Shown here: piece after piece, positions 1 through 64,000 of the stretch
How positions within the stretch are numbered: position 1 is the first letter of the stretch
Layout: the number at the start of each line of letters is the position of its first letter
From: Amphiscolops sp. MND2022
Lineage: Eukaryota
NCBI GenBank assembly: GCA_964187785.1
Contig: OZ076409.1
Coordinates: forward strand, 74,402,001 to 74,466,000
DNA length: 64,000 bases
Direction: 5' to 3'
The notes under the pieces: generated by a model
What the model was told of the DNA's origin: nothing
Seen by the model: only the letters and a program-made list of their open reading frames with translations
The model's database searches: none
Made by a program: the position numbers and the translations under genes

Positions 1-52
1 CCCTTCGACGACGTATGCCAAATGCCCAGTGCCACGCAGTCATTTTCGCTAG
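1..52 (+). mobile_element. Partial monomer U0 (3' end only)
   Basis: End of palindrome (CCCTTCGACGACG), terminal segment identical to the U43 end, CTAG at 49-52. Confidence 0.55.
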
Positions 53-1030
53 GTGGCCGTGTCTTTTCGACGTGCTTTTGCATTGAGGAGTGGGTAGGGC
101 CCCGCGACGACCTAGAAGAATTGGATGCTCACCGAAACGTGCAGAATTCTACGAGATCTCATAGTTTGAGCCATACGATTTTTCTGAAATTTGGCATGTG
201 GCCTGGAATTGGTGAGTAGGTAAAACGTGTAGAAGGTAATTTTTCCCAAATTCCACTGTGAGAGGAGATATGGGCAAATAACGGACCCAAAAATGGGGAA
301 AATGCACTTTTTTCAAGTTTGTCAGCCAATATCTCATTTCCAGGTGCCCGTAGCGTTCCGCACGTGGACGTCAATATTGCTCAGCGCTGTTGGAGGAGTG
401 CGTGGACAAATTTTGGTTCAAATCGGACTTAAACTTGACGAGAAATTAACGGTTTTTTGGGCGTTTCCGGGGTAAATTTTTTAACGGTCCAGCTTATCTT
501 TGCCATTTTTTCGAAAATGTACATGCCTAAAGGCCTCCCCCTGGCCGAATTTACTCCCAGCAAACCCATTTGGCCCTAAATACGGAGTTTCAGCGTTCCA
601 GCATTCCGGGGCGGAAAGTTGTGGGACTTGGAAAAATTTCAAAATTTTTTCAAAAATTTTTTTTCCCGTTTTCCGGGCCCCCAATGAAGGGGAACGACCC
701 CCCAACCAGTATTTTGAGTGAATTCATGTGGAACGCCCATGTTTGGAGGAGAAAAATGCCGTTTAGCACATCTTTTTATCTTAACTTGACATTGACTTAT
801 GACGTTTTGAATGTGATGTTAGGATATATGAAGCATGTTAAAAGTTGAAGTTTTGAGTTTTTATCTCATCGGAAAACCATTGAGATACAAGAAGTTTTGC
901 TAAAAACGATTTTCATTGTAAGTTAGCAGAGTATTAGTACACTTTGATGTCATTTGAGTATTTTTTTCTATATAATAACTGTTTTTATGTATTTATTCCA
1001 ATTTATCTCATCTTTTAACATCAAGCAGTT

Positions 1031-1073
1031 GAGTACATTTCATCTCCCTTTCGGGGGAGATGAGAATGTACTC
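1031..1073 (+). other. Internal bulged hairpin (exemplar; GAGTACATT-type in most units)
   Basis: GAGTACATTTCATCTCCC-TTTCGG-GGGAGATGAGAATGTACTC: inverted repeat with one unpaired base in the 3' arm. Confidence 0.85.
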
Positions 1074-1260
1074 GCTAAAAACCTAATGCTATGGCGCCAA
1101 TGTTTGGATGGGAAGTTTTCTATGCTTTGAAAAAAGTTATTTTTAATTACTTGATTTTTTAAAACAATAATTAACATGAAGTACATTACTTGCTCCTACT
1201 ACTACCACCATACATCTCTAACGTCAACGCCCCCTGCTTGCATCAACGCCCACCGTCCGT

Positions 1261-1280
1261 GGGCATGCCGAGGCATGCCC
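1261..1280. promoter_or_regulatory. Subterminal palindrome GGGCATGCCGAGGCATGCCC, p53-family response-element-like (exemplar; 44 intact copies)
   Basis: Two adjacent decamers GGGCATGCCG/AGGCATGCCC match RRRCWWGYYY x2 at 19/20; binding is not demonstrated. Confidence 0.5.
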
Positions 1281-1330
1281 TTCGACGACGTATGCCAAAT
1301 ACCATATGCCACGCAGTCTTTTCCCGCTAG

Positions 1331-2617
1331 GTGCCGGGATTTCTATTCGTTCGAGTATGTGGCGCGTGTGGGTAGGGCCCCTGGCGCGCTCTTTTATTTC
1401 GGGTACACCTACTCCAAATTCACGATGTGATTTCGACGATCTCGTAAACTAGCCACACGATTTGGCTGAAATTTGGCACACGTACCCCCCTCGGCACGGT
1501 GAAGATGATTCCCTACTGACGTTTTGCTCGCTAAACATTTTTTGTTGACCAAAATAACGGTTTTTGGGGTAAAATTTTCAACTTTTTTTAAATTTCATCT
1601 TATATCTCGCCACGGGTACACGCTAGCGCTTCCACACCTTGCTGACGAAAGTTTGCAAACTGTCTCAGGAATGCTGTGTGAAATTTTCAGCTCAATCGGA
1701 CTTAAACTCGAGGAGATATAGCGTTTTTCCGGAGCGGGGGGGTTTCATTTTTCTAACGGTCCAGCTTATCTTTGCCATTTTTTCAAAAATGCACTCGCCT
1801 AAAGGCCTCCCCTGGCCGGTTTTATTCCCAGCAAAACCATTTGGCCCTAAATACGGAGTTTCAGCGTTCCAGCATTCCTGGGCGAAAAGTTGTGGGACTT
1901 AGAAAATTTCAAAAATTTTCAAAAAAATTTTTTTCCGTTATTTGGGCCCCCAAAGTGGGGGAAAAGACCCCCCAAGCAGTAAAGCAAGTGAATGCATGTG
2001 CAAAGCCCTTGTTTAGAGGAGAAAAATGCCGTTTAGAACGTCTTTTTATCTTGGCTCAACGTTGACTTATGACGTTTTGAAGGTGATGTTTGGAGGTGTA
2101 AAGCTCGTGAATAGTAAACGTTATGAGTATTTATCTGATCTGAAAGCCATTGAGATGCAATATGGTTTGCTCAAAACATAAATCATGGCAGTTTGGCAAT
2201 CAATCAACACCCTTTGTTGTCGTTTGACATACTATTTTGTTGTTATAATAAAAAATTTTGTGTATTTATTCATTTTTTTCTCATCAAATAACTTGAAACA
2301 GTTGAGTACATTCCATCCCCCCCTTCCGGGGGAGATGAGAATGTACTCGCAAAAAGCACCGAACTACGGCCCTTACCTTCCCGAGCTACGCAGTATAAGG
2401 ATTACATATTGGTTCCGACATTTTCATAGAGTTATATCTTGGTAATCTGTCTGGATATGCAGAAAAATCAGCACGTGCCTCTTAATACCAAGTTGCTCAC
2501 AACGACAATTCTTTTATATCAACGCCCCCATCTTTATCAACGCCCCCCGTCCGTGGGCATGCCGAGGCATGCCCTTCGACGACGTGCACCAAGATATGCT
2601 ATAACGCGTTAGCCTAG
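1331..2617 (+). mobile_element. Monomer U2, major family M (1287 bp)
   Basis: Head GTGCCGGG; similar to U30; CTAG|GTG boundaries. Confidence 0.6.
1362..1389 (+). other. Head stem-loop with TAGGG loop (exemplar)
   Basis: GCGCG-TGT-GGG TAGGG CCC-CTGG-CGCGC; an equivalent hairpin with varying arms sits near the start of units from all families examined. Confidence 0.7.
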
Positions 2618-3930
2618 GTGCCGGGATTTCTATTCGATAAAGTATGTGGCGCGTGTGGGTAGGGTCCCTGGCGCGCTCTTGGGTATGGTGTTCACCAGCT
2701 AGGAAATAGGGGTCGATTTTTCGGGATCTCCTAAACTAGCCACACGATTTGGCTGAAATTTGGCACACGTACTCCCCTCGGCATGGTGAAGATGATTCCC
2801 TACTAGCGTTTTGCTCGCAAAATTTTTTTTGTTGTCCAAAATAACGGTTTTTGGGGTAAAATTTTGAATTTTTTTTAAAGTTTATCTTATATCTCGCCAC
2901 GGGTTTACGCTAGCGCTTCAGAACCCTGCTAAAGAAAGCTTGCAAACTGTCTCAGGAATGCGGTGTGAAATTTTCAGCTCAATCGGACTCAAACTCAGGG
3001 AGATATAGCGTTTTTCCGGAGCGGGGGGGTTTCATTTTTCTAACGGTCCAGCTTATCTTTGCCATTTTTTCGAAAATGCACTCGCCTAAAGGCCTCCCCT
3101 GGCCAGTTTTATTCCCAGCAAAACCATTTGGCCCTAAATACGGAGTTTCAGCGTTCCAGCATTCCCGGGCGAAAAGTTGTGGGACTTAGAAAAATTCAAA
3201 AATTTTCAAAAATTTTTTTTTCGGTTTTCCGCCCTCCCCCCCGAGGGGAAAAGACCCCCCAACCAGTAATTTGAGTGAATTCATGTGGAAAGGCCATGTT
3301 TAGACGAAAAAATTGCCGTTTAGAACGTCTTTCTATCTCAACCTGACATTGACTTATGAAGCTTTAAAGGTGATGTTTGGACGTGTGAAGCATGTAAAAA
3401 AAGGAATTTTTTTGATTTTATTTCATCAGAAAGTCATTGAATCACACGCTGTGAAGCCCAGAGCGTGGTTTCTAATAGTTTGGTATCGTTTAAACGCATT
3501 TTGGTGTCTTTTTACTCTGTTTAAAAAACTTTTCTCCTGAAAATTAATAAATTTTGATTACTTTTCTTACTTTCCATTAATTTTTTTTTCTTATATTTTT
3601 ACTTGAAACAGTTGAGTACATTCCATCTCCCTTCCCGGGGGAGATGAGAATGTACTCGCAAAAAGCCGCGAACTACGGCCCATACCTTCCCGAGATACGC
3701 AGTATAAAGATAACATAATGGTCCAGACATTTTAATGGAGTTGTATCTTGGTAATATGTCTGGATTTGCAGAAAAATCAGCACGTGCCATTTTATACCAA
3801 GTTGCTCGCAACGACAATTAATTTAAATCAACGCCCCCCACAAAAATCAACGCCCCCCGTCCGTGGGCATGCCGAGGCATGCCCTTCGACGACGTGCACC
3901 AAAATATGCCCCGAGCGCGTTAGCAGCTAG
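2618..3930 (+). mobile_element. Monomer U3, family M (1313 bp)
   Basis: Head shared with U13/U15/U41; tail related to U33. Confidence 0.6.
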
Positions 3931-5205
3931 GTGCCGGTGTTTTTTTACACAATGGGGGAAGTTGCGCGGTTGGGGAGGGTCCCTGACGCGCTTCCGTGAG
4001 ATCAGGTTTTTCAACTAGTGAAATCGACAAAGAAAATTGGGATCTCGTAAACTAGCCATACGATTTGGCTGAAATTTGGCACACGTACCCCCCTCGGCAC
4101 GGTGAAGATGATTCCCTACTGACGTTTTTCCCGCTAAACATTTTTTGTTGACCAAAATAACGGTTTTTGGGGTAAATTTTTGAACTTTTTTTAAATTTCA
4201 TCTTATATCTCGCCACGAGTACACGCTAGCGCTTCCAAACCTTGCTGACGAAAGTTTGCAAACTGTCTCAGGAATGCTGTGTGAAATTTTCAGCTCAATC
4301 GGACTTAAACTCGAGGAGATATAGCGTTTTTCCGGAGCGGGGGGGTTTTATTTTTCTAACGGTCCAGCTTATCTTTGCCATTTTTTCGAAAATGCACTCG
4401 CCTAAAGGCCTCCCCTGGCCGGTTTTATTCCCAACAAAACCATTTGGCCCTAAATACGGAGTTTCAGCGTTCCAGCATTCCCGGGCGAAAAGTTGTGGGA
4501 CTTAGAAAAGTTCAAAAATTTTCAAAAAAATTTTTTTCCGTTATTTGGGCCCTCAAAGTGGGGGAAAAGACCCCCCAACCAGTAAAGCAAGTGAATGCAT
4601 GTGGAAAGCCCTTGTTTAGACGAGAAAAATGCCGTTTAGAACGTCTTTTTATCTTAACTTGACATTGACTTTTGTCGTTTTGAAGGTGACCGTTAGATAC
4701 GGAAAATTGATGTTTTGAGTATTTATCCCATCTGAAAGCCATTGAGATACAACATGTTTTGCTCAAAACGTGTTTCATTGCAGTTTCGCTGTCCATTATC
4801 ACCCTTTGGTGTCTTTTCACGTAATTTTTGTTTCTATAATAACAATTTTTTTGTGTATTTATTCATTTTTTTCTCATCAAATAACTTGAAACAGTTGAGT
4901 ACATTCCATCTCCCTTCCCGGGGGAGATGAGAATGTACTCGCTAAAGGTCAGGAACTACGGTCTATATCTTCCACAACACAAAAGGGATTGCAAATGGTT
5001 TCAGTTTGTCGCAGAAAACTTCTTTTTGCCCTCTGTGACTCGACAAAATGAACGTTTCTTACTTACTTTGAAACTCAGCATACCACAACTCATCTCTAAC
5101 GTCAGCGCCCCCCTACTTGCATCAACGCCCCCCGTCCGTGGGCATGCCGAGGCATGCCCTTCGACGACGTATACCAAGATATACCTGGAGCGCGGTAGCT
5201 GCTAG
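3931..5205 (+). mobile_element. Monomer U4, family M (1275 bp)
   Basis: Head shared with U8; tail shared with U40. Confidence 0.6.
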
Positions 5206-6492
5206 GTGGCCGGAAATTTTTTTTTCATCAAAATCTTTGCCATTGGGGGAGGGGCCCCGGATGGCCAGTAGTACGGGATAGCTTCCTACCAAATCCAGAT
5301 GGAAAAAACGTGATTTCGGAAACTAGCCGTCAGAATTTGCTCAAATTTTGCATACGGCTTCCTATAACAATCCTAAGAACTAATCCCTACTGGCATTTTG
5401 CCCAAAAAACGCAAAAAGTTGGTCAAAATCTTAGTTTTTTGGTCAAAAAATGGCGTTTTTTCGAAAAATTTTTTTTTCAGAGACAATTACTCGTAACTGG
5501 TTCACCCAGCGCAAAAACGCCTAGCTGATTTATTGTTGGGCACTTCATGAGGAGTGCGTATACAAATTTTCGTCCAGATCGGAAGAAAAATGACTAAGTA
5601 TTAGCCGGAATTCGGACGCATTTTTTCGCAAATTTTTGAAAACCTAGTCTATCTCTGCCGTTTTTTGCCCAGATTGTTTTCCAGGTCCTCTCCTAAAGGC
5701 CTCCCCTGGCCGGTTTACTTCCCAGAAAAACCAATTGGCCCTAAATACGGAGTTTCAGCGTTCTAGCATTCCCGGGCGAAAAGATGTGGGACTTAGAAAA
5801 AATTCAAAATTTTTCAAAAAAAAATTTTTTCGTTTTCCGGCCCCCCAATGAAGGGGAACGACCCCCCAACGAGGATTTTTGGTGAATTCACGTGGAAAGG
5901 CCTTGTTTTGTGGAGCAAATTGCCGTTTAGAGCAACTTTTTATCTTAACTTGACGTTGACCTCTGTCGTTTTGAATTTGATATTAGTATGTGTTGAGCAT
6001 GTGAAAAGTTGATGATTTCAGTTGTTCTCTCGTGTTCAAGCCATTGAGATACAAGCGGTAGTGATCAAAATGTGATTTATCGCAATTTGACGGTGCTTTT
6101 GGTGTATTTTGATTCTTTTAAATAAAAAGTTGTTCTTTATATATTTGGTGTATTGATTCAAATGAACAAGAAACAGTTGAGTACATTTCATCTCCCCCCT
6201 TGTGGGGGAGATGAGGATGTACCCGCTAAATGACACGCACAATGGCCTAATTTTATTTTTATGCGACATTTTCTAGGCTTTTGCGCAAGCCCACTAAAAT
6301 TTAGACTGGTTTCCTTTTCTTTTACTCCAAAATTTTCCGTACTAACCACCTTACGCACCACCAGCTCAACGTAACATCTGTAACGTCAACGCCACACACT
6401 CTCACTAACGCCCACCGTCCGTGGGCATGCCGAGGCATGCCCTTCGACGACGTATGCCAAATAGCGCCACAGGGCGCAAACTTGTCCGCTAG
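5206..6492 (+). mobile_element. Monomer U5, family B (1287 bp)
   Basis: Head GTGGCCGGAAATTTTTTTT; near-identical to U29. Confidence 0.6.
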
Positions 6493-7767
6493 GTGCCGGG
6501 ATTTCTATTCGTTCGAGTATGTGGCGCGTGTGGGTAGGGCCCCTGGCGCGCTCTTGTGTTTGGGGGTTTCCTACTTCTAAATCACGTTCAGATTTCCGGG
6601 ATCTCGTAAACTATCCATACGATTTGGCTGAAATTTGGCACACGTACCCCCCTCGGCACGGTGAAGATGATTCCCTACTGACGTTTTGCCCGCTAAACAT
6701 TTTTTGTTGACCAAAATAACGGTTTTTGGTGGAAAATTTTTGATTTTTTTTAAATTTCATCTTATATCTCGCCACGGGTTTACGCTAGCGCTTCAAAACC
6801 TTGCTGACGAAAGTTTGCAAACTGTCTCAGGAATGCGGTATGAAATTTTCAGCTCAATCGGACATAAACTCGGGGAGATATCGCGTTTTTCCGGAGCGGG
6901 GGGGTTTCATTTTTCTAACGGTCCAGCTTATCTTTGCCATTTTTTCGAAAATGCACTCGCCTAAAGGCCTCCCCTGGCCGGTTTTACTCCCAAAAAAAAC
7001 CATTTGGCCCTAAATACGGAGTTTCAGCGTTCTAGCATTCTCGGGCGAAAAGTTGTGGGACTTAGAAAATTTCAAAAATTTTCAAAAAATTTTTTTTTGT
7101 TATTTGGGCCCCCAAAGTGGGGGAAAGGACCCCCCAACCATTAATTTGAGTGAATGCATGTGCAAAGCCCTTGTATAGAGGAGAAAAATGCCGTTTAGAA
7201 CGTCTTTTTATCTTTACTCAACGTTGACTTATGACGTTTTGAAGGTGACCGTTAGATATGGAAAATTGATGTTTTGAGTATTTATCTCACCTGAAAGCCA
7301 TTGAGATACAACATGTTTTGCTCAAAACGGGTTTCATTGCAGCTTCGCTGTCTATTAACACCCTTTGGTGACTTTTGACATGTTTTTGCTTTTATATGAA
7401 ACCAATTTTTTGTGAATTTTTTTGTTTTTTTTTCATCTAATATCTTGAAACAGTTGAGTACATTCCATCTCCCTTCCCGGGGGAGATGAGAATGTACTCG
7501 CTAAAAGCCAAGAACTACGGCCTATACCTTCCCGAGCTACGCACTACAAATATTGCATATGCATGCAGACCTTTTGATACATTTTTATCTTTGTAGATTG
7601 ACTGGAAAAACCGAAAACTCTGTCCTGATTATACAAAGTTTCCTCACAACGACACATGTTTACCTCAACGCCCCATAGTTCTTATCAACGCCCCCCGTCC
7701 GTGGGCATGCCGAGGCATGCCCTTCGACGACCCGCACCAAAATATGCGTTAGCGCGGTAGCCGCTAG
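6493..7767 (+). mobile_element. Monomer U6, family M (1275 bp)
   Basis: Head shared with U45; tail related to U44. Confidence 0.6.
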
Positions 7768-9040
7768 GTGCCGGGATTTCCATTCGATAAGGAATTCTGC
7801 GCGTGTGGGTAGGGCCCCTGGCGCGCTCCTGTGTTTTCGGTTTTCCTACTCCTAAATAGACCCCCTGAATTCCGGGATCTCCTAAACTATCCATACGATT
7901 TGGCTGAAATTTGGCACACGTACCCCCCTCGGCACGGTGAAGATGATTTCCTACTGACGTTTTTCCCGCTAAACATTTTTTGTTGACCAAAATAACGGTT
8001 TTTGGGGTAAAATTTTGAACTTTTTTTAAATTTCATCTTATATCTCGCCACGGGTACACGCTAGCGCTTCCAAACCTTGCTGACGAAAGTTTGCAAACTG
8101 TCTCAGGAATGCTGTGTGAAATTTTCAGCTCAATCGGACTTAAACTCGAGGAGATATAGCGTTTTCCCGGAGCGGGGGGGTTTCAATTTTCTAACGGTCC
8201 AGCTTATCTTTGCCATTTTTTCGAAAATGCACTCGCCTAAAGGCCTCCCCTGGCCGGTTTTATTCCCAACAAAACCATTTGGCCCTAAATACGGAGTTTC
8301 AGCGTTCCAGCATTCCCGGGCGAAAAGTTGTGGGACTTAGAATTTTTCAAAAATTTTCAAAAAAATTTTTTTCCGTTATTTGGGCCCCCAAAGTGGGGGA
8401 AAGCACCCCCCAACCATTAAAGCAAGTGAATGCATGTGGAAAGCCCTTGTTTAGACAAGAAAAATGGCGTTTAGAACGTCTTTTTATCTTAACTTGACAT
8501 TGACTTTTGTCGTTTTGAAGGTGACCGTTAGATACAGAAAATTGATATTTTGAGTATTTATCCCATCTGAAAGCCATTGAGATACAACATGTTTTGCTCA
8601 AAACGTGTTTCATTGCAGTTCCGCTGTCTATTGACACCCTTTGATGTCTTTTGACGTAATTTTCTTTTCTATAATAACAATTTTTTTGTGTATTTATTCA
8701 TTTTTTTCTCATCAAATAACTTGAAACAGTTGAGTACATTCCATCTCCCTTCCCGGGGGAGATGAGAATGTACTCGCTAAAGGTCAGGAACTACGGTCTA
8801 TATCTTCCACAACACAAAAGCAATTGAAAATTGTTTCAGTTTGTTGCAGAAAACTTTTCTTTTTGCACTCAGTGACTCGGCAAAGTGAACGATTTTGACC
8901 CATATTGAATCTTACTTTACCACAACTCATCTCTAACGTCAACGCCCCCCACACACATCAACGCCCCCCGTCCGTGGGCATGCCGAGGCATGCCCTTCGA
9001 CGACGTATAGCAAAATATATTCGAACGCGGTAGCGGCTAG
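7768..9040 (+). mobile_element. Monomer U7, family M (1273 bp)
   Basis: Head related to U42; tail related to U4/U9. Confidence 0.6.
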
Positions 9041-10329
9041 GTGCCGGTGTCTTTTTACACAATGGGGGAAGTTGCGCGGTTGGGGAGGGTCCCTGACGCG
9101 CTTCCGTGAGATCAGGTTTTTCAACTAGTGAAATCGACAAAGAAAATTGAGATCTCGTAAACTAGCCATACGATTTGGCTGAAATTTGGCACACGTACCC
9201 CCCTCGGCACGGTGAAGATGATTTCCTACTGACGTTTTTCCCGCTAAACATTTTTTGTTGACCAAAATAACGGTTTTTGGGGTAAAATTTTCAACTTTTT
9301 TTAAATTTCATCTTATATCTCGCCACGGGTGCACGCTAGCGCTTCCAAACCTTGCTGACGAAAGTTTGCAAACTGTCTCAGGAATGCTGTGTGAAAATTT
9401 CAGCTCAATCGGACTTAAACGCGAGGAGATATAGCGTTTTTCCGGAGCGGGGGGGTTTCATTTTTCTAACGGTCCAGCTTATCTTTGCCATTTTTTCGAA
9501 AATGCACTCGCCTAAAGGCCTCCCCTGGCCGGTTTTATTCCCAGCAAAACCATTTGGCCCTAAATACGGAGTTTCAGCGTTCCAGCATTCTCGGGCGAAA
9601 AGTTGTGGGACTTAGAAAATTTCAAAAATTTTCAAAATTTTTTTTTCGTTATTTGGGCCCCCAAAGTGGGGGAAAAGACCCCCCAACCAGTAAATCAAGT
9701 GAATGCATGTGGAAAGGCCATGTTTAGAGGAGAAAAATGCCGTTTAGAACGTCTTTTTATCTTGGCTCAACGTTGACTTATGACGTTTTGAAGGTGATGT
9801 TTGGAGGTGTAAAGCAAGTGAATAGTAAACGTTATGAGTATTTATCTGATCTGAAAGCCATTGAGATGCAATATGATTGCTCAAAACGTAATTCATTGCA
9901 GTTTGGCAATCAATCAACACCCTTTGTTGTCGTTTGACATACTTTTTTGTTGTTAAAATAAAAAATTTTGTGTATTTATTCATTTTTTTCTCATCAAATA
10001 ACTTGGAACAGTTGAGTACATTCCATCCCCCCCTTCCGGGGGAGATGAGAATGTACTCGCAAAAAGCACCGAACTACGGCCCTTACCTTCCCGAGCTACG
10101 CAGTATAAGGATTACATATTGGTTCCGACATTTTCATAGAGTTATATCTTGGTAATCTGTCTGGATATGCCGAAAAATCAGCACGTGCCTTTTAATACCA
10201 AGTTGCTCACAACGACAATTATTTTATATCAACGCCCCCATATTTATCAACGCCCCCCGTCCGTGGGCATGCCGAGGCATGCCCTTCGACGACCCGCACC
10301 AAAATATGCGTTAGCGCGGTAGCCGCTAG
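9041..10329 (+). mobile_element. Monomer U8, family M (1289 bp)
   Basis: U4-type head with U2/U31-type tail. Confidence 0.6.
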
Positions 10330-11602
10330 GTGCCGGTGTTTTTTTACACAAAGGGGGATGTTGCGCGTGTGGGGAGGGTCCCTGACGCGCTCCCGGGATT
10401 TCGGATTTTTTAACCTTTACGTACCCATCAAAAATTTTGGGATCTCGAAAACTAGCCGTACGATTTGGCTGAAATTTGGCACACGTACCCCCCTCGGCAC
10501 GGTGAAGATGATTCCCTACTGACGTTTTTCCCGCTAAACATTTTTTGTTGACCAAAATAACGGTTTTTGGGGTAAAATTTTCAACTTTTTTTAAATTTCA
10601 TCTTATATCTCGCCACGGGTACACGCTAGCGCTTCCAAACCTTGCTGACGAAACCTTGCAAACTGTCTCAGCAATGCTGTGTGAAATTTTCAGCTCAATC
10701 GGACTTGAACTCGAGGAGATATAGCGTTTTTCCGGAGCGGGGGGGTTTCATTTTTCTAACGGTCCAGCTTATCTTTGCCATTTTTTCAAAAATGCACTCG
10801 CCTAAAGGCCTCCCCTGGCCGGTTTTATTCCCAGCAAAACCATTTGGCCCTAAATACGGAGTTTCAGCGTTCCAGCATTCCCGGGCGAAAAGTTGTGGGA
10901 CTTGAAAAATTTCAAAAATTTTCAAAAATTTTTTTTCCGTTATTTGGGCCCCCAAAGTGGGGGAAAAGACCCCCCAACCAGTAAAGCAAGTGAATGCATG
11001 TGCAAAGCCCTTGTTTGGACGAGAAAAATGCCGTTTAGAACGTTTTTTTATCGTAACTTGACATTGACTTTTGTCGTTTTGAAGGTGACCGTTAGATACG
11101 GAAAATTGATGTTTTGAGTGTTTATCCCATCTGAAAGCCATTGAGATACAACATGTTTTGCTCAAAACGTGTTTCATTGCAGTTTCGCTGTCCATTAACA
11201 CCCTTTGGTGTCTTTTGACGTAATTTTCTTTTCTATAATAACAATTTCTTTGTGTATTTATTCATTTTTTTCTCATCAAATAACTTGAAACAGTTGAGTA
11301 CATTCCATCTCCCTTCCCGGGGGAGATGAGAATGTACTCGCTAAAGGTCAGGAACTACGGTCTATATCTTCCACAACACAAAAGAGATTGCAAATTGTTT
11401 CAGTTTGTCGCAGAAAACTTCTTTTTGCACTCTGTGACTCGACAAAGTGAACGTTTCTTACTTACTTTGAATCTCACCATACCACAACTCATCTCTAACG
11501 TCAACGCCCCCCACACACATCAACGCCCCCCGTCCGTGGGCATGCCGAGGCATGCCCTTCGACGACGTATAGCAAAATATATTCGAACGCGGTAGCCGCT
11601 AG
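10330..11602 (+). mobile_element. Monomer U9, family M (1273 bp)
   Basis: Head shared with U10/U11; tail of U4/U7 type. Confidence 0.6.
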
Positions 11603-12893
11603 GTGCCGGTGTTTTTTTACACAAAGGGGGATGTTGCGCGTGTGGGGAGGGTCCCTGACGCGCTCCCGGGATTTCGGATTTTTTAACCTTTACGTACCCA
11701 TCAAAAATTTTGGGATCTCGAAAACTAGCCGTACGATTTGGCTGAAACTTGGCACACGTACCCCCCTCGGCACGGTGAAGATGATTCCCTACTGACGTTT
11801 TGCTCGCTAAACATTTTTTGTTGACCAAAATAACGGTTTTTGGGGTAAAATTTTCAACTTTTTTTAAATTTCATCTTATATCTCGCCACGGGTACACGCT
11901 AGCGCTTCCAAACCTTGCTGACGAAAGTTTGCAAACTGTCTCAGGAATGCTGTGTGAAATTTTCAGCTCAATCGGACTCAAACTCGAGGAGATATAGCGT
12001 TTTTCCGGAGCGGGGGGGTTTCATTTTTCTAACGGTCCAGCTTATCTTTGCCATTTTTTCGAAAATGCACTCGCCTAAAGGCCTCCCCTGGCCGGTTTTA
12101 TTCCCAGCAAAACCATTTGGCCCTAAATACGGAGTTTCAGCGTTCCAGCATTCCCGGGCGAAAAGTTGTGGGACTGAGAAAAGTTCAAAAATTTTCAAAA
12201 AAATTTTTTTCCGTTATTTGGGCCCTCAAAGTGGGGGAAAAGACCCCCCAACCAGTAAAGCAAGTGAATGCATGTGCAAAGCCCTTGTTTGGACGAGAAA
12301 AATGCCGTTTAGAACGTCTTTTTATCTTGGCTCAACGTTGACTTATGACGTTTTGAAGGTGATGTTTGGAGGTGTAAAGCACGTGAATAGTAAACGTTAT
12401 GAGTATTTATCTGATCTGAAAGCCATTGAGATGCAATATGGTTTGCTCAAAACGTAATTCATTGCAGTTTGGCAATCAATCAACACCCTTTGTTGTCGTT
12501 TGACATACTTTTTTGTTGTTATAATAAAAAATTTTGTGTATTTATTCATTTTTTTCTCATCAAATAACTTGAAACAGTTGAGTACATTCCATCCCCCCCT
12601 TCCGGGGGAGATGAGAATGTACTCGCAAAAAGCACCGAACTACGGCCCTTACCTTCCCGAGCTACGCAGTATAAGGATTTCATATTGGTTCCGACATTTT
12701 CATAGAGTTAAATCTTGGTAATCTGTCTGGATATGCAGAAAAATCAGCACGTGCCTTTTAATACCAAGTTGCTTACAACGACAATTATTTTATATCAACG
12801 CCCCCATATTTATCAACGCCCCCCGTCCGTGGGCATGCCGAGGCATGCCCTTCGACGACGTATACCAAGATATGCGTTAACGCGTTAGCCTAG
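11603..12893 (+). mobile_element. Monomer U10, family M (1291 bp)
   Basis: Highly similar to adjacent U11. Confidence 0.6.
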
Positions 12894-14183
12894 GTGCCGG
12901 TGTTTTTTTACACAAAGGGGGATGTTGCGCGTGTGGGGAGGGTCCCTGACGCGCTCCCGGGATTTCGGATTTTTTAACCTTTACGTACCCATCAAAAATT
13001 TTGGGATCTCGAAAACTAGCCGTACGATTTGGCTGAAATTTGGCACACGTACCCCCCTCGGCACGGTGAAGATGATTTCCTACTGACGTTTTTCCCGCTA
13101 AACATTTTTTGTTGACCAAAATAACGGTTTTTGGGGTAAAATTTTCAACTTTTTTTAAATTTCATCTCATATCTTGCCACGGGTACACGCTAGCGCTTTC
13201 AAACCTTGCTGACGAAACCTTGCAAACTGTCTCAGGAATGCTGTGTGAAATTTTCAGCTCAATCGGACTTAAACTCGAGGAGATATAGCGTTTTTCCGGA
13301 GCAGGGGGGTTTCATTTTTCTAACGGTCCAGCTTATCTTTGCCATTTTTTCGAAAATGCACTCGCCTAAAGGCCTCCCCTGGCCGGTTTTACTCCCAGCA
13401 AAACCATTTGGCCCTAAATACGGAGTTTCAGCGTTCCAGCATTCCCGGGCGAAAAGTTGTGGGACTTAGAAAATTTCAAAAATTTTCAAAAAATTTTTTT
13501 TCCGTTATTTGGGCCCCCAAAGTGGGGGAAAAGACCCCCCAACCAGTAAAGCAAGTGAATGCATGTGCAAAGCCCTTGTTTGGACGAGAAAAATGCCGTT
13601 TAGAACGTCTTTTTATCTTAGGTCAACGTTGACTTATCACGTTTTGAAGGTGATGTTTGGAGGTGTAAAGCACGTGAATAGTAAACGTTATGAGTATTTA
13701 TCTGATCTGAAAGCCATTGAGATGCAATATGGTTTGCTCAAAACGTAATTCATTGCAGTTTGGCAGTCAATCAACACCCTTTGTTGTCGTTTGACATACT
13801 TTTTTGTTGTTATAATAAAAAATTTTGTGTATTTATTCATTTTTTTCTCATCAAATAACTTGAAACAGTTGAGTACATTCCATCCCCCCTTCCAGGGGAG
13901 ATGAGAATGTACTCGCAAAAAGCACCGAACTACGGCCCTTACCTTCCCGAGCTACGCAGTATAAGGATTACATATTGGTTCCGACATTTTCATAGAGTTA
14001 AATCTTGGTAATCTGTCTGGATATGCAGAAAAATCAGCACGTGCCTTTTAATACCAAGTTGCTTACAACGACAATTATTTTATATCAACGCCCCCATATT
14101 TATCAACGCCCCCCGTCCGTGGGCATGCCGAGGCATGCCCTTCGACGACGTATACCAAGATATGCGTTAACGCGTTAGCCTAG
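12894..14183 (+). mobile_element. Monomer U11, family M (1290 bp)
   Basis: Highly similar to adjacent U10. Confidence 0.6.
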
Positions 14184-15450
14184 GTGCCGGGATTTCTATT
14201 CGATAAAGTAAGTTGCGCGGTTGGGTAGGGCCCCGTGAGCGCGCCCGTGTCTGTGTTTTTTGAACCTGAATTTGCGGGTGCCAAAATAGACGATCTCCTA
14301 AACTATCCATACGATTTGGCTCAAATTTGGCATACGGGTTCCTGAGACAGATATAAGAACTAATTCCTACTGGCGTTTTGCCCGGAAAATTTTTTTTGTT
14401 GCGCAAACTTGAAATTTTTGACAAAAAAATGCGATTTTTTTTGAAAATTTTTTTTTGAGAGGCCATATCTTTTTTCAGGGTGCCCGGAGCGGGACGCGTT
14501 AAACTGATTATAAACTCTACGGTTCATGGGCTTTACAGAGAACCTAGACTCGTTTCGCTCGGACAAATAGTCTTGGAGATATAACGGTATTTTTCGGGAA
14601 TTTTTTGAAAATTTTTCTAACGGTCCAGCTTATCTTTGCCATTTTTTCGAAAATGTACTCGCCTAAAGGCCTCCCCTGGCCGGTTTTATTCCCAGCAAAA
14701 CCATTTGGCCCTAAATACGGAGTTTCAGCGTTCCAGCATTCCCGGGCGAAAAGTTATGGGACTTAGAAAATTTTTTCGAAAACGCAAAATGTGTAAAGTC
14801 AACTTCAGGCCTCCCAAAGTCAAGGAACTTCCACACAACTAGTATTGCAAGTGAATGCATGTGGAAAGTACTCGAATAGACGAGGACAATGAGCTATAGA
14901 ACGTCTCTGTATCTTAACCTGACGTTGACTTATGGGGTTTTGAAAGTGGGCTTCCTGAGGGGTCTGAAAAGCAAAAATTAAAAATGGAAACTAAGTCTTA
15001 TTGAAAACTCACCGGATTCCGTGCAATCGACCCCAGAACGTGCTCAATTGTAGTTTCCTAATCTATCAACGCCATTCAAGGTCTTTTGACTAATGTTGAA
15101 AAAATTGATACCGTATTATTCATCCGAGAGCACGAAACAGTTGAGTACATTCCATCTCCCTTTCGGGGGAGATGAGAATGTACTCGCTAAAGTCCAGGTA
15201 CTACAGCCCATATTTGTTTTTATGCGGCGCTCCTTATACTAGTGTGTAGACGTATTAATCTTTTAACTGAATTTTCTTTTGTCTACACTTTGAGTTTGAC
15301 TTGACATATACTGAAAGTTTTTGTCCTTACAACATACACATGACTTACGTCAACGCCCCATCCATGCATCAACGCCCACCGTCCGTGGGCATGCCGAGGC
15401 ATGCCCTTCGACGACCCGCACCAAAATATACGTCGAGCGCGTTAGCCTAG
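14184..15450 (+). mobile_element. Monomer U12 (1267 bp), mosaic
   Basis: Middle related to U33; tail shared with U16. Confidence 0.6.
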
Positions 15451-16738
15451 GTGCCGGGATTTCTATTCGATAAAGTATGTGGCGCGTGTGGGTAGGGTCC
15501 CTGGCGCGCTCTTGGGTATGGTGTTCACCAGCTAGGAAATAGGGGTCGATTTTTCGGGATCTCCTAAACTAGCCACACGATTTGGCTGAAATTTGGCACA
15601 CGTACCCCCCTCGTCACGGTGAAGATGATTTCCTTCTGACGTTTTTCCCGCAAAATTTTTTTTGTTGTCCAAAATAACGGTTTTTGGGGTAAAATTTTGA
15701 ACTTTTTTTAAATTTCATCTTATATCTCGCCACCGGTTTACGCTAGCGCTTCAAAATCCTGCTAAAGAAAGCTTGCAAACTGTCTCAGGAATGCGGTGTG
15801 AAATTTTCAGCTCAATCGGACTCAAACTCGGGGAGATATAGCGTTTTTCCGGAGCGGGGGGGTTTCATTTTTCTAACGGTCCAGCTTATCTTAGCCATTT
15901 TTTCGAAAATGTACTCGCCTAAAGACCTCCCCTGGCCGGTTTAATTCCCAGCAAAACCATTTGGCCCTAAATACGGAGTTTCAGCGTTCCAGCATTCTCG
16001 GGCGAAAAGTTGTGGGACTAAGAAAAATTTCAAAAATTTTCAAAAAATTTTTTTTTCGTTTTCCGCCCTCCCCCCCTAGGGGAAAAGACCCCCCAACCAG
16101 TAATTTGAGTGAATTCATGTGGAAAGGCCATGTTTAGAGGAGAAAAATGCCGTTTAGAACGTCTTTTTATCTTGGCTCAACGTTGACTTATGACGTTTTG
16201 AAGGTGATGTTTGGAGGTGTGAAGCACGTGAATAGTAAACGTTATGAGTATTTTTCTGATCTGAAAGCCATTGAGATGCAATCTGTTTTGCTCAAAACGT
16301 AATTCATATCCGTTTGGTAGTCAATCAACACCCTTTGTTGTCATTTGACATCTTTTTTTGTTGATATAAGAAAAAATTTCGTGTATTTATTAATTTTTTT
16401 CTCATCAAATAACTTGAAATAGTTGAGTACATTCCATCCCCCCTTCACGGGGGAGATGAGAATGTACTCGCAAAAAGCCCCAAACTACGGCCCTTACCTT
16501 CCTGAGCTACGCAGTATAAAGATTGCATATTGGTTCCGACATTTTGATAGAGTTATATCTTGGTAATCTGTCTGGATATGCAGAAAAACCAGCACGTGCT
16601 TTTTTATACCAAGTTGCTCACAACGGCATTTATTTTATATCAACGCCCCCATATTTATCAACGCCCCCCGTCCGTGGGCATGCCGAGGCATGCCCTTCGA
16701 CGACGTATACCAAGATATGTTCGAGCGCGTTAGCCTAG
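15451..16738 (+). mobile_element. Monomer U13, family M (1288 bp)
   Basis: Similar to U15 and U41. Confidence 0.6.
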
Positions 16739-18009
16739 GTGCCGGTGTTTTTTTACACAATGGGGGAAGTTGCGCGGTTGGGGAGGGTCCCTGACGCGCT
16801 TCCGTGGTATCGGGTCTTTCAACCGATGAAAACGCGACAAAAAATCGGGATCTCGTAAACTAGCCATACGATTTGGCTGAAATTTGGCACATAGCTCCGT
16901 TGGAACATTGTAAGAACAAATCCCTACTGACGTTTTGCCCGCTAAACATTTTTTGTTGGTCAAAAATGCGATTTTCCGACAAAATTTTTGACTTTTTTTT
17001 CTTTTAGAGCTCATATCTCGCCACAGGGTCACGCTAGCGCCTCGCAACCTATGATCGTAATTTGTAGGGCATTGTCTGTAGAACACGTATGCCAAATTTG
17101 GTGGCGATCGGACTTGAACTCAGCGAGTTAGAGCGATTTTTTAGGTGCATTTTTCGACATTTTTTGCGTTTGCTGATTTATCTCTGCCGTTTTTTGCCCA
17201 ATTTTTTTTTGAGACCCTCTCCTAAAGACCTCCCCTGGCCGGTTTACATCCCAGCAAAACCATTTGGCCCTAAATACGAAGTTTCAGCGTTCTAGCATTC
17301 CCAGGCGAAAAGTTGTGGGACTTAGAAAAATTTTTTGGAAACGCAAAATGTGTAAAGTCAACTTCAGGCCTCCCAAAGTCAAGAAACTTCCACACAACTA
17401 GGATTGCAAGTGAATGCATGTGGAAAGTACTCGAATGGACGAGAAAAATGAGCTATAGAACGACTCTGTAGCTTAACTTGACGTTGACTTATGACATTTT
17501 GAGTGTGAGCTTGCTTTGTGAGAAAAAATTCAAACCATGAAATTGGAAGCAAAGTCTTGTCGAAAACCCATCGTAACACGTTCAATCCATCCCAGAGCGG
17601 TTTATTTACAGCTGTTTACTGCAGCAACACCATTCAAGGTAGTTTGACCCATTTTTATATGTTTTGAAACTGTCTTATCCATCCGATAGCACAGAACAGT
17701 TGAGTACATTCCATCTCCCCTCCGTGGGAGATGAGAATGTACTCGCTAAAGTCCAGGTACTACTGCCCATACTTGTTTTTTTGCGGCGCTCTGTGTGCTA
17801 GTGCACACACGTATTAACCTTTTAACTGATTTTACTTTGTCTGAACTTTGACTTTGACTTGACATATACTGAACGTTTGGTCCTTACAACAAACACATGA
17901 CTTACGTCAACGCCCCATAGTTTACATCAACGCCCCCCGTCCGTGGGCATGCCGAGGCATGCCCTTCGACGACGTATAGCAAAATATATTCGAACGCGGT
18001 AGCCGCTAG
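16739..18009 (+). mobile_element. Monomer U14 (1271 bp)
   Basis: Middle related to U16/U35; CTAG|GTG boundaries. Confidence 0.6.
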
Positions 18010-19297
18010 GTGCCGGGATTTCTATTCGATAAAGTATGTGGCGCGTGTGGGTAGGGTCCCTGGCGCGCTCTTGGGTATGGTGTTCACCAGCTAGGAAATA
18101 GGGGTCGATTTTTCGGGATCTCCTAAACTAGCCACACGATTTGGCTGAAATTTGGCACACGTACTCCCCTCGGCATGGTGAAGATGATTCCCTACTAGCG
18201 TTTTGCTCGCAAAATTTTTTTTGTTGTCCAAAATAACGGTTTTTGGGGGAAAATTTTGAACTTTTTTTAAATTTCATCTTATATCTCGCCACGGGTTTAC
18301 GCTAGCGCTTCAAAACCCTGCTAAAGAAAGCTTGCAAACTGTCTCAGGAATGCTGTGTGAAATTTTCAGCTCAATCGGACTTGAACTCGGGGAGATATAG
18401 CGTTTTTCCGGAGCGGGGGGGTTTCATTTTTCTAACGGTCCAGCTTATCTTAGCCATTTTTTCGAAAATGTACTCGCCTAAAGACCTCCCCTGGCCGGTT
18501 TTATTCCCAGCAAAACCATTTGGCCCTAAATACGGAGTTTCAGCGTTCCAGCATTCCCGGGCGAAAAGTTGTGGGACTTAGAAAATTTCAAAAATTTTCA
18601 AAATTTTTTTTTTCGGTTTTCCGCCCTCCCCCCCGAGGGGAAAAGACCCCCCAACCAGTAATTTGAGTGAATTCATGTGGAAAGGCCATGTTTAGAGGAG
18701 AAAAATCCCATTTAAATCATCTTTTTATCTTTATTCAACGTTGACTTATGACGTTTTGAAGGTGATGTTTGGAGGTGTGAAGCACGTGAAAAGTAAACGT
18801 TATGAGTATTTATCTGATCTGAAAGCCATTGAGATGCAACCTGTTTTGCTCAAAACGTAATTCATATCAGTTTGGTAGTCAATCAACACCCTTTGTTGTC
18901 ATTTGACATCTTTTTTTGTTGATATAAGAAAAAATTTTGTGTATTTATTCATTTTTTTCTCATCAAATAACTTGAAACAGTTGAGTACATTCCATCCCCC
19001 CCTTTCCGGGGGAGATGAGAATGTACTCGCAAAAAGCCCCAAACTACGGCCCTTACCTTCCCGAGCTACGCAGTATAAGGATTACATATTGGTTCCGACA
19101 TTTTGATAGAGTTAAATCTTGGTAATCTGTCTGGATATGCAGAAAAATCAGCACGTGCCTTTTAATACCAAGTTGCTTACAACGACATTTATTTTATATC
19201 AACGCCCCCATATTTATCAACGCCCCCCGTCCGTGGGCATGCCGAGGCATGCCCTTCGACGACGTATACCAAGATATGTTCGAGCGCGTTAGCCTAG
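18010..19297 (+). mobile_element. Monomer U15, family M (1288 bp)
   Basis: Similar to U13, including the terminal segment. Confidence 0.6.
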
Positions 19298-20560
19298 GTG
19301 CCGGGATTTCTATTCGATAAGTAATTTTGCGCGGTTGGGTAGGGCTCCGTGAGCGCGCCAGGGGATAGTGTTAGAACAACAAGGATTTGGGCATCAGTTG
19401 GGAGCGATTTTCTAAACTATCCGTACGATTTGGCTCAAATTTGGCACGAAGCTTCCTTGGAACATTCTAAGAACAAATCCCTACTGGCGTTTTGCTGGGA
19501 AAAATCAAAAAGTTGGTCAAAAATGCGACTTTCCGACGAAATTTTCGAGTACTTTTTTTTTGAATCGTTATATCTCGCCACAGGGTTACGCTAGCGCTTC
19601 GCAACCTATGATCGTGTTTTGTAGGGCGTTGTCTGTAGAACACGTATGCCAAATTTGGTGGCAATCGGACTTAAACTCAGCGAGTTAGAGCGATTTTTTT
19701 GGTGATTTTTTTGACATTTTTTGCATTTGCCGATTTATCTCTGCCGTTTTTGCCCAGATTTTTTTTGAGACACTCTCCTAAAGACCTCCCCTGGCCGGTT
19801 TACCTCCCAGCAAAACCATTTGGCCCTAAATACGAAGTTTCAGCGTTCTAGCAATCCCGGGCGAAAAGTTATGGGACTTAGAAAATTTTTTCGAAAACGC
19901 AAAATGTGTAAAGTCAACTTCAGGCCTCCCAAAGTCAAGGAACTTCCACACAACTAGTATTGCAAGTGAATGCATGTGGAAAGTACTCGAAAAGACGAGG
20001 AAAATGAGCTATAGAACGTCTCTGTATCTTAACCTGACGTTGACTTATGGTGTTTTGAATGTGGGCTTCCTGAGGGGTCTGAAAAGCAAAAATTAAAAAT
20101 GGAAACTAAGTCTTATTGAAAACTCACCGGATTCCGTGCAATCGACCCCAGAACGTGCTCAATTGTAGTTTCCTAATCTATCAACGCCATTCAAGGTCTT
20201 TTGACTAATGTTGAAAAAATTGATACCGTATTATTCATCCGAGAGCACGAAACAGTTGAGTACATTCCATCTCCCTTTCGGGGGAGATGAGAATGTACTC
20301 GCTAAAGTCCAGCTACTACAGCCCATATTTGTTTTTATGCGGCGCTCTTTATACTAGTGTGTAGACGTATTAATCTTTTAACTGAATTTTCTTTTGTCTA
20401 CACTTTGAGTTTGACTTGACATATACTGAAAGTTTTTGACCTTACAACATACACATGACTTACGTCAACGCCCCATCCTTGCATCAACGCCCACCGTCCG
20501 TGGGCATGCCGAGGCATGCCCTTCGACGACGTATGCCCTCACTATCGCGGTAGCCGCTAG
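19298..20560 (+). mobile_element. Monomer U16 (1263 bp)
   Basis: U14-like middle, U12-like tail. Confidence 0.6.
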
Positions 20561-21836
20561 GTGCCGATCCCCTTTGGGATGCCTTAGTTTCGAGGGCGGG
20601 GTAGGGCCCCCAGCCCGAGTCCTAGTAAAAACAACTTAAGGCGATTATAACAGTGAGGTATCGATTTTCTAAACGAGCCATACGATTTGGCTGAAATTTT
20701 GCATACGGCTTCCTATAACAATCCTAAGAACTAATCCCTACTGGCGTTTTGCCCGGAAAAATCAAAAAGTGGGTCAAAATCTTAGTTTTTTGGTCGAAAA
20801 ATGGCGTTTTTTTGGAAAAATTTTTTTAAGAGCCCATATCTCGCTCCCAGGTGCTCGGAGCGGGTCTCATGTGGTCGTTGATATTGCTGGGCACTTCGTA
20901 AGGAGTCCGTAGACAAATTTTCGTACAGATCGGATGAAAATTGATAGAGTAATAGCCGCCGATTTGGCGCATTTTTTCGCAAATTTTCGAAAACCTAGTC
21001 TATCTCTGCCGTTTTTTGCCCAGATTTTTTTCCAGGACCTCTCCTAAAGGCCTCCCCTGGCCGGTTTACCTCCCAAAAAAACCATTTGGCCCTTTTGCCG
21101 CAGTTTCAGCGTTCCAGGATTCCCCGGGTAAAAGTAAAATGTCTTAGAATTTTTTCGAAAAATTTTCAAAAATTTTTTTTTCAACTTCAAGCCGCTTAAA
21201 GTCAAGAAACTTCCACACAACTAATATTGCAAGTGAATGCATGTGGAAAGTGCTTGAATAGACGAGAAAAATGAGCTATTATAAACCTCTGTAGCTTAAC
21301 CTGACGTTGACTTATGACAATTTTAGTGTGAGCTTGCTATGTGAGAAAAAATTTCAAAATTTGAAAATCGAAGTTATGTCTCATCCAAAACTCATCGGAA
21401 TACGTTCAATCCATCCCAAAGCGGTTTATTTCCAGCTATAGAGTGCAGCAACACCGTTCAAGGTTATTTGACCCATTTTAATAGGTTTGGACTCTGTCTT
21501 ATTCATCCGAAAGTTCGAAACAGTTAAGTACATTCCATCTCCCCTCCGTGGGAGATGGTAATGTACTCGCAAAAAGCCAAGTACTACCACCCTATTCTAC
21601 CCGTAGTGGTGCTAGAAATGCAGTAGCGGGAGCGCCAGGTTGTTTGCAGTAGCCTTTACGTATGTTGTGACTATGTATTACAATTCTAACTCTGTTACTA
21701 AACATGAAAAAAATTGTTTCAATCCCAAATTTTTTTTTTAACTTTAGTATGTCACCAATAAACATATATCCATCTTTCCTACTACAACCACCCTACCACG
21801 CGGCCCCTTGTCCACTGTTCAACCGTACACGTCTAG
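20561..21836 (+). mobile_element. Monomer U17 (1276 bp), lacks subterminal palindrome
   Basis: Body related to U37; ends ACACGTCTAG|GTG without GGCATGCC. Confidence 0.6.
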
Positions 21837-24030
21837 GTGGAGGTTATTTTATAATAATTAATGTGTTTTTTTCCGGAGTTTGTGGCTTTGGAAAAAACAA
21901 AAGGCGAGAAATCGGGCACTCCGGGCTGAACCGTATACACTCAAATTTCGCCCATTTTTTATACGATCTCGAAACTCAGCCGTACGATTTGGCTGAAAAT
22001 TTGCATGCGGCTACAAATTGAGATTCTAAGAACTATTTCCTGGTGACATTTTTTTGAAATTTTTGTGTACGTTTCCCCCCCGCCCCCTAAAGGGGCCAAT
22101 TTTCCCCACTTTTGCACTTATGAGTCAAATTCTCAAAACTGGTGGATCTGAGCGTATTCCCGCCAGGGACAACTTTTAACAAGCGCTCCTCAGTAGACCT
22201 TCATGACTTTTTACTTTGGTGGTACGTTCACCCCCCGAGGAGGAAATTGCGTTTTTGTGACTTCCGGTCGAGGCTTTTTTCACCCAAAAATTAGATTTAA
22301 GCCAGTTTTGAGCAGGAAGGAGTGGATTTAAAGTGCCTGTACCCTGCTAAAAATTTGTTGGGCTTGTAGCGATATATCTCATACCAAGTCTGGTTTTCAC
22401 CCCCAAACCCCCCTTGAGACCAAAATTCACCCAAAGTTTTTTTACCTCTGTTTGTAGTTTTTTTACCGAATATCGTCATTTCCATGGGTAAGGAGTTGAA
22501 TTAGGGGCTCCTAATAGGGTACCAATGTTCAAGTACACTTGCAGTGCAACTGATTGACCCTTTTTGGGCCTCTCCTGTGTTCGGCAAGGACCGGAAGCGG
22601 TGTAACCCCCCCTTTTTTGACGTTTGTTGACCTTGAGACTCGCGCTTAGATGACGTTTATGTCGCGCGAATCCTACAAACAAGTATTAGGATGACATGCT
22701 AGCCAACTAGAGAGCAGTAAGGGAAACAATATTATACCGGAAGTAACCCCCCGTGACCGGAAGTTGTCATTTTTGACCGCAAATGGTCCAAAACCTAGCG
22801 TAAAAGCAGTTTTTCATTGCTTTTAAAGTCAACTTCTTACATTTTTCAATCTGCGCGAGCTTTTCTTCAGGTTCGTTTTTGTTGCCAGTGCACAGCAACG
22901 AATATACAACTGTAAAATTTTCGCTATAATTTTGTCGGAGAGAGAAATAACGGATTATTTGGACTTTTTTTCAAAAATATTAGTCTACATCTGTCATTTT
23001 TACCCAATGTTACTCAACAGTAGAACCACAGGTTTTATTCTCTGCCCAAAAATATGCCTAACAAATTCACCTGTCCCTTTGGTTGCAGTTTGAGCATTCT
23101 AGCTTTACCTGGTCACAAGTTAGGGGACTTGAAAAAGTTTCAAAAATTTTTCCGAAAAATTTTTCTAAACGTCATGTCTCCCAAAGTTAAGAAACTTCCG
23201 CACAACTAGGATTACAAGTGAATGCACGTGGTAAGACCTATAATTGGAGAGAAAAATTCAGTTTGGAACGTCTCTTTATCGTAACGTGACGTTAAGAGAA
23301 GTTGCTTTGAATGCGAGCTTGATGAGACGTCGAGAAGTAACAGTGTGTAAATGGAACCTATGTCTCGACAAATACTCATCGGAATACATGAGATGAACCC
23401 CAATTACCCTCAATTTCAGTTGCCTAGTACAACAACGTCTTCCAAGGACCCTTTAATCTTTTTGATAAGCGTTGAAGTCATCATTAGCTTGAGTTCGCAA
23501 GAAACAATTGAGTACATTCTCATCTCTCCCCATCGGGTGAGATGAGAATGTTTTTGCTAAAAGCCAGGTACTACGGCCCAATTTTGTTTTATTGCGACGC
23601 ATTCTGTGCTTTAGCACATAGATACTTTTATTCCGTCTCACTTTTTGTATACACTCTGATTTGTTGTTATAAATTTCTCGTCATTACTTTACATAAACTA
23701 ATCACCATAAAACTTTAACGTCAAAGCCACATTCATTTAGACGCCCACCATTCCGTAGGTATGCCGAGGTATGCCATTCAAAGATGTATGTCAAACGCAA
23801 ATGCGATAAAATTAGTGCTGAAAATCGGAAACAGTGACAAACAGTTTTGACTTTTTGATATTTGTTAGGTTTTCATATGGAACTTACACATCACTGACAA
23901 TTCAAAACATTCCAGCTGACGCTCACATACAAACATCAACGCCCACCGTCTGTGGGCATGCCGAGGCATGCCCTTCGACGACGTATAGCAAATTCCTTTA
24001 ATATCTACACCCAATTGCGGTAGCAGCTAG
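21837..24030 (+). mobile_element. Monomer U18 (2194 bp), long chimeric unit
   Basis: U19-like front half, diverged main-type back half, relic terminus at ~23717-23820. Confidence 0.55.
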
Positions 24031-25419
24031 GTGGTTGGGGCGGTCCCCAGAACGCACAAGGAGGCGCGGGGAGGGTCCTGCGCCGACGTAGAATAATTTC
24101 ATATAATACTAGTATCCTACATGGGTGTTTTAGAAGCGATTTTGGAATCTAACCGTAGGATTTGGATAATTTTTTGCATGCGGCCATAACTCGAAATTCT
24201 AAGAACTTTTTCCTACTGTCATTTTCCCCGCAAAATGTTTTTTGTTGACTTATGGCCGAAAAACCGGAAATAACGTCCTTTTTAGACGTTATATCCGAAG
24301 TGTCGTCATAACTTTTTTCCAGTGCATGCTAGCGTTCTCGTTCACTTTTACACTTAGTTGCAGCATCTCAAAATACAACTGGTGGAAAATTTTGATTGCA
24401 TTCGGATCACCCCCCATCGAGATAGAAGGGTTCCCCCCTCCAGTTTTACCCCCCAAATTTGCGAAAAAGCCAATTTTGAGCATGAAGCCGAGGATTTAGC
24501 GTACCCGCACCCTCCTGATGTTTTGTTGTACGTATTGGGGTCAATCGGACGACATGTGTGGTTTTCACCCCCAACCCCCCCTGGGACCGGAAATGACATT
24601 TTTTTGTGTTTTTTGGCAGAAATTAGCCTTTTTCATTATTTGGCAGTCGTTTTAGGGACTCCTAGCAGGATATCGAAAATGAAATACAACCTGATCACAA
24701 CCCAGTGACAACATGTTGGCCATTTGGAGGTACCATCATGACCGGAAGTGGGGTCAACTCCCCTTTTTGTGACCGCTTTTTGACCTTGTGAACCAAAATG
24801 CCAACAACTTGAGGCCTAATGACGCATTCAAATCTGTACAAAGATAAAATGTTAGACAACCGAAGTCCCGGAAGATCTTTAGCATATACCGGAAGTTACC
24901 CCCCATGACCGGAAGTTACCCAATGTGACCGGAAATGGTCCAAAAATTAATGTAAAGTTGAATTTTTCACTATTTCAAGACCACTTGATTGAACATCTTC
25001 ATTCCCAAAACTAGCGTACTGGCTTGTTTTGCTGAATTTATGGAAATTGATGAGCTCTATCACCCCCGATAGCCTTCGAAGTTGACCTTGCGTCAACTTT
25101 GGAGGCTATCGATACTGAAAATGAACAACAAAGTACATTGTTGCTCTCGGTTTTTTTCCCGTTGTTTTTCCTCAAACATTCTTGAGACATATACATGGCC
25201 GTTAGTTGAAATCAATATTTAGCCCATGTTATAGCTGGAGCAGCGAAGCGTTACACAGACTAGTGTGGTTTTGAAAGTACATTATTTAAATTAACAACTG
25301 ACCGTCTTAGTCAACTCCACACATTCATACCAACGCCCACCGTCTGTGGGCATGCCGAGGCATGCCCTTCGACGACGTATGACGAATCCACTCCAACGAA
25401 ACCCGCAGTCCTCAGCTAG
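24031..25419 (+). mobile_element. Monomer U19, family C (1389 bp)
   Basis: Near-identical to U21; body unrelated to families A/B/M. Confidence 0.6.
24868..24937 (+). repeat. Four CCGGAA(G/A) motifs at 20-21 bp spacing
   Basis: CCGGAA starts at 24868, 24889, 24909, 24929; counterparts in U21 and U18. Confidence 0.7.
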
Positions 25420-27413
25420 GTGGGCGGTAGGTTTCCCGTAGTCAAAAAAAAATTGCAGGCCGGGGTAGGGGCCCTGGCCGAGGCAAAATACCATAGAAAA
25501 GGTACCAAATTATGTGAGTTTAGAAAATTGAGCCATACAAATTCTCTGAAAATTGCTGTGTGTACCCTATCGCCCAATCTAAGAACTTTTTCCTGCTGAC
25601 GTTTTGCTCTCCAAATGTTACTAATATGACTTTTTGAAAAATTTATCTCTGGTTTTTCATCAAAAATAGTGATTTTGGCAATTTTTGTGAAATATCTCTG
25701 ATTGCATTAATTTTTGGACGTTGACTGTGAAACAAGGTCGGAACCATCATTTCGTGACCATGGCAATGCACTAAACACAAAAGATGTAGAGTTTTTAAAT
25801 TTTTTGAAAATTTGACATTTTTAAATTTTTTTCACTACTATCAGTACCATATATGTCAAAATAACCTCAGAAAAATTTTTTTATTTTACTTATTTTAGAA
25901 TCCTTGCTATCCATGGTTTCTGTTAGTATCTACTCGCTGCCAGAGACTCAACAGTTAGCATCGAATCTGAAATTAAAAATTTTTTCGAGGTCATAGGTGT
26001 TTCACAAGGATTTCACAACATAGTCTTGTTTTACAAATAGGTCATTTACAACATCATATTTTCATCGAGGCATGTCGGATATAGTCTTATTGCTCACGAA
26101 CGGTCCTACTGGCAACGTAATAACCATTTATAGAAATATAAAGTTTTAAAAAAATCTTTTCACCCGTTCTTCAGACATTTTTCAGACATTCGGAACTTAA
26201 CTTAGAAAAATTTCGTCTCAAAAACCCATTTTTCGTCAGGTCGAAATTTGAAATTCAGCTTTTGAAGCACAAATATGCACTCTGACGTAACCAGTAGGGC
26301 CAATGATACTCAACAACACCATTGAGACTGGTATCAGTCGCTCCAAAAACATATGAGCCGTGATAAGACGTTTTTTTCAACAATACTGTTCAATTGATGT
26401 AAACATCGCGGAAGCCTTGGATTACAGTGAAAGTTGATTTGAACAAAAATTTACTCTTTTTTGTCAATCACTATGTAGACAGAATGCGTAGGGTAAGTTT
26501 CAGCACTAATATGAAGATTTTGGAGGAATCGGGTTGCTCAAGGCGTGGTATGAGATACTTTTTTCTCATATACTAGTGTTTTTCAAAACCTTTTCGTTAA
26601 ATATCTCAAAAAGCAAACATTAAAAAATACTTTCCGATATCTAATTTAATTCCTAGAATATAAATGAATCATGTGGTTGATCAGAAACTCTCTACTTTAA
26701 TGTTTCCAGAAAAAAATCCCTTCCCATGTTTTATATCTGTAGCAGTAAAAAAAGTAGACGCTAAAAAATACGCTATTTTGCTAAGATTGAATTGCAATTG
26801 TTTAGCTTTAAAACTCTTTTAATACTTCTAACGCCACCTTAAGGACTCAAGATGATTGAAAATGTCAATCACAATGCTGACATGTAGTCTTTCTACGATC
26901 CTGGCTGGAAAGATTTTGATTATTTTTCAAGTACCTGTTAACTGAATCTCGTGATAGCCTTCTAAGTTGACCTTCTGCGTCAACTTGAGAAGGCTATCAC
27001 TAAAATAAACTAAATTCTGATTTGTTTGTTTGTTCCTAACGTCTTTTGGTACGATCGTCTTACGGTTAGTTGGTTAAACCAGGTCGCTTATACTTCCACA
27101 ATTTTCGACCACCGTCCGTGTATTCGGTTCACACGACTTTACATTTTCAGTCGTTTGTTTTCGATAACTATCACAATGTACTGCCATTAGCGCAAAATTC
27201 ATACTAGTACTTGGTTGGTTGAAATACTTAAACAACTGTTTCCATAGTTATTCGCGGTGATGGTACAATCCGCGCGCCTACATACCTACGGCGTCTTGTC
27301 ACTACAACGCCACATAGGGAAACAACGCCCATAGTCCGTAGGCATGCCGAGGCATGCCTTTCGACGACGCGCGCCAAACACAAGCGCGCCCGCACTTGTG
27401 CGGTAGCTGCTAG
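25420..27413 (+). mobile_element. Monomer U20, family D (1994 bp), AT-rich body
   Basis: Near-identical to U25; body unrelated to other families, but same head scaffold and terminus. Confidence 0.6.
26951..27000 (+). other. Internal bulged hairpin, family D version
   Basis: GTGATAGCCTTCT-AAGTTGAC-CTTCTGC-GTCAACTT-G-AGAAGGCTATCAC: 13 bp + 8 bp stems, single bulged G. Confidence 0.9.
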
Positions 27414-28802
27414 GTGGTTGGGGCGGTCCCCAGAACGCACAAGGAGGCGCGGGGAGGGTCCTGCGCCGACGTAGAATAATTTCATATAATACTAGTATCC
27501 TACATGGGTGTTTTAGAGGCGATTTTGGAATCTAACCGTAGGATTTGGATAATTTTTTGCATGCGGCCATAACTCGAAATTCTAAGAACTTTTTCCTACT
27601 GTCATTTTCCCCGCAAATTGTTTTTTGTTGACTTATGGCCGAAAAACCGGAAATAACGTCCTTTTTAGACGTTATATCCGAAGTGTCGTCATAACTTTTT
27701 TCCAGGGCATGCTAGCGTTCTCGTTCACTTTTACACTTAGTTGCAGCATCTCAAAATACAACTGGTGGAAAATTTTGGTTGCATTCGGATCACCCCCCAC
27801 CGAGATAGAAGGGTTCCCCCCTCCAGTTTTACCCCCCAAATTTGCAAAATAGCCAATTTTGAGCATGAAGCCGAGGATTTAGCGTACCCATACCCTCCTG
27901 ATGTTTTGTTGTACGTATTGGGGTCAATCTGACGACATGTGTGGTTTTCACCCCCAACCCCCCCTTGGACCGGAAATGACACTTTTTTGTGTTTTTTGGC
28001 AGAATTTAGCCTTTTTCATTATTAGGCAGTCGTTTTAGGGACTTCTAGCAGGATATCGAAATTGAAATACAACCTGATCACAACCCAGTGACAACATGTT
28101 GGCCACTTGGAGGTATCATCATGACCGGAAGTGGGGTCAACCCCCCTTTTTGTGACCGCTTTTTGACCTTGTGCACCAAAATGCCAACATCTTGAGGCCT
28201 AATGAGGCATTCAAATCTGTACAAAGATAAAATGTTAGACAACCGAAGTCCCGGAAGATCTTTAGCATATACCGGAAGTTACCCCCCATGACCGGATGTT
28301 ACCCAATGTGACCGGAAATGGTCCAAAAATTAATGTAAAGTTGAATTTTTCACTATTTCAAGACCACTTAATTGAAACTTTTCAATCTAAAAACTAGCGT
28401 ACTGGCTTGTTTTGCTGAATTTATGGAAATTGATGAGCTCTATCGCCCCCGATAGCCTTCGAAGTTGACCTTGCGTCAACTTTGTAGGCTATCGATAAAG
28501 AAAAATGAACAACAAAGTACATTGTTGCTCTCGTTTTTTTCCCGTTGTTTTTCCTCAAACATTCTTGAGACATATACATGGCCGTTAGTTGAAATCAATA
28601 TTTAGCCCATGTTATAGCTGGAGCAGCGAAGCGTTACACAGACTAGTGTGGTTTTGAAATCACACTATTTAAATTATTAACTGACCGTCTTAGTCAACTC
28701 CACACATTCATACCAACGCCCACCGTCTGTGGGCATGCCGAGGCATGCCCTTCGACGACGTATGACGAATCCACTCCAACGACACCCGCAGTCCTCAGCT
28801 AG
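27414..28802 (+). mobile_element. Monomer U21, family C (1389 bp)
   Basis: Near-identical to U19. Confidence 0.6.
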
Positions 28803-30072
28803 GTGGCCGGAAATTTTTTTTTCATCAAAATCTTTGCCATTGGGGGAGGGGCCCCGGATGGCCAGTAGTACGGCATAGCTCCCTACGGAATCCAGGCGGA
28901 AAAAACGTGATTTTGGAAACTAGCCGTCAGAATTTGCTCAAATTTTGCATACGGCTTCCTATAACAATCCTAAGAACTAATCCCTACTGGCATTTTGCCC
29001 AAAAAACGCAAAAAGTTGGTCAAAATCTTAGTTTTTTGGTCAAAAAATGGCAATTTTTCGGAATTTTTTTTTTCAAGAGCCAATATCTCGTCCCACAGGC
29101 CCTGGATCAAAAAGCGTACAATTGTTCGTTTGTTAGGCACTTCATGAACTGTCCGTAGACAAATTTTCGTCCAGATCGGAAAAAAATTGACTAAGTATTA
29201 GCCGGAATTCGGACGCATTTTTTCGCAAATTTTTGAAAACCCAGTCTATCTCTGCCGTTTTTTGCCCAGATTTTTTTCCAGGTCCTCTCCTAAAGACCTC
29301 CCCTGGCCGGTTTACTTCCCAGAAAAACCATTTCGCCCTTTTGCCGCAGTTTCAGCGTTCCAGGATTCCCCGGGTAAAAGATAAATGACTTAGAATTTTT
29401 TCGAAAAATTTTCAATTTTTTTTTTTTCAAATTCAGGCCTCCTAAAGTAAAGAAACTTCCACACAACTAGGATTGCAAGTGATAGCATGTGGAAAGTGCT
29501 TGAATAGACGAGAAAAATGAGCTATTATACGACTCTGTAGCTTAACCTGACGTTGACTTATGATAATTTTAGTGTGAGCTTCGTTTGTGCTTAAAAAATT
29601 AAAAAAACCTAAAAGTCTTTTTAAGGTAATCAGGATACGTCCAATCAACCCCAGAGCTGTTATATTGCCGTTGTGTAGTAGAGCAACACCATTTAGAGTG
29701 TTTTGACCCATTTTGACAAGTTTTGATACAGTCTTGTTCATCCAATAGCTTAAAACAGTTGAGTACATTCCATCCCCCCCTTGTGGGGGAGATGAGAATG
29801 TACTCGCTAAAAGTCAGGTACTATAGCGCCCATTTTGTTTTATTCGACGCTAGTGATGCTATTGCACACGAATACAATAGTTTTGTCAAATCATGTTTGA
29901 CATGATGAATCTTACTTTACCTTTAGTTTACGTTTACCTACTACTACAACATCGCATCCCTGACGTCAACGCCACATACTCGCATCAACGCCCACCGTCC
30001 GTGGGCATGCCGAGGCATGCCCTTCGACGACGTATGCCAAATAGCGCCACAGGGCGCAAACTTGTCCGCTAG
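28803..30072 (+). mobile_element. Monomer U22 (1270 bp), B head
   Basis: U5-type head, tail shared with U34. Confidence 0.6.
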
Positions 30073-31340
30073 GTGGCCGTGTCTTTTCGACGTGCTTTTG
30101 CATTGAGGAGTGGGTAGGGCCCCGCGACGACCTAGAAGAATTGGATGCTCACCGAAACGTGCAGAATTCTACGAGATCTCATAGTTTGAGCCATACGATT
30201 TTTCTGAAATTTGGCATGTGGCCTGGAATTGGTGAGTAGGTAAAACGTGTAGAAGGTAATTTTTCCCAAATTCCACTGTGAGACGAGATATGGGCAAATA
30301 ACGGTCCCAAAAATGGCAAAAATGCACTTTTTTCAACTTTGTCAGCCCATATCTCGTTCCCAGGTGCCCGGAGCGGGACGCGTTAAGCTGATTATAAACT
30401 CTAGGGTGTTGAGGCTGTACGGGGAAGTCAGGGCCGTTCCGATCGGACTTGTAGTCTTGGAGAAATAACGGTATTTTTGGGGAACCTTTTCTAACGGTCC
30501 AGCTTATCTTTGCCATTTTTTCGAAAATGTACTCGCCTAAAGGCCTCCCCCTGGCCGAATTTACTCCCAGCAAAACCATTTGGCCCTAAATACGGAGTTT
30601 CAGCGTTCCAGCATTCCCGGGCGAAAAGTTGTGGGACTTAGAAAAATTTCAAAAATTTTCAAAAATTTTTTTCCGTTTTCCGCCCTCCCCCCCCGAGGGG
30701 AAAAGACCCCCCAACCAGTAATTTGAGTGAATGCATGTCAAAAGCCCTTGTTTTGACGAGAAAAATACCGTTTAGAACATCTTTTTATCTTGACTCAACG
30801 TTGACTTATGACGTTTTGAATGTGATGTAAGGATGTACGAGGCATGTGATAAGTTGATGTTTTGAGACTTTATCTCATATGAAAGCGGTTGAGATGCAAG
30901 CTGTCCTGCTCAAAACGTCTTTCGTTATAATTTTCCAGTGCACCAATACCCTTTGGTGTCATATAAACATACTTTTTGTCGATATATTAACAATTTTAAT
31001 GTATTTATTCCAATTTTTATTATCTTATAACTCAAAACAGTTGAGTACATTTCATCTCCCTTTCGGGGGAGATGAGAATGTACTCGCTAAAGACCTAGCG
31101 CCATGACCAAAAGTTTGAAACCCACGTTTTTTATCTTCTTACAGACTTGTTTTTGTATTTTTTCGGAATTTTTTAAAAATTAATATACTTGAAATACATT
31201 ACTTGACTTTACTACTACAATCCACCTTCAACGTCAACGCCCCCCTGCTTGCATCAACGCCCACCGTCCGTGGGCATGCCGAGGCATGCCCTTCGACGAC
31301 GTATGCCAAATGCCCAGTGCCACGCAGTCATTATCGCTAG
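30073..31340 (+). mobile_element. Monomer U23, family A' (1268 bp)
   Basis: Family A head, different middle and tail; similar to U39/U43. Confidence 0.6.
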
Positions 31341-32608
31341 GTGGCCGGGAATGTTTTTTTCCAACCAATTCGATGCCAACTGGGGGAGGGGCCCCTGGTG
31401 GCTGTTACCCGAAATACATACCTACCCAAATCGTCCGCTCCGGATACGATCTCAAAACTGAGCCATACAATTTTCCTGAAACTTTGCATGTGGGCCTAAA
31501 TTGAGATTGTAAGAACAATGATATAGGCGTTATTCCTGAATTTTTTCAAAAAGTTGGTCAAAAACGCAAAAAATGGGTCAAAATTGACCTCTTTTTCAAC
31601 TTTTTTATTTTTGAGAGCCCATATCTCGGAACGAGGTGGCCGTAGCGGGCCGCATAAAGACTCCGTTTTTGCTGGGCACTTGATGAGGAGTGCGTGGACA
31701 AATTTTCGTCCAAATCGAAGTAAAATTGACTGAGTAATGAGTGATTTTTTGGCGACCTTTTTTGCGAACCCTATTGTATCTCTGCCATTTTCCGCCAAAA
31801 TTTTCAAAAGTGGTTCTACAGGAGGCAACCCCTGCCCAATTTTCTGTTAAACAAAACCATTTGGCCCTAAATACGAGGTTTCAGCGTTCTAGCATTCCCC
31901 GGTGAAAAGTTATAGGACTTAGAAATTTGTCAGTGAAACGCAAAATTTGTAAATTCAACTTCCGGTGCCCAAAAGTCACAAAACTTTCACACAACTAGTA
32001 TTGCAAGTGAATGCACGTGGAAAGTATTGAAATAGACGAGAAAAATGAGCTATAGAACGACTCTCTACCTTAACCTGACGTTGACTTATGATGTTTTGAA
32101 TGTGAGCATCCTATCTGATTTTAATGTCAAAAATGAGATTTTGTAAGTCATGTCTCATCAAAAACTCATCGGAATACGTTCAATCATCCCCATAGCTGTT
32201 CAATTGCCGTGGCTTAGTACAGCAACGCCATTGAATGTCTTTGGACCCATTTTGAAAATAATCGATACCGTCTTATTCGTCCGATATCACGAAACAGTTG
32301 AGTACATTCCATCTCCCTCTTTGGGGGGAGATGAGAATGTACTCGCTAAAGAGCTGGTACAATGGCCCATATTTGTTTTTAACTGACGCTTCTCATGATA
32401 TTTCACACGTACACCTCTATTTGGTAACACATTTTCCTTTGCACCATGTTTATATATGCCAAACCACTTCTTTACCTTACTACTTCTACTCAAACATCAC
32501 CAACGTCAACGCCACATACTCGCATCAACGCCCACCGTCCGTAGGCATGCCGAGGCATGCCTTTCGACGACGTATACCTAGTATACGCGTTAGCGCGGTA
32601 GCCGCTAG
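31341..32608 (+). mobile_element. Monomer U24 (1268 bp)
   Basis: Related to U47; carries the AGGCATGCCGAGGCATGCCT variant. Confidence 0.6.
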
Positions 32609-34594
32609 GTGGGCGGTAGGTTTCCCGTAGTCAAAAAAAAATTGCAGGCCGGGGTAGGGGCGCTGGCCGAGGCAAAATACCATAGAAAAGGTACCAAATT
32701 ATGTGAGTTTAGAAAATTGAGCCATACAAATTCTCTGAAAATTGCTGTGTGTACCCTATCGCCCAATCTAAGAACTTTTTCCTGCTGACGTTTTGCTCTC
32801 CAAATGTTACTAATATGACTTTTTGAAAAATTTATCTCTGGTTTTTCATCAAAAATAGTGATTTCGGCAAATTTTGTGAAATATCTCTGATTGCATTAAT
32901 TTTTGGACGTTGACTGTGAAACAAGGTCGGAACCATCATTTCGTGACCATGGCAATGCACTAATTACAAAAGATGTAGAGTTTTTAAATTTTTTGAAAAT
33001 TTGACATTTTTAAATTTTTTTCACTACTATCAGTACCATATATGTCAAAATAACCTCAGAAAATTTTTTTTATTTTATTTAATTTAGAATCCTTGCTATC
33101 CATGGTTTCTGTTAGTATCTAGTCGCTGCCAGAGACTCAACAGTTAGCATCGAATCTGAAATTTAAAATTTTTTCGAGGTCATAGGTGTTTCACAAGGAT
33201 TTCACAACATAGTCTTGTTTTACAAATAGGTCATTTACAACATCATATTTTCATCGAGGCATGTCGGATATAGTCTTATTGCTCACGAACGGTCCTACTG
33301 GCAACGTAATAACCATTTATAGAAATATAAAGTTTTAAAAAATCTTTTCACCCGTTCTTCAGACATTTTTCAGACATTCGGAACTTAACTTAGAAAAATT
33401 TCGTCTCAAAAACCCATTTTTCGTCAGGTCGAAATTTGAAATTCAGCTTTTGAAGCACAAATATGCACTCTGACGTAACCAGTAGGGCCAATGATACTCA
33501 ACAACACCATTGAGACTGGTATCAGTCGCTCCAAAAACATATGAGCCGTGATAAGACGTTTTTTCAACAATACTGTTCAATTGATGTAAACATCGCGGAA
33601 GCCTTGGATTACAGTGAAAGTTGATTTGAACAAAAATTTACTCTTTTTTGTCAATCACTATGTAGACAGAATGCGTAGGGTAAGTTTCAGCAATGAAGAT
33701 TTTGAAGGAATCGGGTCGCTCAAGGCGTGGTATGAGACACTTTTTTCTCATATACTAGTGTTTTTCAAAACCTTTTCGTTAAATATCTCGAAAAGCAAAC
33801 ATTAAAAATATTTTCTGATATCTAATTTAATTCCTAGAATATAAATGAATCATGTGGTTGATCAGAAACTCTCTACTTTAATGTTTCAAGAAAAAAATCC
33901 CTTCCCATGTTTTATATCTGTAGCAGTAAAAAAAGTAGACGCTAAAAAATACGCTATTTTGCTAAGATTGAATTGCAATTGTTGAGCTTTAAAACTCTTT
34001 TAATACTTCTAACGCCACCTTAAGGACTCAAGATGATTGAAAATGTCAATCACAATGCTGACATGTAGTCTTTCTACGATCCTGGCTGGACAGATTTTGA
34101 TTATTTTTCAAATACCTGTTAACTGAATCTCGTGATAGCCTTCTAAGTTGACCTTCTGCGTCAACTTGAGAAGGCTATCACTAAAATAAACTATGTTCTG
34201 ATTTGTTTGTTTGTTCCTAACGTCTTTTGGTACGATCGTCTTACGGTTAGTTGGTTAAACCAGGTCGCTTAAACTTCCACAATTTTCGACCACCGTCCGT
34301 GTATTCGGTTCACACGACTTTACATTTTCAGTCGTTTGTTTTCGATAACTATCACAATGTACTGCCATTAGCGCAAAATTCATACTAGTACTTGGTTGGT
34401 TGAAATACTTAAACAACTGTTTCCATAGTTATTCGCGGTGATGGTACAATCCGAGCGCCTACATACCTACGGCGTCTTGTCACTACAACGCCACATAGGG
34501 AAACAACGCCCATAGTCCGTAGGCATGCCGAGGCATGCCTTTCGACGACGCGCGCCAAATCTATGCGCGCCCGCACTTGTGCGGTAGCTGCTAG
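32609..34594 (+). mobile_element. Monomer U25, family D (1986 bp)
   Basis: Near-identical to U20. Confidence 0.6.
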
Positions 34595-35673
34595 GTGGAA
34601 TTGGGTTATGACAAACTCATTTTTCGAGGTTGGGGTAGGGCCCACAACCGAGCCCTAATTTCATTTGCTACTGTACCGAAACCCCCCCTGAAAAATCACG
34701 ATCTTTTAAATGAGCCCTACGATTTCGATGAAACTTTGCATGAGGCAAGAAAAAAAAATTCTAAGAATTTTTTCTTGCTGACACTTTTTCGAAAAAACGG
34801 TCCTTAATGGTTTTTTTGGCACTTTTTTGTTGAAATTTAGTGCATTTTGTGCATTATTCGTGAGTAACGTGAATAAAAATGAATGTGCTCAGAATTGGAC
34901 CATATTGTATGTGAATACTCAGCACAGTTATGCGATTTCATTTTCATGTCGCGGCACGTCGCTCCGACTCTCGAGAGTTAGTTATGACAGGATGAAAAAA
35001 TACAAATGAGTGCCAAAAAAACGAGGTAGGAAATTTTTTTTAAAATTATGTTTTTGAACAAAAATGTGAATAATTTTTTTCACATGACAAAAAAAAGTAC
35101 GAAAAAAAGTACGAAAACAAGTACGAGAAAAAGTACGAAAAAAATAGGATAATTTTTTTTTGGAAAAAAAACAATTTTTTGGAATATTTTTTTCACCGTA
35201 CAGGACCTAATTAGTACCGTAGAATTCATTTTATGCATTGCCCAGTTGCCCTTCTATAGTTTTGTAGCGCTGACAACTTATTTGAGGTTTGTGTAGCAAA
35301 GTATGTTCAGCAAAGTTTAAAGGGAGGAACCATATAGTTTATTTTAAGTCAACTCTATTATATTTCACACTGCTGTTAACCAAAATTAACTCTTGCGGTC
35401 GTCTCATGGTCCCGGAGTGGTCCATGAGACAGACGCAATGGCAAAACACAAAGGTCCAAGTGATGATTAGTCGTAGTGTCACATGTGATCCTGCATGTGA
35501 CGGCTGTATATAGGTTGGAGCTGTTTTTCTTTTTCGAAACTTTCGCATTGGCAATATGTCTTTTAATGTCTTAGAACATGTTAATGCGATGTTATTACCT
35601 TCATCGAGTACGTTCTCCTAACACTCTTAACCCAACTCGCTAGACTAATGGCAGTGGACGGACACGAGTCTAG
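34595..35673 (+). mobile_element. Monomer U26 (1079 bp), unique body, no subterminal palindrome
   Basis: Keeps head hairpin and scaffold; own hairpin at 35393-35438; ends GAGTCTAG|GTG. Confidence 0.55.
35090..35137 (+). repeat. 12-bp tandem repeat (AAAAAAAGTACG) x4
   Basis: GTACG at 35097, 35109, 35121, 35133. Confidence 0.8.
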
Positions 35674-36951
35674 GTGGCCGGAAATTTTTTTTTTCAGCAA
35701 AATCTTTGCCATTGGGGGAGGGGCCCCGGATGGCCAGTAGTTCGGCTTGGCTACCTGCAAAATCAGGTACAAAAAAACACGATCTCAAAATTGGCCCGTC
35801 AGAATTCGCTCATTTTTTGCATGCGGCCCTAGAATCAATATATAAGAACAAAGTCCTGCTGACGTTTTGCCGAAAAAACATTTTTTGTTGACCAAAAATA
35901 ACATTTTTCATGCCAAAATGACCGTTTTTTCACATTTTTCAACTCTGAGAGCTCATATCTCGTTCCCAGGTGCCCGGAGCGGTTCGCACGTGAACTGCAA
36001 TATTGCTCAGCGTTGTTAACGGAGTGCGTGGACAAATTTTGGTCTAAATCGGACTTAAACTCGGGGAGATATAAACGGATTTTTGGGGGTTTCCGGGGTA
36101 AATTTTTTAACGGTCCAGCTTATCTTTGCCATTTTTTCGAAAATGTACTCGCCTAAAGGCCTCCCCCTGGCCGAATTTACTCCCAGCAAAACCATTTGGC
36201 CCTAAATACGGAGTTTCAGCGTTCTAGCATTTCCGGGCGAAAAGTTGTGGGACTTAGAAAAAATTCAAAATTTTTCAAAAAATTTTTTTTCGTTTTCCGG
36301 CCCCCCAATGAAGGGGAACGACCCCCCAACTAGGATTTTTGGTGAATCCATGCGAAAAGGTCTTGTTTAGTGGAGAAAAATGCCGTTTAGAGCGACTTTT
36401 TATCTTAACTTGACGTTGACTTATGCCGTTTTGAATTTGATATTAGTATGTGTTGAGCATGTGAAAAGTTGAATATTTCAGTTGTTCTTTCGTGTTAGCC
36501 ATTGAGATACAAGCTGTAGTGATCAAAATGTGATTTTTCGCAGTTTCGTGGTGCTTTTGGTGTATTTTGATTCTTTTGATAAAAAAGTTGTTCTTTATAT
36601 ATTGACAATTTTGGTGTATTGATTCAAAAGAACATGAAACAGTTGAGTACATTTCATCTCCCTCTTGAGGGAGATGAGAATGTACTCGCTAAAGTCCTAG
36701 TGCTATGGCCCATTTTTGTTTTTTTCAGACGCAGATACTGCCAACCGATACTTTTTGTTGGTGCAACTTTCCTGTGCACAATGTCTTTAGAAGCTAGAAA
36801 ACTCTATGTCTCTAGCTTACTTCTCCTACAAATTCGTCACCGACGTCAACGCCACACACTCTCACTAACGCCCACCGTCTGTGGGCATGCCGAGGCATGC
36901 CCTTCGACGACGTATGCCAAATAGCGCCACAGGGCGCCCAATTTTGTCTAG
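35674..36951 (+). mobile_element. Monomer U27 (1278 bp)
   Basis: Near-identical to U36; B-like start, A-like middle. Confidence 0.6.
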
Positions 36952-38226
36952 GTGGCCGTGTCTTTTCGACGTGCTTTTGCATTGAGGAGTGGGTAGGGCC
37001 CCGCGACGACCTAGAAGAATTGGATGCTCACCGAAACGTGCAGAATTCTACGAGATCTCATAGTTTGAGCCATACGATTTTTCTGAAATTTGGCATGTGG
37101 CCTGGAATTGGTGAGTAGGTAAAACGTGTAGAAGGTAATTTTTCCCAAATTCCACTGTGAGAGGAGATATGGGCAAATAACGGACCCAAAAATGGCAAAA
37201 ATGCACATTTTTCAACTTTGTCAGCCAATATCTCTTTTCCAGGTGCCCGTAGCGTTCCGCACGTGGACATCAATATTGCTCAGCGCTGTTGGAGGAGTGC
37301 GTGGACAAATTTTGGTTTAAATCGGACTTAAACTTGACGAGAAATTAACGGTTTTTTGGGCGTTTCCGGGGTAAATTTTTTAACGGTCCAGCTTATCTTT
37401 GCCATTTTTTCGAAAATGTACATGCCTAAAGGCCTCCCCCTGGCCGAATTTACTCCCAGCAAACCCATTTGGCCCTAAATACGGAGTTTCAGCGTTCCAG
37501 CATTCCGGGGCGGAAAGTTGTGGGACTTGGAAAAATTTCAAAATTTTTTCAAAAATTTTTTTTCCCGTTTTCCGGGCCCCCAATGAAGGGGAACGACCCC
37601 CCAACCAGTATTTTGAGTGAATTCATGTGGAACGCCCATGTTTGGAGGAGAAAAATGCCGTTTAGTACATCTTTTTATCTTAACTTGACATTGACTTATG
37701 ACGTTTTGAATGTGATGTTAGGATATATGAAGCATGTTAAAAGTTGGAGTTTTGAGACTTTATCTCATCGGAAAACCATTGAGATACAAGCAGTTTTGCT
37801 AAAAACGATTTTCATTGTAGATTAGCAGAGTATTAGTACACTTTGATGTCATTTGAGTATTTTTTTCTTCTATATAATAACTGTTTTTATGTATTTATTC
37901 CAATTTATCTCATCTCATTTTAACATCAAGCAGTTGAGTACATTTCATCTCCCTTTCGCGATGTACTCGCTAAAAACCTAATGCTATGGCGCCAATGTTT
38001 GGATGGGAAGTTTTCTATGCTTTGAAAAAAGTTATTTTTAATTACTTGATTTTTTAAAACAATAATTAACATGAAGTACATTACTTGCTCCTACTACTAC
38101 CACCATACATCTCTAACGTCAACGCCCCCTGCTTGCATCAACGCCCCATCGTCCGTGGGCATGCCGAGGCATGCCCTTCGACGACGTATGCCAAATGCCC
38201 AGTGCCACGCAGTCTTTCCCCGCTAG
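36952..38226 (+). mobile_element. Monomer U28, family A (1275 bp), internal hairpin damaged
   Basis: Near-identical to U1; right inner arm of the hairpin deleted near 37958. Confidence 0.6.
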
Positions 38227-39512
38227 GTGGCCGGAAATTTTTTTTTTCATCAAAATCTTTGCCATTGGGGGAGGGGCCCCGGATGGCCAGTAGTACGGGA
38301 TAGCTTCCTACCAAATCCAGATGGAAAAAACGTGATTTTGGAAACTAGCCGTCAGAATTTGCTCAAATTTTGCATACGGCTTCCTATGACAATCCTAAGA
38401 ACTAATCCCTACTGGCATTTTGCCCAAAAAACGCAAAAAGTTGGTCAAAATCTTAGTTTTTTGGTCAAAAAATGGCGTTTTTTCGAAAAAAAATTTTTTC
38501 AGAGACAATTACTCGTAACTGGTTCACCCAGCGCAAAAACGCCTAGCTGATTTATTGTTGGGCACTTCATGAGGAGTGCGTATACAAATTTTCGTCCAAA
38601 TCGGAAGAAAAATGACTAAGTATTAGCCGGAATTCGGACGCATTTTTTCGCAAATTTTTGAAAACCTAGTCTATCTCTGCCGTTTTTTGCCCAGATTTTT
38701 TTCCAGGTCCTCTCCTAAAGGCCTCCCCTGGCCGGTTTACTTCCCAGAAAAACCAATTGGCCCTAAATACGGAGTTTCAGCGTTCTAGCATTCCCGGGCG
38801 AAAAGATGTGGGACTTAGAAAAAATTCAAAATTTTTCAAAATTTTTTTTTCGTTTTCCGGCCCCCCAATGAAGGGGAACGACCCCCCAACGAGGATTTTT
38901 GGTGAATTCACGTGGAAAGGCCTTGTTTTGTGGAGCAAATTGCCGTTTAGAGCAACTTTTTATCTTAACTTGACGTTGACCTCTGTCGTTTTGAATTTGA
39001 TATTAGTATGTGTTGAGCATGTGAAAAGTTCATGATTTCAATTGTTCTCTCGTGTTCAAGCCATTGAGATACAAGCGGTAGTGATCAAAATGTGATTTAT
39101 CGCAATTTGGTGGTGTTTTTGGTGTATTTTGATTCTTTTAAATAAAAAGTTGTTCTTTATATATTTGGTGTATTGATTCAAATTAACAAGAAACAGTTGA
39201 GTACATTTCATCTCCCCCCTTGTGGGGGAGATGAGGATGTACCCGCTAAATGACACGCACAATGGCCTAATTTTGTTTTTATGCGACATTTTCTAGGCTT
39301 TTGCGCAAGCCCACTAAAATTTAGACTGGTTTCCTTTTCTTTTACTCCAAAATTTTCCGTACTAACCACCTTACGCACCACCAGCTCAACGTAACATCTG
39401 TAACGTCAACGCCACACACTCTCACTAACGCCCACCGTCCGTGGGCATGCCGAGGCATGCCCTTCGACGACGTATGCCAAATAGCGCCACAGGGCGCAAA
39501 CATTTCCGCTAG
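38227..39512 (+). mobile_element. Monomer U29, family B (1286 bp)
   Basis: Near-identical to U5. Confidence 0.6.
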
Positions 39513-40797
39513 GTGCCGGGATTTCTATTCGTTCGAGTATGTGGCGCGTGTGGGTAGGGCCCCTGGCGCGCTCTTTTATTTCGGGTACACCTACTCCAAA
39601 TTCACGATGTGATTTCGACGATCTCGTAAACTAGCCACACGATTTGGCTGAAATTTGGCACACGTACCCCCCTCGGCACGGTGAAGATGATTTCCTACTG
39701 ACGTTTTTCCCGCTAAACATTTTTTGTTGACCAAAATAACGGTTTTTGGGGTAAAATTTTCAACTTTTTTCAAATTTTATCTTATATCTCGCTACAGGTA
39801 CACGCTAGCGCTTCCAAACCTTTCTGACGAAAGTTTGCAAACTGTCTCAGGAATGCTGTGTGAAATTTTTAGCTCAATCGGACTTAAACTCGAGGAGATA
39901 TAGCGTTTTTCCGGAGCGGGGGGGTTTCATTTTTCTAACGGTCCAGCTTATCTTTGCCATTTTTTCGAAAATGCACTCGCCTAAAGGCCTCCCCTGGCCG
40001 GTTTTATTCCCAGCAAAACCATTTGGCCCTAAATACGGAGTTTCAGCGTTCCAGCATTCCCGGGCGAAAAGTTGTGGGACTTAGAAAATTTCAAAAATTT
40101 TCAAAAATTTTTTTTTCCGTTATTTGGGCCCCCAAAGTGGGGGAAAAGACCCCCCAACCAGTAAAGCAAGTGAATGCATGTGCAAAGCCCTTGTTTAGAG
40201 GAGAAAAATGCCGTTTAGAACGTCTTTTTATCTTGGCTCAACGTTGACTTATGACGTTTTGAAGGTGATGTTTGGAGGTGTAAATCACGTGAATAGTAAA
40301 CGTTATGAGTATTTATCTGATCTGAAAGCCATTGAGATGCAATATGGTTTGCTCAAATCGTAATTCATGGCAGTTTGGCAATCAATCAACACCCTTTGTT
40401 GTCGTTTGACATACTTTTTTGTTGTTATAATAAAAATTTTGTGTATTTGTTCATTTTTTTCTCATCAAATAACTTGAAACAGTTGAGTACATTCCATCCC
40501 CCCTTCCGGGGGAGATGAGAATGTACTCGCAAAAAGCAGCGAATTACGGCCCTTACCTTCCCGAGCTACGCAGTATAAGGATTACATATTGGTTCCGACA
40601 TTTTCATAGAGTTAAATCTTGGTAATCTGTCTGGATATGCAGAAAAATCAGCACGTGCCTTTTAATACCAAGTTGCTCACAACGACAATTATTTTATATC
40701 AACGCCCCCATATTTATCAACGCCCCCCGTCCGTGGGCATGCCGAGGCATGCCCTTCGACGACGTATACCAAGATATGCGTTAACGCGTTAGCCTAG
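39513..40797 (+). mobile_element. Monomer U30, family M (1285 bp)
   Basis: Similar to U2. Confidence 0.6.
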
Positions 40798-42084
40798 GTG
40801 CCGGGATTTTCTATTCGACAAGTTTGCGCGCCTTGGGGAGGGTCCCTTTGCGCGCTTTAAGATCCAGGTGTTTCCAACTCCTAAACGGGCATGTGATTTC
40901 GACGATCTCCTAAACTAGCCATACGATTTGGCTGAAATTTGGCACACGTACCCCCCTCGGCACGGTGAAGATGATTCCCTACTGACGTTTTGCTCGCTAA
41001 ACATTTTTTGTTGACCAAAATAACGGTTTTTGGGGTAAAATTTTCAACTTTTTTTAAATTTCATCTTATATCTCGCCACGGGTACACGCTAGCGCTTCAA
41101 AACCTTGCTGACGAAAGCTTGCAAACTGTCTCGGGAATGCGGTGTGAAATTTTCAGCTCAATCGGACTTAAACTCGAGGAGATATAGCGTTTTTCCGGAG
41201 CGGGGGGGTTTCATTTTTCTAACGGTCCAGCTTATCTTTGCCATTTTTTCGAAAATGTACTCGTCTAAAGGCCTCCCCTGGCCGGTTTTATTCCCAGCAA
41301 AACCATTTGGCCCTAAATACGGAGTTTCAGCGTTCCAGCATTTCCGGGCGAAAAGTTGTGGGACTTAGAAATTTTCAAAAATTTTCAAAAATTTTTTTTC
41401 CGTTATTTGGTCCCCCAAAGTGGGGGAAAAGACCCCCCAACCAGTAAAGCAAGTGAAAGCATGTGCAAAGCCCTTGTTTGGACGAGAAAATTGCCGTTTA
41501 GAACGTCTTTTTATCTTGGCTCAACGTTGACTTATGACGTTTTGAAGGTGATGTTTGGAGGTGTAAAGCAAGTGATTAGTAAACGTTATGAGTATTTATC
41601 TGATCTGAAAGCCATTGAGATGCAAAATGGTTTGCTCAAAACGTAATTCATTGCAGTTTGGCAATCAATCAACACCCTTTGTTGTCGTTTGACATACTTT
41701 TTTGTTGTTATAATAAAAAATTTTGTGTATTTATTCATTTTTTTCTCATCAAATAACTTGGAACAGTTGAGTACATTCCATCCCCCCCTTCCGGGGGAGA
41801 TGAGAATGTACTCGCAAAAAGCACCGAACTACGGCCCTTACCTTCCCGAGCTACGCAGTATAAGGATTACATATTGGTTCCGACATTTTCATAGAGTTAT
41901 ATCTTGGTAATCTGTCTGGATATGCCGAAAAATCAGCACGTGCCTTTTAATACCAAGTTGCTCACAACGACAATTATTTTATATCAACGCCCCCATATTT
42001 ATCAACGCCCCCCGTCCGTGGGCATGCCGAGGCATGCCCTTCGACGACCCGCACCAAAATATGCGTTAGCGCGGTAGCAGCTAG
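40798..42084 (+). mobile_element. Monomer U31, family M (1287 bp)
   Basis: Near-identical to U46. Confidence 0.6.
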
Positions 42085-43366
42085 GTGGCCGTGTCTTTTC
42101 GACGTGCTTTTGCATTGAGGAGTGGGTAGGGCCCCGCGACGACCTAGAAGAATTGGATGCTCACCGAAACGTGCAGAATTCTACGAGATCTCATAGTTTG
42201 AGCCATACGATTTTTCTGAAATTTGGCATGTGGCCTGGAATTGGTGAGTAGGTAAAACGTGTAGAAGGTAATTTTTCCCAAATTCCACTGTGAGAGGAGA
42301 TATGGGCAAATAACGGACCCAAAAATGGCAAAAATGCACATTTTTCAACTTTGTCAGCCAATATCTCTTTTCCAGGTGCCCGTAGCGTTCCGCACGTGGA
42401 CATCAATATTGCTCAGCGCTGTTGGAGGAGTGCGTGGACAAATTTTGGTTTGAATCGGACTTAAACTTGACGAGAAATTAACGGTTTTTTGGGCGTTTCC
42501 GGGGTAAATTTTTTAACGGTCCAGCTTATCTTTGCCATTTTTTCGAAAATGTACATGCCTAAAGGCCTCCCCCTGGCCGAATTTACTCCCAGCAAACCCA
42601 TTTGGCACTAAATACGGAGTTTCAGCGTTCCAGCATTCCGGGGCGGAAAGTTGTGGGACTTGGAAAAATTTCAAAATTTTTTCAAAAATTTTTTTTCCCG
42701 TTTTCCGGGCCCCCAATGAAGGGGAACGACCCCCCAACCAGTATTTTGAGTGAATTCATGTGGAACGCCCATGTTTGGAGGAGAAAAATGCCGTTTAGCA
42801 CATCTTTTTATCTTAACTTGACATTGACTTATGACGTTTTGAATGTGATGTTAGGATATATGAAGCATGTTAAAAGTTGAAGTTTTGAGTCTTTATCTCA
42901 TCGGAAAACCATTGAGATACAAGCAGTTTTGCTAAAAACGATTTTCATTGTAGGTTAGCAGAGTATTAGTACACTTTGATGTCATTTGAGTATTTTTTTC
43001 TTCTATATAATAACTGTTTTTATGTATTTATTCCAATTTATCTCATCTTTTAACATCAAGCAGTTGAGTACATTTCATCTCCCTTTCGGGGGAGATGAGA
43101 ATGTACTCGCTAAAAACCTAATGCTATGGCGCCAATGTTTGGATGGGAAGTTTTCTATGCTTTGAGAAAAGTTATTTTTAATTACTTGATTTTTTAAAAC
43201 AATAATTAACATGAAGTACATTACTTGCTCCTACTACTACCACCATACATCTCTAACGTCAACGCCCCCTGCTTGCATCAACGCCCCATCGTCCGTGGGC
43301 ATGCCGAGGCATGCCCTTCGACGACGTATGCCAAATGCCCAGTGCCACGCAGTCTTTCCCCGCTAG
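42085..43366 (+). mobile_element. Monomer U32, family A (1282 bp)
   Basis: Near-identical to U1/U28/U38. Confidence 0.6.
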
Positions 43367-44682
43367 GTGCCCGGATTTCTATTCATTAAAGTATGTTGCG
43401 CGTGTGGGTAGGGCCCCTGGCGCGCTCTTGTGTCCCTGTTCTCATAACTGCAATTTCCGGCAGCATTCTGAGCGATTTTCTAAACTATCCATACGATTCG
43501 GCTGAAATTTGGCATGTGAGTTCCTATGACAGTTCTAAGAAACATTTCCTACTGGCGTTTTGCCCGGAAAATTTTTTTTGTTGACTTATAACGGTTTTTT
43601 TGGCCAAAAAATGCGATTTTTTCAAAAAAAATTTTTTTCGGAGCCCATATCTTTTTTCAGGGTGCCCGGAGCGGGACGCGTTAAACTGATTATAAACTCT
43701 ACGGTTCATGGGCTTTACGGAGAACCTAGGCTCGTTTCGATCGGACAAATAGTCTTGGAGATATAACGGCATTTTTTGGGAATTTTTTGGAAATTTTTCT
43801 AACGGTCCAGCTTATCTTTGCCATTTTTTCGAAAATGTACTCGCCTAAAGGCCTCCCCTGGCCGGTTTTAATCCCAGCAAAACCATTTGGCCCTAAATAC
43901 GGAGTTTCAGCGTTCCAGCATTCCCGGGCGAAAAGTTGTGGGACTTAGAAAAATTTCAAAATTTTTCAAAAAATTTTTTTCCGTTTTCCGCCCTCCCCCC
44001 CGAGGGGAAAAGACCCCCCAACCAGTAATTTGAGTGAATTCATGTGGAAAGGCCATGTTTAGAGAAGAAAAATGCCGTTTAGATCGTCTTTTTATTTTAA
44101 CCTGTCGTTGACTTATGTTGTTTTGAAGGTGATGTTTGGATGTGTGAAGCATGTGAAAAGGTAATTTATTGTGTCTTTAGCTCTTCTAAAAGTCATTGAG
44201 ATACACGGTGTGTGACTCAGAACGTGTTTAATTCTAATTTAGCAATGCATCAACACTTTTTTGTGTCTTTTGACTCTGTTTTAAAAAATTTTTCCGACTA
44301 AAATCAAAAATTATTTATAATTATTCACATTTTTTTTCTGATCTCATGACTCGAAACAGTTGAGTACATTCCATCTCCCTTCACGGGGGAGATGAGAATG
44401 TACTCTTTAGAGACCAGGTACTACAGTACTTACCTTCCCCGAGCAACGCCCCATAAAAATTGCGTTTTGATCCAGATATTTTGACATAATTTTATCTTTG
44501 TAATTTGACTGGAAATGAAGAAAATGCCGCACGTGCTCTTTTATATCAAGTATCTTAACAACGCCATCTCTTTTACGTCAACGCCCCATAGTTCACATCA
44601 ACGCCCACCGTCCGTGGGCATGCCGAGGCATGCCCTTCGACGACGTATACCAAGATATACTCCCGAGCGCGGTAGCCGCTAG
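43367..44682 (+). mobile_element. Monomer U33 (1316 bp), mosaic
   Basis: U12-like middle, U3-related tail. Confidence 0.6.
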
Positions 44683-45954
44683 GTGGCCGGAAATTTTTTT
44701 TTCATCAAAATCTTTGCCATTGGGGGAGGGGCCCCGGATGGCCAGTAGTACGGGATAGCTTCCTACCAAATCCAGATGGAAAAAACGTGATTTCGGAAAC
44801 TAGCCGTCAGAATTTGCTCAAAATTTGCATACGGCTTCCTATGACAATCCTAAGAACTAATCCCTACTGGCATTTTGCCCGAAAAACGCAAAAAGTTGGT
44901 CAAAATCTTAGTTTTTTGGTCAAAAAATGGCGGTTTTTCGAAAAAAAAATTTTTCAGAGACAATTACTCGGAACTGGTTCACCTAGCGCAATAACGCCTA
45001 GCTGATTTATTGTTGGGCACTTCATTAGGAGTACGTATAAAAATTTTCGTCCAAATCGGATAAAAATTGATTGAGAAATAACTGAAATTTTGAGGCATTT
45101 TTTTGGAAATTTTTGAAATCCCAGTCTATCTCTGCCGTTTTTTGCCCAGATTTTTTTCCAGACACTTTCCTAAAGACCTCCCCTGGCCGGTTTACCTCCC
45201 GGCAAAACCATTTGGCCCTAAATACGGAGTTTCAGCATTCCAGCAAACCCCGGGTAAAAGATAAATGACTTAGAATTTTTTCGAAAAATTTTCAAAAAAT
45301 TTTTTTTTCAAATTCAGGCCTCCCAAAGTCAAGAAACTTCCACACAACTAGGATTGCAAGTGATAGCATGTGGAAAGTGCTTGAATAGACGAGAATAATT
45401 AGCTATTATACGACTCTGTAGCTTAACCTGACGTTGACTTATGATAATTTTAGTGTCAGCTTCGTATGTGCTGAAAAAATCAAAGAAACCTAAAAGTCTT
45501 TTAAAAGTAATCACAATACGTCCAATGAACCACAGAGCTGTTAAATTGCCGTTGTGCAATGGAGCAACACCATTTAGAGTGTTTTGACCCATTTTGATAA
45601 GTTTTGATACCGTCTTGTTCATCTGATAGCACAAAACAGTTGAGTACATTCCATCTCCCCCCTTGTGGGGGAGATGAGAATGTACTCGCTAAAAGTCAGG
45701 TACTATAGCACCCATTTTGTTTTATTCGACGCTAGTGATGCTATTGCACACGAATACAATAGTTTTGTCAAATAATGTTTAACATGATGAATCTTACTAT
45801 ACCTTTAGTGTACGTTAACCTACTACTACAACATCGCAGCCCTAACGTCAACGCCACATACTCGCATCAACGCCCACCGTCCGTGGGCATGCCGAGGCAT
45901 GCCCTTCGACGACGTATGCCAAATAGCGCCACAGGGCGCAAACTTGTCCGCTAG
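44683..45954 (+). mobile_element. Monomer U34 (1272 bp), B head
   Basis: U5/U29 head, U22-type tail. Confidence 0.6.
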
Positions 45955-47221
45955 GTGCCGGGATTTCTATTCGTTCGAGGAAGTGGCGCGTGTGGGTAGG
46001 GCCCCTGGCGCGCTCTTGTGTTTCGGGTTCTCCTACTCCTAATTCACACCCAAGATTTCTCGGATCTCGTAAACTATCCATACGATTTGGCTGAAATTTG
46101 GCACACAGCTCCGTTGGAACATTGTAAGAACAAATCCCTACTGACGTTTTGCCCGCTAAACATTTTTTGTTGGTCAAAAATGCGATTTTCCGACAAAATT
46201 TTTGACTTTTTTTTCTTTTTCAACTCATATCTCGCCACAGGGTCACGCTAGCGCTTCGCAGCCTATGATCCTTTTTTGTAGGGCGTTGTCTGTAGAACAC
46301 GTATGCCAAATTTGGTGGCGATCGGACTTAAACTCAGCGAGATAGAGCCATTTTTTAGGTGCATTTTTTGACATTTTTTGCATTTGCCGATTTATCTCTG
46401 CCATTTTTTGCCCAAATTTTTTTTGAGACACTCTCCTAAAGACCTCCCCTGGCCGGTTTACCTCCCAACAAAACCATTTGGCCCTAAATACGAAGTTTCA
46501 GCGTTCTAGCATTCTCGGGCGAAATGTTGTGGGACTTATAAAAATTTTTTGGAAACGCAAAATGTGTAAAGTCAACTTCAGGCCTCCCAAAGTCAAAGAA
46601 CTTCCACACAACTAGTATTGCAAGTGAATGCATGTGGAAAGTACTGGAATAGACGAGAAAAATGAGCTATAGAACGACTCTGTAGCTTAACCTGACGTTG
46701 ACTTATGATGTTTTGAATGTTTGCTTGCTAAGTGGTCCGAAATTGAAAATTTTTAAAGAATATTTATATCGTCAAAAAATCATCGGAATGCCTGCAATAT
46801 ACAGTAGAGCGTGTTCAATTGTAGCTGACTAATGCATAAACGCCGCTCAAGGTCTTTTAACGCAGTTTCAATTTTTTTTACACTGTATTATCCATCCGAG
46901 AGATCGAAACAGTTGAGTACATTCCATCTCCCTCCCGGGGGAGATGAGAATGTACTCGCTAAAGTCCAGATACTACAGCCCATATTTGTTTCTCTGCAAC
47001 GCCATCTAAGCTACTGCACATAATTACTATTCTTAAGACTGAATTTTGCCTTCACTTTGACTTGACATATGCTGAAGGTTTGATCCTTACACACATCAAC
47101 ATTACCTGAACAAAACAATCCCAACATCAACGCCCAACACTCACATCAACGCCCACCGTCCGTGGGCATGCCGAGGCATGCCCTTCGACGACGTATGCCA
47201 AATGAGCGCGGTAGCAGCTAG
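45955..47221 (+). mobile_element. Monomer U35 (1267 bp)
   Basis: U14/U16-like middle. Confidence 0.6.
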
Positions 47222-48499
47222 GTGGCCGGGAATTTTTTTTTTCAGCAAAATCTTTGCCATTGGGGGAGGGGCCCCGGATGGCCAGTAGTTCGGCTTGGCT
47301 ACCTGCAAAATCAGGTACAAAAAAACACGATCTCAAAATTGGCCCGTCAGAATTCGCTCATTTTTTGCATGCGGCCCTAGAATCAATATATAAGAACAAA
47401 GTCCTGCTGACGTATTGCCGAAAAAACTTTTTTTGTTGACCAAAAATAACATTTTTCATGCCAAAATGACCGTTTTTTCACATTTTTCAACTTTGAGAGC
47501 TCATATCTCGTTCCCAGGTGCCCGGAGCCGTTCGCACGTGAACTGCAATATTGCTCAGCGTTGTTAACGGAGTGCGTGGACAAATTTTGGTCCAAATCGG
47601 ACTTAAACTCGGGGAGATATAAACGGATTTTTGGGGGTTTCCGGGGTAAATTTTTTAACGGTCCAGCTTATCTTTGCCATTTTTTGGAAAATGTACTCGC
47701 CTAAAGGCCTCCCCCTGGCCGAATTTACTCCTAGCAAAACCATTTGGCCCTAAATACGGAGTTTCAGCGTTCTAGCATTTCCGGGCGAAAAGTTGTGGGA
47801 CTTAGAAAAAATTCAAAATTTTTCAAAATTTTTTTTTTCGTTTTCCGGCCCCCCAATGAAGGGGAACGACCCCCCAACTAGGATTTTTGGTGAATCCATG
47901 CGAAAAGGTCTTGTTTGGTGGAGAAAAATGCCGTTTAGAGCGACTTTTTATCTTAACTTGACGTTGACTTATGTCGTTTTGAATTTGATATTAGTATGTG
48001 TTGAGCATGTGAAAAGTTGAATATTTCAGTTGTTCTTTCGTGTTAGCCATTGAGATACAAGCTGTAGTGATCAAATTGTGATTTTTTGCAGTTTCGTGGT
48101 GCTTTTGGTATATTTTGATTCTTTTGATAAAAAAGTTGTTCTTTATATATTGACAATTTTGGTGTATTGATTCAAATGAACATGAAACAGTTGAGTACAT
48201 TTCATCTCCCTCTTGGGGGAGATGAGAATGTACTCGCTAAAGTCCTAGTACTATGGCCCATTTTTGTTTTTATCAGACGCAGATACTGCCAACGGATACT
48301 TTTTGTTGGTGAAACTTTCCCCTGCACAAAGTCTTTAGAAGCTAGAAATCTCTATGTCTCTAGCTTACTTCTCCTACAAATTCGTCACCGACGTCAACGC
48401 CACACACTCTCACTAACGCCCACCGTCCGTGGGCATGCCGAGGCATGCCCTTCGACGACGTATGCCAAATAGCGCCACAGGGCGCCCAATTTTGTCTAG
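47222..48499 (+). mobile_element. Monomer U36 (1278 bp)
   Basis: Near-identical to U27. Confidence 0.6.
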
Positions 48500-49778
48500 G
48501 TGGTCCGGTACACTACCAACAAAACATTGTCGCGAGCAACGGGGAGGGTCCTGTAGCGAGCTTTATAGGAAAAAAACGGCGGAGCATATATACTAGGCAA
48601 CATCGGCACTTTTACCCACGATCTCTGAAATGAACCATACGATCCGGCTCAAAATTTGCATACGGCTTCCTCTAGCGATTCTAAGAACTTTTCCCTACTG
48701 GCATTTTGCCCGGAAAAATCAAAATGTTGGTCAAAATCTTAATTTTAGGGTCAAAAAACGACGTTTTTTCAAAAAAATTTTTTTGAGAGCACATATCTCG
48801 CTCCCAGGTGCCCGGAGCGGGTCGCACGTGGAGGTTGATATTGCTAGGCACTTCGTAAGGAGTCCGTAGACAAATTTTCGTTCAGATCAGATTAAAATTG
48901 ACTGAGTAATTGTCGAAATTCTGACGATTTTTCTCGAAATTTTTTCACACCCTAGTCTATCTCTGCCGTTTTTCGCCCAGATTTTTTTCCAGGACCTCTC
49001 CTAAAGGCCTCCCCTGGCCGGTTTACCTCCCAGAAAAACCATTTGGCCCTTTTGCCGCAGTTTCAGCGATCCAGGATTCCCCGGGTAAAAGTAAAATGAC
49101 TTAGAATTTTTTCGAAAAATTTTCAAAAATTTTTTTTTCAACTTTAGGCCTCCCAAAGTCAAGAAACGTCCAAACAACTAGTATTGCAAGTGGATGCATG
49201 TGGAAAGTGCTCGAATAGACGAGAAAAATGAGCTATTATAAACCTCTGTAGCTTAACTTGACGTTGACTTATGACATTTTTAGTGTGAGCTTGCTACGTG
49301 ACAAAAAATTTCAAAAAATGAAAGTGGAAGCTAAGTCTCATCGGAATACGTTCAGTGGACCCCAGCGCTGTTTAAATGCCGCTGTTTAGTGCAGCAACGC
49401 CCTTTAAGGTCATTTGATCCATTTTTTACAGGTTTTGACACCGTCTTATCCATTCGAAAGTTCGAAAGAGTTGTGTACATTCCATCTCCCCCCTTCTATG
49501 GGGGAGATGGTAATGTACACGCAAAAAGCCAAGTACTACTGTTCTTTTTATACTTGGAGTGGCCTCGGCAATGCAGTAGCGGGAGCTCCAGGTCGTTTGC
49601 CGTAGCCTTATTGTCTGTTTAGACTTTGCTACAACAGAAACTATGTTACTGAACATGAAAAAGATTGTTTCAATCCAAATGTTTTTTCAAATAATAATAC
49701 CAAATAACACATGTCCATATATCCACTATTGCCACTAAATACTGGCGCATCGTCGCACAACGAAGCCTGCAGCGCTAG
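48500..49778 (+). mobile_element. Monomer U37 (1279 bp), lacks subterminal palindrome
   Basis: Related to U17; ends GCAGCGCTAG|GTG. Confidence 0.6.
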
Positions 49779-51062
49779 GTGGCCGTGTCTTTTCGACGTG
49801 CTTTTGCATCGAGGAGTGGGTAGGGCCCCGCGACGACCTAGAAGAATTGGATGCTCACCGAAACGTGCAGAATTCTACGAGATCTCATAGTTTGAGCCAT
49901 ACGATTTTTCTGAAATTTGGCATGTGGCCTGGAATTGGTGAGTAGGTAAAACGTGTAGAAGGTAATTTTTCCCAAATTCCACTGTGAGAGGAGATATGGG
50001 CAAATAACGGACCCAAAAATGGCAAAAATGCACATTTTTCAACTTTGTCAGCCAATATCTCTTTTCCAGGTGCCCGTAGCGTTCCGCACGTGGACATCAA
50101 TATTGCTCAGCGCTGTTGGAGGAGTGCGTGGACAAATTTTGGTTTAAATCGGACTTGAACTTGACGAGAAATTAACGGTTTTTTGGGCGTTTCCGGGGTA
50201 AATTTTTTAACGGTCCAGCTTATCTTTGCCATTTTTTCGAAAATGTACATGCCTAAAGGCCTCCCCCTGGCCGAATTTACTCCCAGCAAACCCATTTGGC
50301 CCTAAATACGGAGTTTCAGCGTTCCAGCATTCCGGGGCGGAAAGTTGTGGGACTTGGAAAAATTTCAAAATTTTTTCAAAAATTTTTTTTCCCGTTTTCC
50401 GGGCCCCCAATGAAGGGGAACGACCCCCCAACCAGTATTTTGAGTGAATTCATGTGGAACGCCCATGTTTGGAGGAGAAAAATGCCGTTTAGCACATCTT
50501 TTTATCTTAACTTGACATTGACTTATGACGTTTTGAATGTGATGTTAGTTAACATATGAAGCATGTTAAAAGTTGAAGTTTTGAGTGTTTATCTCATCGG
50601 AAAACCATTGAGATACAAGCAGTTTTGCTAAAAACGATTTTCATTGTAGGTTAGCAGAGTATTAGTACACTTTGATGTCATTTGAGTATTTTTTTCTTCT
50701 ATATAATAACTGTTTTTATGTATTTATTCCAATTTATCTCATCTTTTAACATCAAGCAGTTGAGTACATTTCATCTCCCTTTCGGGGGAGATGAGAATGT
50801 ACTCGCTAAAAACCTAATGCTATGGCGCCAATGTTTGGATGGGAAGTTTTCTATGCTTTGAAAAAAGTTATTTTTAATTACTTGATTTTTTAAAACAATA
50901 ATTAACATGAAGTACATTACTTGCTCCTACTACTACCACCATACATCTCTAACGTCAACGCCCCCTGCTTGCATCAACGCCCCATCGTCCGTGGGCATGC
51001 CGAGGCATGCCCTTCGACGACGTATGCCAAATGCCCAGTGCCACGCAGTCTTTCCCCGCTAG
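49779..51062 (+). mobile_element. Monomer U38, family A (1284 bp)
   Basis: Near-identical to U32. Confidence 0.6.
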
Positions 51063-52329
51063 GTGGCCGTGTCTTTTCGACGTGCTTTTGCATTGAGGAG
51101 TGGGTAGGGCCCCGCGACGACCTAGAAGAATTGGATGCTCACCGAAACGTGCAGAATTCTACGAGATCTCATAGTTTGAGCCATACGATTTTGCTGAAAT
51201 TTGGCATGTGGCCTGGAATTGGTGAGTAGGTAAAACGTGTAGGAGGTGATTTTTCCCAAATTCCACTGTGAGACGAGATATGGGCAAATAACGGTCCCAA
51301 AAATGGCAAAAATGCACTTTTTTCAACTTTGTCAGCCCATATCTCGTTCCCAGGTGCCCGGAGCGGGACGCGTTAAGCTGATTATAAACTCTAGGGTGTT
51401 GAGGCTGTACGGGGAAGTCAGGCCCGTTCCGATCGGACTTGTAGTCTTGGAGAAATAACGGTATTTTTGGGAAACCTTTTCTAACGGTCCAGCTTATCTT
51501 TGCCATTTTTTCGAAAATGTACTCGCCTAAAGGCCTCCCCCTGGCCGAATTTACTCCCAGCAAAACCATTTGGCCCTAAATACGGAGTTTCAGCGTTCCA
51601 GCATTCCCGGGCGAAAAGTTGTGGGACTTGGAAAATTTTCAAAAATTTTCAAAATTTTTTTTTCGTTTTCCGGGCCCCCAATGAAGGGGAAACGACCCCC
51701 CAACCAGTATTTTGAGTGAATTCATGTGGAAAGCCCTTGTTTTGACGAGAAAAGTACCGTTTAGAACATCTTTTTATCTTGACTCAACGTTGACTTATGA
51801 CGTTTTGAATGTGATGTAAGGATGTAGGAGGCATGTGATAAGTTGATGTTTTGAGTCTTTATCTCATATGAAAGCGGTTGAGATGCAAGCTGTTATGCTC
51901 AAAACGTCTTTCGTTGTAATTTTCCAGTGCACCAATACCCTTTGGTGTCATATAAACATACTTTTCGTCGATATATTAACAATTTTAATGTATTTATTCC
52001 AATTTTTATTATCTTTTAACTCAAAACAGTTGAGTACATTTCATCTCCCTTTCGGGGGAGATGAGAATGTACTCGCTAAAGACCTAGCGCCATGACCAAA
52101 AGTTTGAAACCCACGTTTTTTATCTTCTTACAGACTTGTTTTTGTATTTTTTCGGAATTTTTTAAAAATTAATATACTTGAAATACATTACTTGACTTTA
52201 CTACTACAATCCACCTCCAACGTCAACGCCCCCTTGCTTGCATCAACGCCCACCGTCCGTGGGCATGCCGAGGCATGCCCTTCGACGACGTATGCCAAAT
52301 GCCCAGTACCACGCAGTCATTATCGCTAG
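51063..52329 (+). mobile_element. Monomer U39, family A' (1267 bp)
   Basis: Similar to U23. Confidence 0.6.
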
Positions 52330-53604
52330 GTGCCGGTGTATTTTTACACAATGGGGGATGTTGCGCGTGTGGGGAGGGTCCCTGACGCGCTTCCGTGGTT
52401 TCGGGTCTTCTAACCTATGATAGCGTGACACCTGACTTCGATCTCGTAAACTAGCCGTACGATTTGGCTGAAATTTGGCACACGTACCCCCCTCGGCACG
52501 GTGAAGATGATTTCCTACTGACGTTTTTCCCGCTAAACATTTTTTGTTGACCAAAATAACGGTTTTTGGGGTAAAATTTTCAACTTTTTTAAATTTTCAT
52601 CTTATATCTCGCCACGGGTACACGCTAGCGCTTCCAAACCTTGCTGACGAAACCTTGCAAACTGTCTCAGGAATGCGGTGTGAAATTTTCAGCTCAATCG
52701 GACTTAAACTCGGGGAGATATAGCGTTTTTCCGGAGCGGGGGGGTTTCATTTTTCTAACGGTCCAGCTTATCTTTGCCATTTTTTCGAAAATGCACTCGC
52801 CTAAAGGCCTCCCCTGGCCGGTTTTATTCCCAACAAAACCATTTGGCCCTAAATACGGAGTTTCAGCGTTCCAGCATTCCCGGGCGAAAAGTTGTGGGAC
52901 TTAGAAAAGTTCAAAAATTTTAAAAAAAAATTTTTTCCGTTATTTGGGCCGTCAAAGTGGGGGAAAAGACCCCCCAACCAGTAAAGCAAGTGAATGCATG
53001 TGGAAAGCCCTTGTTTAGACGAGAAAAATGCCGTTTAGAACGTCTTTTTATCTTAACTTGACATTGACTTTTGTCGTTTTGAAGGTGACCGTTAGATACG
53101 GAAAATTGATGTTTTGAGTATTTATCCCATCTGAAAGCCATTGAGATACAACATGTTTTGCTCAAAACGTGTTTCATTGCAGTTTCGCTGTCCATTATCA
53201 CCCTTTGGTGTCTTTTCACGTAATTTTCGTTTCAATAATAACAATTTTTTTGTGTATTTATTCATTTTTTTCTCATCAAATAACTTGAAACAGTTGAGTA
53301 CATTCCATCTCCCTTCCCGGGGGAGATGAGAATGTACTCGCTAAAGGTCAGGAACTACGGTCTATATCTTCCACAACACAAAAGGGATTGCAAATGGTTT
53401 CAGTTTGTCGCAGAAAACTTCTTTTTGCCCTCTGTGACTCGACAAAATGAACGTTTCTTACTTACTTTGAAACTCAGCATACCACAACTCATCTCTAACG
53501 TCAGCGCCCCCCTACTTGCATCAACGCCCACCGTCCGTGGGCATGCCGAGGCATGCCCTTCGACGACGTATACCAAGATATACCTGGAGCGCGGTAGCCG
53601 CTAG
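52330..53604 (+). mobile_element. Monomer U40, family M (1275 bp)
   Basis: Tail near-identical to U4, different head. Confidence 0.6.
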
Positions 53605-54895
53605 GTGCCGGGATTTCTATTCGATAAAGTATGTGGCGCGCCTTGGGTAGGGTCCCGTGCGCGCTCTTGGGTATGGTGTTCACCAGCTAGGAAATAGGGG
53701 TCGATTTTTCGGGATCTCCTAAACTAGCCACACGATTTGGCTGAAATTTGGCACACGTACTCCCCTCGGCATGGTGAAGATGATTTCCTACTAGCGTTTT
53801 GCTCGCAAAATTTTTTTTGTTGTCCAAAATAACGGTTTTTGGTGGAAAATTTTGAACTTTTTTTAAATTTCATCTTATATCTCGCCACCGGTTAACGCTA
53901 GCGCTTCAAAACCCTGCTAAAGAAAGCTTGCAAACTGTCTCAGGAATGCTGTGTTAAATTTTCAGCTCAATCGGACTTAAACTCGGGGAGATATAGCGTT
54001 TTTCCGGAGCGGGGGGGGTTTCATTTTTCTAACGGTCCAGCTTATCTTTGCCATTTTTTCGAAAATGCACTCGCCTAAAGGCCTCCCCTGGCCGGTTTTA
54101 CTCCCAAAAAAACCATTTGGCCCTAAATACGGAGTTTCAGCGTTCCAGCATTCCCGGGCGAAAAGTTGTGGGACTTAGAAAAGTTCAAAAATTTTCAAAA
54201 AAATTTTTTTCCGTTTTCCGCCCTCCCCCCCTAGGGGAAAAGACCCCCCAACCAGTAATTTGAGTGAATTCATGTGGAAAGGCCATGTTTAGAGGAGAAA
54301 AATCCCGTTTAAATCGTCTTTTTATCTTTATTCAACGTTGACTTATGACGTTTTGAAGGTGATGTTTGGAAGGTGTGAAGCACGTGAAAAGTAAACGTTA
54401 TGACTATTTATCTGATCTGAAAGCCATTGAGATGCAATCTGTTTTGCTCAAAACGTAATTCATATCCGTTTGGTAGTCAATCAACACCCTTTGTGGTCAT
54501 TTGACATCTTTTTTTGTTGATATAAGAAAAAATTTTGTGTATTTTTTCATTTTTTTCTCATCAAATAACTTGAAACAGTTGAGTACATTCCATCCCCCCC
54601 TTCCGGGGGAGATGGGAATGTACTCGCAAAAAGCACCGAACTACGGCCCTAACCTTCCCGAGCTACGCAGTATAAGGATTACATATTGGTTCCGACATTT
54701 TCATAGAGTTAAATCTTGGTAATCTGTCTGGATATGCAGAAAAACCAGCACGTGCTTTTTTATACCAAGTTGCTTACAACGACAATTATTTTATATCAAC
54801 GCCCCCATATTTATCAACGCCCACCGTCCGTGGGCATGCCGAGGCATGCCCTTCGACGACGCGCACCAAAATATTCCCCGAGCGCGTTAGCCTAG
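53605..54895 (+). mobile_element. Monomer U41, family M (1291 bp)
   Basis: Similar to U13/U15. Confidence 0.6.
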
Positions 54896-56185
54896 GTGCC
54901 GGGATTTCCATTCGATAAGGAATTCTGCGCGTGTGGGTAGGGCCCCTGGCGCGCTCATGTGTTTTCGGTTTTCCTACTCCAAATTCACACCCCAGTTATC
55001 TCCGATCTCGTAAACTATCCATACGATTTGGCTGAAATTTGGCACACGTACCCCCCTCGGCACGGTGAAGATGATTCCCTACTGACGTTTTGCCCGCTAA
55101 ACATTTTTTGTTGACCAAAATAACGGTTTTTGGTGGAAAATTTTCAACTTTTTTTAAATTTCATCTTATATCTCGCCCCAGGTTTACGCTAGCGCTTCAA
55201 AACCTTGCTGACGAAAGTTTGCAAACTGTCTCAGGAATGCGGTGTGAAATTTTCAGCTCAATCGGACTTAAACTCGAGGAGATATAGCGTTTTTCCGGAG
55301 CGGGGGGGTTTCATTTTTCTAACGGTCCAGCGTATCTTTGCCATTTTTTCGAAAATGCACTCGCCTAAAGGCCTCCCCTGGCCGGTTTTACTCCCAAAAA
55401 AACCATTTGGCCCTAAATACGGGGTTTCAGCGTTCTAGCATTTCCGGGCGAAAAGTTGTGGGACTTAGAAAATTTCAAAAAGTTTCAAAAAATTTTTTTC
55501 CGTTATTTGGGCCCCCAATGTGGGGGAAAGGACCCCCCAACCAGTATTTTGAGTGAATGCATGTGCAAAGCGCTTGTTTAGAGGAGAAAAATGTCGTTTA
55601 GAACGTCTTTTTATCTTTACTCAACGTTGACTTATGACGTTTTGAAGGTGATGTAAAGAGGTGTGAAGCACGTGAAAAGTAAACGTTATGAGTATTTATT
55701 TGATCTGAAAGCCATTCAGATGCAATCTGATTTGCCCAAAACGTAATTCATTTCAGTTTGGCAGTCAATCAACACCCTTTGTTGTCGTTTTACATATTTT
55801 TTTGTTGATATAATAAAAAATTTTGTGTATTTATTTATTTTTTTCTCATCAAATAACTTGAAACAGTTGAGTACATTCCATCTCCCTTCCCGGGGGAGAT
55901 GAGAATGTACTCGCAAAAAGCCCCGAACTATGGCCCTTACCTTCCCGAGCTACGCAGTATAAAGATTGCATATTGGTTTCGACATTTTGATAGAGTTATA
56001 TCTTGGTAATCTGTCTGGATATGCAGAAAAATCAGCACGTGCCTTTTTATACCAAGTTGCTCACAACGACAATTATTTTATATCAACGCCCCCATATTTA
56101 TCAACGCCCCCCGTCCGTGGGCATGCCGAGGCATGCCCTTCGACGACCCGCACCAAAATATACTCCCAAGCGCGGTAGCGGCTAG
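54896..56185 (+). mobile_element. Monomer U42, family M (1290 bp)
   Basis: U7-like start, middle shared with U44. Confidence 0.6.
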
Positions 56186-57454
56186 GTGGCCGTGTCTTTT
56201 CGACGTGCTTTTGCATCGAGGAGTGGGTAGGGCCCCGCGACGACCTAGAAGAATTGGATGCTCACCGAAACGTGCAGAATTCTACGAGATCTCATAGTTT
56301 GAGCCATACGATTTTGCTGAAATTTGGCATGTGGCCTGGAATTGGTGAGTAGGTAAAACGTGTAGGAGGTGATTTTTCCCAAATTCCACTCTGAGACGAG
56401 ATATGGGCAAATAACGGTCCCAAAAATGGCAAAATTGCACTTTTTTCAACTTTGTCAGCCCATATCTCGTTCCCAGGTGCCCGGAGCGGGACGCGTTAAG
56501 CTGATTATAAACTCTAGGGTGTTGAGGCGGTACGGTGAACTTTGGCCCGTTCCGATCGGACTTGTAGTCTTGGAGAAATAACGGTATTTTTGGGAAATTT
56601 TTTCTAACGGTCCAGCTTATCTTTGCCATTTTTCGAAAATGTACTCGCCTAAAGGCCTCCCCCTGGCCGAATTTACTCCCAGCAAAACCATTTGGCCCTA
56701 AATACGGAGTTTCAGCGTTCCAGCATTCCCGGGCGAAAAGTTGTGGGACTTGGAAAAATTTCAAAAATTTTCAAAATTTTTTTTTACGTTTTCCGGGCCC
56801 CCAATGAAGGGGAAACGACCCCCCAACCCTTATTTTGAGTGAATGCATGTGGAAAGGCCATGGTTAGAGGAGAAAAATGCCGTTTAGATTGTCTTTCTAT
56901 TTTAACTTGACATTGACTTATGACGTTTTGAATGTGATGTTAGGATGTGTGAGGCATGTGAAAAGTTGATGTTTTGAGTCTTTATCTCATATGAAAGCAA
57001 TTGAGATGCACGCTGTCCTGCTCAAAACGTCTTTCGTTGTAGTTTTCCAGTGCACCAGAACCCTTTGGTGTCATTTGAACATACTTTTCTTCGGTTTATT
57101 AACATTTTTAATGTATTTATTCCAATTTTTATTATCTTATAGCTCAAAACAGTTGAGTACATTTCATCTCCCTTTCGGGGGAGATGAGAATGTACTCGCT
57201 AAAGACCTAGCGCCATGACCAAAATTTGAAGCGCACGTTTTGTATCTTCTTACAGACTTGTTTTTGTATTTTTTCGGATTTTTCTAAAAAATAATAATAT
57301 ACTTGAAATACATTACTTGACTTTACTACTACATTCCACCTCCAACGTCAACGCCCCCCTGCTTGCATCAACGCCCACCGTCCGTGGGCATGCCGAGGCA
57401 TGCCCTTCGACGACGTATGCCAAATGCCCAGTGCCACGCAGTCATTTTCGCTAG
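56186..57454 (+). mobile_element. Monomer U43, family A' (1269 bp)
   Basis: Related to U23/U39. Confidence 0.6.
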
Positions 57455-58722
57455 GTGCCGGGATTTCTATTCGTTCGAGTATGTGGCGCGTGTGGGTAGG
57501 GCCCCTGGCGCGCTCTTGTGTTTCGGGTTTTCCTACTCCTAAACCGCGTTCAGATTTTCGGGATCTCGTAAACTAGCCATACGATTTGGCTGAAATTTGG
57601 CACACGTACCCCCCTCGGCACGGTGAAGATGATTCCCTACTGACGTTTTGCCCGCTAAACATTTTTTGTTGACCAAAATAACGGTTTTTGGTGGAAATTT
57701 TTCAACTTTTTTTAAAATTCATCTTATATCTCGCCCCAGGTTTACGCTAGCGCTTCAAAACCTTGCTGACGAAAGTTTGCAAACTGTCTCAGGAATGCGG
57801 TGTGAAATTTTCAGCTCAATCGGACTTAAACTCGAGGAGATATAGCGTTTTTCCGGAGCGGGGGGGTTTCATTTTTCTAACGGTCCAGCGTATCTTTGCC
57901 ATTTTTTCGAAAATGCACTCGCCTAAAGGCCTCCCCTGGCCGGTTTTACTCCCAAAAAAACCATTTGGCCCTAAATACGGGGTTTCAGCGTTCTAGCATT
58001 TTCGGGCGAAAAGTTGTGGGACTTAGAATATTTCAAAAATTTTCAAAAAAATTTTTTTCCGTTATTTGGGCCCCCAATGTGGGGGAAAGGACCCCCCAAC
58101 CAGTATTTTGAGTGAATGCATGTGCAAAGCGCTTGTTTAGAGGAGAAAAATGTCGTTTAGAACGTCTTTTTATCTTTACTCAACGTTGACTTTTGTCGTT
58201 TTGAAGGTGACCGTTAGATATGGAAAATTGATGTTTTGAGTATTTATCTCATCTGAAAGCCATTGAGATACAACATGTTTTGCTCAAAACGTGTTTCATT
58301 GCAGTATCGCTGTCCATTAACACCCTTTGGTGACTTTTGACATATTTTTTTTATATATAATATCACTTTTTTGTGCATTTTTTCGTTTTTTTCTCATCTA
58401 ATATCTTGAAACAGTTGAGTACATTCCATCTCCCTTCCCGGGGGAGATGAGAATGTACTCGCTAAAGGCCATGAACTACGGCCTATACCTTCCCGAGCTA
58501 CGCACTACAATTATTGCATATGCATGCAGACCTTTTAATACATTTTTATCTTTATAGATTGACTGGACAAACTGAAAACTCTGTCCTGATTATACAAAGT
58601 TACCTCACAACGACACATGTTTACGTCAACGCTCCATACTTTACATCAACGCCCACCGTCCGTGGGCATGCCGAGGCATGCCCTTCGACGACGTATAGCC
58701 ACTCAAACGCGGTAGCCGCTAG
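57455..58722 (+). mobile_element. Monomer U44, family M (1268 bp)
   Basis: U42-like middle, U6-like tail. Confidence 0.6.
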
Positions 58723-60012
58723 GTGCCGGGATTTCTATTCGTTCGAGTATGTGGCGCGTGTGGGTAGGGCCCCTGGCGCGCTCTTGTGTTTGGGGGTTTC
58801 CTACTTCTAAATCACGTTCAGATTTCCGGGATCTCGTAAACTATCCATACGATTTGGCTGAAATTTGGCACACGTACCCCCCTCGGCACGGTGAAGATGA
58901 TTTCCTACTGACGTTTTTCCCGCTAAACATTTTTTGTTGACCAAAATAACGGTTTTTGGTGGAAAATTTTTGATTTTTTTTAAATTTTATCTTATATCTC
59001 GCCACGGGTCCACGCTAGCGCTTCCAAACCTTGCTGACGAAACCTCGCAAACTGTCTCAGGAATGCTGTGTGAAATTTTCAGCTCAATCGGACCTAAACT
59101 CGGGGAGATATAGCGTTTTTCCGGAGCGGGGGGGTTTCATTTTTCTAACGGTCCAGCTTATCTTTGCCATTTTTTCGAAAATGCACTCGCCTAAAGGCCT
59201 CCCCTGGCCGGTTTTACTCCCAAAAAAACCATTTGGCCGTAAATACGGAGTTTCAGCGTTCTAGCATTCCGGGGCGAAAAGTTGTGGTACTTAGTAAATT
59301 TCAAAAATTTTCAAAAATTTTTTTTTCGTTATTTGGGCCCCCAAAGTGGGGGAAAAGACCCCCCAACCAGTAATTTGAGTGAATTCATGTGGAAAGGCCA
59401 TGTTTAGCGGCGAAAAATGCTTTTTAGATCATCTTTTTATTTTAACCTGTTGTTGACTTATGTTGTTTTGAAGGTGATGTTTGGATGTGTGAAGCATGTG
59501 AAAAGGTAATTTTTTGTGTCTTTATCTCTTCTAAAAGCCATTGAGATGCAATCTGTTTTGCTCAAAACGTAATTCAATGCAATTTGGCAGTCAATGAACA
59601 CAATTTGGTGTCTTTTGTTATATTTTTCTGTTGATATAATAAAAAATTTTGTGTCTTTATTAATTTTTTTTAAATAAAATAACTTGAAACAGTTGAGTAC
59701 ATTCCATCCCCCCCTTCCGGGGGAGATGGAAATGTACTCGCTAAAAGCCGCGAACAAGAGCCCATACCTTCCTGCGCTACGCAGTATAAAGATTGCATGT
59801 TGGTTCCGACTTTTTGGTAGTGTTATATCTTGGTAATTTGACTGAATATGGAGAAAAATCAGCAAGTGCTCTTTTATAGCAAATTGCTGACAACGACAAT
59901 TTTTTTATATCAACGCCCCCATATTTATCAACGCCCCCCGTCCGTGGGCATGCCGAGGCATGCCCTTCGACGACGTATACCAAGATATACTCACGAGCGC
60001 GGTAGCCGCTAG
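58723..60012 (+). mobile_element. Monomer U45, family M (1290 bp)
   Basis: U6 head, diverged tail. Confidence 0.6.
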
Positions 60013-61299
60013 GTGCCGGGATTTTCTATTCGACAAGTTTGCGCGCCTTGGGGAGGGTCCCTTTGCGCGCTTTAAGATCCAGGTGTTTCCAACTCCTAAA
60101 CGGGCATGTGATTTCGACGATCTCCTAAACTAGCCATACGATTTGGCTGAAATTTGGCACACGTACCCCCCTCGGCACGGTGAAGATGATTTCCTACTGA
60201 CGTTTTTCCCGCTAAACATTTTTTGTTGACCAAAATAACGGTTTTTGGGGTAAAATTTTCAACTTTTTTTAAATTTCATCTTATATCTCGCCACGGGTAC
60301 ACGCTAGCGCTTCAAAACCTTGCTGACGAAAGCTTGCAAACTGTCTCGGGAATGCGGTGTGAAATTTTCAGCTCAATCGGACTTAAACTCGAGGAGATAT
60401 AGCGTTTTTCCGGAGCGGGGGGGTTTCATTTTTCTAACGGTCCAGCTTATCTTTGCCATTTTTTCGAAAATGTACTCGTCTAAAGGCCTCCCCTGGCCGG
60501 TTTTATTCCCAGCAAAACCATTTGGCCCTAAATACGGAGTTTCAGCGTTCCAGCATTTCCGGGCGAAAAGTTGTGGGACTTAGAAATTTTCAAAAATTTT
60601 CAAAAATTTTTTTTCCGTTATTTGGTCCCCCAAAGTGGGGGAAAAGACCCCCCAACCAGTAAAGCAAGTGAAAGCATGTGCAAAGCCCTTGTTTGGACGA
60701 GAAAATTGCCGTTTAGAACGTCTTTTTATCTTGGCTCAACGTTGACTTATGACGTTTTGAAGGTGATGTTTGGAGGTGTAAAGCAAGTGATTAGTAAACG
60801 TTATGAGTTTTTATCTGATCTGAAAGCCATTGAGATGCAATATGGTTTGCTCAAAACGTAATTCATTGCAGTTTGGCAATCAATCAACACCCTTTGTTGT
60901 CGTTTGACATACTTTTTTGTTGTTATAATAAAAAATTTTGTGTATTTATTCATTTTTTTCTCATCAAATAACTTGGAACAGTTGAGTACATTCCATCCCC
61001 CCCTTCCGGGGGAGATGAGAATGTACTCGCAAAAAGCACCGAACTACGGCCCTTACCTTCCCGAGCTACGCAGTATAAGGATTACATATTGGTTCCGACA
61101 TTTTCATAGAGTTATATCTTGGTAATCTGTCTGGATATGCCGAAAAATCAGCACGTGCCTTTTAATACCAAGTTGCTCACAACGACAATTATTTTATATC
61201 AACGCCCCCATATTTATCAACGCCCCCCGTCCGTGGGCATGCCGAGGCATGCCCTTCGACGACCCGCACCAAAATATGCGTTAGCGCGGTAGCAGCTAG
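60013..61299 (+). mobile_element. Monomer U46, family M (1287 bp)
   Basis: Near-identical to U31. Confidence 0.6.
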
Positions 61300-62571
61300 G
61301 TGGCCGGGAACTTTTTTTCCTGCATTTTTCTGTCCAATTGGGGGAGGGGCCCCAAGTGGCTGTTATCCGGTTTTACTACCTACCCTAAACACGCTCAAAA
61401 AATGACGATCTCGAAAACCACCCCTTAGATTTTCCTGAAACTTTGCATACAGGCCTAGAATCAAATCCTAAGAACTATTTCCTACTGGCGTTTTTCCGAA
61501 TTTTTTCAAAAAGTTGGTCAAAAATGCAACAAAAGTTGCCAATGGACAGAAAAAACGCAACTTTTCGACTTTGAGGGCTCATAACTTTTTCCAGAGTGCC
61601 CGGAGCGGTTCGCACGTGGACAACAATATTGCTCAGCATTGTCGGATGAGTGCGTGGACAAATTTTGGTTTGAATCAGATGAAAATTGACTGAGAAATGA
61701 ACGCAAATTTCTGTGCATTTGTTGCAAAAACCAGTTTATCTCTGCCATTTTCGCCCAAACTTTTTCCCAGAGCCTTTATAGGAGGCAACCCCTGCCCAAT
61801 TTTCTGCCAAGCAAACCCATTTGGCCCTAAATACGGAGTTTCAGCATTCTAGGATTCCCGGGCGAAAAGTTGTGGGACTTAGAAAATTTTCAAAAAAACG
61901 CAAAAATTGTAAAAAGTAACTTCAGGCGCCCCAAAGTCACAAAACTTCCACACAACTAGTATTGCAAGTGAATGCATGTGGAAAGTACTTGGATAGACGA
62001 GAAAAATGAGCTATAGAACAACTCTGTAGCTTAATCTGACGTTGACTTATGACATTTTGAGTGTGAGCATCCTATAGGATTTTAATGTCAAAAATGAGAT
62101 TTTGTAAGTCATGTCTCATCAAAAACTCATCGGAATACGTTCAATCATCCCCATAGCTGTTCAATCACCGTTGCTTAGTAGAGCAACGCCATTTAACGTC
62201 TTTGGACCCATTTTGAAAATTTTCGAAATCGTCTTATTCGTCCGATATCACGAAACAGTTGAGTACATTCCATCTCCCCCTTGGGGGGAGATGAGAATGT
62301 ACTCGCCAAAGACCTGATATAATGGCCCATATTGTTTTTTATTTAACCTTTCTCACGATATTGCACACGGATAGCTGTGTTTGGTAAACGTTTTCCTTTG
62401 CACCATACCTCCAAAAGCTAAACCACTTTTTTAGCTTACTACTTCTACTCAAACATCACTAACGTCAACGCCACACACTCTCACTAACGCCCACCGTCCG
62501 TGGGCATGCCGAGGCATGCCCTTCGACGACGTATGCCAAATAGCGCCACAGGGCGCAAATATTTCCGCTAG
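61300..62571 (+). mobile_element. Monomer U47 (1272 bp)
   Basis: Related to U24. Confidence 0.6.
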
Positions 62572-63641
62572 GTGGTCAAGGGGGATGCCCATCAGAAAAT
62601 ATTGCGAGGCCGGGGAGGGTCCCGATTGCCGAGCACATTCTATCAATTCCTACCTTCAGGATTGCGAAGTATTTTAACCGATCTCGAAATTCACCCGTAG
62701 GATTTGTCTGAAACTTTGCATGTGGCTTTATCTCAAAAATTTAAGAATTTTTTTCTGCTGACGTTTTTCCAGGAAAATTCATTTTGTAGGTTTTTTTTGC
62801 CTTTTTTTGGTTTTTTTCATCTTTTTTCATCTTTGATTAATCAATGACCGAATCAAAGGCCATTTTCACCATGAAGGAAAGCCCGTAGCGGCAAAGTGCA
62901 CTCTTATGAAAATCATCAACGGTCAACGGTCTTTCGAACGGTCCAAAAAAATTTCCCCCCGGGGGAAACCAAAGTGCCGAAAAGTGCCAAAATTATTTTT
63001 TTGACTGAATCACTTTGATCAAATTGATGATTTGAGCAGCCGGAACGGTCCGCACGGTCTCGGACAATAAGGTCAAAAATTGTCAGCATCCAATGGGGGT
63101 TCCAAAAATGTAATTCGTTCACCTGTAGGAGACATCAGAAAAAAGTTGATTTTTTGGGGTATATGTCATTATGAGTGATTGGATGAGAAATAATTGTATC
63201 ACTTTCAGTTGGATATGATGCAGCACAGGAAGCAGCTGCAGCAAACTTGAAACTGAATATGGGGCTGGGGTTTACCCTCTGTATCGAGCAAAATAGCCCT
63301 AGGGCATAAGTTGTGCCAAAAAATGCCTCAAAGTGATGATTTGGTTATTGCAAATCGATCAGCAAAATTTATTGTCACCGGTGTTCCGAGAGTTGCGCAG
63401 CATCTCGCAGGAACAACGGTGCTTGCTTAGAAAGCAAAAAACCACAAAATCCCTTGAGTTAAGTTGACGGCAGTCACCATAGACATTCACTCGTCAGGGT
63501 GATGATATTTATCGTTCAATCCCAGAATAACTTACAAAAAATTGCTAGCCTCAATATTTCTTTTTCATACTCCATTAGCAAAGGTTGCGCTGTTAAGTTT
63601 AGGCCTTTTATTAGCAGTGCTCTAAATCGCTCCATCGCTAG
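62572..63641 (+). mobile_element. Monomer U48 (1070 bp), unique body, no subterminal palindrome
   Basis: Keeps head motif and scaffold; own hairpin at 63376-63421; ends CATCGCTAG|GTG. Confidence 0.55.
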
Positions 63642-64000
63642 GTGGTCGGGGTTCTCTCCCCACCTTTATTTGCGAGCGCGGGAGACGGGTCCTGTCGCGA
63701 GCCTTAGATACCAAAAATAGCCTATCCGCGACCGGGTCAAAAAAATGCGATCTCGAAAACTAGCCGTACGATTTGGCTGAAATTTGGCACACGGCTTCCT
63801 ATAACAGTTCTAAGAAACATTTACTACTGACGTTTTGCTGGCAAAAATCGAAAAGTGGGTCAAAATAACGGTTTTTGGGGTAAAAAGTAGCGTTTTTTTG
63901 AAAATTTTGCATTTCACAGCCAATTACTCGGAAATGGTCGATCCAGCGCAGTAACGCCTTGCTGATTTATTGTTGGGCACGTCAAGAGGCGTACGTACAC
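63642..64000 (+). mobile_element. Partial monomer U49 (5' part)
   Basis: Starts GTGGTCGGG after CTAG; head scaffold CGATCTCGAAAACTAGCCGTACGATTTGGCTGAAATTTGGCA. Confidence 0.55.

Follow-up and report, generated by a model that had tools for sequence, protein, structure and literature searches.

How does a long tandem array come to be built from many repeat types in mixed order? The stretch analyzed here (the window, 64,000 nucleotides, G000:C1:74,402,001-74,466,000) is a mixed-order, head-to-tail array of non-autonomous Helitron-like elements. It is part of an array some six million letters long, with element-end matches in one orientation over about C1:70.5-76.5 Mb, and further, smaller arrays lie outside this region. 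The matches listed cluster on this part of C1 and close to the ends of C2 and C3, and show no large array on several contigs; a centromeric repeat would be expected to form one major array per chromosome and to bind CENP-A. Within the window, the seam motif CTAGGTG occurs 49 times on the plus strand and once on the minus strand, with a spacing of 1,070-2,194 bp, and it delimits the units in Table 1, which are numbered as in a preliminary description of the window. None of the 83 stop-to-stop frames in the window (90-188 aa) was accepted as a gene, an Rfam search of it returned no hits, and TRF reported only short repeats; no cargo genes were found in array units. The sequence evidence below makes it likely that the array grew because the RepHel transposase of a distinct Helitron-like clade inserted single units at CTAG|GTG seams between resident units, the units being gene-less members of that clade.

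Table 1. Features of the window, in window coordinates
Feature	Position	Strand	Evidence
Array segment, 48 whole units and two cut by the window edges	1-64000	+	Seam count, unit comparison, end matches
First of 49 seams CTAG|GTG, where the 3' end of an element meets the 5' end of its successor; putative nick and integration site	49-55	+	Motif scan, empty site, breakpoint mapping
U1, 1.28-kb non-autonomous unit, family A	53-1330	+	Identity comparison
Core of conserved 5' stem-loop (U1)	92-103	+	GGG-KAGGGN-CCC pattern
3' perfect hairpin (U1), 9-bp stem, 2-nt loop	1261-1280	+	56-76 nt before unit end
U18, 2.2 kb, GTG start, no 5' stem-loop core; second, degenerate hairpin inside	21837-24030	+	Pattern scan
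U20, 2.0-kb family unit, flanked by unrelated 1.39-kb units U19 and U21	25420-27413	+	Identity comparison
U25, 98.2% to U20	32609-34594	+	Global identity
U27, looks like an internal-deletion derivative of a RepHel element	35674-36951	+	End identity to 17.0-kb element on C5
U28, family A copy	36952-38226	+	Identity to U1
U32, family A copy	42085-43366	+	Identity to U1
U35, 5' part resembles a RepHel element	45955-47221	+	First 798 nt 93% to 12.05-kb element, C1:75.69 Mb
U36, copy of U27	47222-48499	+	Global identity 98.0%
U38, family A copy	49779-51062	+	Identity to U1
U48, 1.07-kb family without 3' hairpin; kin runs elsewhere in genome	62572-63641	+	Hairpin scan, genome matches

Neighbours and exchange points

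The preliminary description had proposed that near-identical monomers recur next to neighbours of entirely different types, and are alike from GTG to CTAG, and had found no repeated two-unit block. Monomer comparison and a test of dimer order confirm the pattern in the window. The four family A copies (U1, U28, U32, and U38) share 97.6-99.2% global identity, and the other named pairs are equally close (U20/U25 98.2%, U19/U21 97.0%, U5/U29 98.4%, U27/U36 98.0%, U23/U39 97.5%, and U31/U46 99.6%). None of the 14 window pairs with at least 97% identity has a neighbour pair at 95% or more, and their different neighbours are thus confirmed. Counting against a pure monomer picture, some of these different neighbours are kin (U6/U30 87%, U30/U45 89%), and U10 and U11 adjoin each other at 98.2%. 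Repeated dimers in the window are at chance level, with none at ≥95% (shuffled mean 0.39), two at ≥93% (1.4), and six at ≥90% (4.6).

We extended the sample to 264 kb and 171 units (the window plus 100 kb on either side). Same-type copies agree at 0.96 at position -5 and at 1.00 at +4, in contrast to 0.66 in the previous unit and 0.62 in the next (random, 0.56 in both cases), which places the exchange point inside the 7-bp seam and bears out the limits of similarity originally described. Dimers are in slight excess over this larger sample, with 28 versus 15.5 at ≥95% (P = 0.015) and 5 versus 2.2 at ≥97% (P = 0.06), and 0 of 30 pairs at ≥99%; nine trimers were found at ≥93% versus 2.6 expected (P = 0.015), and none at ≥97%. 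This slight excess over the 264 kb counts against a pure monomer picture. For one 12-kb element, all seven copies examined are bounded by seams, and no two share both neighbours.

Monomers also recombine internally: the 98 related units compared show 61 segment patterns. These mosaics would suit a satellite-like shuffling of the array, by unequal exchange, gene conversion, or homologous circle integration within conserved ends, with the transposase having merely seeded it. So would the local clusters of related families, which fade with distance, and the slightly lower conservation of tails than heads in near-identical pairs (0.95 versus 0.99 over 40 nt). However, exchange in the shared hairpin would uncouple tail from body, whereas tails track the body up to base -5; among nine units with atypical tails, three were not scorable and three were slightly nearer to the kin of the upstream unit. 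Furthermore, unrelated units of 1.07, 1.39, 2.0, 4.8, and 12-17 kb join at the same base, and the lack of any dimer recurring at ≥99% also speaks against shuffling, which we consider unlikely. Satellite DNA with higher-order repeats was considered as a class and rejected, because the window has no repeated multi-unit blocks beyond chance and the breakpoints are not arbitrary.

Element ends and RepHel-coding partners

All 49 window units start with GTG, and the 5' stem-loop core GGG-KAGGGN-CCC, found about 40 nt inside each unit, is matched by 46 of the 49 heads, two others being one base off and U18 having no core. The whole-head folding z averaged -0.8, and a head structure set by hand showed no covariation excess (matched in 146 of 500 shuffles). 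In an arm-swap test, native arms were better on average (-8.2 versus -5.35 kcal/mol), but ranked first among possible partners in no more than 5 of 19 cases. At the other end, most units have a perfect hairpin 56-76 nt from the 3' end, which is missing in several families (absent from U17, U26, U37, and U48), and of the 358 seams scanned, 329 have a unit ending in CTAG and 24 one ending in CTGG.

Interspersed in the same arrays are elements of 12-17 kb with the same ends as the short units, encoding HUH Rep-Pif1 helicase proteins of 2,300-2,600 aa, some with a C-terminal GIY-YIG domain and one relative with an OTU domain. A 12,016-bp unit located 63 kb upstream has the ends of window units and a 2,328-aa ORF with Pfam domains Helitron_like_N (PF14214) and PIF1 (PF05970). 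A sister protein has HUH and YxxxY residues that do not vary across a 27-sequence alignment, and Helraiser (7LCC) was the sole fold match of its structure model at E ≤ 0.001 (6.9e-9). Thirty-four of 114 RepHel matches fall in C1:70.5-76.5 Mb, all on the plus strand, and 8 of 10 intact elements sampled on six contigs adjoin array units. Intact, near-identical transposase copies are present in the genome, an intact RepHel lying for instance at C1:74.33 Mb, and the RepHels interleaved in arrays are 31-100% identical to one another. U27 matches the ends of a 17.0-kb RepHel element over its first 760 nt (94%) and over 82 nt near its own end (93%), as if it had arisen from such an element by internal deletion. 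Judging by these shared ends, the short units are the gene-less, non-autonomous partners of the 12-17 kb elements. The protein family is broad, with 842 library hits at E ≤ 0.001 and one named member, from hagfish; a metagenome scan with one protein gave a single weak hit of 1.3 kb, and contigs from two runs yielded nothing longer than short pieces, which are left out of the evidence here.

In a Rep tree with few outgroups, 32 clade sequences split with SH-like support of 0.997 from two HLE1-type and six HLE2-type proteins of this genome, and a Rep-plus-helicase tree, from which 12 homologues and the HLE1 rows had been dropped because they lacked a motif match, separated 24 clade sequences from six HLE2-type ones (ultrafast bootstrap 100). 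By these phylogenies, the array RepHels are a clade apart from the HLE1- and HLE2-type Helitrons of this genome. As far as the cited accounts describe these groups, array elements resemble HLE1/Helraiser in their HUH Y2 Rep fused to an SF1 Pif1-like helicase, 3' CTRR, lack of target duplication (empty paralogous sites at one locus, and solo copies), and non-autonomous partners (PMC11417382, PMC5876387); the hairpin that usually precedes CTRR in HLE1 has a counterpart in most array units but not in several families. In contrast to HLE1, with its 5' TC and insertion between A and T (PMC11417382, PMC5876387), they start with GTG, a boundary fixed by an empty site, insert at CTNG|NT, and have a conserved internal 5' stem-loop, C-terminal GIY-YIG in some proteins, a separate Rep clade, and nearly all tested copies in mixed arrays. 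With HLE2 (Helentron/Helitron2) they share a long intronless RepHel of more than 2,000 aa and, in the relative mentioned above, OTU, and capture of a GIY-YIG is reported for one HLE2 family (PMC11417382); unlike HLE2, they do not use a T|T target, and DUF6570 is found in 0 of 25 clade sequences, some partial, but in 5 of 5 HLE2-type loci scanned. In the ends inspected, none of the short asymmetric terminal inverted repeats typical of HLE2 were noticed. Replitron and tyrosine-recombinase (Crypton-like) origins, considered because of the shared CTAG, were both dropped once RepHels were found and the left flanks of solos proved variable.

Target site and growth of the array

An eight-unit array at C1:29.53 Mb sits at CTAG|TTGGATTTT. 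Five of the seven paralogous repeats of this site reach the insertion point, and all five are empty and continuous. Together with solo copies, which are preceded by CTTG or CTCG and have CTAG at their right, these sites give CTNG|NT as the target, without duplication. CTNG lies to the left of 11 of 15 solos and array starts (one of the other four has a doubtful head), and 28 of 30 free ends are followed by a T at base +2. Because elements end in CTAG and start with GT, each insertion recreates targets. About 99% of tested copies adjoin another element: 353 of 358 copies of one tail type are followed by GTG[GC], in junction scans that demanded CTNG|GTG[GC] and undercounted other seams, and there are 47 free ends versus 4,239 hairpin matches, with slightly different search patterns. 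Selection against dispersed copies could inflate this array share.

Could the seam be a mere match to the 6-bp consensus, within a chromatin domain that attracts elements or is the only place where they survive? CTAG|GT does fit CTNG|NT, and old dispersed fragments and a few insertions inside units exist. Yet the genome holds an estimated 5.4 million or so consensus sites, of which millions are unused, and the 233 sites inside U1-U48 (82 same-strand and 151 opposite-strand) are all unused, every join being at an end. An internal CTTG join is carried by just 2 of the 171 units in the 264 kb, exceptions being taken from the plus strand and from visible 5' exceptions only. Small arrays in unrelated flanks on several contigs also argue against a domain effect, which we regard as quite improbable.

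We give little credence to Helitron concatemers as the main source, in which rolling-circle read-through would copy multi-unit blocks and insert them together, even though tandem Helitron arrays have been ascribed to rolling-circle replication (PMC9248874, PMC5876387). Rare tandem duplication does occur, with 5 of 402 adjacent pairs (~1% of neighbours) at ≥99% identity, and two 99.4%-identical copies lie together inside one split unit. Concatemers would, however, give identical neighbours or repeated blocks, whereas identity falls below 99% in 397 of 402 adjacent pairs, and kin lying side by side are no more alike than kin further apart (adjacent versus non-adjacent identity in kin runs, 0.948 versus 0.948/0.939 and 0.884 versus 0.875/0.879). 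By this measure the kin runs are not concatemers, and the concatemer route is already minor on present counts. Finally, an assembly artefact is scarcely credible: unit order is read from the assembly alone, and an N gap at C1:23.98 Mb joins arrays on opposite strands, but the same mixing occurs in short arrays anchored by unique flanks, intact 7-kb ORFs are interspersed, and seams are base-exact.

The single-unit copy-and-insert events first suggested for the junction are thus upheld by the exact breakpoints, chance-level window dimers, seam-bounded 12-kb copies, and empty target site; that proposal named no agent, and internal recombination, kin clustering, and rare tandem duplication have to be added. 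In insertion by the RepHel clade, a unit would be peeled off in circular form, its ends meeting at CTAG|GTG, as Helraiser biochemistry suggests, Helraiser being described as cutting RTS-LTS junctions precisely in vitro (PMC5876387). A chromosomal seam would be the same substrate as the circle junction, and the enzyme would nick it, probably via the conserved 5' stem-loop. The nicked resident seam would receive one incoming unit by strand transfer, and no block of units. Every insertion would add a seam, leading to positive-feedback growth, and a rare insertion at a plain genomic CTNG|NT would seed a new array.

We lean toward a model in which the target is set by the resident 5' end, whose GTG and stem-loop make up the origin, and in which kin families are preferred. 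The near-universal head core, as against 44 tail types, counts for this model, and so does a family that is three times solo, 27 times internal, and last in two of the four arrays with a free hairpin-type 3' end, as founders would stay 3'-most. U18, without stem-loop, counts against it, as does the lack of covariation excess in the head structure, and the sharing of previous-unit tails among copies above random (0.711 versus 0.666, P = 9e-6) could point to the tail as determinant instead; in a head-versus-tail regression, the intervals include 0.

Related systems and implications

Whole units of several families also stand mixed head-to-tail in Drosophila HeT-A/TART/TAHRE telomere arrays and among integron cassettes, which arise by unlike chemistry, namely reverse transcription at chromosome ends and a tyrosine recombinase. 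The Helitron arrays known from bats, plants, and the Drosophila pseudoobscura Y are similarly head-to-tail in one orientation, but are presented in the accounts cited as one element repeated, often partial, in rolling-circle concatemers (PMC9248874, PMC5148889, PMC5876387), whereas here many families are interleaved as single full-length units. Third-clade Helitrons of Paramecium, also outside HLE1/HLE2, likewise cluster diverse elements by sequence-specific oriented insertion, into a host telomeric repeat according to the account cited, rather than into the elements' own seam; the two clades are compared by description only (PMC13085455). IS91/IS608, which target a tetranucleotide, and TrwC and AAV Rep, which integrate at a target resembling an origin, share an HUH enzyme and oriented insertion by a short conserved motif without duplication, and the closest mechanistic analogue is TrwC, for which a second copy of its oriT serves as the integration target (PMC10288648, PMC5876387, PMC6049929). 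These systems are prokaryotic or viral, and long mixed arrays are not reported in the sources cited, so the likeness is an analogy only. A centromere atlas preprint treats Helitrons only in general terms in the portion available, and our literature search, whose scope left aside subscription papers, Repbase, and supplements, found no account of mixed, seam-targeted Helitron arrays in the texts it covered.

The current view is that Helitrons use dinucleotide targets and that their arrays form as concatemers. Insertion by a clade at its own seams would, if true, represent a new target rule for Helitrons. Tentatively, and with confidence just short of even, we propose that it is a widespread, undescribed third animal clade whose own origin is also where it integrates. 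The clade would thus act as a eukaryotic single-strand, site-specific integrase placing units of 1-17 kb before a landing pad of ~65 nt, with diverged families sharing self-built, growing havens. It would, if true, reveal a transposon route to megabases of satellite-like DNA without homogenization, and a natural case of harmless-site choice common to many families. With intact, near-identical transposase copies in the genome, the mechanism can be tested directly; these copies also suggest an integrase that could deliver large cargo to a landing pad, and the breadth of the protein family means that other genomes can be checked for seams.

Units and their junctions

The seam at which the 3′ end of one element (CTAG) meets the 5′ end, or head, of the next (GTG) occurs, as CTAGGTG, 49 times on the forward strand of the window and once on the reverse strand, dividing it into 48 whole units (U1–U48) of 1,070–2,194 bp. 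The preliminary description had taken the monomer to be the unit of movement, and this reading was borne out by the shared-neighbor, dimer, and breakpoint results. The near-identical pairs that it named all show 97.0–99.6% identity, and their neighbors differ as claimed; for the 14 window pairs at ≥97%, no neighbor pair reaches 95%. Repeats of two-unit blocks, of which it had found none, are about as frequent in the window as expected by chance, whichever identity threshold was applied. Similarity also ends at the junction: among 171 units from the window and 100 kb on either side, same-type copies match each other through base -5 and again starting at base +4, and adjoining units are near random level, which places the exchange point within CTAG|GTG. 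Repeated dimers in this wider sample are in slight excess (28 versus 15.5 at ≥95%, 5 versus 2.2 at ≥97%, but 0 of 30 pairs at ≥99%), as are loose trimers, and this excess accompanies local clustering of families.

Families cluster with their kin, but kin that adjoin resemble each other no more than kin lying apart, which argues against concatemers. Identity between adjacent units reaches 99% in 5 of 402 pairs, and two copies that are 99.4% identical lie within a split unit, at an internal CTTG|GTAA, with the rest of that unit after them. Related monomers are mosaics, so recombination or template switching makes new types, which then move as wholes. The 1.07-Gb assembly, in which the window occupies C1:74,402,001–74,466,000, contains 4,239 occurrences of the 3′ hairpin motif, and arrays besides the large one on C1 were found on C1 to C8 and C10.

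Locations of arrays, elements, and associated features (C, contigs, C1 being OZ076409.1; L, sampled stretches of the assembly; RepHel, HUH Rep–Pif1 helicase transposase; solo, copy outside arrays)
Feature	Location	Observation
Large array	C1:~70.5–76.5 Mb	Single orientation; read in parts, extent resting on motif/sequence matches and sampled stretches
Converging arrays	C1:23.977–23.980 Mb (L046)	Opposite strands, within stretch containing 200 N; possibly misoriented join
8-unit array	C1:29,528,102–29,544,034	Sits in dispersed repeat
Other retroelement-like ORFs	C1:76,005,438 (L194); C3:20.94–20.95 Mb (L195, L196)	Interrupt or follow arrays; one directly behind CTAG end of a unit
Family-A unit	C1:74,384,684–74,385,993	Follows a 2-kb unit cut down to its initial 31 nt, CTTG join; no remainder seen nearby
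U18-type units	Window 23757	Second, degenerate 3′ hairpin ~270 nt ahead of end, as if end extended
21.5-kb unit	C1:74,515,127–74,536,615 (L053 and neighbors)	Frameshift-split RepHel, dispersed repeat, truncated U24-like start
Clade RepHel element	C3:3.158–3.176 Mb (L095, L096)	GTG and CTAG ends unrecognized; possibly subfamily with different seam
ORF behind RepHel	L098:2472–3485 (C1:75.70 Mb)	In full-length elements
ORFs of similar size	L048:3223–4389; L054:4257–5261; L080:3048–4445	
Solo copy	C2:16.31 Mb (L164:6612–8589, - strand)	Breaks degenerate tRNA-like sequence (detected at relaxed threshold only) near anticodon arm

Full-length elements

A 12,016-bp unit, whose end lies 63 kb upstream of the window, starts with GTG, ends with a hairpin and CTAG, and matches a monomer at 95.6% over 787 nt. 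It encodes a 2,328-aa protein which, like a 2,373-aa sister, displays Helitron_like_N and PIF1 domains. GIY-YIG is degenerate-looking in the former, a weak match in the sister, and above the Pfam cut-off in several library homologs. The structure predicted for the Rep region of the sister (pLDDT 79.6) matched Helraiser alone at E ≤ 0.001. Searching the genome with the Rep region returned at least 114 matches (31–100% identity), 34 of which are in the large C1 array, all on the + strand.

Among 10 intact elements sampled, eight adjoin array units. Of the other two, one is solo, and the second is without recognized ends, with a related copy 15.4 kb further on. All seven examined copies of the 12-kb family have seams on either side, with a different neighbor pair for every copy. 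Most window monomers resemble the opening 760–800 nt of full-length elements (70–95%) plus their 3′ hairpin region. For the ORF behind RepHel, a Pfam search gave no matches; language-model features of one such ORF resemble OB-fold proteins that bind single-stranded DNA, for example POT1 or RPA (score 0.92, low recognition value), which is a lead only.

Target site and probable insertion at seams

Five of seven paralogs of the dispersed repeat carrying the 8-unit array reach the insertion site, and all five continue through CT[AG]G-TTGGATTTT, lacking both an insert and a duplication, homology stopping ~12 bp past the site. On their left side, full-length solos and array starts (n = 15, duplicates counted once) are flanked by CTAG in five cases, CTTG in five, CTCG in one, and other sequence in four, while base +2 behind free 3′ ends is T in 28 of 30, found with a search pattern that left out G at +1. 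Together, these results define the target as CTNG|NT, which the seam itself fits. This consensus is insufficient to account for the arrays, since extrapolation from 171 kb of flank gives an estimated ~5.4 million such sites in the genome, and U1–U48 contain 233 unused ones. Yet of 358 copies with one type of tail (3′ end region), 353 run straight into GTG, and for two tails lacking the hairpin (172 and 195 matches overall), the same is true of the 100 copies listed first for each.

Helraiser produces circles with precise end-to-end junctions, which are themselves precisely cleaved (PMC5876387). Since a chromosomal seam is the same junction as in a Helraiser-type circle, a resident seam would be nicked preferentially and act as the insertion target. 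Its CTAG 3′-OH would join the GTG end of the incoming unit, whose CTAG would then join the displaced GTG, every insertion yielding one more seam. We regard this mechanism as likely. The nearest analog of such targeting is TrwC, which inserts into its own oriT (PMC6049929).

The 5′ end is a candidate for the recognized end. In its favor, 1) the stem-loop core is invariant in 15 heads, 2) the native stem arms pair, on average, more stably with each other than with arms swapped in, 3) tails are diverse (44 types, many without hairpin), and 4) a family found three times solo and 27 times internally is the last unit in two of four arrays with a free end (binomial P ~3e-4, with small n and noticed post hoc). 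Against it, U18 has no stem-loop core, a formal covariation test failed on the hand-chosen head structure, a regression of head against tail gave intervals spanning 0, and previous-unit tails are mildly shared among copies.

Placement among Helitron-like elements

In a Rep tree with few outgroups, 32 sequences of the RepHel clade found in these arrays (nine encoded by this genome and 23 library entries) separate on a long branch, with support of 0.997, from two HLE1-type (canonical, Helraiser-type Helitrons) and six HLE2-type (Helentron/Helitron2) proteins of the same genome. A Rep+helicase tree with the HLE1 rows left out gave a bootstrap of 100. The comparison covered the HLE1 and HLE2 proteins of this genome, from which the clade is set apart; PMC11417382 mentions at least four further, unclassified clusters. 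DUF6570, an HLE2 marker according to the same source, is present in 0 of 25 clade sequences versus 5 of 5 HLE2-type loci.

The protein family is broad, with 842 library matches, and the ten members looked up include one named, from hagfish. The homologous proteins P0151/P0156 and P0162/P0163 have the same longest-contig figure within each pair (294,117 and 528,941, respectively), hinting at several elements on shared contigs in other assemblies. The literature accessible to us describes Helitron concatemers in tandem and, in Paramecium, a clade that targets telomeres; our search, conducted outside subscription journals, Repbase, and supplements, found no description of mixed seam-targeted Helitron arrays. 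These elements differ from HLE1 in its defining 5′ end, target, and clade, and from HLE2 in its target, marker domain, and clade, but they probably behave like Helitrons and are members of the Helitron-like elements in the broad sense.

Follow-up and report, generated by a model that had tools for sequence, protein, structure and literature searches.

A p53-type 20-mer as the putative core of a conserved accessory end module in a head-to-tail array of non-coding mobile repeats

Near the 3' end of most units in a head-to-tail array of non-coding mobile repeats, a 20-mer that closely resembles a p53-family response element forms the centre of a larger module, which is under base-by-base purifying selection and behaves like an accessory cassette, in that it is absent from 4 of the 48 complete units, stands at a variable distance from the unit end and is common to several families. 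Our preferred reading, to which we give a probability of about 0.45, is that of an accessory end module that a host p53-family tetramer would recognise in its double-stranded form, with a second, structural constraint acting on it as well. In the window (i.e., the whole stretch of DNA that was analysed, 64,000 nucleotides), the array shows the following features, with a slash marking the junction:

53-63641, + strand: mobile-repeat array of 48 complete non-coding units, head-to-tail, with 49 CTAGGTG junctions
1327-1333, + strand: unit junction CTAG/GTG (example), identical in 49/49 junctions, the exact cut within the heptamer not being placeable
24031-25419 and 27414-28802, + strand: family C (our label, assumed to equal family C of the sequence-only reading)
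25420-27413 and 32609-34594, + strand: family D (our label, with the same assumption)
1435-1530, + strand: block from about +105 to +200 (unit 2 example, edges approximate), common to all families including units without the module
1362-1389, + strand: head hairpin (unit 2 example), about 37-43 bp after the junction, with a variable stem and the loop [T/G]AGGG[N]
1031-1073, + strand: long hairpin in a family A unit (example), some 300 bp short of the unit end
25067-25111 (C/D) and 35393-35438 (unit 34595-35673), + strand: long hairpins of other sequence at a similar place

Unit limits were set by CTAG/GTG, the 49 junctions delimiting 48 complete units that all start with GTG and end with CTAG (48/48 each). 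The array runs past both window ends in a single orientation and comprises several families, with units of 1070-2194 bp (the majority of 1263-1316 bp); those of family A are mosaics whose pairwise identity ranges from 53 to 99.6% (median 65%). Terminal inverted repeats are absent (the longest exact head/tail inverted match is 5-8 nt), 12-nt inverted repeats with one mismatch between tail and body occur in 11/48 units at inconsistent places, and the unit ends carry neither a poly(A) tail nor another retro-element mark. The insertion context within the window consists of unit-to-unit junctions only. There are 13 open frames of at least 120 codons, the longest of 188, and no tRNA genes in the window, which also holds nine minor rows of short tandem repeats. 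Two other views of the units were rejected. As GT-AG introns or spliced-leader genes they failed by eye, positions +4 to +6 not being donor-like, many tails carrying a further AG directly upstream and the supposed leader being variable. Crossing-over of units inside the palindrome was discarded because tails follow their own unit (Mantel r of 0.53 with the own upstream part and 0.58 with the own head, against 0.19 with the next head).

The 20-mer itself and its variant lie as follows:

1261-1280, + strand: 20-mer, first of 44 copies (last copy 62502-62521)
27340-27359, 32543-32562 and 34521-34540, + strand: variant with the paired change G1A/C20T, dyad and p53 consensus kept

Two self-complementary GGCATGCC octamers at a 10-bp period make up the 20-mer, which corresponds to two p53-type decamers with a spacer of 0 and a single mismatch, at position 10, and which folds into an 8-bp stem with a CGAG loop, the sole consistently strong hairpin near the 3' end. 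The sequence-only reading had counted it in 44 of 48 units, and this is borne out: 41 copies are exact, all on the + strand, the three with G1A/C20T bring the number at up to two mismatches to 44, and a 45th, diverged, lies at 23757. A search for two RRRCWWGYYY decamers with at most one mismatch likewise returned 44 matches against 0.14 expected (100 shuffles); since the copies are related, the fair figure is the one for a single unit, in which 5 of 3000 shuffles gave a match. It was also rightly called the most invariant long motif: every 12- or 16-mer found in 44/48 units falls inside it. That families C and D share the motif is correct, but they are not otherwise unrelated, having in common a long hairpin (82% over 62 nt) and, close to where the unit starts, a block (83% over 42 nt). 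Among the 44 terminal copies all variation inside the 20-mer is the paired G1A/C20T, which preserves the stem, and all eight core positions are invariant; one family-A unit (31341-32608) has the family-D variant within family-A flanks. The distance from the 20-mer to the unit end is 38-57 bp, with 12 different values, so counted that its own end lies 34-53 nt before CTAG.

The fit to p53 was evaluated with an affinity matrix (PMC2275157, Table 2) that describes human p53 only. With it, the predicted logKd values are -7.45 and -7.35, the matrix optimum being -7.61, and Table 3 of that paper gives -7.11 for the p21 5' site. This places the predicted affinity within the range of natural p53 sites (human matrix only), and the 44 copies are the only 20-mers in the window at a predicted -6.8 or better. 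The consensus consists of two RRRCWWGYYY decamers with an allowed spacer of 0-13, here 0. A random perfect-dyad 20-mer would reach -7.45 with a probability of 0.7-2.3e-5 and -7.11 with one of 2-3e-4; judged by sequence, the p53 resemblance exceeds what a hairpin gives by chance. Furthermore, each arm is palindromic at a 10-bp period, which a dimer of dimers needs and a hairpin does not, and this favours the p53 reading. In the literature, p53-family specificity is reported to be conserved between human and fly proteins (PMC2807882) and p53 to bind cruciform-capable sites better (review PMC5343910); the p53 family across Holozoa is treated in PMC6981761.

The conserved object is, however, larger than first described: the 20-mer is invariant, as had been claimed, but the invariant block measures 35 bp.

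1255-1289, + strand: 35-bp invariant block in the first unit (6-bp left flank, 20-mer, 9-bp right flank)
1225-1250, + strand: two CAACGCC boxes upstream of the block, with an 11-13-bp variable spacer

The flanks lengthen the dyad by four pairs past a 3x3 internal loop, the block as a whole being an imperfect dyad (z of -3.45 for a 44-nt stretch), and with the CAACGCC boxes (the proximal one in 44/44 and the distal one in 38/44 module units) the whole module amounts to about 65 bp. Of the 35 columns of the block, 3 vary in the 39 family-A units; the next best blocks have 8 and 13 variable columns, and the median is 30. Could the block be uniform without any function of its own, through recent gene conversion, with palindrome-templated repair producing the paired change? 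The mosaic family-A units, and the D variant in A flanks, which indicates that short tracts move between families, speak for it; nevertheless, across the 44 units the block has 3 haplotypes where the adjacent 35 and 25 bp have 28 and 25, the internal copy at 23757 is changed at 7/35 positions, and a related metagenome contig (L003, below) is 69-80% alike in its body and yet 55/56 identical at the module. We therefore hold this explanation to be very improbable.

Conservation does not follow the p53 energy profile, as besides the cores 10/12 tolerant and 14/15 flank columns are fixed, the latter in 39 family-A units where 78% of columns vary (nominal p 6e-9, rough since the units are related). 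Only 2/12 p53-tolerant columns show a tolerated transition (nominal p 0.003-0.013, rough for the same reason), and G10, the sole non-consensus base, never changes, even though any substitution there would be neutral or better for p53 according to the matrix. With tolerant and flank columns fixed too, a second constraint is needed, and on this sequence pattern selection for p53 binding alone would not explain the conservation. The original alternative, either a p53 site or a hairpin or transposase site, thus stands in part: the p53 likeness goes beyond chance, but p53 alone is not enough, so that either both constraints probably act together or the transposase-site alternative is right.

That alternative is a close rival and a quite possible one: the elements would have a trans-acting enzyme of their own, either rolling-circle (Helitron/IS91-like) or a recombinase, and the module would be its signal for the 3' end, serving as a terminator hairpin or a dyad binding site; families A, C and D would be moved by one enzyme, and the p53 likeness would be accidental or secondary. 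Unrelated bodies with only their ends in common are the ordinary signature of a non-autonomous family, the entire 35 bp is dyadic with a paired variant, and no other tail hairpin is consistent: folding the last 30 nt of the 38 distinct tails gave no overall support for a separate terminator hairpin adjoining CTAG (mean z of -0.41 against -0.52 for 72 controls), with 5-bp hairpins at z < -3 in 4/38. The loop also fits stable tetraloop classes (cYNMGg in RNA, cCNNGg in DNA). A universal head, a loose tail and a CTAG end follow Helitron logic as described in PMC4778049, although in that same account the Helraiser stem can be swapped while the loop matters, whereas here the stem is frozen. Against the enzyme signal stand also the chance of such a p53 fit in a dyad (about 1e-5 to 3e-4), the variable position of the palindrome, 34-53 nt before CTAG rather than about 11 as in Helitrons, and the lack in the window of an enzyme gene (no frame exceeding 188 codons) or of any autonomous partner found, which for a Helitron would be one with a RepHel transposase.

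The module could also act in RNA, giving unit transcripts a stable 3'-terminal hairpin (for priming, processing or protein binding), and its two GCAUG words could be Rbfox-type sites. In all 11 folded module-bearing ends the same stem and 3x3 loop appear (outer helix of 2-4 bp), in the RNA fold the C/T variation at position -2 falls on an unpaired base, and two changes in the diverged copy at 23757 are G-U-compatible. Nonetheless, G-U variants number 0/44 in the terminal copies and many in the head hairpin, the unit ends are free of retro-element marks, and no Rfam family was found in bases 1-36000 of 64000, where the covariance search gave 10 matches, all far below the gathering score (best E 0.37); an RNA role is, in our judgement, unlikely. 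The array provides an internal control: the head hairpin varies its stem (16 distinct stems) and keeps its loop (present in 47/48 units), and the long hairpin differs in sequence between families, whereas the stem of the module keeps its sequence across families, which points to a sequence reading.

Some units lack the module, and one carries a worn second copy:

20561-21836, + strand: module-less unit with a family-A body, without a p53-like full site or perfect half-site
34595-35673, + strand: module-less unit of its own family, without a p53-like site
48500-49778, + strand: module-less unit with a family-A body, related to 20561-21836, without a p53-like site
62572-63641, + strand: module-less unit of its own family, without a p53-like site
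23757-23776, + strand: diverged internal 20-mer copy in the composite unit 21837-24030

No substitute p53 site occurs in the four module-less units, whose existence implies that the module is not needed for joining the array; together with the variable end distance, this is unlike a rigid recombinase arm and corresponds to accessory-cassette behaviour. The diverged copy has both core Cs replaced by T (predicted logKd of -6.47) and keeps 9/12 pairs, so that, if it were a live variant, p53 would not be the reader. An intact module follows at 23954, 197 bp downstream, and the 215-bp extension of the composite unit up to this new module is what read-through past a worn end signal would give, in line with the enzyme alternative. 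Against the p53 reading stand also the fixed flanks, the fixed G10, the stem-keeping paired change, the lack of any other consistently strong hairpin near the 3' end and the module-less units without a p53 site.

In the p53-family reading that we prefer, non-autonomous elements would carry at their 3' end an accessory module with the 20-mer as its core, and they would join singly at existing CTAG/GTG junctions (the unit-level order is observed; circle intermediates and the enzyme are presumed). A host p53/p63/p73-type tetramer would most likely recognise the core as duplex DNA, and the flanks would carry the second constraint, be it an extended hairpin/cruciform or additional protein contacts. 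The site stands 38-57 bp upstream of a unit head in the array, and would do so in a unit-length circle too. From there a stress- or germline-activated p53-family factor would open the junction, or drive transcription across it, and so promote copying by the trans-acting enzyme. This would account for a module that has spread across families and yet is unneeded for insertion.

Relatives were sought with sequence patterns. Four patterns run against viral contigs found 0, 2, 0 and 4 stretches; prokaryote genomes gave none for the module pattern and 120 for a loose junction pattern, and metagenomes one (contig L003). When the 127 loci were compared with the units by BLAST, L003 alone was related, and the other 126 were dropped as chance matches. 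This contig ends in CGAG and has the G1A/C20T variant, but its divergence is within that of the window (53-99.6% in family A), so it may come from the same species and is not cross-species evidence. A sequencing run with 0.09 of the words yielded, on 27414-40800, 42 short contigs, seven of them at 99% or above, with depth in 21/30 bins and no usable motif reading; no RNA data set came up in the same search. In the literature searched, which leaves aside most subscription journals, Repbase and supplements, no paper was found with the 18-bp core as DNA, reverse complement or RNA, nor a description of the array or of its p53 link; p53 sites in transposons are already known.

Such sites drift, and they are usually seen as material for later host co-option. 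In the present elements no other part is as conserved as the site, which recurs in families with different bodies; this would imply selection on the elements themselves to retain it. Should a host p53-family protein bind it, the array would be a direct test case for mobile DNA that times its copying to DNA damage or the germline. The dense binding platform would then follow arithmetically from 44 sites in 61 kb, with or without selection for it, and 44 near-optimal sites gathered in a single place could titrate the factor. Should the reader be the element's enzyme, the module and the CTAG/GTG junction would mark the ends of a self-targeting array of mixed families, one outside both Helitron groups, and would provide the bait for finding that enzyme. 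A bolder and rather doubtful extension is an integron-like eukaryotic array of self-targeting non-coding elements that use a host p53-family factor as a switch. The p53 site, frozen in an extended hairpin, would then be both end signal and stress/germline sensor, passed between dissimilar families and recurring at intervals of about 1.3 kb along at least 61 kb, and the array would be a stress-inducible mobility locus and a p53-family sink.

Among known systems, the canonical p53/p63/p73 element is alike in its two decamers, CATG cores and lack of a spacer (PMC2275157, PMC2807882), 18/20 positions equalling the tightest measured p53 sequence (predicted 35 nM, human matrix; PMC2275157); unlike it, the putative site here has frozen flanks and tolerant positions and an extended dyad. 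A p53-type site on a mobile family is also found in zebrafish EnSpm-N6_DR, a non-autonomous DNA transposon with working p53 sites (PMC3485254), and in human LTR10/MER61 (as tabulated in PMC3649676), but those are dispersed, with TIRs or LTRs and drifting sites (about 93% identity in EnSpm-N6_DR), whereas the present site exceeds every other part of its element in conservation, crosses families and lies in a mixed head-to-tail array. With the Helitron HLE1 right end the units share the lack of TIRs, a CTAG 3' end (CTRR in HLE1; CTAG in 48/48 here, CGAG in the outside relative), a head steadier than the tail and an inessential palindrome of 19-20 bp near the 3' end (PMC4778049, PMC11417382), the Helitron's 19-bp palindrome before CTAG terminating copying and being helpful but not essential (PMC4778049). 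They differ in a 5' GTG (48/48) instead of TC, in showing no A/T target at the unit-to-unit junctions to which the window is confined, in a 20-mer ending 34-53 nt before CTAG instead of a hairpin about 11 nt from the 3' end, and in that every copy adjoins another unit. A near-5' stem-loop and the CTAG end resemble a proto-Helentron, but HLE2/Helentrons (HINE) have (sub)terminal inverted repeats, while here the longest exact match is 5-8 nt, with no conserved 12-nt tail/unit inverted repeat and no T/T target (PMC11417382). Replitrons are marked by short direct terminal repeats (PMC10288648). The shared junction heptamer could be read as such a repeat, though the window contains no flanked solo copy. 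Finally, integron cassette arrays are built by a stress-controlled recombinase under SOS control. The units here, non-coding, apparently eukaryotic and with no recombinase known, differ from cassettes, but the arrays are alike in mixing units in one orientation around one core sequence, and a site for a stress factor would correspond to SOS control.

The 20-mer, a p53-like palindrome of two decamers without a spacer (first copy at 1261-1280), occurs in the window on the forward strand only, with 41 exact copies, 44 at two mismatches or fewer and a diverged 45th copy at 23757. A search with the p53 consensus (spacer 0, at most one mismatch) recovers those 44 copies, where 0.14 would be expected, although the fair chance estimate, because the copies are related, is that per unit, reached in 5 of 3000 shuffles. 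The sequence-only reading had claimed a p53-family response element in 44 of 48 units, and a scan of the 48 complete units gives that same count, the 20-mer being absent from four (20561-21836, 34595-35673, 48500-49778 and 62572-63641), in which no substitute p53 site was found, a point against p53 alone. The module is therefore dispensable.

The 20-mer is the centre of a frozen block of 35 bp (six bases to the left and nine to the right), with three haplotypes among the 44 units against 28 in the 35 bp upstream and 25 in the 25 bp downstream, and with three variable columns against 30 in the median 35-column window. Two CAACGCC boxes lie upstream (present in 44/44 and 38/44) and complete the module, whose end is separated from the unit end by 38-57 bp, in 12 distinct spacings. 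In the one outside relative, the metagenome contig L003, which may come from the same species, the body is 69-80% alike and the module is identical at 55 of 56 positions; its junction (873-885) reads CGAG/GTG, so the T of CTAG is dispensable. In a copy that has lost its terminal place, 7 of the 35 positions differ. The 20-mer is a real motif under strong selection, and the block, a dyad held constant in a variable setting, is under purifying selection and not the product of a recent sweep; a module without function is highly improbable.

Affinity was scored with the measured human p53 matrix (PMC2275157, Table 2). On this scale, where lower is tighter, the 20-mer has a near-optimal predicted logKd of -7.45 and its G1A/C20T variant one of -7.35, the tabulated optimum being -7.61 and the p21 5' site -7.11 (PMC2275157), and no other 20-mer in the window scores -6.8 or better. 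A random perfect-dyad 20-mer attains -7.45 with a probability of 0.7-2.3e-5 and the p21 level with 2-3e-4, so that the hairpin nature does not account for the p53 likeness, even allowing for the four conserved hairpins of each unit. Each arm is a palindrome in its own right, and the period is 10 bp. In the other hairpins of these elements the stem sequence changes and the shape is kept; the stem sequence of the 20-mer is constant across families, which suggests bases read by a protein, with host factors other than p53 being very unlikely readers. Being dispensable and loosely spaced, the module behaves as expected of an accessory site. The specificity of the p53 family is conserved as far as fly (PMC2807882), cruciform-capable sites are favoured by p53 (PMC5343910), and working p53 sites have been described in a non-autonomous DNA transposon (PMC3485254). 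Judged by its sequence, the 20-mer fits the definition of a p53 response element and is classed as a candidate, not as a working site.

The p53 interpretation of the sequence-only reading, which had a look-alike hairpin or transposase site as its alternative, is supported in part: the p53 fit exceeds random-dyad chance, but p53 alone does not cover the frozen flanks. Among 39 units of family A, the main family, 78% of columns vary but only 1 of the 15 flank columns does (nominal p 6e-9, overstated, as the units are related), and a tolerated transition appears at only 2 of the 12 positions where p53 would accept one (nominal p 0.003-0.013, overstated for the same reason). G10, the sole non-consensus base, is invariant, and the flanks lengthen the dyad by four pairs. 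Within the 20-mer only the paired change G1A/C20T occurs; it preserves the stem, may be a single event and could derive from palindrome-templated repair. Tentatively, at a probability of roughly 45%, we read the module as bound by a host p53-family tetramer and subject to a second constraint. Only somewhat less probable, and compatible with the former, is that the elements' own enzyme reads it: no other consistent hairpin was found in the unit tails, so that a Helitron-type terminator would most likely be the 20-mer, and the composite unit (21837-24030) is read-through-like, whereas the Helraiser stem can be exchanged and is located 11 nt before CTAG (PMC4778049). The weighting of these two readings hinges on a guessed prior, namely how often the best-kept hairpin of a mobile family is a real p53 site.

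In the composite unit the head is a different one and lacks the usual loop, the middle is related to that of family C, and the rear resembles family A. Next come a worn module and a worn junction near 23812, and then 215 bp with an intact module at their end, an arrangement resembling read-through from the worn module to a fresh one. In the diverged copy 9 of 12 pairs are retained, with both core Cs changed to T and a predicted logKd of -6.47 (human p53 matrix). If it were alive, the p53 reading would be refuted; as an argument against p53 it is weak, since C-to-T opposite G always resembles wobble.

The CTAGGTG heptamer (49 on the forward strand, one on the reverse) divides the window into 48 complete units, all of which start with GTG and finish with CTAG. 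The main mosaic family comprises 41 units (pairwise identity 53-99.6%, median 65%; 30 clusters at 95%), the remainder being two further families of two copies each (C, 24031-25419 and 27414-28802; D, 25420-27413 and 32609-34594), two singletons and the composite. Near-identical units are flanked by different neighbours, and tails correlate with their own unit (r 0.53-0.58) more than with the next head (r 0.19); the junction is therefore a real boundary, and units are placed singly and shuffled as wholes. Positions 1-52 lie inside a further module (right flank and tail present), so the array extends upstream. A contig of the sequencing run X1, at depth 2.1, joins across exactly one unit (38219-39506); single as it is, it is weakly compatible with another unit order elsewhere. 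CpG is not depleted (observed/expected 1.03). The repeat motifs would tentatively suit an invertebrate animal as host. The units are non-coding (13 frames of at least 120 codons, the longest 188), with no tRNA genes found in them and no match to Rfam families in the 36 kb searched; an RNA role of the module is improbable.

Families C and D, previously taken as otherwise unrelated, have more in common than the module. All families have in common a block that spans roughly +105 to +200, and 47 of 48 units carry, some 40 bp in, a head hairpin with the loop [T/G]AGGG[N] that has the look of a hairpin recognised as single strand. Its stem (e.g., 1362-1389) changes by paired substitutions and G-T pairs, whereas those 47 units, and L003 too, keep the loop; an extra loop base is seen near 63682 in the last partial unit. 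A long hairpin of family-specific sequence also lies 280-460 bp from the end of most units; none is evident in unit 62572-63641.

Long hairpins that lie similarly far from the 3' end in different families and have three sequences unrelated to one another (window positions)
25067-25111, long hairpin
about 26952-27000, long hairpin
35393-35438, long hairpin
1031-1073, long hairpin

Short repeats were also observed. A 12-bp unit is repeated 4.6 times at 35090-35144, within the module-less unit 34595-35673. Family C and the composite unit contain ACCGGAAGT words that recur every 20 bp (24888-24934, 28271-28317 and near 22735-22765) and resemble an ETS site. In addition, the last 40 bases of a unit pair with its own first 6-8 slightly better than with permuted or next heads (-5.71 against -5.07 kcal/mol as DNA with a 6-base head, an effect that weakens with longer heads and comes from few independent families), which could stem from end pairing in a circle.

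From these features we infer circular or rolling-circle intermediates, insertion at junctions already present, an enzyme acting in trans and, likewise conditionally, the identity of the module's reader. The constant head, loose tail and CTAG end recall rolling-circle elements, and the carrier elements may be somewhat Helitron-like in their working, but the 5' TC of Helitron is missing. By the tests described in PMC11417382, the units differ from HLE1 in lacking that 5' TC and from HLE2 in lacking inverted repeats, no terminal ones having been found in them. No description of the 20-mer motif or of such an array was found in the literature searched, a scope outside which Repbase and most subscription journals lie. 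With at least five families across 48 units (53-63641), an invariant CTAG/GTG and a universal head, and without an enzyme gene, the array belongs with neither of the Helitron groups and, as an object, may be more novel than the motif itself.
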